Source: a virus. From it: 64,000 nucleotides of DNA. The DNA lies in IMG/VR virus record IMGVR_UViG_3300022188_000006, positions 32,001 to 96,000 of that record; one strand, given 5' to 3'. Under the pieces are notes generated by a model that worked only from the letters and a program-made list of their open reading frames with translations, was not told the DNA's origin and searched no databases. This document shows positions 1 to 64,000 of this stretch, piece after piece (positions within the stretch are counted from its first letter, which is position 1; each line of letters starts with the position of its first letter). Position numbers and translations under genes: made by a program.

Positions 1-25
1 GCCACAATATCGTCAGGACGCAGCT

Positions 26-301
26 TCATTTCGCCTTTTTCTTTCTGTCAACGACGACAATGCGTTCCTTGTCTCCGTCCCTGGCAACCAGTGCTTCGAG
101 AAACGCTACCTCGTCGTCCATGATAACTTGTTTCCCGTCTTTGTTTGGGATTCCGTGTCTGCGCCATGAGCGCAGAATCGACCGATCCGACCAACCGGAG
201 GCGGTAATCTTGTTGTCCTCATAGGTCAGACGCACCTTGGAGACCCATTCTCCTTCTTCGCGTACAAAGTAATAAAAAGCCAATCCATTCTCTATCTTCA
301 C
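26..301 (-). CDS. Small hypothetical protein directly downstream of the kinase (possible partner/immunity protein)
   Basis: 91-aa ORF with SD-like AAGGAA upstream, 12 nt after the kinase stop; function inferred from position only. Confidence 0.6.
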   Translation of the reverse strand: MKIENGLAFYYFVREEGEWVSKVRLTYEDNKITASGWSDRSILRSWRRHGIPNKDGKQVIMDDEVAFLEALVARDGDKERIVVVDRKKKAK

Positions 302-313
302 AGATGTTTCCTT

Positions 314-1777
314 CTAACGCGACAGGATGAATACATCGCCTTTCTTCAGCCTTTCCAATCGCACGAGCGCTCCCCCAACTTCTTTCTCGCTAAAACCTCT
401 CTCGTAGAGCGTACTTGCGAGCTTCTTCTCGTCCAGCCCGCGGACCTTGTCAGAAGTTTCCGGTGACAAAATCTTGCCGCGCATTTCGCTCACGACCATG
501 GACCAGACGATGTCTTCTGCCGGAATGGTCGGGAAGCTCAAGCTGTTGTCGATCGCTTTCAGATTTTTATCCTTGTCCACCATAACATTGTTCGCGTGAC
601 GGTCCATATTCCCTATGAGGTAGTCAAGGACGGCTATCTGCTCCATCTGCTTGTATTGTTTCTCCGAAAGACTCTCCGTGATAATAAGCGAACCATACTC
701 CTCAGCCCATGTACGGCCATGTACAAAATCCTGTGAGGAGCCCTGGTACTTCTTGTCGGGGTCTATTCCCCGACTCTCAGGATTATTACTTGGTAGACTA
801 AACGTCTTGAGAGCATCTATCACAATCCCTTCATCAGGCGGGTAATCATCAACCAATGTGGTTGCTGGAACTACGTCTAAGTTCATCAAGCTAGCCACCG
901 CGTATGCGGCTTCTTCCCTGGCAGACAGTGGTATCTCCGGATCAATGTGATCTCTAATACGGTCCGGAAGTTGCGCCAGTATGTCTTGCTTGTAGATAGC
1001 CTTCTGCCCAGATGCCGTCTCGCGTAGGAGAGTAGCCCCCACAGAGCCCTGCTCCCCGTACATACTAACATCAGCCGTGTCTGCCAGGTGTCTGAATCCC
1101 GGAATGCGCTGCATCGCTTCCTTGTCAGCCGAACCCGGCTTGTGCCGTCTCTGCCTGAATTCTTCTCTGACTTTGGCAATGGTATCTGCCACAGCGAATA
1201 GCCTCGCGTAATCGCGTCGGCTTGTTCGCGCCTCCAGCCATTCGACGAACTTGGCAACCTCTTGCTTCCCACCAACCTCTGCTTCCTTGCGCAGTGGTTC
1301 GAGCAACTGCAGACCGTAACTTCCAAGAAATCGCTGGGCAAGGTCTTTGTCGATCTGTTTCAAGCGACTGTGAACCTTGGTCAGTTTATCAAGCAGACGA
1401 GATCCAATACCTAGGGCTCGCTTATGGCTGACCTTTCCGCGCTTCAAACCGGATACGACTTTTTTTAGCAATCTGTTGTAGCGCCGCATCTGCTCCGGAG
1501 CGATCAGACCAGGTTCAGGTTTGCCAGGAAGCGGAACCCATTTTCCTTCCCGTGTCTGGTACTTGCGCTCGCCGGGCCTGTACGGGTACCAACCGTCTTG
1601 CAGCTTGATATGCGGCCCGCTGCGCCACTGCCTGACAGTGAATAGACGAAATCCTTTTCCCGGCTTCGTCTTAGTGCCTGCGGGCTGCATAGGCGGGGTC
1701 ACAGTGGCAACGCCCTGCTTCGCCACCGACATGAATCGGCGCAAGTTCAAAAGGGAAATATTGGACAAGTCACTCAC
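314..1777 (-). CDS. PI3/PI4-kinase-like (HipA/actin-fragmin kinase-like) protein with basic N-terminal extension
   Basis: Motifs KAIYKQ, REEAAYAVASLMNLDVVPATT, GSSQDFV, LDYLIGNMDRHANNVMV (catalytic DRH..N), LKAIDNSLSFP. Confidence 0.85.
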   Translation of the reverse strand: MSDLSNISLLNLRRFMSVAKQGVATVTPPMQPAGTKTKPGKGFRLFTVRQWRSGPHIKLQDGWYPYRPGERKYQTREGKWVPLPGKPEPGLIAPEQMRRYNRLLKKVVSGLKRGKVSHKRALGIGSRLLDKLTKVHSRLKQIDKDLAQRFLGSYGLQLLEPLRKEAEVGGKQEVAKFVEWLEARTSRRDYARLFAVADTIAKVREEFRQRRHKPGSADKEAMQRIPGFRHLADTADVSMYGEQGSVGATLLRETASGQKAIYKQDILAQLPDRIRDHIDPEIPLSAREEAAYAVASLMNLDVVPATTLVDDYPPDEGIVIDALKTFSLPSNNPESRGIDPDKKYQGSSQDFVHGRTWAEEYGSLIITESLSEKQYKQMEQIAVLDYLIGNMDRHANNVMVDKDKNLKAIDNSLSFPTIPAEDIVWSMVVSEMRGKILSPETSDKVRGLDEKKLASTLYERGFSEKEVGGALVRLERLKKGDVFILSR

Positions 1778-2441
1778 CGCTGATTACCTGTTGCAGCGCC
1801 TCGGCAATAACCTTTACCTCTGTCAGTAGTTCTTCGGAGGTGACGCTGTGTTTGTCCCGCGCATACTTCCTCCAGACCTGAAACAGCCTGAACAGGAGCT
1901 TACCAATGTTCCGGCAAGATTCCTGGGTCCATCCCTCTTTGCGCACGTTCTGGATAACCATGTTCGCGACGAAATCCACATGTTGCTTGAACACGGCGTC
2001 GTCGCGGTCTTGTCCATTGAGAGCCGCCGCGGTGATCGTCCTGACCATCTCCGTGGCTTCAATGACTTCCTCCCGCGTCGATATGGTACCTTGCACCAGT
2101 TTTACCAGCACATCAGCCTCCGTTGCGCTCAGCACATATCCACCGCCGAGATCGAAACTCAGCCAGGTCGGCCTGAATCTCCTAACAAGCATCTTGGTCA
2201 GCTTGTCTGCCACCTCCACGAGCCCCAGGCCGCTCGCCCAGGTCAGTGCGTCGTTGAACTCTATGCCCATGACCGACGCGCAGATCCCGACCACAATCCC
2301 GACCGGAAGCTTCAACACGAAGCCTTTCCAGGTCAAAGGCGCCCGGTTTTTACTCTTGGCCCACCCGAGGAGAGTAGCAGCGACCCCCAGAACGACACCA
2401 CGTCCAAGCGCCCAACCGAGATTGGATGCGGCACCGTCCAT
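1770..2441 (-). CDS. Holin-like membrane protein with C-terminal soluble domain
   Basis: 2-3 hydrophobic segments in the first ~85 aa (GVVLGVAATLLGWAK; LPVGIVVGICASVMGI) followed by a ~135-aa helical domain; lysis-cassette position. Confidence 0.5.
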   Translation of the reverse strand: MDGAASNLGWALGRGVVLGVAATLLGWAKSKNRAPLTWKGFVLKLPVGIVVGICASVMGIEFNDALTWASGLGLVEVADKLTKMLVRRFRPTWLSFDLGGGYVLSATEADVLVKLVQGTISTREEVIEATEMVRTITAAALNGQDRDDAVFKQHVDFVANMVIQNVRKEGWTQESCRNIGKLLFRLFQVWRKYARDKHSVTSEELLTEVKVIAEALQQVISGE

Positions 2442-2450
2442 GCGCTGACC

Positions 2451-2828
2451 CTAGCTTGCTTGAGCGGGCGCTTCCTGAAGTGCCTCACGCACCAGCTTGG
2501 CCAGCGCCACAGGAGAAAAAGGCTTCGGAAGCACACCAGCGACATTGTTGGACGGCAACAGCTTCCGCGTGACCTCCTTCAGCAAGCCGGAAATGATGAT
2601 GGCCCGGGACATGATGCCTTCCTTGCGAAGTTCTCTCAGGAGCTCTATGCCATCGAGCTTGGGCATCATGAAGTCCAAGACAATAAGGTCAGGTTTTTCT
2701 TCCAGCGCATTTGACAGCGCCAGAAAAGCGTCTGTGAATACCTTGACCTCGGTGCCCGGATTAAGCTTGCTGATAACCTTTGCCGCGAGGTCCGCGTGCA
2801 CTTTGTTGTCATCCACGACATAAATCAT
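2451..2828 (-). CDS. Stand-alone CheY-like response-regulator receiver domain
   Basis: IYVVDD acidic pocket, PDLIVLDFMMPKLDG (phosphoacceptor Asp), IIISG, LPKPF; no output domain. Confidence 0.93.
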   Translation of the reverse strand: MIYVVDDNKVHADLAAKVISKLNPGTEVKVFTDAFLALSNALEEKPDLIVLDFMMPKLDGIELLRELRKEGIMSRAIIISGLLKEVTRKLLPSNNVAGVLPKPFSPVALAKLVREALQEAPAQAS

Positions 2829-3313
2829 TTTTGTGTCACCGTTTGGCCCTGTACGCGCTTAAACAGGGCGCCATAAAGAAATTCCCTCGAAACCATCGAC
2901 ATCGCCCACAGCATCAGCGACACCGCGATCGCAACGAATCCAGCCTTTACCCAGACGAAAGTACTCCGCGTCGCGGCGTTGAGAGTTTCCCTATCAGCTT
3001 TCCTCCTCACCATGTCTTGCAACATCTCGACGGTCTGAGACATCTCACGAACCTGACTGCAGTAGAGCTTGTTCGTCTCGGAGATCGCCTCAAACGACTC
3101 AAACACCGCTTCCAGCCGCTTCCTTATATCAGGTATCGCATCTTCAGCAACAGCCACAGCATTGGAAGCAGTCTTCGACAGGTTGTCTATCTGCTGAGTG
3201 TGTCGGTCGAGTCGTTCCTTTACCTCCTCAAGGCGTGTACTGTGTTCCCGTAGAGTTCCGACCATGTCCGTATGAAACGGGCATCCTGCGTGTATTTGCG
3301 TTGTGTCTGACAT
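2825..3313 (-). CDS. Coiled-coil protein with C-terminal TM helix (XhlA-like architecture)
   Basis: Heptad-rich N-terminal region, hydrophobic FVWVKAGFVAIAVSLMLWAM near the C-terminus; ATGA overlap with the receiver gene. Confidence 0.6.
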   Translation of the reverse strand: MSDTTQIHAGCPFHTDMVGTLREHSTRLEEVKERLDRHTQQIDNLSKTASNAVAVAEDAIPDIRKRLEAVFESFEAISETNKLYCSQVREMSQTVEMLQDMVRRKADRETLNAATRSTFVWVKAGFVAIAVSLMLWAMSMVSREFLYGALFKRVQGQTVTQK

Positions 3314-3340
3314 TCCTTGTCATGCCTCACTCTGATGTAT

Positions 3341-3736
3341 TCATCTGGCACGCATCTGCCGCATCTGCTGCTGTCGAAAATCATCCACCTCCGCTTTTCT
3401 CGTCCTCAGCGTATCTTCCAGGGCCTTGAGCGGATCACGCAAAGGATCGTTGACTCTGACCTGAATCTTCTTAGGCTCAATCATGCACGAGAACAGCTTC
3501 TTGTACACCTCCGTCTGGATCTCAAGTTCGACCAGCTTCCGTCTGTTCTCGTACAGGACTTTCCACTGAGCCCGATCCTCGTGGGCCTTCGCCTCCAATC
3601 GGGTAATCTTTCCTTCAACAGACCAAATCCATCCGGCTAACGCTGTAAGGACAATCGGAATCGAAACTAAGAGAGCGTGTCCGAGCTTCCGCTCGAACCA
3701 CGATCTGACAATCGGCGACGTCTCGCTGGCCATCAA
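3341..3736 (-). CDS. Membrane-anchored coiled-coil protein
   Basis: TM segment ALLVSIPIVLTALAGWIW followed by a charged helical region. Confidence 0.6.
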   Translation of the reverse strand: MMASETSPIVRSWFERKLGHALLVSIPIVLTALAGWIWSVEGKITRLEAKAHEDRAQWKVLYENRRKLVELEIQTEVYKKLFSCMIEPKKIQVRVNDPLRDPLKALEDTLRTRKAEVDDFRQQQMRQMRAR

Positions 3737-3738
3737 AA

Positions 3739-3960
3739 TCAGCTCTTCTTCACCACGGTATTGTCCGTGGTGTTGTAGGCGTAGTTGCTGCTCCCATCGT
3801 CGGCGATGAGGTCGTTCGGAATCTCGCCCGTCTGGCCTTGGCCAAGGGCCTGTCCTTCAGGCAAGTCAGCGCTGACCTGATCGGGCTCCGCGAAGAAGCC
3901 TGCGCCCTTCACGTCACTCGTGCTCGTGTCGTAGATCGGATACCAAAGTGCATCGGACAT
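3739..3960 (-). CDS. 73-aa repeated acidic protein, copy 1 (putative fibre-tip chaperone/adaptor)
   Basis: Near-identical to 9953-10174, 11798-12019 and 13137-13358; AAGGAG SD upstream. Confidence 0.85.
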   Translation of the reverse strand: MSDALWYPIYDTSTSDVKGAGFFAEPDQVSADLPEGQALGQGQTGEIPNDLIADDGSSNYAYNTTDNTVVKKS

Positions 3961-4035
3961 CGCTAGGACTCCTTAAATTGCTACATTAACAAGGTTCAGA
4001 ACGAACAAGTATATACAATGTAAACAACCGTTGCC

Positions 4036-4797
4036 TTAGATGGCCATACTATATCCTTGAACACGGAGATTTGCTGAGTTGTATGTCGAATTATAGGTTG
4101 TTTGGTATTGAACCGTTGTATCACCGACTGATATTAAAAGACTTCCTAAGGCTCCGCTTCCAGTTTTCTGATCAACATCTTGATGATTGTTGTACGCTAT
4201 CATCCTAGAGGTATTAGGGCTAGAAGACTGTTGAAGAAAGAACCCCCCAGATACAGAACCGGTGCCTCCAGCAGAATCTGTATAGATAATAGCATGAAAT
4301 TCAGCCGCATAAGCTATAGGAGGAACATAGTTTGAAATAGTTACAGAAGTCCAGGAAGTAGTTGCTACACCATGCAGCAGTATAACGGCTGAAAATTGTG
4401 CTTTGTCACCAGATTGTCTAAAGTATCTAAAATTACTGCTCCCGTCGTTCCGCGCTGCTCCCACCAGCCTTTTCTTCGTATAACCAGAAGGCAGGACGGG
4501 ATTAGTCGGAGAAGCAGACAGAAGCCCGGCAGCAGTTTCTGTCGCCGGATTCCAGATCAGATAGATGTAGTACCAAGTGTTCGCGGCCTCGCTACCTGTA
4601 TCCAACCCATTTGCCCCGCTGTTCGTGATGTCAATGGTGACGTCGGAACTCAACGAAATCACGGCACCCCCGTCATCGGTACCGACCGTGCTTCCTGACT
4701 TGACGACAACCTGCGTCGCGGAGCTGCACTCAATGTGCAGGTTCTTCAGCAGACTCTTTATGATCCAGGCATCAACCTGACTAGGAGACAGTCTCAT
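4036..4797 (-). CDS. Constant-N/variable-C putative receptor-binding protein
   Basis: Shared ~125-aa N-terminal domain (NLHIECSS..VVIK.GS.VG.DDG..DITNSGANGLDTGSEAANTWYYIYLIWN..LPSGYTKKRLVGAARN) then a unique AT-richer C-terminal domain ending GYSMAI. Confidence 0.8.
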   Translation of the reverse strand: MRLSPSQVDAWIIKSLLKNLHIECSSATQVVVKSGSTVGTDDGGAVISLSSDVTIDITNSGANGLDTGSEAANTWYYIYLIWNPATETAAGLLSASPTNPVLPSGYTKKRLVGAARNDGSSNFRYFRQSGDKAQFSAVILLHGVATTSWTSVTISNYVPPIAYAAEFHAIIYTDSAGGTGSVSGGFFLQQSSSPNTSRMIAYNNHQDVDQKTGSGALGSLLISVGDTTVQYQTTYNSTYNSANLRVQGYSMAI

Positions 4798-4816
4798 TTT
4801 GTTCCCCTTCGCTATC

Positions 4817-5572
4817 CTACAAATCCAGGATAAAACCTACGCAACTTATCAGCGAATTCCAGGTAGCTTGATTACCTGCAAACACAGAAAAAACACCGGA
4901 TTCGTCGGTCATCTGCTCATAATTAACCGATGTGTACTGAACCGCGGAAGAAAAGACATCTGCGTATTGGCGATACAATCCGTTGGAGCCGGCACCTGAC
5001 TTCGCAGAATACGCTGTTCTCATTGTTATGTCGGCACCAGACGTAGGTGCACCTGCATATTGGTACAACCTCAAGGCACGGCCGATCTTAACGGGGTAAA
5101 AAGAAGCTGTGGTAACCTGAGTCCAGGAAGTAGGAATAGAACCGTTGACGAGAGCTATGGGCGTCTCGAACTCTACCAAGCCTCCTATCTGCTTGAAGAA
5201 CAAAAAATCCCCGCCAGAGCTGTTCCGGACAGCACCTACAAGGCGTTTCTGCGTATATCCTGAGGGCATAGTTGGAGCACTGTCAGACAAGGAGAACAAT
5301 CCCGCAACCGTGCCGGTACTAGGATTCTTGATCAGCCAAATATAATACAAAGTCGCAGACGCTTCGCTGCCGGTATCCAGCCCGTTGGCCCCACTATTGG
5401 TTATTGAGATGATGATATCTGAGGCTAGAGAAATCACGGAAGAACCGTCGTCGCTGCCGACCGTACTTCCGGCTTTGATAGTTACCTGCGACACACTGCT
5501 GGTTTCTAGCCGAAGGTTGTGTACCAACCTTTTTGTCAGTGCAACTGCGATTTCATTTGGATACTGAATCAT
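4817..5572 (-). CDS. Constant-N/variable-C putative receptor-binding protein
   Basis: Same N-terminal domain; unique C-terminus ending GFILDL. Confidence 0.8.
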   Translation of the reverse strand: MIQYPNEIAVALTKRLVHNLRLETSSVSQVTIKAGSTVGSDDGSSVISLASDIIISITNSGANGLDTGSEASATLYYIWLIKNPSTGTVAGLFSLSDSAPTMPSGYTQKRLVGAVRNSSGGDFLFFKQIGGLVEFETPIALVNGSIPTSWTQVTTASFYPVKIGRALRLYQYAGAPTSGADITMRTAYSAKSGAGSNGLYRQYADVFSSAVQYTSVNYEQMTDESGVFSVFAGNQATWNSLISCVGFILDL

Positions 5573-5583
5573 CTTCGCCTTCC

Positions 5584-5958
5584 TTACAAGTCATTCCTGG
5601 CGTTCTTCCTAGTCGCAATGCGATCCTGCAGTGCCTGGGGCAGATCGCTCATGGCAATCACTCCCTTGGCGACAAGAACGTCAACCAGATCCTCGATCCC
5701 GCGGACCATAGGGATGTCAGTGCTGGTAAGAGTATCCAGTGCCAGGCGCCGGTCATTCTCCGCGGTGTCCAAAACCCACGCACCGGTAGCCTCGTTCCAG
5801 TCACATGGGACGTTGTGCTCCAAGGACTCCTGCGGAGGCGCAACCTCCGTGAAGTTGGAATCGGAAAAATCGTCTTCGACCTGGACACCCCAATCACCGA
5901 CCCTGTAGTAAACGTTATCTTCGGGGCGCCGTGTCTCTTTGTTCCAGACTGTTTTCAT
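5584..5958 (-). CDS. Tail-fibre assembly chaperone-like protein
   Basis: WNEATGAWVLD..EN.RR pattern followed by helical C-terminus, typical of tail fibre assembly proteins; follows a tip gene. Confidence 0.5.
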   Translation of the reverse strand: MKTVWNKETRRPEDNVYYRVGDWGVQVEDDFSDSNFTEVAPPQESLEHNVPCDWNEATGAWVLDTAENDRRLALDTLTSTDIPMVRGIEDLVDVLVAKGVIAMSDLPQALQDRIATRKNARNDL

Positions 5959-5982
5959 GACTGACCTCGCTCAGCTCTGCAG

Positions 5983-6732
5983 TTACAGTTTCATCCAGAT
6001 AATGTAGTTGTAAAGCCAGCAAGAAACCGACGACGTGATGTAAAAGGAAAACTGCCGATTTGCATTCAACATCGTCTCTCCTGGCAAGACAGGATCGGTG
6101 GCTTGCTCGTTGTGGCTTAAGGTAACATAGGAATCTCCGGCCCCCACGGATCCGCTTTTTACGTCCGCAACAGCATGGATGTTGACATCCTGACTAGACG
6201 GAGCGCTAGCACCGCTAAAGACTCCGATAGCGTATGCCTTATGAGGAACAACAGGAGATAAGCTATACCAGGTATTTGCGCTTGGAGTACCCGTATAGAT
6301 AGCAAATCCGTTACCGCTATACAGGACTATCTTGTTGCCTTGCTGAACGAAAGCCATGAAATTTCCACTTGAATTGTTGCGGACTGCACTCACAAGACGC
6401 TTTTTGGTGTACCCGGAAGGCATAGCCGGTGACGTGGATGAAGCAGAGAGCAGCCCATCAATTTGACCGTTGCTCTCGTTCCATATCAAGTAAACGTAGT
6501 ACCAAGTGCTGACGGCTTCGGAACCAGTGTCGAGTCCATTCACACCGCTAGTGGTAATGTCGACCGTGACATCTGATGAAAGCTCCATTACAACCGCGCC
6601 GTCGTCCGAACCAACAACCGCGCCCTGTCGAATTGTGACCTGCGTGGCGCTGTCACAGGACACGCGCAGGTCTCGCAGAACCGAGCGTGTCAGCCACGGA
6701 TTATTTTGTGCTGGGGTCAACTGCGTCATCAC
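5983..6732 (-). CDS. Constant-N/variable-C putative receptor-binding protein
   Basis: Same N-terminal domain (GVNGLDTGSEAVSTWYYVYLIWN...MPSGYTKKRLVSAVRN); unique C-terminus. Confidence 0.8.
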   Translation of the reverse strand: MMTQLTPAQNNPWLTRSVLRDLRVSCDSATQVTIRQGAVVGSDDGAVVMELSSDVTVDITTSGVNGLDTGSEAVSTWYYVYLIWNESNGQIDGLLSASSTSPAMPSGYTKKRLVSAVRNNSSGNFMAFVQQGNKIVLYSGNGFAIYTGTPSANTWYSLSPVVPHKAYAIGVFSGASAPSSQDVNIHAVADVKSGSVGAGDSYVTLSHNEQATDPVLPGETMLNANRQFSFYITSSVSCWLYNYIIWMKL

Positions 6733-6765
6733 TCTTCCTCATATCAGTCACACAAGACGGCCAAG

Positions 6766-8415
6766 TCAGGTCGTCCCTACGAAGAACCTATTCCAGTCTG
6801 TCAGCACGTCTGTCAAGCCACTGTTAGGATTCGCCTGGAAGATGTTCTGTTCTATAATCACAGGATTGTGCATGTACCCATCCAAATAATTGCTGGCAAG
6901 GCCATTAGTGCCGATATAGAGCTTACCTGTGTAATTCGCCCCGAGGCTCGCAGACATTTGCTGAAAAGCAACTTGCGTACCGTTCAGATAAAGGCCAATC
7001 GTATCGGTGCTCACCTTGTACACATACGCCACATGGTACCACGTGCCGGCGACCATGGACCCGCCAGCTATGTTTATTTTAGTTGTACCGCCAACAACAT
7101 TCCAGAAGGCAAGTTGGTCGCTGCTGTCTTTGTAGAACGTCCATCTGTTGCTGCTGTCCTGTACCTGGCTTATGAATATCTTGCCGGTGCCGATGCTGTT
7201 ACTGGTAAGGTTGACCCAGCAAAACATCGTCCGGTCTTTGCCGCGGCCTAGCATATCCCAATACGGCTGATCCAACACAGCGTTGGCGTACTCGCTGTTT
7301 GACGCATTGAAAGCGAGCGACTTTACGTTGAACTTCACGGTCCCAGCGTAGGTCGTCATCTTCTGTCCAACCACGTGGACAGATTTAGAAAGGTCATAGA
7401 TGTGACCGTAGTTGGCCCCGGGATCCCACAGGCGATAGTCGTCGCCGGAAAGCAACATCCGTAGACCCTGCAGTCTGACAAGTCCGCCCGTTTTGTTTAC
7501 GATGTCCCAGGTACCGCGTGCAGCATCGTAACGCAGACAGACCTGCGACGGCTCAGCAAGCTCGACCCCATAGCCCGGGCCAGAGAGCCACACGCGCGCA
7601 CCGGGATCGGACAACGCAACGGTGATCACCTGCGCCGATTCGTTCTGAACCCAGATCGTCAGACCGTCGTCGGCGGAAGTCGCAGCGGGCAGGGTCAAAG
7701 TCCTGCCAGCGGATGTAGCCCTCGTGTATCTGAACAGGTAACCGTCTTCATAGACAGTGGCAGAGTAATCCGCGGTCAAATCTTTCTGGTACGACCATCC
7801 CTGATAGTCGTTAGTCCCCCCGGTGTCCTTCACCACGTAGAAATCCAGAATGTCGCCGGACTGCGCACCAGAGTTTAGAGTGATTGTACGAGCGTCCGTC
7901 TTTGTATACTCGTTTTCGTCCAAAAGCTGGCCGTTCTTGAAAACGAGTATACCCCGGTTGGTGTCGTAGCTGAGCGTGGCCAGGTTAAAAACCGTCTGGC
8001 TTGCGGTTGCTACCTGTCGTTCAGGAGAAAGAAGCGCACTGGCAATTCCCGAACTGGTATTCACCTCGGTAACAATTTTCCACCCGACAGTGCTATCCAC
8101 ATAGACGAGGATGAACCCACTACCATCCAGGTCGATCACCATGTCCTGGGCCTGGCATTCGATATTCGAACCATTCCTAGCGACCGTAAGCGTGTAAGTC
8201 GTTGCGCGCCTGTTTGCGTCGACAACACCGACTGTGTCGCCTTCTGTCGGCGAGGAGGGAAGCGTGAGCGTAAGGTCAGCGGAAGAAACGAGCAGATATC
8301 CGTAGCCGCTAACAGCCTGAGTGTTCGTCGTAACCTTAACCCAGGCCAATCTGGACCTACCGTAGAGGTTGCTCAACAGGCTCACTGCATAACTCCCTGG
8401 AATTCGTGATTCCAA
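6766..8415 (-). CDS. Tail fibre/adhesin with T4 gp9/gp10-like domains and C-terminal LamG (ConA-like) lectin domain
   Basis: LTLTLPSSPTEGDTVGVVD..LTVARNGSNIE module; ERQVATASQTVFNL module; C-terminal TMFCWV...GTWYHVAYV...IGLYLNG...LYIG...YLDGYM LamG pattern. Confidence 0.8.
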   Translation of the reverse strand: MESRIPGSYAVSLLSNLYGRSRLAWVKVTTNTQAVSGYGYLLVSSADLTLTLPSSPTEGDTVGVVDANRRATTYTLTVARNGSNIECQAQDMVIDLDGSGFILVYVDSTVGWKIVTEVNTSSGIASALLSPERQVATASQTVFNLATLSYDTNRGILVFKNGQLLDENEYTKTDARTITLNSGAQSGDILDFYVVKDTGGTNDYQGWSYQKDLTADYSATVYEDGYLFRYTRATSAGRTLTLPAATSADDGLTIWVQNESAQVITVALSDPGARVWLSGPGYGVELAEPSQVCLRYDAARGTWDIVNKTGGLVRLQGLRMLLSGDDYRLWDPGANYGHIYDLSKSVHVVGQKMTTYAGTVKFNVKSLAFNASNSEYANAVLDQPYWDMLGRGKDRTMFCWVNLTSNSIGTGKIFISQVQDSSNRWTFYKDSSDQLAFWNVVGGTTKINIAGGSMVAGTWYHVAYVYKVSTDTIGLYLNGTQVAFQQMSASLGANYTGKLYIGTNGLASNYLDGYMHNPVIIEQNIFQANPNSGLTDVLTDWNRFFVGTT

Positions 8416-9899
8416 TCAGACAAAGTATCGGTCTTTCCGCTATTTGGGTTCGCGCCATAGCAGTTGGCGTAGCTTATCAGCATGTCCTGCATGTACCCCT
8501 CATAGAAGTGAGCACCCGCGCCATTCTGCCCTATGAAGAGCTTTCCGGAGAAGTTCCAGGTGCTTGCGAGCAGCTGGTAAGCCACCTGCTGTCCGTTGAG
8601 ATACACACCGACGTTGCTACCGACTCGTGCGAAAGTTATGTGATACCAGCTGGAAGTTGACCCAATTGACCCGCCAGAAATTTGAAACTGATATGAACCG
8701 CCACCTTTCAGGTCAAGACAGACTGCATTGCTAGCATTCTTGTAGAATATCCAGTAGTTGTTGGAGTCCTGATAATGACAATAGAATACTTCTGTTGTAG
8801 ACAGTCTACTGGGCCGAATCCACAACGCCACTATTGCTATGCCACTCGTAGAGGCAAACACGTCCCAATCAGGGCTGTCCGAAATATCGACGTAAGCGCT
8901 ATTGCCAGCACCAGCCACATAGCTTCTCGGCGGTGCTATGTAGCTGCCACGGCTAATCTGCCACTGACTCTGCCCAACTGGCGCATGTCTCTCCGTGTCG
9001 TCTACACATTGTATCCAATTTACGCCTCCGCCCTTCCAAACGGTGACGTTATTTGAGCAGAGCAATCGCAGATCTTCCTGACGAACCAAGCCGCCACTCT
9101 TGTTGACCACGTCCCAAGTGGTTCTATTGTGATCATAACGAATACACACCAAAGCCGTCGGGAGAAGTTCAATCCCGCGACCACTTGGAGATGTCCACAC
9201 TCGACTCGAATCACCAGGAGTTACCGTAATCACGTGAGCCGACTCGTTCTGAACCCACACGACGTGACCGTCCTCGCCGCTGCCCACGGCCGGCAGCGTC
9301 AGGGTACGGTCGGCGCTCGTGCTCGACGTGTAGCGGTAGAGCTTGCCCAGATCGTTCGTCGTGAGCGCGGTGTCGGCGGTGACCTCGACCTCGGTCGCCC
9401 AGCCCTGGTATCCGCTGACATACTGGCCTGGGCCAGAGCCGGGGCCAGCAATCTCCGTCACCACGACCCACCCAACAGTCGCATTCACGTAGACCAGGGT
9501 AAAACCACTGCCGTCAGTGTCAATAACTAGGTCTGTAGCGGAACCTTCGATGTTGGAGCCGTTGCGCGCGACTGTCAGCGTGTAGGTCGTCGCTTTGCGG
9601 TCCGCATCCTTTACTCCCACCTTGTCCCCCACAGACGGACTCGCTGGCAGCGTCAAGGTGACATTGGAAGAAGCAACGATCAGGTATCCATTCCCTGTGA
9701 CAGCCGCGGTATTCGCGGTGATAACTTGCCACGACATGCCCCCGCCACCGCCACTGCCGGCAAGGGCCTGGTCTATGCCCTTGAGATGGGCGGATATCTT
9801 TGTAGTGCTCTCCGCCCCCGCCGGGGTCGGCGTATAGTTCGCCGGAGTAGCATAACCGGCTCTTATCTTCCTGCCTGTGAGGCGTCCTATCAGTCCCAC
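8382..9899 (-). CDS. Tail fibre/adhesin with T4 gp9/gp10-like domains and C-terminal LamG domain (paralogue of 6766-8415)
   Basis: Same gp10-like modules; VALWIRP...SWYHITFAR...VYLNGQ...LFIG...FYEGYMQD. Confidence 0.8.
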   Translation of the reverse strand: MGLIGRLTGRKIRAGYATPANYTPTPAGAESTTKISAHLKGIDQALAGSGGGGGMSWQVITANTAAVTGNGYLIVASSNVTLTLPASPSVGDKVGVKDADRKATTYTLTVARNGSNIEGSATDLVIDTDGSGFTLVYVNATVGWVVVTEIAGPGSGPGQYVSGYQGWATEVEVTADTALTTNDLGKLYRYTSSTSADRTLTLPAVGSGEDGHVVWVQNESAHVITVTPGDSSRVWTSPSGRGIELLPTALVCIRYDHNRTTWDVVNKSGGLVRQEDLRLLCSNNVTVWKGGGVNWIQCVDDTERHAPVGQSQWQISRGSYIAPPRSYVAGAGNSAYVDISDSPDWDVFASTSGIAIVALWIRPSRLSTTEVFYCHYQDSNNYWIFYKNASNAVCLDLKGGGSYQFQISGGSIGSTSSWYHITFARVGSNVGVYLNGQQVAYQLLASTWNFSGKLFIGQNGAGAHFYEGYMQDMLISYANCYGANPNSGKTDTLSDWNHEFQGVMQ

Positions 9900-9952
9900 G
9901 TGCTGAATCCCTCGCAGATTGGATACAGTACTTAGTAGTTACCGCCTACGCT

Positions 9953-10174
9953 TTACGCTTTCTTCACGACAGTGTTATTCGCGGTGTTGTAGGTGTAGTT
10001 GCTGCTTCCATCATCAGCGATGAGGTCGTTCGGGATCTCGCCCGCTTGACCCTGGCCAAGCGCCTGTCCATCAGGCAGGTCAGCACTGACCTGATCGGGC
10101 TCAGCGAAAAAACCCGCGCCTTTCACGTCGTTCGTAGAAGTGTCGTAGATCGGATACCAAAGTGCATCGGACAT
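9953..10174 (-). CDS. 73-aa repeated acidic protein, copy 2
   Basis: Near-identical paralogue; AAGGAG SD. Confidence 0.85.
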   Translation of the reverse strand: MSDALWYPIYDTSTNDVKGAGFFAEPDQVSADLPDGQALGQGQAGEIPNDLIADDGSSNYTYNTANNTVVKKA

Positions 10175-10188
10175 GAGAGGACTCCTTT

Positions 10189-10968
10189 TTATAGGTCTAT
10201 GGTGTAACCAGAAACTCTAACATGGCAATTCCTAGCTGGAGTAAATGTGTCACTAGAGTGTAGATACACTTGTAATGTTTGGTTCACGATAGGGACTAGG
10301 ACAGAAAGATATTTAGTAGAATGCCTATCGGAACCATCTGTGGCGTAATAGGTACTAGTATCTACCGATCCTATGCGCGTCATCCTTGATGTATCTCGAT
10401 CAGGTGAAGCTGCAAAGACACCCCAACTGGCCTCACTTCCGTTTGATGGATATTGATAGGTGTCATAATATACCGAAGCTGTCATAACTGGCACTAATGA
10501 AGATAAGCTATATGTTCTCCAAGAATTAGTTTGCCAGGTTGTGCTGAAAACTGTCTCTGATGCAGTGACTAAATTGCCTCGCTGGAGAAAATGCTTGAAG
10601 TTGCTACTCCCATCATTCCTCACAGCTCCCACCAGACGCTTCTTGTCATAACCGGAGGGCAAAGTAGGATTGCTTGAAGACGCAGAGAGCAAACCAGCCA
10701 CCGTCTCAGTGGAAGGATTCCAGATCATATAGATGTAGTACCAGGTATCCGAGGCTTCAGAGCCTTGGTCCAGACCATTGACACCAGAATTCGTGATGTC
10801 CACAGTGATGTCCGCACCTGCTTCCATCACGATACTGCCATCATCCGCGCCAACTGCCGAGCCCTGCTTGATGACAACCTGAGTGCTGTTGCTGCACTCG
10901 ATGTGCAAGTTGCGGATGATGTTCTTCGCTATCCAGGCGTTAACCTGATCTGCTGCTAACTGAGTCAT
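10189..10968 (-). CDS. Constant-N/variable-C putative receptor-binding protein
   Basis: Same N-terminal domain; start moved to the ATG at 10968 (SD AGGAG 8 nt upstream; matches paralogue N-termini); ends GYTIDL. Confidence 0.8.
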   Translation of the reverse strand: MTQLAADQVNAWIAKNIIRNLHIECSNSTQVVIKQGSAVGADDGSIVMEAGADITVDITNSGVNGLDQGSEASDTWYYIYMIWNPSTETVAGLLSASSSNPTLPSGYDKKRLVGAVRNDGSSNFKHFLQRGNLVTASETVFSTTWQTNSWRTYSLSSLVPVMTASVYYDTYQYPSNGSEASWGVFAASPDRDTSRMTRIGSVDTSTYYATDGSDRHSTKYLSVLVPIVNQTLQVYLHSSDTFTPARNCHVRVSGYTIDL

Positions 10969-10995
10969 TGTGATTGCTCCTGTAACACAGGACAT

Positions 10996-11751
10996 TTAGA
11001 TGTCTAAGCTGAACCCGAGGACGAGCACGCCCAGAGTGATTGTATCTGAGTATTGCTTAGCAAATGTCAACACCCACGTGTTGGGTTCCACAACCAAATC
11101 TCTATGAATAGCTTGCGTTAACGCAAAAGTTGAATAGCGGTCCCCGTAGCTAAATCGTTGCCAAATTGAAGATAAATGCTTCACCCAAACTTGTTGATCG
11201 TAGTTTGAACCAGGAGTGAGATAAGACATCAACTGCAGTTCAGTTACAATCGGATAAGGGGCTGCTGACGCATAACTGATAGCAGTTCCACCATTAGAAA
11301 CCGTAGCCACGTCTGAAGTGAAAAGGGAAATCTCCGCACCGTATACTACTTTTTTCCCCAATTGGCGAAACTCGATAAAATTGCTACTGGAATTGTTTCT
11401 TACAGCGCCAATCAAACGCTTCTTGTCATAGCCAGAGGGCAGAGTAGGATTGGTCGAAGAGGCAGAGAAGAGTCCGGCTGCTGTGGAGGTCGTGCTGTTC
11501 CATATCAGCCAGATGTAGTACCACGTATTGGCCGCTTCACTCCCAGTATCCAGCCCGTTTGCACCGCTGTTCGTGATGTCTACAGTAATATCGGAACCAG
11601 CTGTAATGACGACAGAGCCGTCATCCGCGCCTACGGCGCTCCCCTGCTTAATAACCACCTGGGAAGCCGCGGAACACTCGACCCGCAGACTCTCTATGAC
11701 GCGCCGGACCAGGTACGCATTTACTTGGCTGGGCGGAATGGTCGTACCCAT
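10996..11751 (-). CDS. Constant-N/variable-C putative receptor-binding protein
   Basis: Same N-terminal domain; ends GFSLDI. Confidence 0.8.
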   Translation of the reverse strand: MGTTIPPSQVNAYLVRRVIESLRVECSAASQVVIKQGSAVGADDGSVVITAGSDITVDITNSGANGLDTGSEAANTWYYIWLIWNSTTSTAAGLFSASSTNPTLPSGYDKKRLIGAVRNNSSSNFIEFRQLGKKVVYGAEISLFTSDVATVSNGGTAISYASAAPYPIVTELQLMSYLTPGSNYDQQVWVKHLSSIWQRFSYGDRYSTFALTQAIHRDLVVEPNTWVLTFAKQYSDTITLGVLVLGFSLDI

Positions 11752-11797
11752 CTTTGCCTTCCTTCCTTTTGCATCGTGCGCAGCAGACTAACCTTTA

Positions 11798-12019
11798 TCA
11801 CGACTTCGGATTCACTGTGTTGGTGGACGTGTTGTAGGTGTAGTTGCTGCTTCCATCATCAGCGATGAGGTCGTTCGGAATCTCTCCCGCCTGACCCTGG
11901 CCAAGGGCCTGTCCGTCGGGTAGGTCAGCACTGACCTGATCAGGCTCAGCGAAAAAACCCGCGCCTTTCACGTCGTTCGTGGAGGTGTCATAGATTGGAT
12001 ACCAAAGTTCGTTGGACAT
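11798..12019 (-). CDS. 73-aa repeated acidic protein, copy 3
   Basis: Near-identical paralogue; AAGGAG SD. Confidence 0.85.
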   Translation of the reverse strand: MSNELWYPIYDTSTNDVKGAGFFAEPDQVSADLPDGQALGQGQAGEIPNDLIADDGSSNYTYNTSTNTVNPKS

Positions 12020-12056
12020 TGCTGAAACTCCTTGTTAAGACATCAGAGTCTGGTTC

Positions 12057-12815
12057 TCAAATGTCCAGAGTAAAACCACGAATATCAATGATCGCCGCCC
12101 CCTTGGACGACGGTGCATACGCTGTGTATGCCTTAATAGTTCTATTCCTCAGTATGGTCTTCGTGTCCGAAACATCGGCATGCGCTTTTGTTTGGTCATA
12201 GTCTTCTGTTGCCAGAGTCGCAAGGATGATAGTCCCGGTATCATCCAGTACACGAATGTTCTGATAATTGATCCCTTGATTAGCATATCTCCAGACCTGA
12301 AAGTGCACCACGCAACCAACAGCCTTCTCAGGTACAGATGCAGAAAGAGACAAGGTAGTCGGTGTAGTTGAGGCCCAACCACTCACGATGTTACCGAAAC
12401 CACCTTTGACCTCTTTTCCACGCTGAAAAAACTGCAGGAAATTCGAGGATGAATCGTTGCGCACTGCCCCCACCAGCCTCTTCTTCGTATAACCGGAAGG
12501 CAAGGTAGGAGCGGTAGAGGAAGCTGACAGAAGCCCTGCCACCGTCTCAGTGGAAGGGTTCCAGATCATATAGATGTAGTACCAGGTATTGGCAGCTTCA
12601 CTTCCGGTATCTAGGCCGTTAGCACCGGAATTCGTGATGTCCACGGTAATGTCCGCGCCCGCTTCCATCACCACTGAACCGTCATCAGCGCCTACACTGG
12701 AACCCGCCTTGATCACAACCTGACTGGCCGCCGAGCACTCGATATGTAGGTTGTGAATGAGTGTCTTTGTAAGCCAGGAATTGATGTGGTCTGCTGGAAT
12801 TTTTGTCTCGGCCAT
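12057..12815 (-). CDS. Constant-N/variable-C putative receptor-binding protein
   Basis: Same N-terminal domain; ends GFTLDI. Confidence 0.8.
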   Translation of the reverse strand: MAETKIPADHINSWLTKTLIHNLHIECSAASQVVIKAGSSVGADDGSVVMEAGADITVDITNSGANGLDTGSEAANTWYYIYMIWNPSTETVAGLLSASSTAPTLPSGYTKKRLVGAVRNDSSSNFLQFFQRGKEVKGGFGNIVSGWASTTPTTLSLSASVPEKAVGCVVHFQVWRYANQGINYQNIRVLDDTGTIILATLATEDYDQTKAHADVSDTKTILRNRTIKAYTAYAPSSKGAAIIDIRGFTLDI

Positions 12816-12854
12816 TTTTGATCCTCACCGGATATTATTGGTTTGGCTGATCAC

Positions 12855-12953
12855 TTATCCATTCCTCAGTGCGCAATCTCTCTCAGTACATAAGCCACGG
12901 GTAGCACTCTTCACTATCCAAGCATTAGCCTGATCGGATGCGAGACGTGCCAT
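12855..12953 (-). pseudogene. N-terminal stub of a variable-tip gene (MARLASDQANAWIVKS...)
   Basis: Same leader AGGAGCAATCACAATG as the gene starting at 10968, and a similar N-terminus (MTQLAADQVNAWIAKN), but stops after 32 codons. Confidence 0.75.
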
Positions 12954-12981
12954 TGTGATTGCTCCTAACTGTTCACGTCGG

Positions 12982-13125
12982 CTACAATGCGACTTGATAG
13001 CCTAAGATTTCCAGTGTGAACTGGACTGTTTCGTTATATGCCTTTCCAAAGGCCAAGCTGGTCTGCCCCGGCTTCACGATCAAATCCTGATGTACAACAG
13101 CAGAGTAGAACTCGTCGATGGTCAT
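12982..13125 (-). pseudogene. C-terminal remnant of a variable-tip gene (47 aa)
   Basis: AVVHQDLIVKPGQTSLAFGKAYNETVQFTLEILGYQVAL aligns with the end of 10996-11751 (QAIHRDLVVEPNTWVLTFAKQYSDTITLGVLVLGFSLDI); has its own AAGGAG SD and ATG. Confidence 0.75.
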
Positions 13126-13136
13126 GGAGCGCTCCT

Positions 13137-13358
13137 TCACGACTTTGGCTCAACGGTATTGGTGGACGTGTTGTAGGTGTAGTTGCTGCTTCCGTCATCA
13201 GCGATGAGGTCGTTCGGGATCTCGCCCGTCTGACCCTGGCCAAGGGCCTGTCCATCAGGCAAGTCAGCACTGACCTGATCAGGCTCCGCGAAGAAGCCTG
13301 CGCCCTTCACGTCGTTCGTGGAGGTGTCGTAAATCGGACACCAAAGTTCGTTGGACAT
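13137..13358 (-). CDS. 73-aa repeated acidic protein, copy 4
   Basis: Near-identical paralogue; AAGGAG SD. Confidence 0.85.
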   Translation of the reverse strand: MSNELWCPIYDTSTNDVKGAGFFAEPDQVSADLPDGQALGQGQTGEIPNDLIADDGSSNYTYNTSTNTVEPKS

Positions 13359-13385
13359 TGTTGGGACTCCTTCACTATAAAATTT

Positions 13386-14141
13386 TTATAAATCAAGCAT
13401 ATAACCATACGAATAGATTGTCGCACTGGGGTTATTGTAATTATCACTCACATAATATTGAATAGTCGTCGTTTTTCCAAAAATGAGGTTGCTAGTCATG
13501 TCATAATCAGCTTGAGCGTATGCATCAGCACTACGCCTATTTGAGTATGCTACAGCGTAACTTGGACTTGAAGAGTTTTTCCTTACTTGTATGCTAATTG
13601 TATTGTGCCCAGAGCCAGGTAAAGCCACATAACCACGTATATTTAAGCTCACAGAGAGATCCGTCGGAGCGATACTAGCAAGGTTTATTGTTGTCCAGGA
13701 CGTTAGCGCGCCAGAAGCAATAGTTATATCGCTGTGCGTCACGTAGTTGTTGTACTGCGTAAAGCGTATAAAGCTGCTACTGGAATTGTTCCTCACAGCT
13801 CCCACCAGCCTTTTCTTCGTATAACCGGAGGGCAAGACCGGAGCAGTGGCAGAAGCTGACAGCAAGCCAGCTACGGTACCATCCGAGCTATTCCAGATAA
13901 GGTAGATGTAATACCAGGTATTGGCAGTCTCAGAACCAGTGTCCAGGCCATTGGCACCACTATTCGTGATGTCCACCGTAATGTCTGAACTAAGTGACAT
14001 CACCACTGCTCCGTCATCGCTGCCGACAGCAGACCCGGCTTTGATGACCACCTGTGATGCGGACGAAGACTCAATATGCAGGTTGTGGATCAGCGTCTTC
14101 GTGATGAATGCGTCAACCTGGTAAGGTGCAAATCGCGACAT
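13386..14141 (-). CDS. Constant-N/variable-C putative receptor-binding protein
   Basis: Same N-terminal domain; strongly AT-rich C-terminal half; ends GYMLDL. Confidence 0.8.
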   Translation of the reverse strand: MSRFAPYQVDAFITKTLIHNLHIESSSASQVVIKAGSAVGSDDGAVVMSLSSDITVDITNSGANGLDTGSETANTWYYIYLIWNSSDGTVAGLLSASATAPVLPSGYTKKRLVGAVRNNSSSSFIRFTQYNNYVTHSDITIASGALTSWTTINLASIAPTDLSVSLNIRGYVALPGSGHNTISIQVRKNSSSPSYAVAYSNRRSADAYAQADYDMTSNLIFGKTTTIQYYVSDNYNNPSATIYSYGYMLDL

Positions 14142-14152
14142 GCGCCGCCCTC

Positions 14153-15106
14153 CTAGATCTTATGGAAGCAAACTTCCTCGCCGCCAACCATGGCATTGTT
14201 AAAAGTCACACTGGTGGTGCTCGTCTCCGTGTACTCGGAAAGGCTCGCCTTTTTGCCGTTGACGAACACCAGAAGCCGGTTGCTCCCGGGCGTGTAGGCA
14301 AACCCAGATATGTTGAACACAGTCTGTCCCACGCTCGCTGTCTGACACTCGACTGAAGCCGGACCCTGGTCAGTCGGAACAGGTTTAACAGTGTAAAACT
14401 CAAAGACATCGCCTGCCAAGGCTCCATTCGCCAAAGTCACAGTTGTGCTGTTTGTTTTGGTGTAGAGGCTGTTGTCGAGAATCTGCCCGTTACGCACCAC
14501 GAAGATTGCATAACGGGGGTTGTATGTGATTTCGTTGAGCGTGAAAACAGTTTGATTTGCGGTGGCCACCTGGCGTTCGCTCACCATTACGGCCTCACCG
14601 ATGCTATCGGTGCCGCAGATAAACTTCATCACCGAGACCTTTGTCCCGCTGGTACGGCCGGTATTGAACACGACATCATTGCCGGAAAACACGTAATCCG
14701 CGGTATACGTCATAAGCACTCCACCGCTCATGACAATTGTGTTCCCGCGATTCGGCGGAGCACAGTGTGAACAGGTAAAAGTAGTCTGATTGGCGGTTGC
14801 GACAAAGTCGTCGCGCTCCATGCAGGTCCCGGCACTGCTCGGCCCCGCACCAGACAGTCCCTGTATCACGGTGACTTTTTGTCCGGCCGCACAACCACTT
14901 GTGAATACCACGTCATTGCCGCTAAACGAGTAGTCAGCGGGACTGTACTGCAGCACCTTGCCGTAGAACACAAGCGTGTTACTCTCATTGGGACTGATGT
15001 TCGACAAGGTAAACGTCGTCTGATTGGCACTGGCTGTGAACTCCTCCTTCAGGAAGTAGCCCACGCCGGCAAAGCCACCGAAATACTCACTCAGATTAAG
15101 GCTCAT
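14153..15106 (-). CDS. Virion protein made of four ~65-aa beta-repeat modules
   Basis: Four copies of 'E.(F/Q).ATANQT.F.....L.V..NG.....Y......V.F.......G..V'. Confidence 0.8.
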   Translation of the reverse strand: MSLNLSEYFGGFAGVGYFLKEEFTASANQTTFTLSNISPNESNTLVFYGKVLQYSPADYSFSGNDVVFTSGCAAGQKVTVIQGLSGAGPSSAGTCMERDDFVATANQTTFTCSHCAPPNRGNTIVMSGGVLMTYTADYVFSGNDVVFNTGRTSGTKVSVMKFICGTDSIGEAVMVSERQVATANQTVFTLNEITYNPRYAIFVVRNGQILDNSLYTKTNSTTVTLANGALAGDVFEFYTVKPVPTDQGPASVECQTASVGQTVFNISGFAYTPGSNRLLVFVNGKKASLSEYTETSTTSVTFNNAMVGGEEVCFHKI

Positions 15107-15145
15107 CGCTTTGTTCCTTGTTCAGCCTGTCAGATTCGTCCCAGG

Positions 15146-16768
15146 TCAAATGCTTAACTTGTATCCCATGCAGTAGATATCCGCACGATCATAGCTGTCG
15201 CCGCACCTGAAATAAAAGACAGAGCCTCTGAGAGTAAGAGGCGGAACGCTTGCCTTGATACTCCAGTTTCCAGAGGTAACGGCGTCTCCCTGCTGAATAA
15301 CCGCATAAAAGTTTCCTGCAGAGTCGGCAGACAAATAGAGAGCAGTTCCCGTCGAGGTATTACCAGTCGGAATGCGACTCCAGCCCCACAAGTGAATCTG
15401 CGATGTAATCCAGACCGGCGCGGCAGGGCTTACAGCCACAGAGGTGTAAGACGTAGCGTTGACACTTGAAGCAAGAAGCTGTGTCTGAATCTGAACATCC
15501 CGATTTATCTGCCGGAACCAAACGAAATTACTACCTCCATTGTTGCGCACCGCACCAAGCAGCCGCTTAGCCGTGTAGCCGGCAGGCAACGTCGGCGATG
15601 TGTAAGAGGTAGACAGCAGACCTGCTGCATTGCTGCCATCCCAAATCAGGTAGATGTAGTACCAGGTATTCGCAGCCTCGGAACCTGTATCGAGACCATT
15701 TGCACCAGAAGTCGTGATATCGACCGTGATATCGGAACTCAGGTTAACGACTTGACTTCCGTCATCGAGGCCAACCTTTGACCCAGACTTTATGACCACT
15801 TGGTTGTTGTTATCACAACGTATCTCCAGGTCCTGAGTAAAACCAGCTATGATATTCGGGTCTCCGCCACCGGAAGCTGACCCCGTCACCGCCTGGAACT
15901 TGATGACCTCTATCTTCTCACTTGTACTCGTGATCGCGTTTGTGAGCGTAATACTGTTCGTACTGGTCTCAGTGTAATCCTGCGTGGCAATCTGAACATT
16001 TCCGTTGCGCCGCACCTCAATCTGGTGGATACCCTGAACATACGAGAAGGAGAGGTTCAGCACGGTGGTTCCAACGGCCATGTTCTGAAACAACTGGTAA
16101 TCAACGGCAACGTCCGAGACACCTTTCAGGGCGTAGACTTCGATGACCTCCCCAGAAGCTGCAGGCTCTGCAAGGGTCACAACGCTTGAACTGGTCTTCG
16201 TGTACTCGTCCTGATTGAGGACCTGGCCGTTCTTCGTCACGATAATCGCGTGACCAGTGTCATAGCTGATGCTGGCCAGAGTTACAACGGTCTGGCCGGC
16301 AGTCATCACTTGCTTTTCAGATACAAGCACGGACGGCGTGGTAGTACTCCCTCCTCCACCGCCGCCACCTTTGCTTAGGAACTCACGCGCATCCGTAATG
16401 TCAGCTGCATCAATGACGACCGAAGCGGATTCATCTATCTTGATAATAGCTATCGCCAGCTTGTCGGAGGGAAAAGCCGGAGCATTGGCAAAAGGACTTC
16501 CGGAGCCAGCCGTAACTTCGCTTCCCTGGGCAACCGCCAAATTGCCGCTGTCGTCGACAACCAACAGGTCATATCGCTCCTTGCCAGCACCAGAAACTGC
16601 CGCAAAAGCCGGACTGGTTGTAGGACTCGTGATTTCAACAAAGCCGGACCCGTCGCTCTTGACATGCTTTCCGGGCGAGACAATCACCGTCGCATTAGCC
16701 GTGGGCTGCGGCCTGACGAAATAATCCGCAACAAGAGCGAGGCGTAGTGGATGAACTCTGGAATCCAT
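15146..16768 (-). CDS. Tail fibre: anchor module + two beta-repeat modules + constant/variable tip domain
   Basis: N-terminal module shared with 17579-20674 (RYDL.V.D..G...GSEV...P..NAP...DKLAIAII...DITD.REFL); C-terminal half is a member of the tip family, ending GYKLSI. Confidence 0.8.
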   Translation of the reverse strand: MDSRVHPLRLALVADYFVRPQPTANATVIVSPGKHVKSDGSGFVEITSPTTSPAFAAVSGAGKERYDLLVVDDSGNLAVAQGSEVTAGSGSPFANAPAFPSDKLAIAIIKIDESASVVIDAADITDAREFLSKGGGGGGGSTTTPSVLVSEKQVMTAGQTVVTLASISYDTGHAIIVTKNGQVLNQDEYTKTSSSVVTLAEPAASGEVIEVYALKGVSDVAVDYQLFQNMAVGTTVLNLSFSYVQGIHQIEVRRNGNVQIATQDYTETSTNSITLTNAITSTSEKIEVIKFQAVTGSASGGGDPNIIAGFTQDLEIRCDNNNQVVIKSGSKVGLDDGSQVVNLSSDITVDITTSGANGLDTGSEAANTWYYIYLIWDGSNAAGLLSTSYTSPTLPAGYTAKRLLGAVRNNGGSNFVWFRQINRDVQIQTQLLASSVNATSYTSVAVSPAAPVWITSQIHLWGWSRIPTGNTSTGTALYLSADSAGNFYAVIQQGDAVTSGNWSIKASVPPLTLRGSVFYFRCGDSYDRADIYCMGYKLSI

Positions 16769-16789
16769 GTCGCGTTTTCCTTTTCGCGA

Positions 16790-17572
16790 TTACAGCATCA
16801 ACTGGAATCCAACGACTTCCAGGCTGAGAGTATCATTGTCGGCTGTATTGGCCTGGAAGTAAACGTTGCCGTCGATATTCGGCAACTCGACGTATCCAGC
16901 CAGTCTCTTCACGTGCGGACCAACGGCAGATCCGAGACCGCCGATCTCCGTCATTACGTCCACCGTACCTATGCCGTTCGCACTCGCCGAAAGTCGGACA
17001 CCTACATCGTCAGAAGAATCCGGCGCCACATCCTCAATCAAAACCTTCAGTGAGTAGTAACTTGTAACGGGCACTGGAAGTCCAGGATTGAGAGCGGCTG
17101 TAGCAGGAGCACCAGCGGGAGGAATCGACATATTTGCCAGAATGACCTGTGGCAGTGTGCTTACCCGCGCATTCATCTGTTCAAAGGCAACAAAGTTCGA
17201 GGAAGCATCATTATACACAGCCCCCACAAGACGAGCGTCCGTAAACGGCGGGGGGACCACCGGCGCGCTCGAATTGGCGCTGAGAAGTGCTGCTGCGCTC
17301 TGAGCCTGATAGTCGTAAATCAGGTAGATATAGTACCAAGTGCTTGCTGCCTCAGTGCCCTGGTCCAAGCCACCAGGTCCGGAAACCGTTGGGTCTGCAG
17401 TCAAGTCCGACGACAAGGTAACCACAGCGCGTCCCGTCGAGAGACCGATGCTGCTACCCGCGCGAATCGCCACAGAGGAAGGCCCCGTCATCGAAACGCG
17501 CAGGTTCTGAATGGTCGCGGCTACGAGGTTACCGCCGCTCAATGTCTGTCTTGGAAACAGAAGTGGCATCAC
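16790..17572 (-). CDS. Divergent member of the constant-N/variable-C tip family
   Basis: SGPGGLDQGTEAASTWYYIYLIY...RLVGAVYNDASSNFVAFEQ; ends GFQLML. Confidence 0.75.
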   Translation of the reverse strand: MMPLLFPRQTLSGGNLVAATIQNLRVSMTGPSSVAIRAGSSIGLSTGRAVVTLSSDLTADPTVSGPGGLDQGTEAASTWYYIYLIYDYQAQSAAALLSANSSAPVVPPPFTDARLVGAVYNDASSNFVAFEQMNARVSTLPQVILANMSIPPAGAPATAALNPGLPVPVTSYYSLKVLIEDVAPDSSDDVGVRLSASANGIGTVDVMTEIGGLGSAVGPHVKRLAGYVELPNIDGNVYFQANTADNDTLSLEVVGFQLML

Positions 17573-17578
17573 GCTTCC

Positions 17579-20500
17579 TTATGTATGAGCCAAGACACTT
17601 ATCAGGTCAAACCCGGCGGGGTAGTTCGTTGTCACCCCGTTTACATCGCGCCAGATCCGCAACAGATAACGGCACTCACCTGACTGCACATCTGCTGCCG
17701 GTATAACAAGATTGTTTGCCGCCAGATGGTAAGAAGTATCAGCCACAGCCGAAGACACGTCAATCTCTTCTTCCGCTGTCCCGTCAGGAGAAGCTTTGTT
17801 TGGCTTTACGCCGTCCGTCAGTTTCCAGTATTCCAGGTTCAAGCTAACCTGCTGCGAAGCGCCGCCGTTTGTAGGCACAGCATATCGGATATCGAGCTTG
17901 ATGTCCTTGCCGGACCAGTCGCTCGGCTTCTCGAAAGCCACCAAAGTCGCGGTATCCACAGAATTGCCGAATCTGACAGCTCGCTCCAACCCCCAGAGCG
18001 TGACATCAGATGCAGGGTTCGTGGGATCTGCGTGGAATTCAGTCAGCTCAACGTGTTCGACCCCTCGTGGCACCAAGCCGCTCTGGGCCGTTTCGTTGAT
18101 TAGCACCCAGCCATGACTGCCGCCGACATAAAGCAACGTGCCGCCAGAGTAGTTCCTGTCGACAATCAGGTTGCCGGTCTGACCGCGGATGCGCCCGCCA
18201 TTGGGGTTGATTGTGATCGTGTTTGTGGTCGCTGAGCCCGTGTGATCGACAAATCCGACCTGGTCGTAAAGATTCGGCGACCCAGGCAGTGTCAGTGTCA
18301 CGGAACCACCGGACGCATCTATCGCGTACCCGTTGCTCGGCGCCGCAGTAGTACTGGAGGATATGATCTGCCAGGTAAGTCCACCCCCGCCACCCCCACC
18401 GCCGGCACCGACGACCATCTTCAGGAACAGAACTTCCTCACCGCCGCTCATCGGTGTCGAGAAGGTGACAGTGCTCGTGTTCGTTTCAGTGTAATCGACC
18501 GTGACAGTCTGCCGGTTACCGTTGACAAAGACCCAGAGACTGTTGTCTCCCAGGTTATAGGTAAAGGCTGTGATGTTGAATACGGTCTGACCAGCGGCAG
18601 CAACCTGCCGCTCGTCGACGATTGCACCGACAGCACCAGGAGCCAGCTGGAGTACAGTAATCTGCTCCCCAGCCGCTCTCCCGGAAGTAAACACGATATT
18701 CGTCCCGGAAAAAGTGTAGTCCTCACTGGCACCGTAGTGCATGAGGATGTTCCCGGAGAATACGAGTGTCGTGTCATCTGTTGGGGTAAAGGAGAGTCCG
18801 AAAGTGGTTTGCCCGGCCGTAGCTGTGAATTCGTCCTTCGCCAAGGTAATTGAACCGCCACCACCGCCACCACTGGCCGATATTTGCAGCTTTTCGTCAC
18901 CACCAGAGTTGAGCACGCTCAACGAAACGTTGCTGCCTGCAACGATCTTCTGTTGCAGGTAGCCCTTCGTGGTATCGCTGGAGGTAACCTTGACCATCTC
19001 GCCGGTGCCACCAACACCGAAGTACTCCCGAACATCGGTCACGTCGGCAGCTTCGATAACCGGATTGACGGTCTCGTTGACACGGACAATCGCAATCCCG
19101 AGCTTGTCTTCGTCAGGCGCCGGAGCGTTTGTAAACGGGTTTCCTGCACCGACGACTTCGCTTCCCTGTTTGATAGATAGAATCGCCGAATCACTAATTT
19201 GAACCAGGTCGTAGCGCGTGTGTCCAGCTGCTGTCACTGCCGAGAAAGGCCCAACAGACGCAGCCGAAGCCAACTCTGCGTAGCCGGAGCGGTCGGACTT
19301 GACGTAACGACCGCTCTCGATCCGAATGCTGTTGTCGGGACTGGCCTGGGCGTGCGGACGCAGCCAAAGGGCAGAGAAATAGTTCTGCAACGCATTGGCT
19401 GCCATGCCGATATTCAAGAACTCGCGGACGTCGGTAATGTCCTCGGCATCGATCTGGACACCGCCTGTCTCGTTGACACGAATAATGGCCAAAGCCAACT
19501 TGTCGCCATCGGGCGAAGGCGCGTTGACGTAGGGGTCTCCCGGGCCAGCAACCTCAGAGCCGGTCTTGATAGCGATGTTGCCGCCGTCGTCGATGCTGAC
19601 CAGATCGTAGCGGACATTGCCAGAAGTGGATACAGGCCCGAAACTTCCAGATGTTGTCCTAGTAGAGAGTTGCTTTATCGCAGACCTGTCAGAGACCGTC
19701 CAAACACCCGGTTTGATGTCGATGGTATCAGCAAGAGGATCGCTCGGAACCGGTTGTAGATTTCCGGTCCTCGCCAAGATATCCGGCAGGTAGGTCAACC
19801 CGTCGCTAAGGATAGGCCGCAAATCGTCGATATCAGGCGGATTGATAGGATCTTGCCCGTCATAGCGGCGGATCCTAGCTATCTGGAAGGTGTAGTGCTG
19901 GTTGCCATCGCTGTCGACGTAGTCAGGAAAGTGCTCTGAACCCTCTTTGATGTAGATGTTCTGCACCAGCTTCATGCGCAGCTGGGCGCATACCTGAGTA
20001 GACAGATTGTGCCGGAGGTTTGGATCGTCCTCGCAGTCAATCTCGTCCAGATAGACGTTCAGGAACACGCCATCTACCCGGTTGCTCCCGGACGGCGTCA
20101 GCAGCTCGATGCGATAGTGGTCCCCAACCTGGGCCACAGTGGTAGCGTCGCCATCGAGGACCATCTCCGTCTGCGTATTACTGACGACTTGGAACGTCGA
20201 ACCCGGCTGGGTGATATCCGGCGTAACAAACTTCCCGACGTGCTCGTTGGTGTCCCAGTTCGCCGCGCTGTCACTCAGAATCGTTTGATTCGGCCCGGAC
20301 TGGTAGCTGATAGCCGTAATTCTCGGATGCAGGGACTTTCCGTCCTCGGAAGCACCGTCGTTCTTGTAGCTTGTTGCCCCGTACAAAAGGCAGCGATGGC
20401 CGGACAAGAAGAACCTCCCGGCACCATCCGCTGTTCCATCTCCACCAAGAATGTGAAAATCATTATCCAGGCCGACGCCGACGCACTTGAATCCGTCCTT

Positions 20501-20674
20501 AACCGCGCCGTCACCAAGCAGCTGCTCGATTCGGCGCATCAGTGTATAGTGTGACTCTTGAGCGTCGTTGTCATCCGCGTCCACCCAGGGGATGCCCTGT
20601 TGTACGCGGCGCATGACATACCGAAGCTGCTCGTTGAACATCAACCGACTATAATTGCCGTGCGAGGCACCCAT
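17579..20674 (-). CDS. Main tail-fibre/baseplate anchor protein, DUF6519-like N-terminus
   Basis: GNYSRLMFNEQLRY...VQQGIPWVDADDND resembles the DUF6519 N-terminal motif; followed by two anchor modules, two beta-repeat modules, a gp10-like module and a C-terminal beta domain, joined by poly-Gly linkers. Confidence 0.8.
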   Translation of the reverse strand: MGASHGNYSRLMFNEQLRYVMRRVQQGIPWVDADDNDAQESHYTLMRRIEQLLGDGAVKDGFKCVGVGLDNDFHILGGDGTADGAGRFFLSGHRCLLYGATSYKNDGASEDGKSLHPRITAISYQSGPNQTILSDSAANWDTNEHVGKFVTPDITQPGSTFQVVSNTQTEMVLDGDATTVAQVGDHYRIELLTPSGSNRVDGVFLNVYLDEIDCEDDPNLRHNLSTQVCAQLRMKLVQNIYIKEGSEHFPDYVDSDGNQHYTFQIARIRRYDGQDPINPPDIDDLRPILSDGLTYLPDILARTGNLQPVPSDPLADTIDIKPGVWTVSDRSAIKQLSTRTTSGSFGPVSTSGNVRYDLVSIDDGGNIAIKTGSEVAGPGDPYVNAPSPDGDKLALAIIRVNETGGVQIDAEDITDVREFLNIGMAANALQNYFSALWLRPHAQASPDNSIRIESGRYVKSDRSGYAELASAASVGPFSAVTAAGHTRYDLVQISDSAILSIKQGSEVVGAGNPFTNAPAPDEDKLGIAIVRVNETVNPVIEAADVTDVREYFGVGGTGEMVKVTSSDTTKGYLQQKIVAGSNVSLSVLNSGGDEKLQISASGGGGGGSITLAKDEFTATAGQTTFGLSFTPTDDTTLVFSGNILMHYGASEDYTFSGTNIVFTSGRAAGEQITVLQLAPGAVGAIVDERQVAAAGQTVFNITAFTYNLGDNSLWVFVNGNRQTVTVDYTETNTSTVTFSTPMSGGEEVLFLKMVVGAGGGGGGGGLTWQIISSSTTAAPSNGYAIDASGGSVTLTLPGSPNLYDQVGFVDHTGSATTNTITINPNGGRIRGQTGNLIVDRNYSGGTLLYVGGSHGWVLINETAQSGLVPRGVEHVELTEFHADPTNPASDVTLWGLERAVRFGNSVDTATLVAFEKPSDWSGKDIKLDIRYAVPTNGGASQQVSLNLEYWKLTDGVKPNKASPDGTAEEEIDVSSAVADTSYHLAANNLVIPAADVQSGECRYLLRIWRDVNGVTTNYPAGFDLISVLAHT

Positions 20675-20745
20675 CCGGCTCTCTCCTTGAACAGGCGAAC
20701 GCTACAGTCGCCAAAGCGCAAACCTACCAGGGCGCGCCTACTGAT

Positions 20746-20774
20746 AGTATATTGATAGCAGGCACGCGAATCAA
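20746..20774 (-). promoter_or_regulatory. Putative sigma70-type promoter TTGATT-N17-TATACT
   Basis: Located in the 113-bp gap upstream of the fibre/tip gene array; near-consensus with 17-nt spacer. Confidence 0.65.
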
Positions 20775-20787
20775 CAACGGGACCGCT

Positions 20788-21639
20788 TTACACGCGAAGC
20801 ACAATATCAATGAAGCGCACGATCTTTATCGTGGGATCCTTCCAGATACGATTGTGGTGAATCAGGTCCACCATCAGCCCGCTATCAGTAGTGGCTGTTG
20901 CTGTGCCGCCAAATAGCCCCTGCTCCCGAATATACTTGAAATTAAAGGGATCGGACGGATTCCCGTAATCCCATGTCGTGCGTATCTCGATGACGTTTGT
21001 TGGATCTATAGAGACTTCGGGAACGAACTCGTATTCGGTAGTAGAATCGACAGGGGCCGAGAAGGGTGTCGCTACAGTAATTTCACCGGTCTCCTGAACA
21101 TAGCTCGAAACCACGCGACTCTCCCCGGCATTCGTACCAGCAGTGATTTCTACAGTCATCCCATCGAAGAAACCGTCCGGCTCGAATCTCCCAACCAAAC
21201 CGCAGCCGTCCACACGCGAAGGGTCCACGATAGTCGACGACGTACCGCTCTGCGCCTTGCCCTGGCCCCACTTCAGGTAAGAAATCCCGTCCGGCTGCAA
21301 TCGACTCACTTCGCTCTGCAGAGTGGTCGCAAATTTGGATGGGTCAGGAATGCCAGAAGTATCCCAGGCACTGTCACCGACGCCAATAGCGTGAAACAAA
21401 ATTCCGCCAAGGAAAGAAGGATCACCGGCAAGTAACCCGGCAACTAGAACAGTAAAGGGCTGGACAATGATGTTGTGGTTCTTCTTGGTTTTCTCGACAA
21501 GGGCTTCGGAACCGTCCTCCGTCCGCTTCCACACCTCGTCGTACCAGATACCGCGGCACATGCGAGCATCTGCAATCTCGCGCTTCGCCTGGCCACCGGC
21601 CTGCATTTGCTCAAGTCTGCGTCTCATATTTCCCTCCAT
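20788..21639 (-). CDS. Tail-collar/baseplate fibre attachment protein
   Basis: HNIIV...LLAGD...HAIGVGD...TTLQSEVSR...IREQGLFGG...RIWKDPTIKIVR pattern of tail-collar fibre proteins, with an inserted beta domain. Confidence 0.65.
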   Translation of the reverse strand: MEGNMRRRLEQMQAGGQAKREIADARMCRGIWYDEVWKRTEDGSEALVEKTKKNHNIIVQPFTVLVAGLLAGDPSFLGGILFHAIGVGDSAWDTSGIPDPSKFATTLQSEVSRLQPDGISYLKWGQGKAQSGTSSTIVDPSRVDGCGLVGRFEPDGFFDGMTVEITAGTNAGESRVVSSYVQETGEITVATPFSAPVDSTTEYEFVPEVSIDPTNVIEIRTTWDYGNPSDPFNFKYIREQGLFGGTATATTDSGLMVDLIHHNRIWKDPTIKIVRFIDIVLRV

Positions 21640-23525
21640 TAGGGCCTAACATAGGCACTTATGTAGTAGTGGCCGTCCACGGTAGTAATAGGTGGACTTC
21701 CCTCAATCACGATATTGGATGTCAGCAGCCTGTCCGTAACAAGATCCTGCCAGAAGTCGATCACTCTCTTGGAGAGGTCGAAGAGACTCAGGTAATAGCC
21801 CAAGGCACCTTGTATCGGTGCGCCCGACCGCATCCCACAGGCGCCCTCGTCGTCCGCCGAGATTAGGAATACGTCCGCCCACTCCCCCTTCACATCATAG
21901 ATTTCAGTATGTGTTGTCCAAATCTCGGTCTTGGCGCTATCTTCCCCATTCTTTGGGAAATCCGTGTACTCGGGATAATGGCAATCGACCGCTGTCATCA
22001 CGGGCACCGTACAGGCAGGCACCGCCTCCCGCATTGTTCTGCACAGCTTTTCTACCGTCTCTCTCAGAAGTGGCTTGTTGCAGATGATAGTGCCCGTACA
22101 CCCCGGCCTATCGTTCCCGAGTGTAAAGAAATAACCAAGCCGCTCACAACGATAGTAAGTGCCGTAGAACTGCTCCGGCATAATTTCTATGCCGACAATC
22201 TCCGGATTTCCAAGCCATGTCGACTCGACCAGGATACGCCAATCCGTGTGCGGTTCCAACCCGTCTGTCTCTATCTCGAAATCTCTCCAGACACCGATTG
22301 TTCCTTTATCCGCAAGCGACGTAGCCTGGATAAAGATGTTGTTCCCGCTCGCGAACTTACCGGCGAGAAGTCGCATCTGGCCCTGCCACTCGTCCAAGAC
22401 ATAATCCGTTCCGGCGGTCTTTAGGTCAGTACTGACCTGACGGACACGTGAGAGAATGGGAATGCCGTGCGGCTCGCCCACCGGGGTAGTGAAGGTAACG
22501 ATATTACCCTCTACCTCTTTCACCTGGAAGTACGCCGTCACGCCCTGACCGCTGATCTCGATCCAGTCGTCCTTGGAAAGCCCCCCGGCATCTGAAAGCG
22601 TCGCCTGCGTGTCGCCGAACTCAAGAGTCTTGGCAAGCTCGGTGTCTACAGCCTGGTAGCCAGTTACTTCGTAGACTTCGGCAGCAGGAATTGGCGACAC
22701 GGGTACATAGCGCATGTAAATCGTCTGGTCGTTGCCATCGGCCTCTATGAGGAACTGCGTGAGACTCTTGGTGTCGCCATAGCGGTAGTCGCCAGCGTCG
22801 ACCCAGTTGCTACCGTCGAACCACTGCAGCTTCCATCTGTCCAACCCCCACCCACTGCGCAACCGTATGAGCGTCGGAACGATAGGCTCGTGCCAATGAT
22901 AAGCCCACCAAGCAGGAGAAACAGTATCGGCAACCCAAGACGTGTCCTCGCGGTTATCCAGCGCGCGCCAGGCCTCATGACCCACGACACTACCGGACGT
23001 GTATTCTGCACCCCTTCTGAGCGTGTCCTGCCAAGCGTAATCGTAGGAGAACGCTGTCTGGTCCCCGGGAAGCCTAAAAACGGTAGCCGCCGTACCTTGG
23101 TTGTCGGCAGAAACGGAATACTGGCGCGAAGATGTCTTGATGTTCTTCCAGAACTCGACAATGTCCGTCTGCAGGCGAGATATGCGATACCCATGTATCC
23201 TGCACCCGACAACGGTGCCTTTGCGCTTGTACCACTGGACTGCGCCCTTGATCTCCTCTCTCTGCTGAGAAATAGGCAGCTCTTGGTTGAACTGGACTCC
23301 GACAAGTGCCGCCATCAGCGGCAGAAAATCGGCATCGGTCTGATCGACGTCGATCATCACCGGCATCGCATCGAGCAGACCCTTTATTTCGTCGAACTTC
23401 GGCCCAAAAATCTTCAGGAACCGTCGCAACTGCCCGTACTTGACCGAGCCGTCCTCGGCCGGATTAAACACCTCGCCGTCAGACGCTGCCACTGGTACCA
23501 GACTGGTCAGGTCCTCGAAAGCCAT
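21639..23525 (-). CDS. Baseplate wedge protein, P2 gpI-like, with discoidin-like and beta-barrel insertions
   Basis: GQLRRFLKIFG...IDVDQTDADFLPLMAALVG...QREEIKGAVQWYKRKGT; HEAWRALDNREDTSW...WKLQWFDGSNWVD discoidin-like segment. Confidence 0.8.
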   Translation of the reverse strand: MAFEDLTSLVPVAASDGEVFNPAEDGSVKYGQLRRFLKIFGPKFDEIKGLLDAMPVMIDVDQTDADFLPLMAALVGVQFNQELPISQQREEIKGAVQWYKRKGTVVGCRIHGYRISRLQTDIVEFWKNIKTSSRQYSVSADNQGTAATVFRLPGDQTAFSYDYAWQDTLRRGAEYTSGSVVGHEAWRALDNREDTSWVADTVSPAWWAYHWHEPIVPTLIRLRSGWGLDRWKLQWFDGSNWVDAGDYRYGDTKSLTQFLIEADGNDQTIYMRYVPVSPIPAAEVYEVTGYQAVDTELAKTLEFGDTQATLSDAGGLSKDDWIEISGQGVTAYFQVKEVEGNIVTFTTPVGEPHGIPILSRVRQVSTDLKTAGTDYVLDEWQGQMRLLAGKFASGNNIFIQATSLADKGTIGVWRDFEIETDGLEPHTDWRILVESTWLGNPEIVGIEIMPEQFYGTYYRCERLGYFFTLGNDRPGCTGTIICNKPLLRETVEKLCRTMREAVPACTVPVMTAVDCHYPEYTDFPKNGEDSAKTEIWTTHTEIYDVKGEWADVFLISADDEGACGMRSGAPIQGALGYYLSLFDLSKRVIDFWQDLVTDRLLTSNIVIEGSPPITTVDGHYYISAYVRP

Positions 23526-24004
23526 CAGGCGCCATCCTGTTCATGGTAGACATTGGGCAAGAGCCGCCACATCTTGTGCTCGAAGTAACCAGTCGGGATC
23601 GCGAAAGCCTTGCCCTTGTACTTATTGTCGAGCACCCACACACCGTCAGCCGCACGACGCGCGAACAAGCAGTAGTAATAAACCTGGTATGCCTCGCAGT
23701 CCATGTCGGCGTAACTGAATGTAGAGAACGGACGTTCCTCGTCTACAAGGATAAGGCCGTCCTGGATGTTGCGCGGCCATTCACCCCACTTGCGGACGAG
23801 GCAAATCCTGTCAGGACTCACCGGCGGCAAGTTCCAGTTAATGACAATCTGTGGACCCTCGTATCCTCGACGCACGCAAAACGGCAGTTCCGTCGGACCT
23901 AGCGGCTGCCCGGGAACGCTGTCCGTCCGACGACTGCGAAGTCCGCGGTCACCAGATGGAACAGCTATTCTGTCTATACTTCTGCGACTACGCAGCTGGG
24001 CCAC
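23525..24004 (-). CDS. FN3-like protein carrying the N-terminal motif of gpI-like wedge proteins
   Basis: IVINWNLP...LVRKWGEWP...DG...YYYCLF FN3-like pattern; ends MWRLLPNVYHEQD; TGATG-coupled to the next gene. Confidence 0.65.
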   Translation of the reverse strand: MAQLRSRRSIDRIAVPSGDRGLRSRRTDSVPGQPLGPTELPFCVRRGYEGPQIVINWNLPPVSPDRICLVRKWGEWPRNIQDGLILVDEERPFSTFSYADMDCEAYQVYYYCLFARRAADGVWVLDNKYKGKAFAIPTGYFEHKMWRLLPNVYHEQDGA

Positions 24005-24518
24005 GCCATTCCCTCAACACTTTTTCTCTGTGCTCACGCGCGATGTCGTTAAGTCTTTGCAAGACTTGACGCGCTTCTGCGACCTCATTATCGTCAATGC
24101 CAAGCATCTTTGCGAAGGCCAGCACTGTGTTTGTGCTTTCTTCGAGCTGGCCAAGCAGCTTCCAAGACCGGCGCCGGTACTTTTCCTTTTTCCCTTCTGG
24201 AACTCTTCCCTTGGAAATTGCAAATACTGCTGGAGTCATTGCGATCGCGCCCAAGGCCCGGCACTTAGGACAAGACGGCGTAAGCTCCTCTGAGCCAGGG
24301 ACAAACACTTCACCACACGCACGACACCTCCATCTGACTTCCGCTTGCCTGCCGATTCGACTCTCGGAAACGGACGCTGGGGCAACGCGACCGGTCATCT
24401 CCACACCTTTCCCGCCACAAAGCGGGCAACGCATGGCCAGAGTCTTTACCTCGGCATTTATCGCGAAGGTACGCTGACAGACCTCACAGGTATATCTTAC
24501 AGTGGTTCGTGACTTCAT
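23988..24518 (-). CDS. Double zinc-ribbon protein
   Basis: Four CxxC pairs (CEVC, CPLC, CRAC, CPKC) plus a basic helical C-terminus. Confidence 0.75.
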   Translation of the reverse strand: MKSRTTVRYTCEVCQRTFAINAEVKTLAMRCPLCGGKGVEMTGRVAPASVSESRIGRQAEVRWRCRACGEVFVPGSEELTPSCPKCRALGAIAMTPAVFAISKGRVPEGKKEKYRRRSWKLLGQLEESTNTVLAFAKMLGIDDNEVAEARQVLQRLNDIAREHREKVLREWRGPAA

Positions 24519-26005
24519 AGATTCCTCACCGCCACAAGGTTCGCCGGACCTTCCACGTCTTCATTGCGCGTACCAACATCCCAGGACGTATCGGTATCCT
24601 CTGCCTCTATCCTGTAAGTATAAACCTGACCGTTTTGGGGAATTGGCACCTCCAAGTCTGACCTCCGGTTCGTAGTGTTGTCAGCGCTATCATCAAAAAA
24701 CGGGGTAGCCTTGTCAATCAGCACCGAATTCACTTTGACACATCGACTTGGGTCAAAGTCAGCACCATCGCATCTATAGACGTTGTACCCGTCCGTGTTT
24801 AGGTCGCTGCTGGCTGGGAATCCGCTCCAGCTGAGGTAGACCTTACGGTCCCCAAGCGCCACCTGCGGCTCCTGAGGAACAGAAGGTATCGTCTCCAGCA
24901 TCACGCTCGCAGCAAAGGAGGAATTCTCCGGCGACTCGTCGTCGACAGCGAACAAGTAGAACGTCCAGCTCTCACCATTGGCAGATGGTGGCATAAGCTC
25001 GGTGATTGACGTGGCTGTGGGAGAAATGTCTCTGGACACCGCTTTGTAGCCAGCATGATGTGTAACCGCGTCCAAAGTGACCCTTGAGTGCCCTTCGGTT
25101 GGAGTAACCGGGTGGTCACCAGAGACGCGGTACAGCTCATAGTGATGCAAATCGCTCAGAAGCACACCGTAGATGACAAACACATCACTGCCTGCAGCGA
25201 ATGCGCCGTTTTCCAGCGTCAACTTGCCGGCCGTATAATCGACTGAATAGTCGACGTCCCGTGTCTTTTGGTTCACCGAAACCGTCTTGACGGTAGAACC
25301 AGCAGGAAACTCGTCCCGGAAATTACAACGGGTTTCCAACCGCAGCTCGCTTACCCCCTCGCTGAGCAGACGATAGTACGCTTTCCTTGCCCCGTCGGCA
25401 ACTTCGACAATCTGACCCACGTGAAATCCGTTCGAGTCAGCAACCTCGATCAGATCTTGTGTCCTGCTGAAAGGACGTACAAGCGTGGTATCTCCGCCAA
25501 ATGGATCGTAGCCAGTAATCTCGAACACCGTCTCCGACTCGCTCTCAAGATGGTTGTTGCGCGCCACCAGCGTCTGATACGTACCAGATGCCTGACCAAG
25601 GTAATCACCCATCTGTTCATTCAGAGTCACAGTATCCCAGCGAACCGTGATAAGCGTCTGACCTCGTGATACGGCCGTCTCCTGAACAGCAGAAATTGTC
25701 GTCATCCTGGGAATCGCCGGCGCTAGAGCATCCTGCCAGACAACCGGTACATAGCTGATGTAAAGCTCAAAATCCTGTTTTGTAATCTCAAGGTTCCCGT
25801 CCTTGACAAGCGCCGTTCCCGTGGAGTTTTCTCCAAGCGTCAAGGCAGCAGTATACAGAACCGTCTCTATCTCGCTGTCCGTTTGGCGCAGCGTCGCACC
25901 TTCAGACACGAATATGCGGTCGTGCGTACTCGGCGAATTGTCGTAAAGGGTAGACGCCAAGAATGCGTCGACAGTAGTATCAGATGTGATGTCAAAGTCA
26001 GACAT
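24515..26005 (-). CDS. Virion structural protein with fibronectin type III-like domains
   Basis: HYELYR...FYLFAVDDESPENSS; PSVPQEPQV..GDRKVYLSW...DGYNVYR...YTYRIEAED. Confidence 0.75.
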   Translation of the reverse strand: MSDFDITSDTTVDAFLASTLYDNSPSTHDRIFVSEGATLRQTDSEIETVLYTAALTLGENSTGTALVKDGNLEITKQDFELYISYVPVVWQDALAPAIPRMTTISAVQETAVSRGQTLITVRWDTVTLNEQMGDYLGQASGTYQTLVARNNHLESESETVFEITGYDPFGGDTTLVRPFSRTQDLIEVADSNGFHVGQIVEVADGARKAYYRLLSEGVSELRLETRCNFRDEFPAGSTVKTVSVNQKTRDVDYSVDYTAGKLTLENGAFAAGSDVFVIYGVLLSDLHHYELYRVSGDHPVTPTEGHSRVTLDAVTHHAGYKAVSRDISPTATSITELMPPSANGESWTFYLFAVDDESPENSSFAASVMLETIPSVPQEPQVALGDRKVYLSWSGFPASSDLNTDGYNVYRCDGADFDPSRCVKVNSVLIDKATPFFDDSADNTTNRRSDLEVPIPQNGQVYTYRIEAEDTDTSWDVGTRNEDVEGPANLVAVRNL

Positions 26006-27114
26006 CAGAGCAACCTCGCCATGCCTTCTTCCATCTTTTTCACCGCATCTTCGATCTTGAACCCCTCAGCCAATCGCCTAGACTCTTTCCGCATCTCTTG
26101 TCTCTTGCGCTCGTCCTTCCAGGCCGCGTAGATGTTCCTGAGGGCAGCGTCAACTTCGTATGGGTCCTCCATGCGGCAGTGAAAAAGTGCGCCGCGCGCA
26201 CCATGTCTAGCTAGAACAGGGCAACCGCAGGCAGCCGCCTCAAGCACAGTCCTGGTATCGTCGCAGGACGGCGTGATTAGTAGGTCTGCGGTGCGATGCA
26301 CAGAGGCGATATCCCCGTGTACCGTATGGAGGTCTCCAATGGTATGTCTCAGCTCGTCACTCACCCCGTGTAAAATTGAGTTCCACGGATGCCGCAAATC
26401 AGTAATTTCGTCCTTCGGAACAGCATACAGATGTATACGTGAGCCGGTCTCTCTGCAGAATTTCCGTGCGCCATGCAATATCTGGAATGGATCCTTGAAG
26501 GCCGTGTATCTCCAATGATCCGCGAAGGTGATGTTCATGCCGCCAGAATCAGCCGGTTTCAGGTACTTGGTCTTCTCGCCGTTCGGAACGAACTTTGCCA
26601 GGTCACAGAAATGGTTGGCCAGCACGACGCCATGGAAGTACGGCTCCAAAAACGGAACGTGTCTCTCCCATAACGTGATAGCTCCCTTCATCCATTTTTG
26701 TTTTCCGACAGTTGCCACCAAAGACCAAGGACCACCGAAAGGTGTTCTCTCTGCCCGCTCCTTCCTGACCGCTGGATCCGTCGAGACTTCTATCATCATC
26801 TGCGAATAGAATATGTATTCCGGAAGTCCATGCGCGAAGTAGAATGTGGGTCTTGTCCCCTCAACCTTCGTCGGGATACCAGTATGTAGAATATGTACGT
26901 CTGCCTTGCCGGCCCATTTCATGCTGTCTATGGGAACACCGCGATCCTCTGTATCCATCACTGGATTGCCGGATCCTGTCACAATCCCGGTCACGTCGAC
27001 CAACCTGGCATCCCACTTCAGGTATTTATTTTGCGCCCATGCGACCTCTCTTGTTGTCTCGTAGAGGCCGCTTCGGGATGGCGCCACTTGAACGAAGTGC
27101 GCAATTTTAAGCAT
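26005..27114 (-). CDS. GT-B fold glycosyltransferase (GT4-like)
   Basis: MLKIAHF..SGLYETTREV N-terminus; ADVHILH; ADLLITPS.DDTRTVLEAAACGCPVLA nucleotide-sugar motif; C-terminal SRRLAEGFKIE helix. Confidence 0.85.
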   Translation of the reverse strand: MLKIAHFVQVAPSRSGLYETTREVAWAQNKYLKWDARLVDVTGIVTGSGNPVMDTEDRGVPIDSMKWAGKADVHILHTGIPTKVEGTRPTFYFAHGLPEYIFYSQMMIEVSTDPAVRKERAERTPFGGPWSLVATVGKQKWMKGAITLWERHVPFLEPYFHGVVLANHFCDLAKFVPNGEKTKYLKPADSGGMNITFADHWRYTAFKDPFQILHGARKFCRETGSRIHLYAVPKDEITDLRHPWNSILHGVSDELRHTIGDLHTVHGDIASVHRTADLLITPSCDDTRTVLEAAACGCPVLARHGARGALFHCRMEDPYEVDAALRNIYAAWKDERKRQEMRKESRRLAEGFKIEDAVKKMEEGMARLL

Positions 27115-27397
27115 TAGTTTTCCTCACAGGGAATGTACCGACACGAAAATCATTTCCCTCCAGTAGCACACGGCCAACAGGCCACTCAACGGGCATCCCT
27201 TCAAGCCCCCCATCGCCTGTCAACGACGGCTTGAAAATAACCAGCTTCTCTGCACGTTCCTCCAGCTTCTTTTGCTGGGCATTGAAGGAATCCATTGCTA
27301 TTACACGGTCTTGGCTCTCGCGTATGAACCTGCACGTCATCAGCTTCTGACGCGCGCTCGTCTGTCCGACAACAGCGAAGTCAAAGGCGAAATCCAT
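27107..27397 (-). CDS. Hypothetical protein coupled to the glycosyltransferase
   Basis: 96-aa ORF overlapping the GT start by 8 nt. Confidence 0.55.
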   Translation of the reverse strand: MDFAFDFAVVGQTSARQKLMTCRFIRESQDRVIAMDSFNAQQKKLEERAEKLVIFKPSLTGDGGLEGMPVEWPVGRVLLEGNDFRVGTFPVRKTNA

Positions 27398-27413
27398 GTG
27401 TGTTCCGTCAAGT

Positions 27414-27440
27414 GTGGGGGCCGCTAAGCGCGGCCCCCAC
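27414..27440 (-). terminator. GC-rich stem-loop after the 712-aa fibre gene (no clear U-tract)
   Basis: gtgggggccgc-taagc-gcggcccccac perfect 11-bp inverted repeat. Confidence 0.55.
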
Positions 27441-27457
27441 TAACGGCCGCAATCTGC

Positions 27458-29596
27458 TCAGGACAACTTGTACGAAACGGAAATCGTGCTACCAAGCAGC
27501 CCGCGCAGGGTCAGGGTGTCAGAGGCGTTGCCGACCTGCCCGCAAAGCATGACTGTGAATGGCAGGCTCGCCATCTGCGTGCTGTCGACGTACTGACCGG
27601 AGCGCCACCTTGTCGTCTTGGTCGTCCCCTCGGAGACCGTGGTACCAGGAATGTCGGTGGCACCGGTAAGTGTAGCTGTGGAGCCAGCGATGACCGCCCA
27701 CTTGGAACTGCCGGTATTGGCGTCCATCTGGCCACTCCAACCGAGGTCGAACTCGCAGTCCTCGACGGTCTTGGTATTGCTCTCCGGAGCGTTGACAGTA
27801 ATGCTGGCGAGCACGGCCCACGAAGTGCTCTGAGTCGTGAGGGCGCTACCTTCGGTGTCATCGTTGCCACCATCGGCCAAAGCCGCGCTATTGTTCGTGA
27901 ATACGTAGGCGGTGAACTCAGCGCGCGCCACGGACAAACCGGCAGCGTTTGCCAGACTGTCGATCTTGCTATCGGTGGTGCTATGGGCAGTGGACACCTG
28001 TGTACCAACAGAATCAACGCGCGAATCGGTTGTACTGTGCGAAGTAGAAACTTCGCTGCCGACGCTATCCACCTTGGAATCCACAGTACTCACGGCCGAA
28101 CTCTGCACGACCAGACGCGAGTCGACAGTGCTGACATCGGTACCAACGCTGTCCACCTGCGTACCGACGCTGTCGGTCTTCGAGTCAACGGTGCTGACTT
28201 GCAGACCGACGCTATCAACCTTAGACTGCGTTACAGAGTCGCCGCTGGTACCACTGTTCGCCAGGCTGTCGATCTTGCTGTCAATGGTGCTATTCTGCAC
28301 ACCCAGCGAATCGGTCTTGCTGTCGACCGCGGAGACCTGCGTACCGACACTGTCCACCTTGGAATCGACCGTGCTGACCGCCGTGCTCTGCACGACCAAG
28401 CGCGAATCAACAGTGCTGACCTGGGTACCGACACTGCCAGTCTGGGTGCCAACGCTGTCGACCTTGGAGTCAACAGTGCTGACTGCGGTGCTCTGGACAA
28501 CAACCCGAGAATCGACAGTGCTGACCTGAGTGCCAACGCTGTCAACCTTGGATTCCACGGTGCTGACCTGAGTGCCAACACTGTCAATCCTGCTGCCAGT
28601 ATCAGGATCGGTGTCGACATAGGTCATGTACCGAGACTGAATAGACGCATTCGAATCCTCGGTGTAGGAACACTCGAAGAGGTACTCGCCCATCGGGTCG
28701 GTCGACGCGAAACTCACGTCGTAGTGGTATTGACCGACGCCATCACGGGTCATGGCCGCCGCATTTACTTTCTTCGTGGTAGCATCCGGCTCATAGACAT
28801 CGAGAGTCACGCTGTTCGAGTCCGGATCCTCAAGATTACCGGTGCTATCGTACAGACGGAAATGGACCCTGATAGTGTCGCTGCCACTGTCCGGAGCAAC
28901 CAACACGGACGGAATGACCACCCTTGCCGTAACGTTGTTGGCGATGGCGTCCACCGAACCCTGCAGTGTACTCATAGCCGCGCTGTGAACATCAGCCTTG
29001 CTGTCCACGGTCGACACCTGGCCACCAACACTGTCAACCTTAGAATCGACCGTGCTCACAGCCGTACTCTGCACCACAATCCTAGAATCAACGGTGCTGA
29101 CCTGGGTGCCGACACTGTCTGTCTTGGAATCGACAGTGCTGACCTGAGTACCAACGCTGCCGGTCTGCGTGCCTACGCTGTCAACCTTTGAATCAACCGT
29201 GCTGACAGCCGTACTCTGAACGTCGATCTTCGAGTCGACAGTGCTTACTTGTGTGCCAACGCTGTCAACCTTGGAGTTCGTTGTCGAGTTATTCCCGACA
29301 TCAACGGCCAAGCTGTCGATCTTGCTGTCCGTGGTACTGTGTGCAGACGAGACACCAGTGCCAACAGAATCTACCTTCGAATCAACAACCACCACACGCG
29401 AGTCAACGGTCGAAACCGCCGTGCTTTGCACGACCAACCGCGAATCCGCCTGTGAAGCGTCAACCCCTACACTATCGACTTTGGAATCAACAGATGAAAC
29501 AGCACTACTCTGTACGACAATTCGAGAATCAACAGCGCTCGTCTGAACACCGACACTGTCAATCCGCGAGCCGTTCAAGCGTTCACGAAAGCTCAT
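27458..29596 (-). CDS. Ser/Thr/Val-rich coiled-coil fibre protein with central Ig-like domain
   Basis: Two ~210-aa tracts of VDSKVDSVGTQVST repeats (Val at 4/3 spacing) flanking a beta domain (TRDGVGQYHYDV...GEYLFEC); globular C-terminal head. Confidence 0.85.
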   Translation of the reverse strand: MSFRERLNGSRIDSVGVQTSAVDSRIVVQSSAVSSVDSKVDSVGVDASQADSRLVVQSTAVSTVDSRVVVVDSKVDSVGTGVSSAHSTTDSKIDSLAVDVGNNSTTNSKVDSVGTQVSTVDSKIDVQSTAVSTVDSKVDSVGTQTGSVGTQVSTVDSKTDSVGTQVSTVDSRIVVQSTAVSTVDSKVDSVGGQVSTVDSKADVHSAAMSTLQGSVDAIANNVTARVVIPSVLVAPDSGSDTIRVHFRLYDSTGNLEDPDSNSVTLDVYEPDATTKKVNAAAMTRDGVGQYHYDVSFASTDPMGEYLFECSYTEDSNASIQSRYMTYVDTDPDTGSRIDSVGTQVSTVESKVDSVGTQVSTVDSRVVVQSTAVSTVDSKVDSVGTQTGSVGTQVSTVDSRLVVQSTAVSTVDSKVDSVGTQVSAVDSKTDSLGVQNSTIDSKIDSLANSGTSGDSVTQSKVDSVGLQVSTVDSKTDSVGTQVDSVGTDVSTVDSRLVVQSSAVSTVDSKVDSVGSEVSTSHSTTDSRVDSVGTQVSTAHSTTDSKIDSLANAAGLSVARAEFTAYVFTNNSAALADGGNDDTEGSALTTQSTSWAVLASITVNAPESNTKTVEDCEFDLGWSGQMDANTGSSKWAVIAGSTATLTGATDIPGTTVSEGTTKTTRWRSGQYVDSTQMASLPFTVMLCGQVGNASDTLTLRGLLGSTISVSYKLS

Positions 29597-29607
29597 TTAC
29601 GTTCCTC

Positions 29608-31353
29608 CTAGCTATTCACCACAACGTGTTTAAGCCCAAAATCACCTGAGTAGCTATCATTCACATCAGTGCCGAGGCGAGACAGCTTGCACTCGACTTC
29701 CACAGTGTTACTACTCACATGTCCCTCAGGGATTGTAAAAGCGGTCACTCGCGCCAGCTCATTAGCAGCCGTACTTGTTGGCAGGTCGAACGTCTGGCCG
29801 TAGGGCGTCCCGGCAGAGTACGATTCGCCATCGTTATGCACGACGTAGTCCAGCCTCAACCGGATGTTCTTGCCAGGGTCACTTGCGCTGAGCGCGTACA
29901 CAAGGTCAACAGTAACCCCTTTGGCAATCCTGAGAGCATTTGGTTGCAGCTTGAACAAGACTTCCGTGTCGGCGCCGTTCGGGAATCCAGCTCCGTCTTT
30001 GAAACCGAATACGTCAATATCGGCAATATACGGAGGATTGTCGCCTTCAAAGAAGTCTAGCTCAAGCTGGCCGATAATCGGCACGTTACCGGCAGCAATC
30101 TCGTCGATAGCCGCCTGGACGTTTGTACCGACCAACTTCGACACAACATTGTCGTAAGGGATCTCGGAAGCATCCGGAGAATAAGACACATTCTGCGGAT
30201 TGGCCCCTCCTACTAGCGAACCGGTCCCGAGATTTATCGGCAGTACTACCTTGACACTTCCGCTGCTATCCATCTTAATAGCAGCATTCGTTCCCGCATC
30301 TATCTGCTCGTGCGCCAGGAGGCCTCCGGATGTATCGGAGAACACAACCTGACCCAGCGCTCGGTGATAAAACGTTCTCAACGTCGAAGCATTGCGCACT
30401 CTTACAGCAACACCGGCAGCCGAAGCTGCCAAACTCTTCACGTTTGTGAAGTCAGCAGCACCAACGGCGATATCTACGGCCTCACCCGCACCGGCATTGG
30501 TGAACTCAACATTTGTGCCTAGCAGTACGCTACCGCCACCGAAGTTGGCGACATGGCAGCAGGCTTGCGCACTACTGTTCCTCATCGCACTTTCGGAAAT
30601 CAGCAGCCTCTGCGTATGCGGCCCTTTGAAATCCAAAGCATATCCAGCACTGCCCGCATCAACGTCGATACCACACCAGGACGCGGTGTTTTCCTCAAGC
30701 GTGCCTGCAGAAGCCGCCGAGAATTCCAGCTGGCCTTGGAGTAAGGTCATACCGCGACTGCCCTGGGCGACTGCAACGACAGCAACGCCAGGTGCTAGCG
30801 ATACATTCTCCGTATACGCTCCCGGCTTTACGAGCACCGTGGCAGGAGTCGTCATCGAGGCACCATCGGTCACAGCCTGGGTAATGGCTGCCTGAATACT
30901 CGAATATGGATCGCCCGTATCCTTTCCGACAACGTAGGCCAGTGACCCCATGCCCGAGATCATGGCCGCGATCTTCTGCGAACTCCAGAGCTTGATGGGC
31001 GACGTTGCGCTATCGTCGATTACTCTATGCTTTTCGGGCTCGTCATCACTCAGAAGCGAGTGACGGACATCGGCAAGGTCTGACAGTGAAGAACCGGTCT
31101 TTGCAACCCACGCCCAGGCAATTTGCCCCGGCCCGAGTACCAATGTACCTCCGCTCAGGTCGATGCTGCCGCCTGTTATGCTCACGTTGTCGCTGTCTTG
31201 AACAGCCAATGTTCCGAGATCGCCACGGCTGACCTTGATAACATTGCCGTCACTGTCAATGAGCCACAGGTTTTTGTCTTTGCAGAACAAAGTGGCAACA
31301 CCCGGGGCTGGCACTGCCGGAATTGGAGATTCTCTCAGTGTCAATCGCGTCAT
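29608..31353 (-). CDS. Tailspike/fibre-like protein with central beta-helix
   Basis: PYSSIQAAITQA...VLVKPGAYTENVSL (pectin-lyase-like helix cap); C-terminal domain paralogous to the end of 17579-20674. Confidence 0.7.
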   Translation of the reverse strand: MTRLTLRESPIPAVPAPGVATLFCKDKNLWLIDSDGNVIKVSRGDLGTLAVQDSDNVSITGGSIDLSGGTLVLGPGQIAWAWVAKTGSSLSDLADVRHSLLSDDEPEKHRVIDDSATSPIKLWSSQKIAAMISGMGSLAYVVGKDTGDPYSSIQAAITQAVTDGASMTTPATVLVKPGAYTENVSLAPGVAVVAVAQGSRGMTLLQGQLEFSAASAGTLEENTASWCGIDVDAGSAGYALDFKGPHTQRLLISESAMRNSSAQACCHVANFGGGSVLLGTNVEFTNAGAGEAVDIAVGAADFTNVKSLAASAAGVAVRVRNASTLRTFYHRALGQVVFSDTSGGLLAHEQIDAGTNAAIKMDSSGSVKVVLPINLGTGSLVGGANPQNVSYSPDASEIPYDNVVSKLVGTNVQAAIDEIAAGNVPIIGQLELDFFEGDNPPYIADIDVFGFKDGAGFPNGADTEVLFKLQPNALRIAKGVTVDLVYALSASDPGKNIRLRLDYVVHNDGESYSAGTPYGQTFDLPTSTAANELARVTAFTIPEGHVSSNTVEVECKLSRLGTDVNDSYSGDFGLKHVVVNS

Positions 31354-31370
31354 TTGCCTTCTTCCTTCCG

Positions 31371-33176
31371 TTACACGCAGCGCAACCGCGGGCCAACCCC
31401 ACCGACGGCAAAGATCAGATCCACGAGCCCCTTGATGAAAAACTCGCCAGCTAACAGCGAAACATTGGCCAACTTTGGACTAGTCCTAAACTTTACGAAA
31501 TCACCGGCCGCATTTGGGTTTGTCCCTGGTTTCATTAGGAATTTCAGGTTGCCATTTGTGCTAGCAAAAGCCGTCCCAACTGTACCGGTTCCCTGGAAAC
31601 CGCTTATGGAACCACTCACGCTGAATGTATTCGGTCCAGTCATAGAAACAGTCCATTCCTCGTCCACAGAATCAGGACCGATCTCCCACTCGTCCTCATC
31701 AAAGGTAGCCGAATCATCCTCCCAAACCTGAAACCTTGGCGCTGGTTGCCTCGTAAAATCCGTGAGATCGACATGGTCCACGCCATCCACGCCGTCGATT
31801 ACCGAGACGATGTCGCTGAGGTAAGCATCCTTGTCAAATCCTGTGTAGGGGCTCTCACCTTCGTCAAAGTAAGCGTCGATATGAGCCAGGACAGCATCCC
31901 GCACATCCGCCGCATTGAAGTTTGAGTAAATCGTCACGCTACCTTTGACATCAATCGGCTGATAGAGCGGATCAAAGACCTCAACACAGGTGCAAGCAGC
32001 CTTTATAGGATCGAAGTATTCGACGAGGTCATTCTTCAGAACAGCGCTCGGCCGACCTCCCCCAACAGGTACAACGTAGAGACTGACCATACAACAAGCA
32101 GTATGATTGGTCTCAGCGCGTTGTCCCACGACTGCCTTCGCCTTCGCAACCCCAGGCTGAGCTTCTGCCAAGCTCTCATAGTCCTCGGCTGTGACGGCTC
32201 GGTACAAGGCACGTAAAGACCGAGGACCTTCGAGACGGGCACTTTCGATCGACTGTTCATCTTCGCCGCCAGAAGCCGGTTCGGGATTTGTAGCCTTCAC
32301 GGTGATAGGCGCGCCAGCATAGAGGATCGGCGACTCGATGATTGTTATCGTGTCGGCACCAACGTTTCCTTCTTGACCCCCGCCAACACGGTACTCGGCA
32401 GTTATTGGCGCACCCGGATCAGGAATTTTTCCTTGGCCGTTGTCACCAAAAATGACATTGATGGTTCCGTCTGCCAGGCGCTTAGCCATACAGACCTTAT
32501 CACAGGACAAAGATTCAATAAGAGTGTCGAGAATTTCCCATTCCTCTGGTCCGGCACCCTCGTCTACGAAGATTCTCGGCGTTCCCTCGATAATAGGAAC
32601 TTCGGTGATCTTGAACTTCTGGTTCGGCAGGCCATCACTTGTACCTAAAAGCACGTTGCGTGATGTCTTGCCCTGTACGGCTCCGACTGTGCCCTCAAGT
32701 GCGCCGGCAGGAATCGTTAGGTCCTGAACCGTCTCGAAGTAGATAGCATTCGACAGCTCATCTACTTGAGAACCAGCCCTGTCGCAGAGTGTCTTCAACA
32801 GAGTGCCGCTGGGTATCACGAGATCGCCAGTCAACGGCTCAGCGAGACTGAACTTGATGTCTGCAGTAGCTGCGACTTTGCCGCGGAGCTGATAGTCAAT
32901 CAACTTGAGAAGATTGACGACTGCTTCCCGCGTCACAGCTGTCGGCAGAAAAGCCTCACCAAAGACCCTATCAACGTAGAAATGCAGGACATCACCCAGC
33001 CCAGCAAACAACTCAATCAGAACGATACCGAAGTCAGATGGGTTGTAATCTGTCCATTCCGGCGTGAAGAACGGAATGGTCCGGATCATGTCGTCCCGAA
33101 TAGACTCAAAATCCCTGGATGTGTAATCCAGCGCGGGACGCTTCCAAAGATTGGGTCTCTGAGTGGTTGTTGCCAT
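31371..33176 (-). CDS. Baseplate J/gp47-like wedge protein
   Basis: LDYTSRDFESIR...PEWTDYNPSDFGIVLIELFA; FGDNGQGKIP; YRVGGG.GNV; RAVTAEDYE. Confidence 0.93.
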   Translation of the reverse strand: MATTTQRPNLWKRPALDYTSRDFESIRDDMIRTIPFFTPEWTDYNPSDFGIVLIELFAGLGDVLHFYVDRVFGEAFLPTAVTREAVVNLLKLIDYQLRGKVAATADIKFSLAEPLTGDLVIPSGTLLKTLCDRAGSQVDELSNAIYFETVQDLTIPAGALEGTVGAVQGKTSRNVLLGTSDGLPNQKFKITEVPIIEGTPRIFVDEGAGPEEWEILDTLIESLSCDKVCMAKRLADGTINVIFGDNGQGKIPDPGAPITAEYRVGGGQEGNVGADTITIIESPILYAGAPITVKATNPEPASGGEDEQSIESARLEGPRSLRALYRAVTAEDYESLAEAQPGVAKAKAVVGQRAETNHTACCMVSLYVVPVGGGRPSAVLKNDLVEYFDPIKAACTCVEVFDPLYQPIDVKGSVTIYSNFNAADVRDAVLAHIDAYFDEGESPYTGFDKDAYLSDIVSVIDGVDGVDHVDLTDFTRQPAPRFQVWEDDSATFDEDEWEIGPDSVDEEWTVSMTGPNTFSVSGSISGFQGTGTVGTAFASTNGNLKFLMKPGTNPNAAGDFVKFRTSPKLANVSLLAGEFFIKGLVDLIFAVGGVGPRLRCV

Positions 33177-33186
33177 TCAAACCGTC

Positions 33187-33651
33187 CTAGGCAGCCGGTG
33201 TCACCCAGGCTTTTCTTTGTTCCTCGCTCAGGAAGAACGGGAACACGATTGAACCCTTCTTGTGGCTCCTGACGATCGTAAACTCCACTGTTATCTCGAT
33301 TCTCCCGCGGCCCCACTCGGCCCGATCAATCGTTATCGGGCCGACAATTACGCGGGGCTCCCAGGTCTCGATAGCTGTCCGAATCATGTAGTCTATCTGA
33401 ACATCCAGCGACGGGTCATTTGGGTCGAAGACAATGCTCTTGAGCAATGAACCGAAGTCTCGCCGCATGAACCGCGTCCCGACCATGGTCCGCAGAATCT
33501 GCATCAGACTGTGCTCGATCAGCAGAATCTCATCACTGCGCGCGACGACGGTACCTTTGAACACGCCGCCTGTGCGACGGGTGAACTTGAACGGGAAATT
33601 CCAGCCCCGACCAAGGTACTCTCGCGGATTGTACTTACGCGCCAGATCCAT
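33187..33651 (-). CDS. Baseplate gp25/GpW-like protein
   Basis: YLGRGWNFPF...ILRTMVGTRFMRRDFGS...AIETWEPRV...VFPFFL. Confidence 0.92.
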   Translation of the reverse strand: MDLARKYNPREYLGRGWNFPFKFTRRTGGVFKGTVVARSDEILLIEHSLMQILRTMVGTRFMRRDFGSLLKSIVFDPNDPSLDVQIDYMIRTAIETWEPRVIVGPITIDRAEWGRGRIEITVEFTIVRSHKKGSIVFPFFLSEEQRKAWVTPAA

Positions 33652-34096
33652 CGCTAGCTTCCTTTGGACCGTTAACCACCTCTGACAGGAGTTTGGCTGC
33701 CAACTGTTGGCGCTCCTTCAAAAGGGTAATCTTCCTCCCGACGTCATATTTCTTGGCCAGCTTCTCCTCGGGCTTCATCGCGTTTATTTCCTCCCGAATA
33801 TCCATAGCCAAGCGCTCAAGGTGATTGCGGAAGCATAGCAATTCCAGGTCATCGCCGTGTTCCGCAATAAAAGCATCGACGCGCTGCAACAGCGATGTCA
33901 CGTTGTTCAGCGCACCTCCGAGACTTTCGCGCCGCCAGTTGACGCGGTCGATCTCCTGCTTCAGCTTCTTTTGATACTCCTCTAACTTCTCTATTCTATG
34001 CGGGGACGCGCTTCCCTGCAAGTCAGAGGCGACTGCGACAAAGAGATCCCTACTTGGCTCGCTCAAGCTTTCGTACAGTTTCCGGACACCGGACAT
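33635..34096 (-). CDS. Coiled-coil hypothetical protein
   Basis: 153-aa charged helical ORF with GGAGG SD between PAAR and gp25. Confidence 0.65.
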   Translation of the reverse strand: MSGVRKLYESLSEPSRDLFVAVASDLQGSASPHRIEKLEEYQKKLKQEIDRVNWRRESLGGALNNVTSLLQRVDAFIAEHGDDLELLCFRNHLERLAMDIREEINAMKPEEKLAKKYDVGRKITLLKERQQLAAKLLSEVVNGPKEASDGSGA

Positions 34097-34108
34097 TCCA
34101 CACCTCCT

Positions 34109-34384
34109 TTATCCGTTGGCAAACGTCGTGGCACTGCACGACACGTGAGGATTCGGGGGATGCGGACACGGATCCCCCGCGTGATTATCGCCACATCTCG
34201 CCACTCCGCGTCCATTGGCAAATACAGTGGCGCTGCACTCTACCTGGACTGTTGTGCCACAGTGTGCATCTGCATCCCCACACCGATGCACACCCCGACC
34301 ATCGGCGAAAACGCTGGAACTGCAACCGACGGCCACAGCCCCGCAAGCATGCACGTCTCCACATCGCGCCCAACCAGGCATCAT
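34109..34384 (-). CDS. PAAR-repeat spike tip protein (Cys/His-rich)
   Basis: Three PAAR-like motifs WARCGD, VHRCGD, VARCGD with SVFADG/TVFANG; start set at the ATGA overlap with the upstream gene. Confidence 0.88.
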   Translation of the reverse strand: MMPGWARCGDVHACGAVAVGCSSSVFADGRGVHRCGDADAHCGTTVQVECSATVFANGRGVARCGDNHAGDPCPHPPNPHVSCSATTFANG

Positions 34385-34602
34385 TTGTCCCCCGACTTTC
34401 CACAGTTCCCGCACCACGGAAAGCTATGATACTGGTCCTTACGCTTAACAGTCCGTGCCACAATTGGCGCTGAACAATCAGGACACGGCTCCCCTAATCG
34501 GAAGCTGCCCTCATCAGTCACAACCTGGATATGGGAAAAATCCAAGACAGTCTCGCCTTCCGCGTCTCGTTCTATGTAGATAGGCTCAAGTTTCGGCAAC
34601 AT
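34381..34602 (-). CDS. Small zinc-ribbon protein
   Basis: CPDC...WCGNCG. Confidence 0.65.
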   Translation of the reverse strand: MLPKLEPIYIERDAEGETVLDFSHIQVVTDEGSFRLGEPCPDCSAPIVARTVKRKDQYHSFPWCGNCGKSGDK

Positions 34603-34610
34603 AGGAAATC

Positions 34611-35504
34611 CTAGTTATGGTCAATTCTGGGAGCGTAATCGACAATATGCGAACCCGCTGTCCTCGATATCTCGTTCCCAACCTGCTGAGTGAAACTCGC
34701 CCCTACCGTCTCTATCTTATTCTTGTCGATCATGATGATCTCGTTCCCTTCGATGTGCCGGATGTAGTCACCCTGTACGTGCAAAGTGGCATCCCCATGC
34801 ACATGCACGTTCCATTGTCCCTTGATGTGCTCGTCGCGGTCGACTTCGATGTAGAGATACCTCCGCACCTGAACGTGCTCGGTAACCGTACCGTCAGGAT
34901 GCACCTCCAGCCAGGTGCGCTTTGGGTGCCAGATATGAATGCGCTCCTTTCCGGGGGTGTCATCATACTCAATGACAATGCCACTCTTTGTCTTCAGGAC
35001 ACGGTTCCTGGGGTACGTCGGATCAAAGGAGATTGGTGGCTCATGCAGCACACGCCCATCAGCCGTAACCATTTGGTCCGTTCCCTTCGGCGGTACCTGT
35101 GACTCATCCGGAATCTCACGCGCCAGCATGGGAACCTCACTGCCGCCAGCTGGCTCAGACCACCAGCGCCCACTCCAAACCGGCCGACATGGATCCCCGG
35201 CTTCAAACTCCACCCAGACACCATCGCCAATGTCAGGAACCAAGAAATCTCCCTTGTCCCCGTTTCTCTCGGGATTCAAGACCGGCTGATCTTCCGGTCT
35301 CTCGGGCACATCCTTGCGTTTGTTGATAGCCCCCAGCCAGCCATTTTTGGGAAACGCCCAGTCACTCACAAGATCCGTTCCGAACACCTCTGGAATCTGG
35401 AGGACAAGCCTACCCAGCTTCCGCGGATCATCATTGTCCACCACAAGGGCGCGATAGATGCCGTAGTACTTCTTTTCGGAGAATAATTCACTACGCTCGG
35501 CCAT
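34611..35504 (-). CDS. Central spike (gpV / gp5 / VgrG C-terminal-like)
   Basis: YYGIYRALVVDNDDPRKLGR; VPDIGDGVWVEFEAGDPCRPVW; KTKSGIVIEYDDTPGKERIHIWH; beta-helix repeats. Confidence 0.93.
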   Translation of the reverse strand: MAERSELFSEKKYYGIYRALVVDNDDPRKLGRLVLQIPEVFGTDLVSDWAFPKNGWLGAINKRKDVPERPEDQPVLNPERNGDKGDFLVPDIGDGVWVEFEAGDPCRPVWSGRWWSEPAGGSEVPMLAREIPDESQVPPKGTDQMVTADGRVLHEPPISFDPTYPRNRVLKTKSGIVIEYDDTPGKERIHIWHPKRTWLEVHPDGTVTEHVQVRRYLYIEVDRDEHIKGQWNVHVHGDATLHVQGDYIRHIEGNEIIMIDKNKIETVGASFTQQVGNEISRTAGSHIVDYAPRIDHN

Positions 35505-35506
35505 GG

Positions 35507-35725
35507 CTACATTTCTATCTTACAAACAGGACACCACCAGGCGCGCGTCCAGCCAGACGGCGTCTTTTTGGCTTTCTCGTGCAAAACCGTATGACAACGC
35601 GGACACTCATCTCCTCTACGGTGCTGCGACAGATGCGTCTTGCGTATTTGTGGCTCACGTGGCTTAGAAAACCACGGCGGGACCTCCGAACCGCGTCTAA
35701 TCGCGCCGCTCCTGCAACAGCTCAT
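35507..35725 (-). CDS. Small zinc-ribbon protein
   Basis: CPRC...WCPVCK; overlaps the hub gene stop. Confidence 0.6.
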   Translation of the reverse strand: MSCCRSGAIRRGSEVPPWFSKPREPQIRKTHLSQHRRGDECPRCHTVLHEKAKKTPSGWTRAWWCPVCKIEM

Positions 35726-37041
35726 AAGCCTACCGTTCCGGCACTGCTCAGTTCAACAGTCTTGTTTCCAAAGCGATTCCCTAATGGACCTCCGCGCCAG
35801 GTGCGTGTCACCTGAAAACTGGCTAGGAACCCTCTCTTTCCGACCTCTGTCCGAAGCCTTCGAATATAGTACTCTCCACTGTCCCTGCCGATACCGATTA
35901 GCTCCACACAATCGCGAACACGAAGGTCTTCAAGGGCAAATGTCCTGGCGTCACCCGCGACCAGCCAGCGCGTACTCTGCGAAACACCTTCGACCTGGTC
36001 CTGCAAGCTGAACCTGGTTTGTTTGTGCCCCTCCTCGAATAAGAAAGCATCGCCCTGACCAATGGTTTCGCTGATTACACTCAGTTTGTCAGAAGAAACA
36101 ACCTGCATGTTTCTGGCTGCCGCCTCTGTTTTCTCTGTCACCTCGTCCTTCTTTTCTTGGCTCTGCACCGTAAAGACCTCCCTGGAAAGCGGATCCACCT
36201 GAGAAGCGACCACGCGGGAGCCGTGGCCCAAGGGTGTCTGCCCGACAGTAGCGTTTCTCAAGGTACTTTCCTGCCCGTGACCGTAAATCAAGCGCCACAT
36301 GGGCTTTCTGTATCTGGGAGCGTGGAAGTGCAGAATCGGCCCGCCGGTCATGTGCGGACCGTGGTCCACGAACACCTGAAATCCGTAATAACGAGCACGC
36401 TTGTCAAGGAACTTCCAATCACTCTCATTCATTTGCGCAACGTGTTCATGAATTGGTTCTGTCTGGTCGACGTCGGCTTGCCAGCCGTACTCAGCAGCAA
36501 TTTGCTCGGCAATCTCAGAATCGCGCAGGTTTCTCCACACCCTACGCTTCTCTGTTAGTGTCAGTAGGACTTCCTCACCGTATCCCACAATGACAACATG
36601 TCTGGTCCCGGCCTCGCTCGCACCGTGTCGGATCCTGGCACCCTGACTGTAGAACAGATTGCCTCGCCGTTTCATGCCGGTACCGCGATATCCGAGCATT
36701 AGCTTGATCTCTTTCCCTTGTTCAAAGATGTTGCTACCGGCAAAATCCGGGACAGACTCAGAAAGCACTATCTCAATACGGGACACCATGTGCTCCGAGG
36801 TCTCGTCCACCTCGATGCGCTCTATTGGCGACCCATTCGCCTCGAACAACGTACCGCCGATATCAAGAACATAGTCTACTTCACGTCGGTCGCTTATTTG
36901 TGGTCTAGGACGTAAGTAGGACGCGGTATACGTTCCGGTCGCCGGAGAAGGCAACGTCAGCCGATCCGCTGCCCGGAGTGCTTTCACTAGGCCGCCACGA
37001 ATCACCGAAGCTGCATTGCAGGGAGTACCTCGACCCATCAT
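35722..37041 (-). CDS. Baseplate hub (late control D / gp27-like)
   Basis: DSEIAEQIAAEYG...QMNESDWKFLDKRARYYGF...LHFH; IGRDSGEYYI. Confidence 0.9.
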   Translation of the reverse strand: MMGRGTPCNAASVIRGGLVKALRAADRLTLPSPATGTYTASYLRPRPQISDRREVDYVLDIGGTLFEANGSPIERIEVDETSEHMVSRIEIVLSESVPDFAGSNIFEQGKEIKLMLGYRGTGMKRRGNLFYSQGARIRHGASEAGTRHVVIVGYGEEVLLTLTEKRRVWRNLRDSEIAEQIAAEYGWQADVDQTEPIHEHVAQMNESDWKFLDKRARYYGFQVFVDHGPHMTGGPILHFHAPRYRKPMWRLIYGHGQESTLRNATVGQTPLGHGSRVVASQVDPLSREVFTVQSQEKKDEVTEKTEAAARNMQVVSSDKLSVISETIGQGDAFLFEEGHKQTRFSLQDQVEGVSQSTRWLVAGDARTFALEDLRVRDCVELIGIGRDSGEYYIRRLRTEVGKRGFLASFQVTRTWRGGPLGNRFGNKTVELSSAGTVGL

Positions 37042-37352
37042 CCTCCCTCACGCAACTCCCGAAGCGGAATCATAACTTCGCTGCCGGGAGGGATGTCAAG
37101 CGGCCACAAAACACCGTTTACCTCGGCTATTAGCCACCACAATTTGCACTTATCAGCGTTTTGCCCTGCGTACTCATAGGCTAACTGATCCAGTTCTTCT
37201 CCGCTGCGAACCTCGTGTATCGCCCAGTTCGGGTCGACGTCCTCGGCCGACAAGGGCTTTCTAGGGTGAACAAAATTTCTGGCCACCCCATCCCGACCTA
37301 TGATAGTCGTAAACTCGCTATTCTCGTACCTGCTACCAGAATAAACCGCCAT
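37038..37352 (-). CDS. LysM-like baseplate protein (tail X type)
   Basis: SRYE...HEVRSGEELDQLAYEY...LWWLIAEVNG...IPPGSEVMIP. Confidence 0.88.
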   Translation of the reverse strand: MAVYSGSRYENSEFTTIIGRDGVARNFVHPRKPLSAEDVDPNWAIHEVRSGEELDQLAYEYAGQNADKCKLWWLIAEVNGVLWPLDIPPGSEVMIPLRELREGG

Positions 37353-37362
37353 GGCTTATCCC

Positions 37363-38010
37363 TCATTTCTTTTCATAAGGCGTCAACACGTACTCAGTGA
37401 AAGTCGCATCAACGAGTGCCCTAGTTGTTTTTCTTGTAAGAGGATGAATAGCAAGCCTCTTTATGCTCATGTTGGTGAGGGCGCATTTGAAGAAACTACT
37501 GGTAAGGAAAACGAGTAATACCGCTGCCTGATCATAGCCCCAATCGCGTGTCGCCAATCTGGCATTGTTCGGTCGCATCACGTCCATGAGCCAATTGATG
37601 GAATCTTCCGTGCTTTTTGCCCCTCCACCTTTGACCTGATAATCACCTATATCATTGAACAGCAGCTGCATCTGCCATCTGCGAGGCTTCGTCACCTTGT
37701 ACTGTATGGGGACTATCGATCCATTTCTGAAAGCGACCTCCTGCCAATCAGCAACCTCTGTCTCCGTGAAGCTAGACGGAGCATAGTGACAAACTAGGCG
37801 CTCTGAAGGCTTTTTCTCAAGCGCAATAGTCATTCTCGCCGTTCGCGGATGGTAGGACCGTCCCTGACTGGCCACCAACCGAACTACTTTGTTGTCGGTA
37901 ACCGGGGCAGCTTCACGACTCTGGTCCACCTGGACGTCGTTAGTACTCGGCGTGCCACGCTCATCCTTGCGCATTCTCCTAATCGACTGATTTAGGAAGT
38001 AGCTTCCCAT
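37363..38010 (-). CDS. Tail tube initiator (CIS-tube / Afp7-like)
   Basis: CHYAPSSFTE...QY...MQLLFND...CALTNMSIK...TRALVDATFTEY; position between TMP and LysM. Confidence 0.7.
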   Translation of the reverse strand: MGSYFLNQSIRRMRKDERGTPSTNDVQVDQSREAAPVTDNKVVRLVASQGRSYHPRTARMTIALEKKPSERLVCHYAPSSFTETEVADWQEVAFRNGSIVPIQYKVTKPRRWQMQLLFNDIGDYQVKGGGAKSTEDSINWLMDVMRPNNARLATRDWGYDQAAVLLVFLTSSFFKCALTNMSIKRLAIHPLTRKTTRALVDATFTEYVLTPYEKK

Positions 38011-38021
38011 AACTTCTCCGA

Positions 38022-41000
38022 CTACAGCGGTATACCGCGCATAGCACTCGCAGGAGCATTACCGTGTCGCAACAGTTCTTCCCTACTTACCCTAGCTATG
38101 GCTGTCCCCACCTCCTCGCCGTCCATAGTGACGGTCACCGGTATAATTATATCCCCACGGGTCTCCACCCCTGCAGGTGCAGGAGAAGGTGCAGCGGCTG
38201 GAAGGTGGCGAGTAACAATGCTAGGGATCAACGACTCAGCACGAGCAACTGCAACCTGTGGTGCTGGCAACTGACCTCCTAGAGTCCCAGTAGGCAGAAT
38301 TGGGGCAACCGGAGCTGCAACAGCAGCAGCCGTTGCCAGCGCAGCATGTTTCAGGCGCTCAAACGAGCCTGTAAGAGAAAGCATGCTCCTAGTCGCTTCT
38401 GCCGCACCTTCCGGAATATGTAGAAAGCCAGATCCGTGCATGGCTTTCTTGCTGCCTTTTGCCTCCCCGGCAATCCAGGAGAACATCTTGCCAAGAACCC
38501 CAAGATGCTTGACCGCGTCCTTAATCATGTCGCGGATACCAGCCTTGAATCTCTGACCAATGGTCAGAATCCAATCGCCGATTTTTGAAACCATGTTCCA
38601 CAAAGTGTCGACTAGGCTCCTTGCCCAGCTGTTTATGCCGTTCCAGATTGAGGTCGCCACAAGAACCATCATCTTCACCAACGCCCGCGGTATCACTGTG
38701 ACAATCCACCACACAAGCTTGAGCACACCCAAAGTAACCTGCTTGAACCACCACTTGGCCACAGACCAAATGACCCCTGCTATTTTCTTGGCCGCATTTT
38801 CGATGAAAGCACCCATGTTAAACCACTTCATAAATGATTCCCGTAATTTCTCGGCATGCTCGGTAGTCGGACTCAAAATATATGCGATAAAATCCCCAAG
38901 CATCTTTAGCGATCTGACGACAAGGGTAATTCCCCAGGCTAGGATCCTCACGGGCAAAAGAAGACCAGTGAAGAGGTACTTTGCTGCTATCCCGACAACC
39001 CGCATAATTTTGGCTAGGCCTTCGACATTGTCTCCCGCCTTTTCTGTTCCGGAAAGCAGTCTGCCAAGTACCCTGAATAGCGGCCCAAAGGCCTCACCAA
39101 GAGCCGAGCCCAGCTCGCTAAAAGCTGACCACACTCCTTCCAACGCATCAAGGAATCCAGCGACAAAAGCCATGGAAGCAAAATATAGAGTCTTAATTAC
39201 CGGGACTAAGACTCCAAGTATAGGACGAACAACTTTTCCGATCGCCTCTCCAATGGCGATCATTTTTCCACGGAATACTTCTGCTTCATTGGTTCCGAAC
39301 AGTCGGTCAAGAAACTCATCAATCATGCCGAGAATACTTGGCAGCTTTTCAAGCGGACCAAAAACACCTTCTAGTGCTTTACTGATTCCTTCTCCGACAA
39401 AGGACACGGCCTGCCACAGCCTAGAGAAGAATCCTACCAGTAATTTTACCAAAGCCACGACGGCAAGGAGTGGCGGATTAAACACCAAGAATGCCTCTGC
39501 CAGCGACCTAATTCCCCTCTCCCCGGAAGCAAGCATTTTCCACAGCTTGTACAACCCAACAACAATAGCTGCTACCCCAACGACAACCCACGTCCAAGGA
39601 TTTGCAAGTACTGCCGCAGTAAAAGCCCACATAGCACTCGTAGCGGCCCATATACCGCCGCTTAGAACCCACTGCGATGCCGCCTGAGCATAGTTGGCGA
39701 TAGTCTGCCGCGCTGATAACGCTATTTGCTTTAGGCGGATAACAATCCCTGCTTCTCCAGCAATGTTTTCGGCTATTTGGGCACCTACAAGCTTTTCCAG
39801 TGCCCCAATGGCGATCAAGACATTCTGCCTGAACCCTTGGAACATCGTAATCATGCGACCAAGAATTACAAGCCCGCCCAGTATTGTCACTCCGAGCACC
39901 GCCACCGCGCCTATGAGTCCGGTGACAGGTGCAGGAATCAACCTCAAAACAGCTACGACCCCTCGAAGCAACATAACGAAGGGCATCAGGATCGGCCCCA
40001 AAAACATCCCGATTCGCACCCCAAGCTGTTTCACCTCTTCACCAAGCAATTTTAGCTGGGTTATCAGGTTAAGCGATCCGCGCGCTGCTTCCCTTTGAAG
40101 CGCTGAGGAATCAGCAAATGTTTTTCCGAGATCCTGCACCAAACCAGGCATCTGCCCCAGATGTTTGCCGAGATTCTGGAATGCAGTCAGCTCGCGTTCC
40201 GATGCCAAGCCCAAAACCTTGACCTTTGTTGCCTCTGACTGGTCTCCGAGTGATTTCAGGCCGCGCATGATCAGATTAACACCGCTGGCCAGATCACCTG
40301 CACGGAAAGCGGCAAGCACCTGTTCCCGGGCCATGCCACGAAGCCCCAGCTCAGCAGCCTTAGTCGGATCTCGCAGACGCTCCAGTACAGTTCCGGTTAT
40401 ACGCACAGCCTCGGCGGAATCGAGTCCGGCTTTTCGCAGGCCAATAACTATGCCGGTGAACCCGGTAAGCTGCATACCGGTTTGCTTCATCGCAGCACCG
40501 TACTCACGCACACCTTGGATAAGTGCCGAAACATCGAGCTTGTAACTACGGGCGGCCGCAGCCAGCCCACCCATCTGCTTTCTGGCTTGTTCTGCCGAAG
40601 ATCCGAAACCGACCACTAGAGCTTTAGCCAGCTTGCCTGATTCTTCTCTCGACACCTTGGTCGCCAGTGAGAACTGGAAAATCTCCATGCTGAAGGCTTT
40701 TAGGTTTCTTTCGCCTTTAACCCCGACAACCGCCAACTCTGCAACCGAGTCGATGAAAGTGGCCGCGCTCCTGCCGGCAGCAGTCATTGCTGCAGCGTAA
40801 GACTCGGCACTGGCACTAGCACGCGCAAAAACGTCAGAGGTTTTTGCGATAGCTGTTTGCAGGTCGTAGGCCGACTCAACCACACCGCCCACCACCTTGC
40901 GTAGCCAGAGATACGCGCCAGTCATGAGGGTAAGGTCTGAGCCGATGCTGCTCTGGGCCTGCCTCGTGGCTCCGGCCATGCCACCCATCGCGCCAATTAC

Positions 41001-41162
41001 ACCCCTACCAGCGGTCTGCACATCCTTCCGCAGCGTGCGTAGTGAGTTGTCCATCTTGCCAATGTTCTGTTGGACGTTGTCCAACGCCTTGATCATCGGA
41101 TCGTCCTTCACGATGAACTCAATCGCGAAGATCCGTTTGTTGCCAGGAGGGACATCGGCCAT
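38022..41162 (-). CDS. Tape measure protein
   Basis: 1046-aa Ala/Gly/Leu-rich helical protein with hydrophobic segments (AVLANPWTWVVVGVAAIVVG), directly after the frameshifting chaperone. Confidence 0.9.
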   Translation of the reverse strand: MADVPPGNKRIFAIEFIVKDDPMIKALDNVQQNIGKMDNSLRTLRKDVQTAGRGVIGAMGGMAGATRQAQSSIGSDLTLMTGAYLWLRKVVGGVVESAYDLQTAIAKTSDVFARASASAESYAAAMTAAGRSAATFIDSVAELAVVGVKGERNLKAFSMEIFQFSLATKVSREESGKLAKALVVGFGSSAEQARKQMGGLAAAARSYKLDVSALIQGVREYGAAMKQTGMQLTGFTGIVIGLRKAGLDSAEAVRITGTVLERLRDPTKAAELGLRGMAREQVLAAFRAGDLASGVNLIMRGLKSLGDQSEATKVKVLGLASERELTAFQNLGKHLGQMPGLVQDLGKTFADSSALQREAARGSLNLITQLKLLGEEVKQLGVRIGMFLGPILMPFVMLLRGVVAVLRLIPAPVTGLIGAVAVLGVTILGGLVILGRMITMFQGFRQNVLIAIGALEKLVGAQIAENIAGEAGIVIRLKQIALSARQTIANYAQAASQWVLSGGIWAATSAMWAFTAAVLANPWTWVVVGVAAIVVGLYKLWKMLASGERGIRSLAEAFLVFNPPLLAVVALVKLLVGFFSRLWQAVSFVGEGISKALEGVFGPLEKLPSILGMIDEFLDRLFGTNEAEVFRGKMIAIGEAIGKVVRPILGVLVPVIKTLYFASMAFVAGFLDALEGVWSAFSELGSALGEAFGPLFRVLGRLLSGTEKAGDNVEGLAKIMRVVGIAAKYLFTGLLLPVRILAWGITLVVRSLKMLGDFIAYILSPTTEHAEKLRESFMKWFNMGAFIENAAKKIAGVIWSVAKWWFKQVTLGVLKLVWWIVTVIPRALVKMMVLVATSIWNGINSWARSLVDTLWNMVSKIGDWILTIGQRFKAGIRDMIKDAVKHLGVLGKMFSWIAGEAKGSKKAMHGSGFLHIPEGAAEATRSMLSLTGSFERLKHAALATAAAVAAPVAPILPTGTLGGQLPAPQVAVARAESLIPSIVTRHLPAAAPSPAPAGVETRGDIIIPVTVTMDGEEVGTAIARVSREELLRHGNAPASAMRGIPL

Positions 41163-41168
41163 TAGAAG

Positions 41169-41393
41169 TCACCTACGCTTTGCTGCTTCTATCTCTTCCT
41201 GAATGCGTTCTTGATGCTCTTCACATTTCTCGGCCCACTTGCGTCGCTCCTGTTCCGGAAGGTTAATCACTTCCGTGTAGGTCCAACCCTGGAGCGTCAT
41301 GCAGATGAGCCAGATCTCGGAATCTATTTCTTCGCAAACCGCTTTGTAGAAGGACTCTAGGTCCTCTCCCTCTGCGGCCTTCGGAACAAAAAA
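41169..41393 (-). CDS. -1 frameshift extension of the tail assembly chaperone (DUF6760-like)
   Basis: EIWLICMTLQGWTYTEVINLPEQERRKW motif in the -1 frame, open across the slippery site T-TTT-TTG. Confidence 0.75.
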   Translation of the reverse strand, partial: FFVPKAAEGEDLESFYKAVCEEIDSEIWLICMTLQGWTYTEVINLPEQERRKWAEKCEEHQERIQEEIEAAKRR

Positions 41394-42148
41394 TCCGAGC
41401 TTGCGAGGGTCATTGTCATCTCTTCGCCGCACTGCACGCAGTCGACGGGTACCCGCATGTCAGGCCCGGGAAGTGCCTTGGTGAACTCTTCATCCACGAA
41501 GTCAATCACCGGAAGCGGGAGATTGTCAAAAAACTGTGGAGGCATCTCGCTTGCCGGAGTTCCGTTCCACTCGATCAGGCAACGCTCGTAGAGCGTATAG
41601 CTCGCGGCAACCGGATTCTTGTCCAGAAGTGGAGCAATGTCCACTTGGTCCTCGCCTTTTGGGAGCCTGAATGTGGCTTCAAGCTGGAGGTCTTGATCCG
41701 CGATGCTGAAGAGAATGTCACCGCCTTCTGCCTTAGCCTCATAGTCAGACACCAAGTCCTCGTATGTGCGAACCTTGATATCGTTCGTGAGGTCCATGGA
41801 AACGTCTAATTGCGCCCCGCAGACCCCGCACTTAACCTGCGAGTGCACGACACTGCCCAGTGAGATTTCGCGAATCTTCAGAAGAAGGAAATCCCGGTCT
41901 GCCACAAACAGCTTTTGGGTCAGTGCTGACCGAATCCTTGTCTCGCCCCCCACTTCGGTAAGACACTGACCCAGAAGCGCGTCTATTACCTTGGCCGGAT
42001 TTCGTCTCATCTCCGGCCTTGACACCATCTTCCGCGCTTTTCCTGTCATCGGAACAATAAGCGCGTCTCTCTTCAGTTCCCCATCCACCATAAGCCCACA
42101 GGGCAGACGCACCTCCGTAGCAGGTGCAACAGCACTCTCCATAGCCAT
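41357..42148 (-). CDS. Tail/baseplate assembly chaperone
   Basis: LPCGL...LFVADRDFLLLKIREISLG...CGVC...FRLPKGEDQ...PGPD...CVQC...DFLF. Confidence 0.82.
   Translation of the reverse strand: MAMESAVAPATEVRLPCGLMVDGELKRDALIVPMTGKARKMVSRPEMRRNPAKVIDALLGQCLTEVGGETRIRSALTQKLFVADRDFLLLKIREISLGSVVHSQVKCGVCGAQLDVSMDLTNDIKVRTYEDLVSDYEAKAEGGDILFSIADQDLQLEATFRLPKGEDQVDIAPLLDKNPVAASYTLYERCLIEWNGTPASEMPPQFFDNLPLPVIDFVDEEFTKALPGPDMRVPVDCVQCGEEMTMTLASSDFLFRRPQRERT
41387..41393 (-). other. Programmed -1 ribosomal frameshift heptamer T TTT TTG
   Basis: GAT TTT TTG in chaperone frame; XXXYYYZ pattern at the canonical position before the TMP gene. Confidence 0.78.
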
Positions 42149-42204
42149 CGTTCATCTCCTGTCACAGACAACTTACGCACTGTATTACTCATGCAGCACG
42201 CACG

Positions 42205-42720
42205 TCACAGAGTGCGCGCGGGAACAATGATATCCAGACCCTCGTGCTGTAGCACAAGAGTCTCAATCAGCACCTCGGATCCTTCGGCATTGAGATCGCT
42301 CACGCTGAGTTCCGAGGGCCAAGCAAGATGAAGCCGCCACTGACGCACCGGTTTCGTGTTCGGCTCGCCCTTGTCATAGAGGCTGATGTCAACAGTTCGA
42401 CGAAAGCCAGTACGTTCGGCGCCCGCCGGAACACCGTCGCCGATACCACCGTCAGAGCCGTACCTGGCCACCCCTTCTCTCCAGGCAAAGAGGAAGTTGT
42501 TGTTGGTGGCACCCTTCGTCAGCGTAACCGGGTCATAGTTGGTCAGCCCGGGCAGCTTCATCTTCCAGACCGGCTGATTCCCCTCACGGTATTCAACCAC
42601 GTCGGAAGACTCCTTGAGGCCCGAGACCTTTTGGAAGCCAATTTGCGCATTTCCGGCCCCGTTCACCACGACAGAGAACTTAAAACTGCGGAACGGATCG
42701 GCCATGGTAACGTCAGCCAT
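42205..42720 (-). CDS. Tail tube protein (T4 gp19 / Afp1-5-like)
   Basis: DPFRSFKFSV...GFQKVSGL...VVEYREG...KLPGLTNYDPVTLTKG...AWPS...IETLVLQHEG. Confidence 0.93.
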   Translation of the reverse strand: MADVTMADPFRSFKFSVVVNGAGNAQIGFQKVSGLKESSDVVEYREGNQPVWKMKLPGLTNYDPVTLTKGATNNNFLFAWREGVARYGSDGGIGDGVPAGAERTGFRRTVDISLYDKGEPNTKPVRQWRLHLAWPSELSVSDLNAEGSEVLIETLVLQHEGLDIIVPARTL

Positions 42721-42733
42721 TTTCCTTCTCCTT

Positions 42734-43267
42734 TCAAGCCATTGCGGCTGTTCCCCTAGAAGGAGCCATGATCGTCTCCGGCGGCCCCGTATAAGAGAAC
42801 CTCACGCCTTCGTTTGCAACCGTCATGCTCAGTACCTGAACAGAAGACGTTTCGGCATCGAAGTCGCCAAACTTTATGTCTTTTGGCCAGGCAGCAATGA
42901 CGTTCCACTTAGCCACTGGTCCACTATTCTCCCCCTTAGCCCATGCGGTAATCTCTATAGGGGCACGCATCGGCCTGCTTGATGTCATAGCCAGCACTTC
43001 CTCAACACGCTCAAGCCAATTCCACAGTGACTGAACCTCATAGGTAACGCCGCGGCTAAAGGTGACGTCCGGGAAGTGCATACGGTCAGGCAATTTCCAA
43101 GGTGTCACAAAGTCAGTCAGCTCGCTCCATTCAAAAACGCCGACGCTCGCGCCGAGTCCAGAGACCTTCTGGAATCCTAACGCGAAATCGCCAATTCCGA
43201 GTGAGCGGCCCTGAATGCTCACATGGAATCTAAAAGAGCGAATGGGATCGGCGATATCTACAGGCAC
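42734..43267 (-). CDS. Second tail tube protein paralogue
   Basis: DPIRSFRFHV...GFQKVSGL...KLP...VTFSRG...AWPK...MTVANEG. Confidence 0.9.
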   Translation of the reverse strand: MPVDIADPIRSFRFHVSIQGRSLGIGDFALGFQKVSGLGASVGVFEWSELTDFVTPWKLPDRMHFPDVTFSRGVTYEVQSLWNWLERVEEVLAMTSSRPMRAPIEITAWAKGENSGPVAKWNVIAAWPKDIKFGDFDAETSSVQVLSMTVANEGVRFSYTGPPETIMAPSRGTAAMA

Positions 43268-43285
43268 CTTCTCATCCTCGCGCCT

Positions 43286-43312
43286 GGGGTGCCGCCCTCA
43301 CAGCGGCACCCC
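43286..43312 (-). terminator. Stem-loop after the sheath gene (no U-tract on the coding strand)
   Basis: ggggtgccgc-cctcaca-gcggcacccc 10-bp inverted repeat. Confidence 0.55.
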
Positions 43313-43326
43313 GTCTCTTTCCGCTG

Positions 43327-46300
43327 TTAGCCCCTACGCGCGATTTCCTCTTCGATGGTCGTACCACCGCTCCAGATACCGATGCGGAAGATAACGAACT
43401 CCGCTGGGAACGGAGGATTGATCCCGATCTCGCAGATCACGCGGCCATCCCGGATGTCGGCAATCGTGTTCGTCTCGTCATCACACTTCACGAAATACGC
43501 CTTCGTGTAGTCTGTGCTCGGGAACAACATCCCGCGGGTCCATAGGCTGTGCAGGAACTCAGCATTGACCGCCTCGACCTCAGCCCACAGCCTCGGGTCG
43601 ATGGGCTGGAATACCACCCAGCGGTTGCCGGCCTTGATCGACGCCTTCACAAAGTTGAGCAAACGCCGCACAGGGACGTAGTGACGCCCGTCGCGCAGAC
43701 TCGTAAGAGTACGAGCACCCCAGACCCGAATGCCTTCGCCCGGGAACTCCCGGATGCAGTTAATGCCAACCGGGTTCAGGATGTCCTGCTCGCCGTCACT
43801 CACGTTGTACGTCAGACCAAGGACGTTCCGCATCACGATGTTGGCCGGAGCAACATGCACGCCCCGTGTCGAGGCTACCTGAGCGTAAATACCCGCCATA
43901 TGTCCCGACGGAGGACGCTCGATAGTCGCCCCACTGTTGATTGGATCTCTCTCCAGCACCCACGGGTAGTACATCGCCACGTAGCTGCTATCTGCGTTGA
44001 GGTCATACATCCGATAGTTGTACACCTCGGTAGGCAAATCCGCATAGCGAGGCGGGTCGATGATGCACATGACGACACTGCGGTTCTCGCTGTAGCTGAT
44101 CATCTCGGTATGGACGATCTCGGTCGTCACGCCAGGAATGCAGAAGTAGTTCAGCTCCCGCACATCGTCCAGGAGGTACATACCCGACCGCGGATTCACG
44201 TCGCTGCCGATGAAGTCGTTATCAGTCGGGGTGGCCCCGTCCTGACCATGCTCAAGCGGCAGGGACACGACTGCGAGCGGGATGTTTCTCCAGAGGTCCG
44301 CAGGAGACGCATAGAGATCGATGAGTTCCACGATAAGCGACTCGTTGGTGTCACCGCTCAGGCGCACACCGAAGTAGTCGGAACTCTCTTCCTCCATGGA
44401 CAAGAACTGATGCGTCTCCTTCACAACGCCCTTCTCCAGCACCTGAACCATCCACTCCTCGCTGACAGCAAGCGCACCGGAAATGATGGTGTTGCTCAGG
44501 CTCACCGGAGCGAACCGAATCACGTTGCCGTCAATCGCCGTCACCTTCACATCCACCAGGTTGACCCCATCGCTGATGACCACTCGGGCACCGATCCGCA
44601 GCTGCCCCACAGACGCCACCGTGATGCGGTCAGCGCCATCCACAAGGTCTTCCATGGTGATCGTCGACATACGGTGCTGAGAGCAGGACTGGACAGGAGC
44701 ACCGGCAGGAATGATTCCAACCAGGTCGTCAATAAGTGGCAGAACGCTGACTTCGCGCGCGTTCACGTCGATTTCGGTCACAAGGCCGACATACCTCTTG
44801 CTGGCGAAGCTTGGATCATAGGTGTACAGGATATCGCCCTTGGACACGCCGCGGATAGACGAGAGTTGCAGCTTCGTGTCCCCGTTGAACACCTCACCAC
44901 GCAGCTCATGCTGCCAAGCGATTGTCCTGATCGACACGCTATTGCCCCAGGCCCCCGGATTCTCCGCTCGAACCAGGATGGACTCCATGAAGTCAGCGTC
45001 GGAACCACGATGCAGAGTGTTGTCGAAGCCCAACCCTTCGGCCGTGGTCGATGTCGCCACCTGAATCGTAGCAGAATCGCCGGTCGCCAGGGTCTCAATC
45101 ATTACTCCGCCGTTGGTCGTAGTTGTCGCGGAACCGCCCGAGATTGTAGCGTTCACTACATCGACGACCTCCTGAGCAGTGACCTTGTCGACATTCGCCA
45201 CGTTACCTGTACCCATGGTCACACCAACAGCGTGCATGAGAGCCGCAACCGCTGTCCCGCCGAGGATGTTGACCTTTGAGCCCGAACCGTATTGGTCGGC
45301 CTTGAAACTGAAAACATTCGCCGCAGCCGACATGGACCCGCCGCGAAGTCGCGGGTTCACGTAGTCCAGAACCTCCTGAACAGGAGCCGGGTTGGTCAGA
45401 CCCGTGAAAGTGATTGTTGTGGGGTCATAGCCGGAGAACTGGATCTGCAGTGTCTGCCCGTTCAAGTTGACAGGCACATAGGCACCGGACCCGTTGCGGA
45501 CCGCTTGCGTTCCTGTGAAGGTGAACACCTGTGTTGGCTGACCAGAGATGTCGACGTCGAGGTGCTCGCCTGCCTCCAGGTTGAACGGCTCCGTCAGCGA
45601 GGTGATGACCTTCGCAGAACTTCCAGCCGAGCCCCAGCCGTAGTGGATCTGATTATCAAAGTTGAAGGCAGACGCTGTCGTGCTTGCGGCGATCTGCACG
45701 GATACACTGGCGCCCTTCTCTACGGTAATAATCTGTAGTTCACCGTTCGGACTGGCTACTGCATAGGCGCCCTGCAAAGTGCCCAGCGCTGCTGCTGCGT
45801 CACTCGCGGTCACGCTGTCGATGTTCGGCACATTGCCCGTACCATATGCCTCGGTGATATCGTGACCGATGTCAGCTAAAGCTGTGCCACCGGTGATCTT
45901 CACGAAAGACCCGCTACCGATCTGGTCGGCCTGGAAGTCGATCTCGCCGCTGTTGACGATCGCCGAGCCACCTTGCAACAACGGGTTGAGGAAGTTCGCG
46001 ACATCGGTAGCGTTGGGATTCGCCGGCAAGCCGCTGAACGTGATCGTCGCCATGTCCCAGCCGGAGAACTGAATGAACAAGGTCTTACCGTTGATGTCGT
46101 TCCCGGTGAAGCCATTTCCGGAGACCAGCGCCTGAGTGCCGGTGAAGGTGAACACCTGGGTAGCATAACCGAGCACGTCGATGTCCAGATGCTCGCCGAC
46201 ATCCAGGTTGTAAGGACCAGCCGCACCTGCTACAACCTTTGCCGGACCTCCGCTATCGCCGGAATTCCGCATATTGGCCCAGCTCACGGCCGCGCCTTCA

Positions 46301-46566
46301 CCAACCACGCGCGCAATATACGCCCGTGTTCCGCCCTCATCGAAAAACGCCTCGACTGCGGGCTGTAGGTGGCTACCGCGGAAGATTTCCCCGCATCGCT
46401 CTTTGAACTGGTCCTTGTTTGTGACCAAAATGGCCCTGTCAATGGCGCCCTTCTCGGCGACACCGACAAAACCAGCTGTGTTCACACTGACACCAATCAC
46501 GCGCGGCCGACCAGCAGTCTCGACCACGTAAACTCCGGGGTGCAGTGTCTCGATAGCAACAGACAT
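43327..46566 (-). CDS. Contractile tail sheath protein with large insertions
   Basis: HPGVYVVE...TAGFVGVAEKG; AMYYPWV; PPSGHMAGIYA...RGVHVAPAN; LNPVGINCIREFPGEGIRVWGARTL; PAEFVIFRI. Confidence 0.96.
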   Translation of the reverse strand: MSVAIETLHPGVYVVETAGRPRVIGVSVNTAGFVGVAEKGAIDRAILVTNKDQFKERCGEIFRGSHLQPAVEAFFDEGGTRAYIARVVGEGAAVSWANMRNSGDSGGPAKVVAGAAGPYNLDVGEHLDIDVLGYATQVFTFTGTQALVSGNGFTGNDINGKTLFIQFSGWDMATITFSGLPANPNATDVANFLNPLLQGGSAIVNSGEIDFQADQIGSGSFVKITGGTALADIGHDITEAYGTGNVPNIDSVTASDAAAALGTLQGAYAVASPNGELQIITVEKGASVSVQIAASTTASAFNFDNQIHYGWGSAGSSAKVITSLTEPFNLEAGEHLDVDISGQPTQVFTFTGTQAVRNGSGAYVPVNLNGQTLQIQFSGYDPTTITFTGLTNPAPVQEVLDYVNPRLRGGSMSAAANVFSFKADQYGSGSKVNILGGTAVAALMHAVGVTMGTGNVANVDKVTAQEVVDVVNATISGGSATTTTNGGVMIETLATGDSATIQVATSTTAEGLGFDNTLHRGSDADFMESILVRAENPGAWGNSVSIRTIAWQHELRGEVFNGDTKLQLSSIRGVSKGDILYTYDPSFASKRYVGLVTEIDVNAREVSVLPLIDDLVGIIPAGAPVQSCSQHRMSTITMEDLVDGADRITVASVGQLRIGARVVISDGVNLVDVKVTAIDGNVIRFAPVSLSNTIISGALAVSEEWMVQVLEKGVVKETHQFLSMEEESSDYFGVRLSGDTNESLIVELIDLYASPADLWRNIPLAVVSLPLEHGQDGATPTDNDFIGSDVNPRSGMYLLDDVRELNYFCIPGVTTEIVHTEMISYSENRSVVMCIIDPPRYADLPTEVYNYRMYDLNADSSYVAMYYPWVLERDPINSGATIERPPSGHMAGIYAQVASTRGVHVAPANIVMRNVLGLTYNVSDGEQDILNPVGINCIREFPGEGIRVWGARTLTSLRDGRHYVPVRRLLNFVKASIKAGNRWVVFQPIDPRLWAEVEAVNAEFLHSLWTRGMLFPSTDYTKAYFVKCDDETNTIADIRDGRVICEIGINPPFPAEFVIFRIGIWSGGTTIEEEIARRG

Positions 46567-46610
46567 TTTGTTCCTCCAAGTCTATGAGGTCGGCTTACAA
46601 TCCGGCCCGC

Positions 46611-46823
46611 CTATTTCCTCATCTTCGCAGACACATCCAGAAGCGCCCTGTGCTCAAGAGCCTTTTGAATCTCGGGACTCTCGAACTGGGCTTTTGTGAG
46701 CGGCCGACTGACCTCATTCTTGGACAGGATTAACGACTCCCGCTGCCCCTTCTCGTTCTTCGTAGCAAGATTCAGGCACAGCATCATCCTGCTGATGTTT
46801 TTCACGTAGTACTTATTGTCCAT
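46611..46823 (-). CDS. Small hypothetical protein preceding the sheath
   Basis: 70-aa ORF with GGAGG SD. Confidence 0.65.
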   Translation of the reverse strand: MDNKYYVKNISRMMLCLNLATKNEKGQRESLILSKNEVSRPLTKAQFESPEIQKALEHRALLDVSAKMRK

Positions 46824-46826
46824 TGG

Positions 46827-48146
46827 TCATGCCTCCACCGTTTCGACGTATTCCAGCCCGCCAACGGGATGGAAAAGGAATCTGATTTCTCTCGCCAAAG
46901 TCCTATCAACTGTCGCATCTCTCCGAAGCCACGTCTTACCAAATAGTGTACACGTATACTCCCTGACAAACAAGCCTTGAGCCACTCTGTGCGCAGGATT
47001 AAGAGGCGTGTCGACCGGTACAGGCATTGTTTCTCCGGTAGCCAATGACCGCACAAACCGGTGGTAACTGAGTGCCTCGTTCACTGCATCAGACAACCTT
47101 GTCGCTTCTGCTTTCAGGTCTGACTGGCAGGAAATCCTGAACTGAGCATCGAACCAAACGCGAGACAAGTGAGTCTTGGCATCCATATTCGCTTTGGAGA
47201 TGTCGTCAATTAGATTTCCGATGCGCAAGTCCCTTCTTTCTTTGACGGATCCGAGCTGTACAACCACAGAGGGAATCGAAGCTAGCTGGACAAACTCTTC
47301 TGCTGCGATGTAGATCGGAGGCCGAGCCATGAAGTTCGCCTCAATGTACCCCTCTTGAGGACTCGTCATCTGAATACCGCCTGCGACAAAACCTGCAAAG
47401 AGATTCGTGCTCCTGTTTGGATCCGTCGTCAGGTTGTAGACGGAGGCGGGCTCACTCAGTTCCTCCCACTTTTTGTCTTCAAGCATGATGACATCCGACG
47501 GTCCCGATGGCGGACAAGACCCTGCGGCACCAGAAACCGGCTGTGGAATCTGGACAAAGTATTGAGCCCTTATCCAACAGTATCGCTCCAACCAGTGCTT
47601 CATGCTCCGAAGCAGGTCATCTTGGAAGTCGAATGCGAGGTCTGCATAGATCGTAACCCGTTTCAGGCTCGGAGTGGCATCGCCATCGGCACTCGGACTT
47701 AGCCGCACTTTTATCCGCACTTGCTTTTCATTGGTAAGAGGGAAATTACGGATATACATGTCGACTTCGTGCTCTGTATTCCAGTCGTTGCTGCCAGCAA
47801 AGACCCATGTGGTACCGTTGTGCCAGAGCCATGTCGCACCATCGTCGTTTGATAATTGGTAACCCACGCTTCCGCCGAACTTGTCTGAACGATCAGAGCC
47901 GCTGGTCTGGACTTCCGTACCAAAGCCGAACAAGCTCACGATACCCTCCGCCTTCCAGTTCGGCAGTACCGCCCACGATTCCTTGTATTTGCCGACTGGC
48001 CAGTAACCACTCTCATCGTCCTTGAGTCTGCGCAATTGGAGTCCAAAGGTGTTGGTAATGCAAATGCGCGAAGCCCCGCCCGCATGGATAGGCGGCTGCA
48101 GCTCAATGTCATCCACGTTCTTAAACAGGATGTTATGTGCAGGCAC
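46827..48146 (-). CDS. Putative tail terminator/neck protein with extra N-terminal domain
   Basis: Position before sheath; C-terminal IPSVVVQ...FDAQFRISCQS pattern; N-terminal YQLSNDDGATW...TPSLKRVTI beta domain. Confidence 0.55.
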   Translation of the reverse strand: MPAHNILFKNVDDIELQPPIHAGGASRICITNTFGLQLRRLKDDESGYWPVGKYKESWAVLPNWKAEGIVSLFGFGTEVQTSGSDRSDKFGGSVGYQLSNDDGATWLWHNGTTWVFAGSNDWNTEHEVDMYIRNFPLTNEKQVRIKVRLSPSADGDATPSLKRVTIYADLAFDFQDDLLRSMKHWLERYCWIRAQYFVQIPQPVSGAAGSCPPSGPSDVIMLEDKKWEELSEPASVYNLTTDPNRSTNLFAGFVAGGIQMTSPQEGYIEANFMARPPIYIAAEEFVQLASIPSVVVQLGSVKERRDLRIGNLIDDISKANMDAKTHLSRVWFDAQFRISCQSDLKAEATRLSDAVNEALSYHRFVRSLATGETMPVPVDTPLNPAHRVAQGLFVREYTCTLFGKTWLRRDATVDRTLAREIRFLFHPVGGLEYVETVEA

Positions 48147-48147
48147 G

Positions 48148-48684
48148 TTACACCTTCGCTAACATTTGGTCCAGATACTTACCAACTACCTTGTCGACCT
48201 CTGCATCAATCTCTGCTTCAGCCGCCGCAAACACGGGTCGAGGCGGAATATGGAGAAACATTGTGCTCTTTCTGAGCGGTTTTCCTTGCGCTGCGAACCA
48301 CCTCCGCATTTTGCTCGTGACTCTGATGGTCGCGCCCCCCTCCATAATCTTAGCGATCATCTCCATGTCATCGCCTTTGGAGTTGCGCGGAACCAACATG
48401 CCGACCAGCGCGTACTTGTCACGAATCTCCTGCTGAATGCCTCGCAGGAAATCCCCTGTGTCTATTCGTGTCCTTGTACTCTTGCCTTGCTTCTGCCGGA
48501 ACCACTGCGTAACCGCACTCAACGGCGGAAACGCATTCTTCTGCTGTTCTAGCGTTTCCACAATCGTCACGTAAGCCAGGTCAGCCAAGTCCTCGATCAC
48601 AAGCTGCGCGACCAGACCCAGCTCTTCATGCAGCTTCTGGGTGGCGTGTGGAACCTCGAACTTGACTTCCCAATCCGGCATCAA
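48148..48684 (-). CDS. Virion morphogenesis / neck protein
   Basis: FPPLSAVT...RIDTGDFLRGI...IAKIMEGGATI...HIPPRPVF. Confidence 0.8.
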   Translation of the reverse strand: MMPDWEVKFEVPHATQKLHEELGLVAQLVIEDLADLAYVTIVETLEQQKNAFPPLSAVTQWFRQKQGKSTRTRIDTGDFLRGIQQEIRDKYALVGMLVPRNSKGDDMEMIAKIMEGGATIRVTSKMRRWFAAQGKPLRKSTMFLHIPPRPVFAAAEAEIDAEVDKVVGKYLDQMLAKV

Positions 48685-49094
48685 ATGCTTTCCAGCTGCT
48701 TCCTCTGCTGCTCGAACTCCACCGAAATGAGCAGATGCCTACCCCTGTAGGGTCCGAGCGGAGAAACCTTGATTATGTTCAGGTCACAGACCACATCGTT
48801 TATCTTGATAATCCGGTCACCTTTTTGCAGACCCTCTTCGCCGATCTTTCGAAGCTCCTCGGGGCGGAACACAGCCGCCCCGGTGCTTTGTTCCGAGTCC
48901 CCCGTCTGCGAACGCTGCAGACGGAAGAAAGTTCTGTACCCCACGAGCTGGCCGACCAAGCACACATCTTTCTTGTATATCCTGTTGGCGACCGGCTCGC
49001 GGTAATCGTCGTTCATCGGCGTCATCGAGCCCCTGTCATAGATGCGAATCACGAAGTAGCACCTATTCATCCTCAAGGGCATTCTGGGCAGCAC
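48681..49094 (-). CDS. Head closure (stopper) protein
   Basis: DDYREP...LQKGDRIIKI; position after the adaptor. Confidence 0.65.
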   Translation of the reverse strand: MLPRMPLRMNRCYFVIRIYDRGSMTPMNDDYREPVANRIYKKDVCLVGQLVGYRTFFRLQRSQTGDSEQSTGAAVFRPEELRKIGEEGLQKGDRIIKINDVVCDLNIIKVSPLGPYRGRHLLISVEFEQQRKQLESI

Positions 49095-49123
49095 AAGGAG
49101 CCCTCCTGACTACCGATACCTGA

Positions 49124-49330
49124 CTACAGCAGCGGAGAAATCTTGTCGTTCCAGATCTTGGTGCCCACAATGCTGCGAGCCTGGGCTTGAAGCAGCTCGT
49201 AGGTGCTCACCAGACCGGCAAGCTTCTCGTTCGCCGCCGCACTACCACCAGAGGTGTTCACCACCACCATACCGCTGATGTCCACGTTCCGAGGCGCATC
49301 CTGGAACCCAACGTTCGAGAGAACAGCCAT
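49124..49330 (-). CDS. Small hypothetical virion protein (68 aa)
   Basis: ATG at 49330 with AAGGAG SD. Confidence 0.6.
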   Translation of the reverse strand: MAVLSNVGFQDAPRNVDISGMVVVNTSGGSAAANEKLAGLVSTYELLQAQARSIVGTKIWNDKISPLL

Positions 49331-49350
49331 CTCTTGCTCCTTTCTAAACG

Positions 49351-50265
49351 TTACGCCGTGCTTCCCACGTAAAGCATCGGACAACCAAACATCGTCAGAA
49401 TATCGTCCACTTCCGGATTACCGGTTGTGAACGCACCGCCGCCAGGACCGTAAGCCACAGGTAGAGCTGCGAGACTGTAAGAATAGCCCTCGACGCTCTC
49501 GCTCTGTAGTCTGTCAGCAAACCAGCGAGGTGAGTCCTCATCATCTTCGCGCCCGCGGCGCCCGATAGGCATGCGTTTGTCTCGAACCAACAGTATCGTT
49601 GCCATCTGGATCGGCGCTGGAACACGTCCATAGCGCACGACAGGAGATCCGGCCGAACAGGCGCAGCCAATTTTATCAACTGCGACATCGTTTCCCCTGA
49701 CGGCGTCGACAATCACTGCATCTGACTTCGGATATTCCTCTGATCCGACAAGAAGAACATCGGCATGCCTAATCCCTTCGGTGCTCGCGAGGTGCAGAAT
49801 CTGGTCCCCAGGATGCACATCCGCCGTCAATGTCGTCCGCACCGGGGAGAAGTCATCCTCTAACCAACCAAAAACTCCGTCCAAGGTCACAAACCGAGGT
49901 GTCCTCGGCAGCCTAGACCTGAAGCTGAGCATCTGAACTGTGCGCTCTTCGACCTGGTAAGCGATACTAGGTATTTCCACGTCTATCAAGCCCTCTTTGG
50001 CAATGCGCAGCGAAAACAGTTCCAAAATCGGCACAAAATTTGGCAGATGCACGATTGGACTGTTTCTTCCATCGACCTTCGCGCGTACTCGTACCGGCAA
50101 GAACCACTGCTGAGTGAGCCAGTTGATCAGATTGCTTGCATACCTTATGAGCCAATCTGCTCTGTCCGCGGGCAGATAATCCGCATCCAGTCCTTCCGCC
50201 CGCAGCATGTCTACCGTGACATACCGAAAAGCGTGGGACATGGGGCCTACATACGTTCTTGGCAC
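49351..50265 (-). CDS. Head-tail adaptor protein with inserted beta-barrel
   Basis: YVTVDMLRAEG...IRYASNLINWLTQQWF...VPAPIQMATILL...LQSESVEGYSYS...TGNPEVDDIL. Confidence 0.8.
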   Translation of the reverse strand: MPRTYVGPMSHAFRYVTVDMLRAEGLDADYLPADRADWLIRYASNLINWLTQQWFLPVRVRAKVDGRNSPIVHLPNFVPILELFSLRIAKEGLIDVEIPSIAYQVEERTVQMLSFRSRLPRTPRFVTLDGVFGWLEDDFSPVRTTLTADVHPGDQILHLASTEGIRHADVLLVGSEEYPKSDAVIVDAVRGNDVAVDKIGCACSAGSPVVRYGRVPAPIQMATILLVRDKRMPIGRRGREDDEDSPRWFADRLQSESVEGYSYSLAALPVAYGPGGGAFTTGNPEVDDILTMFGCPMLYVGSTA

Positions 50266-50268
50266 GGA

Positions 50269-50685
50269 TTATCCTCTTGGCATAGAGCGCATCGGTCCAC
50301 GAATGCGCTTGCGCACGAAATGATAGTACAAGGTCGGATCAGCCATGATCTCGGTCGCCAAACGCCACTCCTGAGCCGACGGCACACCTTTGTCGCTCGG
50401 GAATTGCTTCGTGTTTACCATTGACCTGCGAAGCTCAGGATTGACCGGCGGAAACGGACCGATAGGGTTACCAGCAGCATCGGTCTCTCGATAATAGTAA
50501 ATCCCGCTCTCAGGAGACCCCATGCGCAAAAACCACTCGGCGTCCTCCTCGTTGTCTACCTCCGTCACATAGTTTTGCGAAAACCAGTAGACTTTTCCAC
50601 TTCGGCCTATCTGCTGTCTCGTTCCGCTATACCTATACTTGAAGTAGCGCATCTGCAAGCCTTTGCAACACACAAAGACAGACAC
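50269..50685 (-). CDS. Hypothetical protein (head-associated by position)
   Basis: ORF between the LAGLIDADG-like gene and the adaptor; GAGGTG SD. Confidence 0.6.
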   Translation of the reverse strand: MSVFVCCKGLQMRYFKYRYSGTRQQIGRSGKVYWFSQNYVTEVDNEEDAEWFLRMGSPESGIYYYRETDAAGNPIGPFPPVNPELRRSMVNTKQFPSDKGVPSAQEWRLATEIMADPTLYYHFVRKRIRGPMRSMPRG

Positions 50686-50723
50686 GAGAGAAACACCTCT
50701 CGCTTTCTTTTAGTTTACAGATA

Positions 50724-51539
50724 TCACCGCTCGCTTGCAAGCAAAGCCTCGCTCGCGAAGTTCGACAACCTAAAGAACAACTGCCTCTTACTCGGGTTAT
50801 ACACGCACATTGAGCCGCTGTAAATCCACGACAAAACCTTGAATGCCTTCTCTCCCGTTAAATAAAGCACCGTTGGGCTCTGCCCACTCGGGCGCGCTCC
50901 CATCACGCCTATTTCCCTCTTTAGCACCTGTCGCAGATCCTGCAACCATCTATAACTTCCTACGTCCAGTACCAAAGAGCATCTTTCCGGCGTTGTGCCG
51001 GCGATTGTAGCCGCTATATCTACAAAAGCCCGTACATAGTATCTTCTGCACTCTGGACTGATCCCGAGGATTCTAGCCGGGCGATGCTTCGCCGCAGGTA
51101 TTCGCGCTTTTCTGCTCCTCACCCAGTTGAGAAGAGAAGGCTCATTCAGAGTCAGAAACACATGCTCTCTATCCCTGTCGCCTCTTAGCTCCCCACCGAG
51201 CACCCACAACAGCTTTCGTCCCAGGTCAACCGAGCCAGGCCCGCTTATTTCTATGTGAATCTCAGACCCCATCCTTCGTCCGGAGACCGACAACAACGCC
51301 TCAAGGTAGCCCTCGGTCTCCGCGCTCCAATGTTGCTGCCACACAGTCTTAGACCTCCGCCCTAATAACTTTCTCATCGGCACAAGACCGTGTTCCTTCA
51401 TTCGTTCAAATTGCCTTCGCACGCCATGCCTGCTTCTGCCGGTCAGCTTCTCGATCTTACTCCGCTCAAGCCCAAGAAGTCCCAACGAGACCGCTAGGAC
51501 TTGCTCGTCTCTGCTCCAGCGTCTTCCGGCTTTCGACAT
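50724..51539 (-). CDS. Degenerate double-motif LAGLIDADG-like protein with N-terminal HTH
   Basis: WSAETEGYLEALLSVSG and RYYVRAFVDIAATI align to the two LAGLIDADG helices; GSYRWLQDLRQVL and KVLSWIYSGS..YNPSKRQ tail; N-terminal WSRDE...IEKLTGRSRHGVRR HTH. Confidence 0.7.
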   Translation of the reverse strand: MSKAGRRWSRDEQVLAVSLGLLGLERSKIEKLTGRSRHGVRRQFERMKEHGLVPMRKLLGRRSKTVWQQHWSAETEGYLEALLSVSGRRMGSEIHIEISGPGSVDLGRKLLWVLGGELRGDRDREHVFLTLNEPSLLNWVRSRKARIPAAKHRPARILGISPECRRYYVRAFVDIAATIAGTTPERCSLVLDVGSYRWLQDLRQVLKREIGVMGARPSGQSPTVLYLTGEKAFKVLSWIYSGSMCVYNPSKRQLFFRLSNFASEALLASER

Positions 51540-51548
51540 GTTCTGTCC

Positions 51549-51588
51549 TAAAACGAAGGGGCACCAAGCGCTGCGCTGGTGCCCCTTC
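51549..51588 (-). terminator. Intrinsic terminator after the major capsid gene
   Basis: 12-bp stem gaaggggcacca/tggtgccccttc followed by GTTTT on the minus strand. Confidence 0.75.
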
Positions 51589-51612
51589 TCCGGCTCAGGA
51601 CGTCGAATGTCC

Positions 51613-52974
51613 TCAGATGACCAGCGTCCTCCGGCGCAGGTTCTTCACCTTCACAATCGCATCGACGTTCTCGATCTCGGCATCCACCTGGTTGTAAATG
51701 ATGGACTCGATCTGGTCGGTGTTCTTGTTGAACTCGGTGAAGATACGAGTGCCGTCCAGAATGCCCCACACGAAGTTCTTGGGGTTGGCCAGCCACATGA
51801 AGCTGCCCTCGTTGACCGTGTGCGCAGAACCAGCGTTCGAACCGTTGATCGTGACGTCGGCGCTGGGCCAGGGGTCGTTCGCTCCGGGATCACCCAAGAG
51901 GCCGAGCACGGTCCACGCCTGCTGAGCCGCAGGCACAGGACGCAGCACGATGCTGCTGGCCGCACCAGTGGTCGGCGACTCAAGGCGCAGCTGATCCATA
52001 CGGTTGTCGCTGGCGAAGTTGGCATAGGCCAGGCCGTAGGCCCCGGAAGCCACGAAGGCGTCGTTGATGGCCTTGGCGATCTGCACGGTGTTCAGGGTGC
52101 CATGGGGCAGAGTCACGGTAATGTCGCCGTTACCGTCCACATTGAACTTCAAGGTGTCATTGGTGCTGTCAATCACGAACGGACCAAACTCCTTGCCCAC
52201 GATCTGGGCGGGAGACGCACTGGTGACAGTGATCGGCGCGTCGTCCGGAATCAACGGCACGCGCAGCATCGGGGTTCCCAGAGGCGCCATCTCAGCACCC
52301 TGCAGAGCGGCATCACCAAGGATAGTGCCACGGTCCGACACCACGTCGGCCCAGTCGACCGCAATCGCATCACCCACGATCCACCGGAGGCCGGGATCAT
52401 GCTTGTACTGCTTGGGGATGGTCCGCTTGGCCTGCGAGAACACGCCCTTCTGAATGGACGCACCCTTCACGTCCAAAATGTGGGCACTCTCGGTCTGGAG
52501 AGCCCAGCCGTCCAGACGCCGCAGCAGGCGAGCCTCGGCAGTGTTGCCGGTGGTTGTAGTATCGCCGTTGATGGCCAGATGTTCCAAGTCGGTCGCGATA
52601 CGCTCCACCATGGTGTTGATCACGGTCTGCTCGAAGTCGTTCTGTTCGATGTTGCCCTGGATAACCTCGGTGGTGATGTTCCAGGCACTCCGGACCTTCT
52701 TGGCCTGGAGGGTAATGCGCTGGAACTTGGCACGGGCGAGATTACCGGTGTCAGTAGCCTCATCCACGCTCTCAGTCACCGGCTCACCCACCCAGAGCTT
52801 GTCGATGTCCATCAACGGCCGGGGCATACGCACGAAGCGCGTCTGGGGAAGCAACACGGAAAACTTCTTCACGAGGGTAATGAACTGGGTCTGCTGAAGC
52901 GGGTTTAACAGGCCACCACTCAGAAGATCGCTCGTCTGAATGGATTTTTCCACCAAAAGTTCGTTCTGATCCAT
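51613..52974 (-). CDS. Major capsid protein (HK97 fold, XkdG-like) with insertion domain
   Basis: GGLLNPLQQTQFI...DIDKL...ITTEVIQGNIE...DLEHLAINGD...DGW...IPKQYK...ANPKNFVWGI...DAEIENVDAIV. Confidence 0.95.
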   Translation of the reverse strand: MDQNELLVEKSIQTSDLLSGGLLNPLQQTQFITLVKKFSVLLPQTRFVRMPRPLMDIDKLWVGEPVTESVDEATDTGNLARAKFQRITLQAKKVRSAWNITTEVIQGNIEQNDFEQTVINTMVERIATDLEHLAINGDTTTTGNTAEARLLRRLDGWALQTESAHILDVKGASIQKGVFSQAKRTIPKQYKHDPGLRWIVGDAIAVDWADVVSDRGTILGDAALQGAEMAPLGTPMLRVPLIPDDAPITVTSASPAQIVGKEFGPFVIDSTNDTLKFNVDGNGDITVTLPHGTLNTVQIAKAINDAFVASGAYGLAYANFASDNRMDQLRLESPTTGAASSIVLRPVPAAQQAWTVLGLLGDPGANDPWPSADVTINGSNAGSAHTVNEGSFMWLANPKNFVWGILDGTRIFTEFNKNTDQIESIIYNQVDAEIENVDAIVKVKNLRRRTLVI

Positions 52975-53026
52975 TTTCTTTCCTTCCTATTCGAAGACCT
53001 TCCGATCCCGTTAACCAACGAATAAA

Positions 53027-54904
53027 TTACATCTTGGACATGGCCTGCTTAGGGGCCAAACCAAGGATCCCACGCCAGACAGGCTGAGGACCATGGTCCT
53101 TCTGAATCTCGCCGTCCTGAATACCGCGCGGACCGCCCTGACGGGGAGCACCGGCGTTCTCTAGGGCTTCGAGACGCTTGCTGATCTCCTCAAACTTTTC
53201 ATTGGTCGAGGCCACCAGCTTCTCAGCGGTCTTCAGCACCATCTGACTTGTGGCTTCCAGACTCTTCTGGAGAACAGCGTCAATGCTCTTCTCCAGTGCC
53301 TTGCCGTAGTCGGCTGTCTCAGAAGCCTGCGGCAACTTGCTGCTCGCCTCCAGTGCCTGCTTCATTCCGGCAAGCTCGTCCTCGCTACCCGGCGACCCCG
53401 CAGCCTGACCCTCGCCATAGGCGGGAATCTTCCGCACGTCAGTCACCGAGGCGCGGGCCATGTCTCCCTCGCCTTCCTGCTTGTCGTCGTTAGCAGTGCC
53501 CTTCTTGGCAGCACTTTCAGTCGTCGGCGCGTAAGGCCCACCGTCGACGATCAGAGAAGCAACAGCCTCCGCGGCGTCTCCCTCGCCGTCGCCAGCCGCC
53601 TTCTCCATGACCTGCTCCGCGAGCAAGTACCGCACGTTCCAGAGCGCACCGCGCAGGGCTTCCTTCTCCACCGGACTCGCCCCACCAGTGTGCTTCACTT
53701 TTGCCAGAAGCAAAGCAATCTCCCGGACGATCTCCTCTTCGTCGGGCTCTTGCTTCTTCCGCTTCTGGATCTGGTTCCGACGACGCCGCGCCGCCATGAG
53801 AATCTTGGCAGCTTCTTCCTCCTCGGGCGTCATGTCGGTTTCTTCCTCTGTCTCGTCCTCCTCGGCCGCCTCTTCGTCCTCGGCCTTTTCCTCGGTCTCT
53901 TCCTCTTCCTCTTCTTCCTCACCGAGTTCGTCAGCAGCCTTCTCTTCTTCCTCTTCCCCTTCTTCTTCCTCTTCCCCTTCTTCCTCCTGGCCCTTCTGCT
54001 CTTCGTCTTCGTCGTCCATGGGCCAGCCCTTCTCTTCCTCTTCTTCCTCTGTCTGCTCTTCTTCCTCGCCCTCTCCAGCGGACCCGCCGGACAGAAGCTC
54101 GTCTACCTTCTTGGCTGTCTCCTCGACGGAGGACTGTTCGGAGGTTTCCTCTTCTTCACCCTCTTTCTTCTTGTCCTCCTCCTCGGACACAAGCCTGTCC
54201 TCATCGCTCTTCAACATATCTCCACCTCCGTTATTCTTTCCAAAAATTCGTCCGATACGAGCCAGGATACCAATACCCGTCTCGACATCCTCCAAAACCC
54301 CATCAGTCGCAGCCTTGTTCTCTGTCTGCTCCTGCGGTTCAACGTCTTTCCAGGCGTCCGCCTCATCGAGGGACTTCATGATGGCAGCCACAAAACCGGT
54401 CCTCGGGTTCGCCGCGTGTTTGGGCCGGGTGCAAGCGATGTGGTCGAGGTCCAAATCGTTGATCATCCTGACCAGACCCTTTTCGGTCATCTGAATTGAA
54501 ATCGCATTCGGGTTCTTGAGGTTGAGCTTGCCCCCAACGGACAGCTGCTTCTCGCACTTGCCGTCCTTTACCTCCTTAAAGAGTGCGCGTGCCTGTGGCC
54601 AGTCACCGTCCAGTTCGAGGTCAACAACAAAACGCCGACACTGTTTGCCGTCTTCCTCTTTGGTGATCACTGCCCCGTTTACTGTACGCCCGAACTCGAA
54701 GGTCGCCTTGTGGTTGTCCAGGAGCGGCACGCCACGCTTGGCGTCCTGGGCCATCTTTTCCAGCGCCTTCTCGCTCATCACGTCGCTTTGGAGATCCGCC
54801 AGGTCGTCACTCGCCACGGCCACCACGTGCATCTTGCCCTTCTCGTCCTGGTAGGCTTTCTCCACCATGACCGCGGCTTCCCAAGGGACTTCTTTGGCTG
54901 CCAT
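53027..54904 (-). CDS. Prohead protease fused to acidic scaffold
   Basis: VASDDLADLQSDVM...LLDNH...QLSVGG...LDHIACTRPKHAANPRT protease core; long Glu-rich and coiled-coil C-terminus. Confidence 0.9.
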   Translation of the reverse strand: MAAKEVPWEAAVMVEKAYQDEKGKMHVVAVASDDLADLQSDVMSEKALEKMAQDAKRGVPLLDNHKATFEFGRTVNGAVITKEEDGKQCRRFVVDLELDGDWPQARALFKEVKDGKCEKQLSVGGKLNLKNPNAISIQMTEKGLVRMINDLDLDHIACTRPKHAANPRTGFVAAIMKSLDEADAWKDVEPQEQTENKAATDGVLEDVETGIGILARIGRIFGKNNGGGDMLKSDEDRLVSEEEDKKKEGEEEETSEQSSVEETAKKVDELLSGGSAGEGEEEEQTEEEEEEKGWPMDDEDEEQKGQEEEGEEEEEGEEEEEKAADELGEEEEEEEETEEKAEDEEAAEEDETEEETDMTPEEEEAAKILMAARRRRNQIQKRKKQEPDEEEIVREIALLLAKVKHTGGASPVEKEALRGALWNVRYLLAEQVMEKAAGDGEGDAAEAVASLIVDGGPYAPTTESAAKKGTANDDKQEGEGDMARASVTDVRKIPAYGEGQAAGSPGSEDELAGMKQALEASSKLPQASETADYGKALEKSIDAVLQKSLEATSQMVLKTAEKLVASTNEKFEEISKRLEALENAGAPRQGGPRGIQDGEIQKDHGPQPVWRGILGLAPKQAMSKM

Positions 54905-54930
54905 AGTGTTACCTTTCAGTGCTGCGCCAG

Positions 54931-56802
54931 TTACTCGCGTTCATCTGCTTCCACTGTAAGCACCGCGCGTGTCTGGCTAAGAGCCTTCGCGTCCTCCATC
55001 AGGCTGCGTGCTAGGACAAGCGCCTGATTCAGGTCAACCTTACTTTTATTATGCACAGAACCACCCTCCAAGCCAAGGGCCTGCAAGGCAATTGCTTCAG
55101 TTCCTTCAGGTTCTTCCTCTCTCTGTTCTTCTCGGGCATCGACCGGTTTTTCCCAATCTTCGATGTTATCAGAAGCAGGCAAGGCTTCTTCCTCAGCACC
55201 ACCTGGAGCAGCCTCTCCAGCTTCGCCACCTCCCAACATTCCGCCCATACCAGAAGCAGCAGCCTCCTGTTGCGCCTGCGTCTGCTCCTTCTGGTGCTCA
55301 ATCTGGGACTTCCACTCACCAATAATAGCTTCTGCCAGTTGCATACTGAGTTCAGCCATAGCAACCTGCATAGGCTTGTCAGCGAACTTGTAATCAGACG
55401 GATATGGAGGCTTGCCAATGCTCTGCCGAAGTTCATTCGGAGTCAACGCACCAAGACTGGCATAGGTCTGATCCATCCGCGCAGTATCAAGCGGGTCCGT
55501 TAGCTTCATGCGCTCAAAGCGGAATCGAACAAGCGGAACCTCACCCAGAATCCCCGGAATAAGCTTCTGGTTGATGATGTATTCTTTTTCGAGTCGATCG
55601 GGTTCGAAGATTTGCTCGTTGGTGATTTCGCGCTGTACCTGCGCCGAAGCCTTGTTCACTGACTCTGCAGCAAAGAACGCCTGACTGATGCCGAATACCT
55701 CGCGAATCTCCTCGTCGTTGGCACTGCGGTATTGGTTGAAGCTGGCATCTTCAGTAACGCCGACCGTCAGAGGCTTCAGGTCTAGGCGAACGCGCTCCCG
55801 GTTTTGCTGAAAACCCGTACTAGTGGGTTCTGTTTGAACTACGACCAGAGCCCCCGCCTTCTCAACACCCTGGACTTTCGCTTTGAAGAACTCTTCAAGC
55901 TTTTGCACGGATTCAGGTGTGAGCCGCCCACCAGCAACGAGCAGTGCCATCCGCGGCACTGCATCGTTCTCAAAGAAGCTCACGTTCCGGATCGCCGCCA
56001 GACGGTTTCCACTGATGGCCGGCGCCGTCGAGACGTACCTAGGAGCCCCATACCACGTACTCGTGGGACTGTAGAGCTTGAAATGCAGAATTTCGCTCGC
56101 TCGGCGCTCTAGCGGAATGTTGTCTCCATATTGCCCCGTCTTGGCATCCATCTGCAGCGGGTCACCAAACTCCTTGAAGTACCGCTTCTCGCTTCCCCGA
56201 ATCTGGATGTAACCGCCTATGACAGGCGTTTTATCATTGCCTTTTTTGACTCTGATTCTCATGCTCACAGATGGAACATGGTAGATACTGACAATCTCGT
56301 TCTTCATGTTCCTGACCACTTCGAGGTAGCCATTCCCGGTCGCCTCCTCGTCGACTTTGAGTGCGAAAAACAACTGACTCGTCGGCATCTCCGGATTCGG
56401 CCTCTCAAAGAGGATACGCAATCGCTCCATCTGCGATTGGATCTTGCGCTTAATTTCCGGCTCGGTATCGGGGCCGATAGCCACAATCGGCTCGATGAAC
56501 CACCCGAGCCCGACTGTGTTCCTTGCGTAAGTTCTGATGCAGCGGCTAAGCCGAGTGCTCTGCTCCATAGCCGTCGCCCATACCTGCGGGTTGAACCTTG
56601 GCGGAACAAACTCCCCGCCAGCAAGAGCACTAAACGGGTCACCCTTGATCTGCTTGCTGGCATCCCCGCTTACTGCCTGTTGGTCAGCAGGCGCGTCAGC
56701 TTCGGCCGCTTTGCCAAATATAGACACGTTGAGTGCCCGCTCGGCACTTGTCACCGACGGCCCGGTCCTGCCTAGTACTGCCTCGTAATCAGCTTCCATC
56801 AC
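54931..56802 (-). CDS. Portal protein (PBSX-type)
   Basis: DEEATGNGYLEVVRN...EILHFKLYSP..WYGAP...FFENDAVP...EDASF..YR...LTPNELR. Confidence 0.95.
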   Translation of the reverse strand: MMEADYEAVLGRTGPSVTSAERALNVSIFGKAAEADAPADQQAVSGDASKQIKGDPFSALAGGEFVPPRFNPQVWATAMEQSTRLSRCIRTYARNTVGLGWFIEPIVAIGPDTEPEIKRKIQSQMERLRILFERPNPEMPTSQLFFALKVDEEATGNGYLEVVRNMKNEIVSIYHVPSVSMRIRVKKGNDKTPVIGGYIQIRGSEKRYFKEFGDPLQMDAKTGQYGDNIPLERRASEILHFKLYSPTSTWYGAPRYVSTAPAISGNRLAAIRNVSFFENDAVPRMALLVAGGRLTPESVQKLEEFFKAKVQGVEKAGALVVVQTEPTSTGFQQNRERVRLDLKPLTVGVTEDASFNQYRSANDEEIREVFGISQAFFAAESVNKASAQVQREITNEQIFEPDRLEKEYIINQKLIPGILGEVPLVRFRFERMKLTDPLDTARMDQTYASLGALTPNELRQSIGKPPYPSDYKFADKPMQVAMAELSMQLAEAIIGEWKSQIEHQKEQTQAQQEAAASGMGGMLGGGEAGEAAPGGAEEEALPASDNIEDWEKPVDAREEQREEEPEGTEAIALQALGLEGGSVHNKSKVDLNQALVLARSLMEDAKALSQTRAVLTVEADERE

Positions 56803-56822
56803 TTTCCCTCGCGGCCACAGGC

Positions 56823-57245
56823 CTACTGCTCAAAAAGAATTGCGTCACGCTTCACAATCAGCGTTTTTGCGAAATCCCACTCGTATCGCTTGTCCGGCCA
56901 GCTAGCCTGAAAGGCTAGATCATACTCCCCCAGCAGGGCATCAGTCTCATTCGCAGTGAGTTTTACAGAAACAATCCCGACGTTCGGATCGTTGATTGTG
57001 ACTCTGCTGTCACCGGTCGTGTAGTAGACTCCGACGGCGTTGTCGATGTGCCCGAGCATCTGAAAAGCCCAGGTAGTCGCCGAAGCCAAGTCCCCAAGCA
57101 CAGAGCCCAGTACGAACAGATGCAGATGCAGAGTCACTGAGTTGCCTTGCCACATACTGACAGAAGACACAAGCTCGGGTTCACAGAACCCAGCACTTCC
57201 GCCAGCAACATCGGCGTAAAAATCGTAGATGTCGGGGCAACCCAT
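56823..57245 (-). CDS. BppU-N-like Ig-fold virion protein
   Basis: WQGNSVTL...GIVSVKLTANETDALLGEYDLAFQ. Confidence 0.55.
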   Translation of the reverse strand: MGCPDIYDFYADVAGGSAGFCEPELVSSVSMWQGNSVTLHLHLFVLGSVLGDLASATTWAFQMLGHIDNAVGVYYTTGDSRVTINDPNVGIVSVKLTANETDALLGEYDLAFQASWPDKRYEWDFAKTLIVKRDAILFEQ

Positions 57246-57253
57246 GCCATTGT

Positions 57254-57294
57254 CCTAAAACAGCGGGACCGGATGCCTTCGCGTCCGGTCCCGC
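57254..57294 (-). terminator. Intrinsic terminator
   Basis: 11-bp stem gcgggaccgga/tccggtcccgc followed by TGTTTT on the minus strand. Confidence 0.75.
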
Positions 57295-57304
57295 ACTTGG
57301 CAGA

Positions 57305-57547
57305 TCACTCACTACCGTCGGCCATGTCCGCCAGCTTGATGCTGCTACGTCCGGAAGCCAGCGCCGATTGGAAAGTAGCAAAGTCGGCCAACTGACTCGC
57401 GGCGTAGATACGGTCCAGCTCCTCCATCAGGGCAACGATGGCGTCCCGCAAATCCCACACATCGGCGCTACCGCGTGTGGCATCGGGACGGAGCTTCACG
57501 ACCTTGCCATCACCCAAACGTTTGGGGTCTCCACCACCAACAGGCAT
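57305..57547 (-). CDS. Small hypothetical virion protein (80 aa)
   Basis: AAGGAG SD favours the ATG at 57547; followed by a terminator. Confidence 0.65.
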   Translation of the reverse strand: MPVGGGDPKRLGDGKVVKLRPDATRGSADVWDLRDAIVALMEELDRIYAASQLADFATFQSALASGRSSIKLADMADGSE

Positions 57548-57561
57548 CGTCATCTCCTTTC

Positions 57562-57903
57562 CTACGTGAATTCAGCCCACTGCACGGCCACAGCGTGATC
57601 CTCATCTGCTGCAGAAACGTTCTCCGTGCGAAATCTGACCTTGAACCCATTGGACAAAGCAATCGGATTTGGCACCCTAGCATTCGGAAACACATAGTGC
57701 GTGTTGCCAGTTCCCAGAACCCGATCAATGGTAAACACCTTTCCGCCGCCAACAGCCTCGACGATGATGTTTATCGCCTCCGTCTTTTTACGCTGATACA
57801 AGATGCTGTGCACAACATACGGGGAAGCGACAACGGGACCCGCAAGAAGATCCATCTGGTTTGCACCCGTCTTCGCCTGAAAATCAGTCTGTATTTGTCC
57901 CAT
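57562..57903 (-). CDS. Hypothetical beta-rich virion protein
   Basis: 113-aa ORF downstream of a putative promoter. Confidence 0.65.
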   Translation of the reverse strand: MGQIQTDFQAKTGANQMDLLAGPVVASPYVVHSILYQRKKTEAINIIVEAVGGGKVFTIDRVLGTGNTHYVFPNARVPNPIALSNGFKVRFRTENVSAADEDHAVAVQWAEFT

Positions 57904-57960
57904 ATCGCAAACCTTTTGCTGTTACGGCCACCTAAACAAGCGGCACGACTCGGTATCTTT

Positions 57961-57988
57961 AGTATATCCCTCCGAGCAGAGCATTCAA
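57961..57988 (-). promoter_or_regulatory. Putative sigma70-type promoter TTGAAT-N16-TATACT
   Basis: In the gap before 57903; same -10 context (ATATACTA) as the promoter at 20746. Confidence 0.55.
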
Positions 57989-58398
57989 GCCTTATCCGGC
58001 TTCGGCAGCTTATCGCTACGCTGCTGTCGCCAGTAAATCGCGCCAAAAGGGATACCGGCCAGAAGCGGTATCACCGGCCAACAACGAATCTGCTTGAGAA
58101 CATCTACGACCGAGCCGTGCATCGTCCAACAGACGATATCGAGCAGAATCGAAGCCCCCGCCACAGAAAAAAGTACCTTCGGCCGAGGTCCAGGGCCATC
58201 GCTCGTAATAAAAAAGTGCCCCATCAGGACACCAAATGCCAACGGGAGCGTAAATGACCGCATACCATAGAAAGCAATCACCTCGCTAATTGTGTCCCCG
58301 CGCTCGGGAACAAGAAACGGAATGACATCATAACCAATCAAGCCCGCAGCGACAAAAGCCAATAAGTATTTTGTTACCTTTCGCCATCCCCCAGCCAT
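57985..58398 (-). CDS. Four-TM membrane protein
   Basis: Four hydrophobic segments; GDTISEVI, FGVLMGHFF; GGAGG SD. Confidence 0.7.
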   Translation of the reverse strand: MAGGWRKVTKYLLAFVAAGLIGYDVIPFLVPERGDTISEVIAFYGMRSFTLPLAFGVLMGHFFITSDGPGPRPKVLFSVAGASILLDIVCWTMHGSVVDVLKQIRCWPVIPLLAGIPFGAIYWRQQRSDKLPKPDKA

Positions 58399-58408
58399 AG
58401 CAACCTCC

Positions 58409-58516
58409 TCACATGCGCAGCCCTTTCTCGGCCAGGCGTCTAACGACTTCCTCTTTGGGAATTGGCTGCTTCACTTTCACCTTCAAGACCCTACGTTCCT
58501 GTTTTTTCTCTGCCAT
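58409..58516 (-). CDS. 35-aa basic peptide not in the ORF track (MAEKKQERRVLKVKVKQPIPKEEVVRRLAEKGLRM)
   Basis: GGAGGG SD, fills the gap between neighbouring genes exactly. Confidence 0.6.
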   Translation of the reverse strand: MAEKKQERRVLKVKVKQPIPKEEVVRRLAEKGLRM

Positions 58517-58527
58517 ACAGCACCCTC

Positions 58528-59496
58528 CTAAGTATTCGGAACGGTTCTTAGAATATGGTCGAATTTTACCTTCACCGGCTGCTCACCATAAGTGGAGGTA
58601 TAGGCAAGCCGGATATAAAAGTACGGTGGGATATCTTTTGCGTCTGGGTAAACCGCCTCTAGTTGCCAATTCTTGGATACGTGGACCTTCTCTGCGAACG
58701 TAACAAGCACGGCACCAGCAGGCGCTATAACCCCGTCACAGTCGACGATCGCCACATCGAAGTAGTCACCCGGGTCAATGACGAGCCTGAATTTATCGCC
58801 AACTTGCATTTCGCTAAAAGAGCCCAAGCTGATCACCAACCCATCTTCGATGGTTACCGCGCTAGCCGTCTCACTCGTAACATCGACCGAGCCGGGTTCC
58901 CCTGTATCAGAAGTCCAGTCCAGTATCAAACTGCCATCCTGAATATCCGATACAGTGAATTCATACTTCCGGTGATGCTTCGTGAAATTGCTACCCTCGG
59001 CAATCTCGATAGTTCCATTGCCACTATTTTGCTCGTCCGCCGTCGCCAAACAATTCAGACAACCCTCATTCACGTTCTCATCCAGCATAACACGAAGACC
59101 CTGCAGCTTCATGGTCCTGTCATACTTGATATCGAAATTTGTAGTCTGCTTAGGCCGGGCAACAAAACCGTAACCTCGCCTATAGGCGTTGTAGCCGGAC
59201 AAGTCAACGAAGCCAACCTGCTTCGACTCAATGATTGTATTCGACTTCTTGATCTCGACTGGAATGTCCGCCTTTGGCATGGTCTCGCCACTGTGCGCCG
59301 CAACCAGATCATCCAGAGTCACCTTATCCTCATCCGGGAGATCGGCTTTGAAATCCACACTACAAACGTCGTTGTCCACGTCAACCCCGACCAGGGCAAT
59401 CGTAATCGACGAGTCCAGAATCTCCTGTTTAAGCCTGTCAGCACAAACCGCGCCGTTGGGAAAATCAGTACTGACCGAATAATTATAGCTCGCCAT
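58528..59496 (-). CDS. Hypothetical virion protein
   Basis: 322-aa acidic beta-rich ORF in the pre-portal block. Confidence 0.7.
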   Translation of the reverse strand: MASYNYSVSTDFPNGAVCADRLKQEILDSSITIALVGVDVDNDVCSVDFKADLPDEDKVTLDDLVAAHSGETMPKADIPVEIKKSNTIIESKQVGFVDLSGYNAYRRGYGFVARPKQTTNFDIKYDRTMKLQGLRVMLDENVNEGCLNCLATADEQNSGNGTIEIAEGSNFTKHHRKYEFTVSDIQDGSLILDWTSDTGEPGSVDVTSETASAVTIEDGLVISLGSFSEMQVGDKFRLVIDPGDYFDVAIVDCDGVIAPAGAVLVTFAEKVHVSKNWQLEAVYPDAKDIPPYFYIRLAYTSTYGEQPVKVKFDHILRTVPNT

Positions 59497-59508
59497 GGTT
59501 TCTTCCTA

Positions 59509-60183
59509 TCAGCAGAATACGACCAATCTTGCGCGTCTGATCTTTACGGAATCCCCATTATCGCTCTTGTACTTTAGCGTGACCGTGTGGCTACCGGCAC
59601 CGACCTGAGCAAGCGCTACACCCGAACGCGGACCCCAACCTGTATCCGTTGTATATCCCTCTGCGACACAATCGCCATCAAGTTCCACACGCAGCCACAT
59701 ACCAGAACTCCAGTGCCAGCCGCCGTCTACCTCAGCACTCCAAAGAATGACGATGTCTGCCGCGTCAGGCACCGAAAATGTACCACTCAGCTTGGTCTTG
59801 TACGTCTCCTTAGTGGTGCTAGAACTTCCGTCAGATGCCCACGAGTACCGTGTGCCACCCGGCTGACCAGCCGGACCTTGCGGTCCCTGAGACCCTTCTG
59901 CTCCAGAAACTCCCTGTGGCCCTTGCGGTCCTTCTTCAACCATTCCGTGAGTTGGTTCACGGAGATCGTTGTCAACTGAGTCAACCTCTGTCCCATCTTC
60001 AAGCTTTAGCGTGATCTTCCCGTCTTGCAGAGCCTGAGATAGGTCAGTTGAGAATCTCAACTCCCACAAAGGATATGTATCCATTAAGTCAAGATCCGTT
60101 GTGGGATGAGTGATCTTTAGGCCGCCAAGGTCGTAAAATACGACCTCCTGGGCCACTCCAGTTGTGCTGAGCAGAATCTTCAC
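59509..60183 (-). CDS. Short collagen-containing fibre protein
   Basis: About eight G-X-Y triplets between N- and C-terminal globular domains. Confidence 0.75.
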   Translation of the reverse strand: MKILLSTTGVAQEVVFYDLGGLKITHPTTDLDLMDTYPLWELRFSTDLSQALQDGKITLKLEDGTEVDSVDNDLREPTHGMVEEGPQGPQGVSGAEGSQGPQGPAGQPGGTRYSWASDGSSSTTKETYKTKLSGTFSVPDAADIVILWSAEVDGGWHWSSGMWLRVELDGDCVAEGYTTDTGWGPRSGVALAQVGAGSHTVTLKYKSDNGDSVKIRRARLVVFC

Positions 60184-62466
60184 CTACACCTGCCTTTCAA
60201 GCCATATAGTCACTCGTGGGTCTCGGACGCTGCTGCCGTGCATATAGATCTGCAGGCTATCGTCTGCAGAGAATGTCACGGAATAGCCTGTCGCCGATTT
60301 CTGCGTCTGATTAGTCAGAGATAGGGTCGCACCGCTGACCAACGTGCCATTCCGATGAACTTCGGCAACCCAGCTCGCAATGTTGCGCGCACTCGCCGAC
60401 ATGGCAACCAGCTTGCAATTGTAAGGGATTACGAACCCATTCGAGCCGGTCGAAACACCATCAGCATAAAGGTATATGTTCGAACTGTAATTTCTCCGGG
60501 CGGCCGTCAAACAGAACAAGCCACCCGCCGACTGCGGTCCCTGGTAACCCTGGCTGCCCTGAAATCCATTGGCACCTGTCTCGCCCTGAGGACCCTGACT
60601 GCCTTGCGGCCCCGGATTCGTACCCTGTGGTCCCTGAACACCCTGAGGACCGTAATCACCAGATATTCCCTGCCAGCCCTGAGGCCCCTGGAACCCTGTC
60701 GGCCCCTGCACACCTTGACTGCCAGCAGCACCCTGTGCACCTTGTGGACCAGCGGCACCGGGGGGTCCAGCAACTCCTTGCGGTCCAGCGGAGCCAACAG
60801 GCCCTTGAAAGCCGGTATCGCCCTGAACCCCTTGTGGTCCCTGTGGACCCTGCGGGCCGGGATTGGTGCCCTGCGGGCCTTGTACGCCCTCGCCCTGCGG
60901 CCCCTGCACACCCTGCGCACCTTGCGAACCGAGATCGCCTTGATTACCCTGTTCGCCCTGCGGCCCCAAACCACCTTGTGGACCCTGAACGCCTTGCGGC
61001 CCCGAATCCCCTTGAGGCCCTTGAACACCGCTTCCCTGCCAACCCTGCGGCCCTTGGTTTCCTTGTGAACCGGAAACACCTTGACTACCCTGAACACCGG
61101 CATCACCCTTCACCCCTTGCGGACCCTGCGCGCCGTCAGCACCAACATCGCCTTGTGGGCCAATAGACCCTTGGACGCCTTGAGCCCCTTGCACCCCTTG
61201 AACACCCTGTGGACCCTGGACTCCTTGTGTGCCAATTCCTTCGGCACCCTGCACGCCCTGAAATCCCTGTGCGCCTTGGTAACCAATAGCTCCCTGGTAG
61301 CCCTGCGGACCTCCAACGCCCTGTGGACCTTCCTGACCCTGGTACCCGATTGGACCCTGGTTGCCGTCTATGCCCTGCGGACCTTGATCACCTTGAAACC
61401 CGGTTGGACCTCTTATGCCTTGGGGTCCCTGACGACCTTGGTAACCTTGCGGGCCTTGAACACCCTGAGGGCCGGTATCTCCGGTTTGCCCCAGACCCTG
61501 CGGACCTTGCACGCCTTGGGAACCGGTTGGTCCAGCATCTCCTTGTGCACCCTTTTGCCCAATTGGCCCCTGTACGCCTTGAGGACCTTGGTTTCCCTGA
61601 ATCCCCGGTGTTCCTGGATCTCCTTTGAAACCTTGCGGGCCTTGCGGCCCAATCTGCCCGTCAAGTCCTTGTGGCCCTTGCATACCCTGCGGGCCTAGAC
61701 CTTGAGGCCCCTGGGAGCCTGTTTCGCCGATATCGCCTTGCGGCCCAAGAGCGCCTTGCGGTCCTTGTGCCCCCTGCGCACCAGAAACACCCTGTGAGCC
61801 TTCCTCGCCCTGAGGTCCAGTCGCCCCTTGCGCACCTTGGTACCCGTAACCTTGTGGCCCCTGGGCACCTTGTGGCCCGAAGTCTCCCTGCGCTCCCGTA
61901 TCTCCCACAGATCCCTGAGGACCAATCGAGCCGGTATTTCCCTGGGGACCTGCAGTGCCCTGCGGGCCTTGTGGACCGGCTTCTCCTTGGTAACCCTGCG
62001 GGCCACGAAGACCAAGTGGCCCCTGCGCGCCAGTGTCCCCCTGGGCACCCTTGCTACCTTGGACACCCTGGTTTCCTATCGGCCCCTGATTCCCCGCAAC
62101 ACCTTGCCAGCCGCGAACTCCCTGTGGCCCCTGAACACCCTGGACACCTTGCGGTCCCTGAATACCCTGAGCACCATCAAGGCCATCAACACCGTCAGCT
62201 CCGGAAGGCCCTTGGACACCCTGCGGACCGGAAATCCCTTGAGGTCCTTGCGCGCCTTTCAAACCTTCAAAACCCTGTGGACCTTGAACACCCTGCGGGC
62301 CTATTTGCCCCGTATCACCTTGCGGCCCCTGAGCACCTTGAAATCCATACCCCTGCGGACCCTGTGGACCTGGGTTGGTGCCTTGAGGCCCTTGAGGTCC
62401 GAGCCCCGTGACCTTCCTCCTAACACCGAATCCGCGTTCTCCGCGGGGAACATGCGAGACCGGCAT
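60184..62466 (-). CDS. Long collagen-like fibre protein
   Basis: About 630 aa of G-X-Y repeats dominated by GPQ/GAQ/GVQ; ~110-aa C-terminal beta domain. Confidence 0.93.
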
Positions 62467-62472
62467 CCGCGA

Positions 62473-62874
62473 CTACCTCACGCTGCAATACAGAGAAGCT
62501 GTCCCTGTAAATGGCGGTGTTCCGGCTCCCCTGCAAGAGACCCTTATTCTGTCCTCGGACTCTCCGAGCTGGACGGGTATTCTGAACGTGCCGCTCTGAG
62601 TGAATCTGAAGATAAACGTCTCCGTAGTACCATCATTGTCGCTAATGGTGTCAGCGAAAAACAGATTGCTGGGCGAAGTGTCATCAAAAACAGGGCTGTA
62701 CTCTACGAGAACCTGGAGTTCGTCCTCGTTTCCTTTTGTATAGTCGATGTAGACGAACGCTTGGATAACAGCAGGTGTCAAAGCTACCCTGGAATTATCC
62801 GAAAAGGTTGTCGTCAGGTTCGTGATGTCGAAGGTCTGGTCGTAATTCTCCCCCCAGTTGCTTTTTCCAGCCAT
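62473..62874 (-). CDS. Hypothetical beta-sandwich virion protein
   Basis: 133-aa ORF, co-oriented with short gaps. Confidence 0.65.
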   Translation of the reverse strand: MAGKSNWGENYDQTFDITNLTTTFSDNSRVALTPAVIQAFVYIDYTKGNEDELQVLVEYSPVFDDTSPSNLFFADTISDNDGTTETFIFRFTQSGTFRIPVQLGESEDRIRVSCRGAGTPPFTGTASLYCSVR

Positions 62875-62883
62875 GTTTGCTTC

Positions 62884-63981
62884 CTACAGTCTGCCGAGAC
62901 GATAAAGCGCCTCCGTGACATCCGCATACATCCAGGGTATCGAAAAGTATCCACAAGTATAGTTACCCGAACTATCACGACCGCTGACTAGCAGCTTGAC
63001 ATCAGCCTCGTCACCGGCACCAGAGAACCTATTTTCGAAGTCGACAACGGCCGACGGAGTATAGCACCTTTGCTCGCGCCACGTGCCGCTTACGCGACCA
63101 AACAGCGGCCCTTGAATCGTCAGCTTTGCCCAATCGAGTCCGTCATCCGAAACAGCCACTCCAATGCCCTCGTGTAGTGCGCCGGCTCCTCCGGAATAGA
63201 ACATCATCCACTTTCCGAGAGTAGTCCGGAACACACTACAAGCACCTACGTAGCTGGAATCCCACGGAACAGGATTGCCCCAGACGGTACTGCCATGGTC
63301 CAGTACCTTGTTATACAAAGAAAAGGTAACACCATCAGGGCTATAACCGAGTCCAATGGACTCAAAAGCACCGGTGGTGCCATCAAAGAACAGGACGTAG
63401 CTGTAGTCGTAGGGATTGCTACCGGAATTGCTAGCACCACTGTTGTAGATCACCGCGCAGGGACCATAGGAGCCGCGGTTCCAATCCGGATGTGTTCCTG
63501 TGACAATCGGAACAGCACCGTTTTGCAGCGGCTGATCATTACTCCAGTTAAGCAGGTCAGACGACTCAGCGGTCCTGATAGCCTGCACAGAGTATAACTG
63601 CGACGTGTCCCAGTAATAGATTCGGAAAGAAGAAGCTCCCGTTTGGACGACCTGGGAATGGTGTGCACCGGACGGCAAGCCGACAACAGGGTTACCGCCA
63701 TTCAGGCGTGTCCACGTCGTGAAGTCGTTACTACCGGAAATAATGATGCCTCCACCGGCGTCCACGTCCGAAGAATGTAGACACACGTATTTGTAAGCAG
63801 TCCCGGCGATGTCGAAGCCATCAGCGAAGTACAGAAGAGTCGGATAATATGCCCTGTCAACCGGAGGGTCGAGCACAGGATTCTGATCGTATTCTTCTGG
63901 CAAGGCTAGGACCTTCCCGCCACCAGTAACATCCCAAACGCGCTGAAACCCGCCTTGTATGCTGTCACGGAGACGCTCCAT
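62884..63981 (-). CDS. Five-bladed beta-propeller glycoside-hydrolase-like protein (GH32/43/130-like)
   Basis: Repeated blades: NPVL..YYP, TAESSDLLNWS, GLGYSPDGVTF, WMMFYSG..IGVAVSDDGLDWAK; the frame stays open to the window edge so the start is uncertain. Confidence 0.75.
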   Translation of the reverse strand: MERLRDSIQGGFQRVWDVTGGGKVLALPEEYDQNPVLDPPVDRAYYPTLLYFADGFDIAGTAYKYVCLHSSDVDAGGGIIISGSNDFTTWTRLNGGNPVVGLPSGAHHSQVVQTGASSFRIYYWDTSQLYSVQAIRTAESSDLLNWSNDQPLQNGAVPIVTGTHPDWNRGSYGPCAVIYNSGASNSGSNPYDYSYVLFFDGTTGAFESIGLGYSPDGVTFSLYNKVLDHGSTVWGNPVPWDSSYVGACSVFRTTLGKWMMFYSGGAGALHEGIGVAVSDDGLDWAKLTIQGPLFGRVSGTWREQRCYTPSAVVDFENRFSGAGDEADVKLLVSGRDSSGNYTCGYFSIPWMYADVTEALYRLGRL

Positions 63982-64000
63982 CTCGGCTACCCAGGGCGTC

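Follow-up and report, generated by a model that had tools for sequence, protein, structure and literature searches.

What is the function of a series of co-oriented phage genes whose products keep an almost constant N-terminal half and an unrelated-looking C-terminal half, and does such a series amount to a new kind of system? The question is raised by an uncultivated phage from a hydrothermal vent, known as a 156-kb record, of which we analysed a window of 64,000 nucleotides (positions 32,001 to 96,000 of IMGVR_UViG_3300022188_000006). The array lies entirely on the minus strand. When one tip was used as a query against the entire record, exactly nine places were returned (E 3e-168 to 4e-33), all stop-free, and an N-domain HMM retrieved the identical nine copies, each at the position that an earlier note on this DNA had given. 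Eight copies are stand-alone genes (249–268 aa) and one is fused to a longer fibre. We conclude that the array is an enlarged, compact version of a known multi-receptor tail-fibre design, and we reject a new kind of system. The features are as follows, by decreasing position.

17579..20674, minus strand: long fibre of 1031 aa (PDB 7rfv/7rej/7rfo, E 9e-8 to 6e-7)
16790..17572, minus strand: divergent stand-alone tip, 260 aa, likely starting at the ATG at 17569, without an adjoining small partner gene
15146..16768, minus strand: 540-aa fibre with a tip module fused C-terminally (N-domain at residues 304–422; the tip is the last ~235 aa)
14153..15106, minus strand: 317-aa protein built entirely from fibre-shaft repeats (four of ~75 aa), immediately upstream of tip 13386
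13386..14141, minus strand: stand-alone tip, 251 aa (C-domain GC3 0.377)
13137..13358, minus strand: small partner gene copy 4, 73 aa
12982..13125, minus strand: relic of the final ~40 codons of a 10996-like tip, ending ...ILGYQVAL (BLASTP E 4e-8)
12855..12953, minus strand: relic of the Shine-Dalgarno site and initial ~15–20 codons of a 10189-like tip (MARLASDQANAWIVK...; family D5, 80%), after which the reading register is lost
12057..12815, minus strand: stand-alone tip, 252 aa, modelled (pLDDT 88.9) and used for complex prediction
11798..12019, minus strand: small partner gene copy 3, 73 aa, predicted binder of tip 12057
10996..11751, minus strand: stand-alone tip, 251 aa, second of the two modelled copies (pLDDT 87.1); no other C-domain is as isolated
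10189..10995, minus strand: stand-alone tip, 268-aa reading frame (C-domain GC3 0.323); the likelier start is the ATG at 10968 behind AGGAGC, giving 259 aa
9953..10174, minus strand: small partner gene copy 2, 73 aa
8382..9899, minus strand: 505-aa fibre with a gp10-like domain (residues 46–152), another, weak one, and a concanavalin/LamG-like domain at the C-terminus
6766..8415, minus strand: 549-aa paralogue of the 505-aa fibre with gp10-like domains (residues 14–122 and 219–309), one shaft repeat and a LamG-like C-terminus
5983..6732, minus strand: stand-alone tip, 249 aa, atypical at its C-terminal end
5584..5958, minus strand: 124-aa gene in the partner-gene position behind tip 5983
4817..5572, minus strand: stand-alone tip, 251 aa, whose N-domain is the tree outlier
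4036..4797, minus strand: stand-alone tip, 253 aa (C-domain GC3 0.288, the lowest of the window)
3739..3960, minus strand: small partner gene copy 1, 73 aa, marking the end of the array

Mean pairwise identity among the nine copies is 63% (42–83%) in the N-domain (~125 aa) and 18% (12–25%) in the C-domain. The abrupt divergence described past F..F.Q is borne out by a sliding profile that drops from 0.62–0.75 to 0.13–0.17 in about 15 columns. Within the constant half the initial ~25 residues are the least conserved stretch (identity 0.25–0.36); stand-alone tips carry an extra N-terminal helix, absent from the fused copy, and these helices follow one pattern, P..Q(V/I)(N/D)AW(I/L).K..I.NL. The C-domain retains a single semi-conserved island at tip residues 141–160. 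Among the motifs proposed for it, the invariant proline (P159 in the first copy) and the terminal G(Y/F)x(L/I/M)x(L/I) strand hold, except that copy 5983 deviates at the latter.

Structural modelling, which covered tip monomers and one complex of three tip copies with one partner, predicts two beta-sandwiches. The modelled N-domain is similar to domain 2 of Mtd from a Bordetella phage: residues 10–159 of the AlphaFold model of tip 12057 superpose on Mtd 48–207 with Z 11.2 (rmsd 3.0 A, 111 aa), and the Pfam family PF21916 (Mtd_2nd) matched all nine copies, three of them above its cut-off. The modelled C-domain resembles the trimeric Bdellovibrio fibre tip Bd2133, residues 133–249 of the same model matching 8ok3 with Z 11.6 (rmsd 2.7 A, 113 of 121 aa); among unrelated structures, the best match to this model reached Z 7.9. 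Tip 10996, a very different copy, gave Z 10.6 to Mtd and Z 8.7 to Bd2133, in a model biased towards the family fold by the alignment of distant relatives on which it draws. Strand order is identical in the two models, and the Bd2133 tip is the best solved C-domain match of both. Iterated profile searches with 192 distinct C-domains joined 8–9 of the 9 window C-domains (E 1e-6 to 1e-17), so the suggestion that the C-domains share one fold is supported.

Each tip starts at an ATG of its own, behind a Shine-Dalgarno site, as expected from the earlier description of co-oriented, complete genes with separate starts, and N-domain dN is 0.30 with saturated dS; the tip genes are thus supported as real, separately translated and under purifying selection. 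The tail-fibre PHROGs 11518 and 19294 also match the tips, the entire tip matches the C-terminal halves of annotated fibres of Pseudomonas phage PPpW-3 and Rhizobium phage Palo (TM 0.69–0.79), and a P2 gpI-type baseplate gene lies upstream of the array. Because of the fold, the homology to C-terminal ends of tail fibres and the position beside baseplate genes, the assignment of these genes as tail-fibre receptor-binding tips is supported.

We consider it likely that the locus encodes the part of the tail with which a large vent myovirus binds its receptors, with docked trimeric tips, multiple specificities, a partner protein and turnover by import. The tips probably form trimers and attach to the virion through their constant part (the N-terminal helix and N-domain), and each C-domain would probably bind a different host surface structure. 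Candidate docking sites lie in the flanking fibres. The 1031-aa fibre contains two copies (residues 313–423 and 443–558) of the module that forms the N-terminus of the 540-aa fibre, ~75-aa shaft repeats, its own distinct C-terminal domain and a single T4 gp10-like/CBA120 TSP4-N-like domain (residues 757–865), and at least five gp10-like domains are present across the 1031-, 505- and 549-aa fibres. By analogy to Klebsiella, CBA120 and G7C phages, these domains may act as sockets for the tips.

Such sockets could be used in more than one way. Tips might compete for a common socket via the constant domain, giving each virion a random mixture and the phage a form of bet-hedging, in contrast to a fixed hyperbranched complex with its own place for every tip. 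We regard competition as possible but doubtful. A single docking mode is plausible given the N-domain identity and the common helix pattern, all runs are served by one nearly identical partner protein, and relatives carry from 1 to 8 copies without any evident parallel change in the number of sockets. However, the poorly conserved first ~25 residues could be address labels, and the gp10-like domains together with shaft ends could provide several distinct sockets.

Four genes of ~73 aa (3739, 9953, 11798 and 13137) and the 124-aa gene at 5584–5958 were not mentioned in the earlier note. The four ~70-aa partner genes close tip runs, in the window as in relatives; nine loci that contain stand-alone tips have a partner directly downstream of them, and no locus with fused tips only has one there. 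The window copies are 86–96% identical in amino acids, far above the N-domains of the tips, with dS 0.5–1.0 and dN/dS 0.04–0.20. The family is tiny: a set of 1.84 billion representatives yields about 27 credible clusters. For three copies of tip 12057 and one partner, complex prediction gave an ipSAE of 0.85, against 0.00 for the best control; of 80 solved complexes 58 attain the mark applied, as do 2 of 110 mismatched pairs. Runs agreed on at least 89% of contacts, and partner pLDDT did not fall below 86. The search for a solved counterpart of the complex found none and the N-domain profile had no match among PDB sequences, so the passing score is unlikely to reflect memorised structures. The partner is thus predicted to bind the tip, its residues 18–25 pairing with tip residues 141–160; it would extend the first C-domain hairpin by a strand, where the two domains meet.

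The partner is probably a minimal chaperone or clamp of the tail-fibre-assembly type. It resembles the Tfa proteins of Mu, P2 and lambda (Caudo_TAP) in that its gene directly follows a fibre or tip gene and in its predicted placement on the distal module, but its sequence matched neither Caudo_TAP nor any other Pfam or PHROG family. Its closest structural neighbours include Caudo_TAP, Caudo_TAP_N and Phage_tail_APC clusters (TM ~0.6, a lead only), and the predicted fold of the 124-aa gene product is closest, weakly, to tail-fibre assembly proteins (TM 0.34–0.51). Tfa proteins, as in Mu, have a conserved C-terminal domain, which the partner lacks because it has only ~70 aa.

That difference is also what would be expected if the partner were a structural adaptor that stays on the tip, plugs into fibre or baseplate and is itself the true docking element. 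Its conservation, four copies suggesting a stoichiometric need and a predicted site on the side of the tip, away from the distal end, agree with such a role. We nevertheless judge it unlikely: tips 16790 and 5983 and the L007 array of a relative have no adjoining partner gene, the free surface of the partner has no known binder, and its nearest structural neighbours are assembly-protein families.

How did so many tips arise? Among 80 IMG/VR loci examined, 60 have one copy fused to the end of a 304–1149-aa fibre; a few large phages have stand-alone runs of two to six tips, and closer relatives a single stand-alone tip. Between related phages the stand-alone tips range from 1 to 8, with members partly shared and partly not, as the earlier note had anticipated for array content. 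The term hypervariable, by contrast, misleads: orthologous C-domains are nearly as conserved as N-domains (92–99% against 90–98%), and the array is unchanged in vent populations of at least 99% identity from 2018 and 2025, which shows that hypermutation is not at work. We rejected targeted mutagenesis or inversion as the source of diversity, given this stability, a genome search that found no reverse transcriptase, and the absence from the array of inversion signals beyond four short, imperfect inverted repeats (18–24 nt). The sole serine recombinase of the record lies ~20 kb from the array.

Tip diversity arises instead from old birth-and-death turnover and imported C-domains. Three C-domains have GC3 values of 0.288, 0.323 and 0.377, whereas the genome averages 0.617, the lowest of its 194 windows has 0.425, and N-domain GC3 is 0.54–0.61. 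This compositional foreignness supports import, to which other causes of low GC3 could partly contribute. The gap at 12816–13136 keeps a collinear relic of the 10996/10189 junction and is a deletion scar. Both findings back the proposal of exchange at the domain boundary. The two gene relics within this gap had not been mentioned in the earlier note. DNA identity among constant domains is only 60–72%, and the N-domain of the fused copy and those of six stand-alone copies fall in different tree clades. The family is probably an old one, shaped by gene gain and loss together with import of foreign C-domains at the boundary.

A different use of recombination, in which the stand-alone tips remain unassembled and serve mainly as a cassette reservoir for the fused fibre at 15146–16768, like pilin or polymorphic-toxin cassettes, is very unlikely in our judgement. 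The fused copy does head the array, here and in L006, L007 and L083, and the constant domain supplies homology for recombination; contigs of a 90–95% relative also carry joints of one N-domain with another (4491 to 13840) and of one partner gene with another (10069 to 11968), weak evidence given short junction flanks of 44 and 66 letters. Against this, the tips have a full N-terminus, Shine-Dalgarno site, ATG and the extra helix absent from the fused copy, and every copy is intact and under purifying selection. At the identity given above, constant domains are ill suited to frequent homologous recombination, no rearrangement distinguishes near-identical populations sampled seven years apart, and the fused N-domain belongs to another clade than six stand-alone copies. 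That the tips are tail or capsid decoration, defence or superinfection-exclusion factors with a fibre-tip fold is highly improbable, even though TNF/C1q-like and carbohydrate-binding modules resemble the tip beta-sandwich (Z 6–7.6), since in most of the 80 loci long fibres end C-terminally in the two-domain module, as do annotated tail fibres of cultured phages, and the array lies inside a fibre cluster adjoining baseplate genes.

Receptor-binding tips of this kind have several precedents. The lactococcal phage proteins p2 ORF18 and TP901-1 BppL are stand-alone trimers of ~170–260 aa with a shoulder/neck/head design; their conserved N-terminal domain anchors them in the baseplate, and an exchangeable C-terminal head determines host range. 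Lactococcal entries 1zru and 2x53 were among our structural matches, the N-domain likeness being weak (Z 5.8–6.0), but those proteins are encoded in single copy per genome by siphoviruses of Gram-positive hosts. The invertible Mu G and P1 C segments and shufflons likewise gather alternative fibre C-termini, each with an assembly gene, at a single locus, whereas all genes here are co-oriented and complete. Mtd of Bordetella phage BPP-1 (PDB 1yu0–1yu4) is a separately encoded receptor-binding protein that forms a stand-alone trimer at fibre ends (PMC2408619), and its second domain matches our N-domain. In Mtd, however, a diversity-generating retroelement rewrites the variable part, a C-type-lectin domain, whereas here the C-domain is a different beta-sandwich and variety comes from many gene copies instead of mutagenesis of one. 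The Bd2133 tip (PDB 8ok3/8ond), a trimer, belongs to the MAT fibres of Bdellovibrio bacteriovorus, which share the C-domain fold, similar stalks with exchanged tips and many copies per genome (PMC10769870). Those are complete fibres of ~1000 aa scattered in the genome of a predatory bacterium, whereas here 250-aa separate phage tip genes stand in tandem with a small partner gene.

A parallel in organization is offered by branched multi-RBP phages of the G7C, CBA120, Klebsiella KP32, Menlow and PhiK64-1 groups, with up to 11 RBPs in PhiK64-1 and T4 gp10-like domains as sockets (PMC6872550), and by hyperbranched phiKp24 (PMC9700779). Their secondary RBPs also combine conserved N-terminal docking elements with variable distal parts, and three fibres flanking the present array carry gp10-like domains, to which docking would follow by analogy. 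Their RBPs are depolymerase tailspikes of 500–1200 aa with short docking peptides, in contrast to the uniform 250-aa lectin-like tips, 125-aa constant domain and dedicated ~70-aa partner found here. With constant-N/variable-C RBPs and branched multi-RBP complexes already described (PMC6872550), calling the array an undescribed system was too strong; receptor-binding tips, real genes, variation in content and boundary exchange survive from that interpretation, and hypervariability does not.

If our working model is true, one phage would gain many specificities. The most original element of the array is the conserved small partner gene, which the earlier note had overlooked.

Translation of the window placed a common N-terminal domain of ~125 aa in eight stand-alone genes (249–268 aa; hereafter tips, named by their start coordinates) and in the C-terminal ~235 aa of a 540-aa fibre gene, and a six-frame search of the whole record returned exactly these nine places (E 3e-168 to 4e-33). 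The array of tip genes with constant N-terminal and divergent C-terminal domains that an earlier note had read from the sequence is thereby confirmed. All genes in the window lie on the minus strand.

Features of the tip array and its surroundings (window positions)
4036, 4817, 5983, 10189, 10996, 12057, 13386 and 16790 (starts), minus, stand-alone tips
3739, 9953, 11798 and 13137, minus, partner genes
6766-8415, minus, 549-aa fibre
8382-9899, minus, 505-aa fibre
14153-15106, minus, 317-aa gene
15146-16768, minus, 540-aa fibre ending in the fused tip copy
17579-20674, minus, 1031-aa fibre
21639-23525, minus, P2 gpI-type baseplate gene, upstream of the tip array with other tail genes

Pairwise identity among the nine copies averages 63% over the N-domain and 18% over the C-domain (~120 aa), and the identity profile drops from ~0.7 to ~0.15 within ~15 columns after the F..F.Q motif, a fall as abrupt as had been noticed by eye. 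One proline early in the C-domain is invariant across copies, and the terminal strand G(Y/F)x(L/I/M)x(L/I), which the earlier note had ascribed to all copies, is kept in eight and missing from one. The tips have in common an N-terminal amphipathic helix pattern and the 125-aa constant domain, with an identity of only 0.25–0.36 over their first ~25 residues. Every tip has its own Shine–Dalgarno (SD) site and ATG; for tip 10189, the ATG at 10968 behind AGGAGC is the better start. The SD sites of the genes are of the bacterial type, and scans for promoters (16 found, 13.4 expected) and terminators (13 found, 13.0 expected) stayed at chance level.

The array is a tail-fibre receptor-binding array. 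Mtd is the protein with which Bordetella phage BPP-1 binds its receptor, and Pfam family PF21916 (Mtd_2nd), its second domain, matched all nine N-domains (E 1e-6 to 2e-4), three of them above the gathering score of 24.6 bits (29.0, 26.7, and 25.4) and six just under it (22.2–24.4), and several tip copies matched tail-fibre PHROGs. Among PDB sequences, a profile of the N-domain found nothing at E up to 1. Tip 12057 was modelled with AlphaFold from an alignment of 30 relatives, and the model (mean pLDDT 88.9) shows a short N-terminal helix (residues 8–18) followed by two beta-sandwiches. When aligned with VIA-align, residues 10–159 fell on Mtd residues 48–207 (Z 11.2, rmsd 3.0 Å, 111 aa, 20% identity) and residues 133–249 on the C-terminal tip of Bd2133, a fibre of Bdellovibrio (8ok3; Z 11.6, rmsd 2.7 Å, 113 of 121 residues), with all further matches at Z 7.9 or lower. 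Thus the N-domain resembles Mtd, a separately encoded trimer at phage fibre ends (PMC2408619), in sequence as well as fold, and the C-domain has the twisted beta-sandwich of the Bd2133 tip, a trimer about a central strand (PMC10769870) that likewise sits at the distal end of its fibre, over nearly the whole length of 8ok3. In BFVD, the two-domain tip resembled the C-terminal halves of annotated tail fibres of the cultured phages PPpW-3, Palo, and XAJ2 (TM 0.63–0.79) and also matched a stand-alone 249-aa protein of an uncultured phage.

That all C-domains have one homologous fold, as the earlier note had suggested, is well supported by iterated profiles and by two AlphaFold monomer models that both fit Bd2133 best. 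BLASTP between C-domains found no window pair at E below 1e-3 and only weak foreign matches. Iterated profiles over 192 distinct C-domains recruited eight to nine of the nine window copies (E 1e-6 to 1e-17); the slices used still included the last five residues of the predicted N-domain, which may have helped the profiles slightly. The second model, of tip 10996, which has the most isolated C-domain, reached a pLDDT of 87.1 with the same strand order as tip 12057; its N-domain again matched Mtd best (Z 10.6), and its C-domain again matched Bd2133 best, less clearly (Z 8.7, next match 7.6). Because this model leans on an alignment of distant relatives, a single fold is well supported but not proven for every copy.

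The record comprises 156,275 bases, of which the window is 32001-96000, with a completeness estimate of 89%. Logan contigs contain the window near-whole in five metagenome runs from hydrothermal vents; the runs belong to different studies, dated 2018 and 2025, and one is possibly the source sample. A near-identity DNA search with the array found no match among 50,697 GenBank phage records. The tail module also holds a 712-aa coiled-coil protein (27458-29596) with repeated NPV_P10, DUF7310, and DUF16-type coiled-coil matches, and relatives have a similar gene of 753–852 aa adjoining the baseplate gene. A glycosyltransferase group-1-like gene recurs in or beside the fibre clusters (26005-27114 in the window, L001:16836-18293, L003:4899-6356, and L083:3573-4613), with a weak match in the window (E 0.002) and clear ones in the relatives; it could be a modifier of fibres or of host surface sugars.

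Tips of this family are widespread, with 693 proteins at E 0.001 or better in a collection of 5.8 billion clusters and 453 confirmed places in IMG/VR. Of the 80 best loci there, 60 carry a single module fused to the C-terminus of a 304–1149-aa fibre, and a few large phages have stand-alone tips of ~250 aa in runs. The phages closer to that of the window (locus L083 and the contig of P0007) have one stand-alone tip behind a fused fibre.

Tip content of related IMG/VR loci
L001 (338-kb contig), 960-aa fibre, six tips and one gene of 71 aa
L003, five tips and one truncated tip
L006, 910-aa fused fibre and four tips
L007, 706-aa fused fibre and two tips
L005, two tips

Array content is not constant among these relatives, since L001, L003, and L006 have three orthologous tips in common and differ in the remainder of their arrays, and since tip counts elsewhere vary. 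Identical content across relatives, which the earlier note had held to count against its reading, is therefore not what we found. The orthologous tips are 92–99% identical in the C-domain and 90–98% in the N-domain between L003 and L006, and 69–78% and 72–89%, respectively, in comparison with L001. Two other sets of repeated genes were seen in these clusters. In L001, three tandem paralogues of 411–412 aa with faint or weak beta-helix matches (12592-16341) follow the six tips and the 71-aa partner gene and look like another array, one of putative receptor-binding or depolymerase proteins. Paralogues of ~300 aa from another family, ending in ...WTAEVA or ...LEVA, stand in triplets or quadruplets before each tip and partner pair in L005 (2988-5674 and 7286-9987) and after the pair in L083 (10997-14594); they would be another gene family repeated in the tail-fibre clusters of these phages.

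Each of the four 73-aa partner genes of the window follows the last tip of a run. Their proteins are 86–96% identical, and a dS of 0.5–1.0 with a dN/dS of 0.04–0.20 indicates that all four have been kept by selection; recent copying is ruled out by the dS. Homologues of 67–73 aa lie directly behind tips in L001, L003, L005 (twice), and L083 (twice), as does a longer ORF of 111 aa in L013; L006 has a homologue too, but elsewhere than directly behind a tip. In all, a partner directly follows a tip at nine loci that represent only about six independent lineages, and loci with only fused tips have no partner homologue. A profile search among 1.84 billion representatives found 30 clusters at E 0.001 or better, ~27 of them credible (two are spurious repeat proteins, the others stand-alone proteins of 66–125 aa), and a word-based search found four clusters only. 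Two of its hits, one of 2231 aa in which ten stretches matched and one of 402 aa, were considered as a multi-socket scaffold but proved to be unrelated repeat proteins, the former a bacterial DUF285/LRR_5 surface protein among housekeeping genes and the latter a low-complexity repeat. The partner family is new. It matched no Pfam family, no PHROG, and no tail PHROG, and 11 members searched against PF02413/PF28596 (Caudo_TAP) gave no match at E up to 10.

When one partner was modelled together with three copies of tip 12057, the predicted tip–partner ipSAE was 0.85, whereas the best control reached 0.00; of 80 solved complexes, 58 attain this mark, and of 110 mismatched pairs, 2 do, in a calibration set up differently from this prediction. 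Contact agreement between runs was at least 89% and partner pLDDT at least 86, and the predictor is unlikely to have reproduced a structure it was trained on because no similar complex has been solved. In the predicted interface, partner residues 18–25 (KGAGFFAE) pair with tip strands 141–147 and 153–160, and the partner also touches N-domain residues 75–76 and 121–122, which puts the predicted site where the two domains join and at the first C-domain hairpin. The site coincides with the sole semi-conserved island of the C-domain (identity 0.24–0.29 against 0.13–0.17 elsewhere), where the earlier note had rightly picked out a W.T..L....P motif, so that one nearly invariant partner could serve very different tips.

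We propose that the partner would act as a minimal chaperone or clamp of the Tfa type on the predicted tip junction. It resembles Tfa proteins in standing directly downstream of the tip and in its predicted binding to the distal module, and differs from them in having no Caudo_TAP sequence match. An Atlas model of the partner has structural neighbours in tail-assembly-chaperone and tail-fibre-assembly families (PF16778 or PF02413) at a TM of ~0.6 over ~60 residues. For the 124-aa gene behind tip 5983, 8 of 10 structural-neighbour rows are assembly-protein families, with a TM of only 0.34–0.51. A live rival to the chaperone reading is that the partner is a permanent adaptor.

The fibres beside the tips have features of branched systems made up of receptor-binding proteins (RBPs). 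Secondary RBPs of Klebsiella, G7C, and CBA120-type phages have conserved N-terminal elements through which they dock at T4 gp10-like domains as their sockets, and PhiK64-1 combines eleven RBPs with five gp10-like domains and four docking peptides (PMC6872550). Here, a domain of the 1031-aa fibre (residues 757–865) matches, over residues 761–860, the N-terminal structures of the CBA120 tailspike (7rfv, 7rej, and 7rfo; E 9e-8 to 6e-7). By our count, the 1031-aa fibre has one gp10-like domain, the 549-aa fibre has two, and the 505-aa fibre has a clear one and a marginal one (E 0.028); these fibres also have tail-spike PHROG matches. The 505- and 549-aa fibres each have a gp10-like N-terminus, a second, weaker copy, and a concanavalin/LamG-like C-terminus. 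Shaft repeats of ~75 aa are common to all fibres of the locus, and the 317-aa gene consists of nothing but such repeats. Because of the gp10-like domains and the shared shaft repeats, the locus has the parts list of a branched multi-RBP apparatus, in which the 250-aa tips may be small secondary units.

Two observations concern the fibres themselves. The fibres at 6766-8415 and 8382-9899 are paralogues, 41–65% identical by segment, in the middle of the tip array. A module of ~115 aa occurs twice in the 1031-aa fibre (residues 313–423 and 443–558) and once at the N-terminus of the 540-aa fibre (residues 1–140), its copies matching at E 1e-28 to 1e-30. The fibres are built from shuffled shared modules.

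The composition of the C-domains points to exchange. Their third-position GC content (GC3) is 0.288, 0.323, and 0.377 in three copies and 0.45–0.48 in three more; in the rest of the window, mean GC3 is 0.617 (sd 0.081), and each of 194 segments of 120 codons reaches at least 0.425. The N-domains of the genes with low-GC3 C-domains are normal (0.54–0.61), so the C-domains are compositionally foreign. Turnover is indicated by a scar in the gap at 12816-13136, where the last ~40 codons of a 10996-like tip are followed by the SD site and first ~15–20 codons of a 10189-like tip, in the order seen at the intact, collinear 10996/10189 junction. In an N-domain tree (FastTree, midpoint root), six window copies and single-tip genes from other phages form one clade, the fused copy and tip 16790 group with fused forms from elsewhere, and tip 4817 is an outlier. 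The window copies are not a single in-genome clade in this tree, with foreign single-tip genes nested among the six and with 4817, 15146, and 16790 placed elsewhere, and the tree fits birth-and-death evolution over a long time, not a recent burst.

Contigs of a 90–95% identical relative break near N/C boundaries, with joints between paralogous N-domains (4491>13840) and between partner genes (10069>11968). Further joints are 10187>4511 and 4797>4460; all four were seen in contigs only, with flanks of 34–66 letters. Loose ends near N/C boundaries lie at 4448 (255 unlike letters, metagenome run X6) and 11411 (100 letters, run X5), and parts of the array have no contig cover in either run. As contigs with short flanks, these joints and breaks are hints only; they and the uncovered parts are compatible with swapped or deleted C-domains in relatives, but paralogues or assembly could equally account for them. 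In runs of 2018 and 2025, the array is covered by contigs at least 99% identical to the window and is essentially unchanged in them (zero differences in one piece, 3931-9275), and near-identical populations show no clustered variation in C-domains. Because orthologous C-domains are conserved and these contigs are nearly unchanged, hypervariable, the term of the earlier note, is the wrong word for the C-domains.

Other origins of the diversity were rejected. Recent gene conversion of the constant domains is ruled out by a DNA identity of only 60–72% and saturated synonymous sites, and the tip paralogues are therefore old and not being homogenised. Unlike invertible fibre segments or shufflons, the array has all its genes on one strand, no adjacent invertase, and no meaningful inverted repeats (four only, imperfect, 18–24 nt). 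The sole serine recombinase or invertase candidate in the record is a 221-aa resolvase-family frame (G000:C1:15173-15550, minus; PF00239, E 5.6e-19) that lies ~17 kb before the window start and ~20 kb from the tips, and the array has no inverted sites to match it. A diversity-generating retroelement (DGR) is ruled out, since RVT_1, searched for reverse transcriptases, is unmatched in the 156-kb record (89% complete) and the C-domain is a Bd2133-type sandwich rather than a C-type lectin.

In its parts, the array is closest to Mtd and the Bd2133 tip, and it is not a DGR, shufflon, or hypermutation system. The earlier note had put it forward as an undescribed system; it is instead a variant, compact and expanded to an unusual degree, of the known principle by which modular RBPs are carried on branched fibres. 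New are the uniform 250-aa stand-alone tip format, the expansion to eight genes, the compositional evidence for imported C-domains, and the ~70-aa partner family with its confident predicted interface.

Phage host range is set by receptor-binding proteins, and the broad-range phages known so far have a number of large tailspikes, mounted on branched scaffolds. The locus would represent a far more compact route to multiple receptor-binding, in which a 125-aa constant domain, an exchangeable sandwich of ~120 aa, and a ~70-aa partner are repeated up to eight times and renewed by the import of foreign C-domains. A bolder view, which we think improbable, is a hitherto undescribed plug-and-play system of 250-aa tips in which a universal ~70-aa partner clamps the junction of any tip, all tips fit a common socket, and virions are mosaic. 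Under such a system, a changing, mixed set of tips (one to eight genes in relatives) would be mounted on the same fibres, new C-domains would arrive from unrelated phages with the docking interface untouched, and mosaic, bet-hedging virions would result. If the tips do share one socket, the locus would exemplify combinatorial or mosaic virions in nature and offer a small and well-defined scaffold on which to study specificity-module swapping. The partner family, being new, with ~27 credible clusters and a confident predicted interface, is directly testable by co-expression, and since the tip family is common in environmental phages, establishing its function would annotate many genes now called hypothetical.
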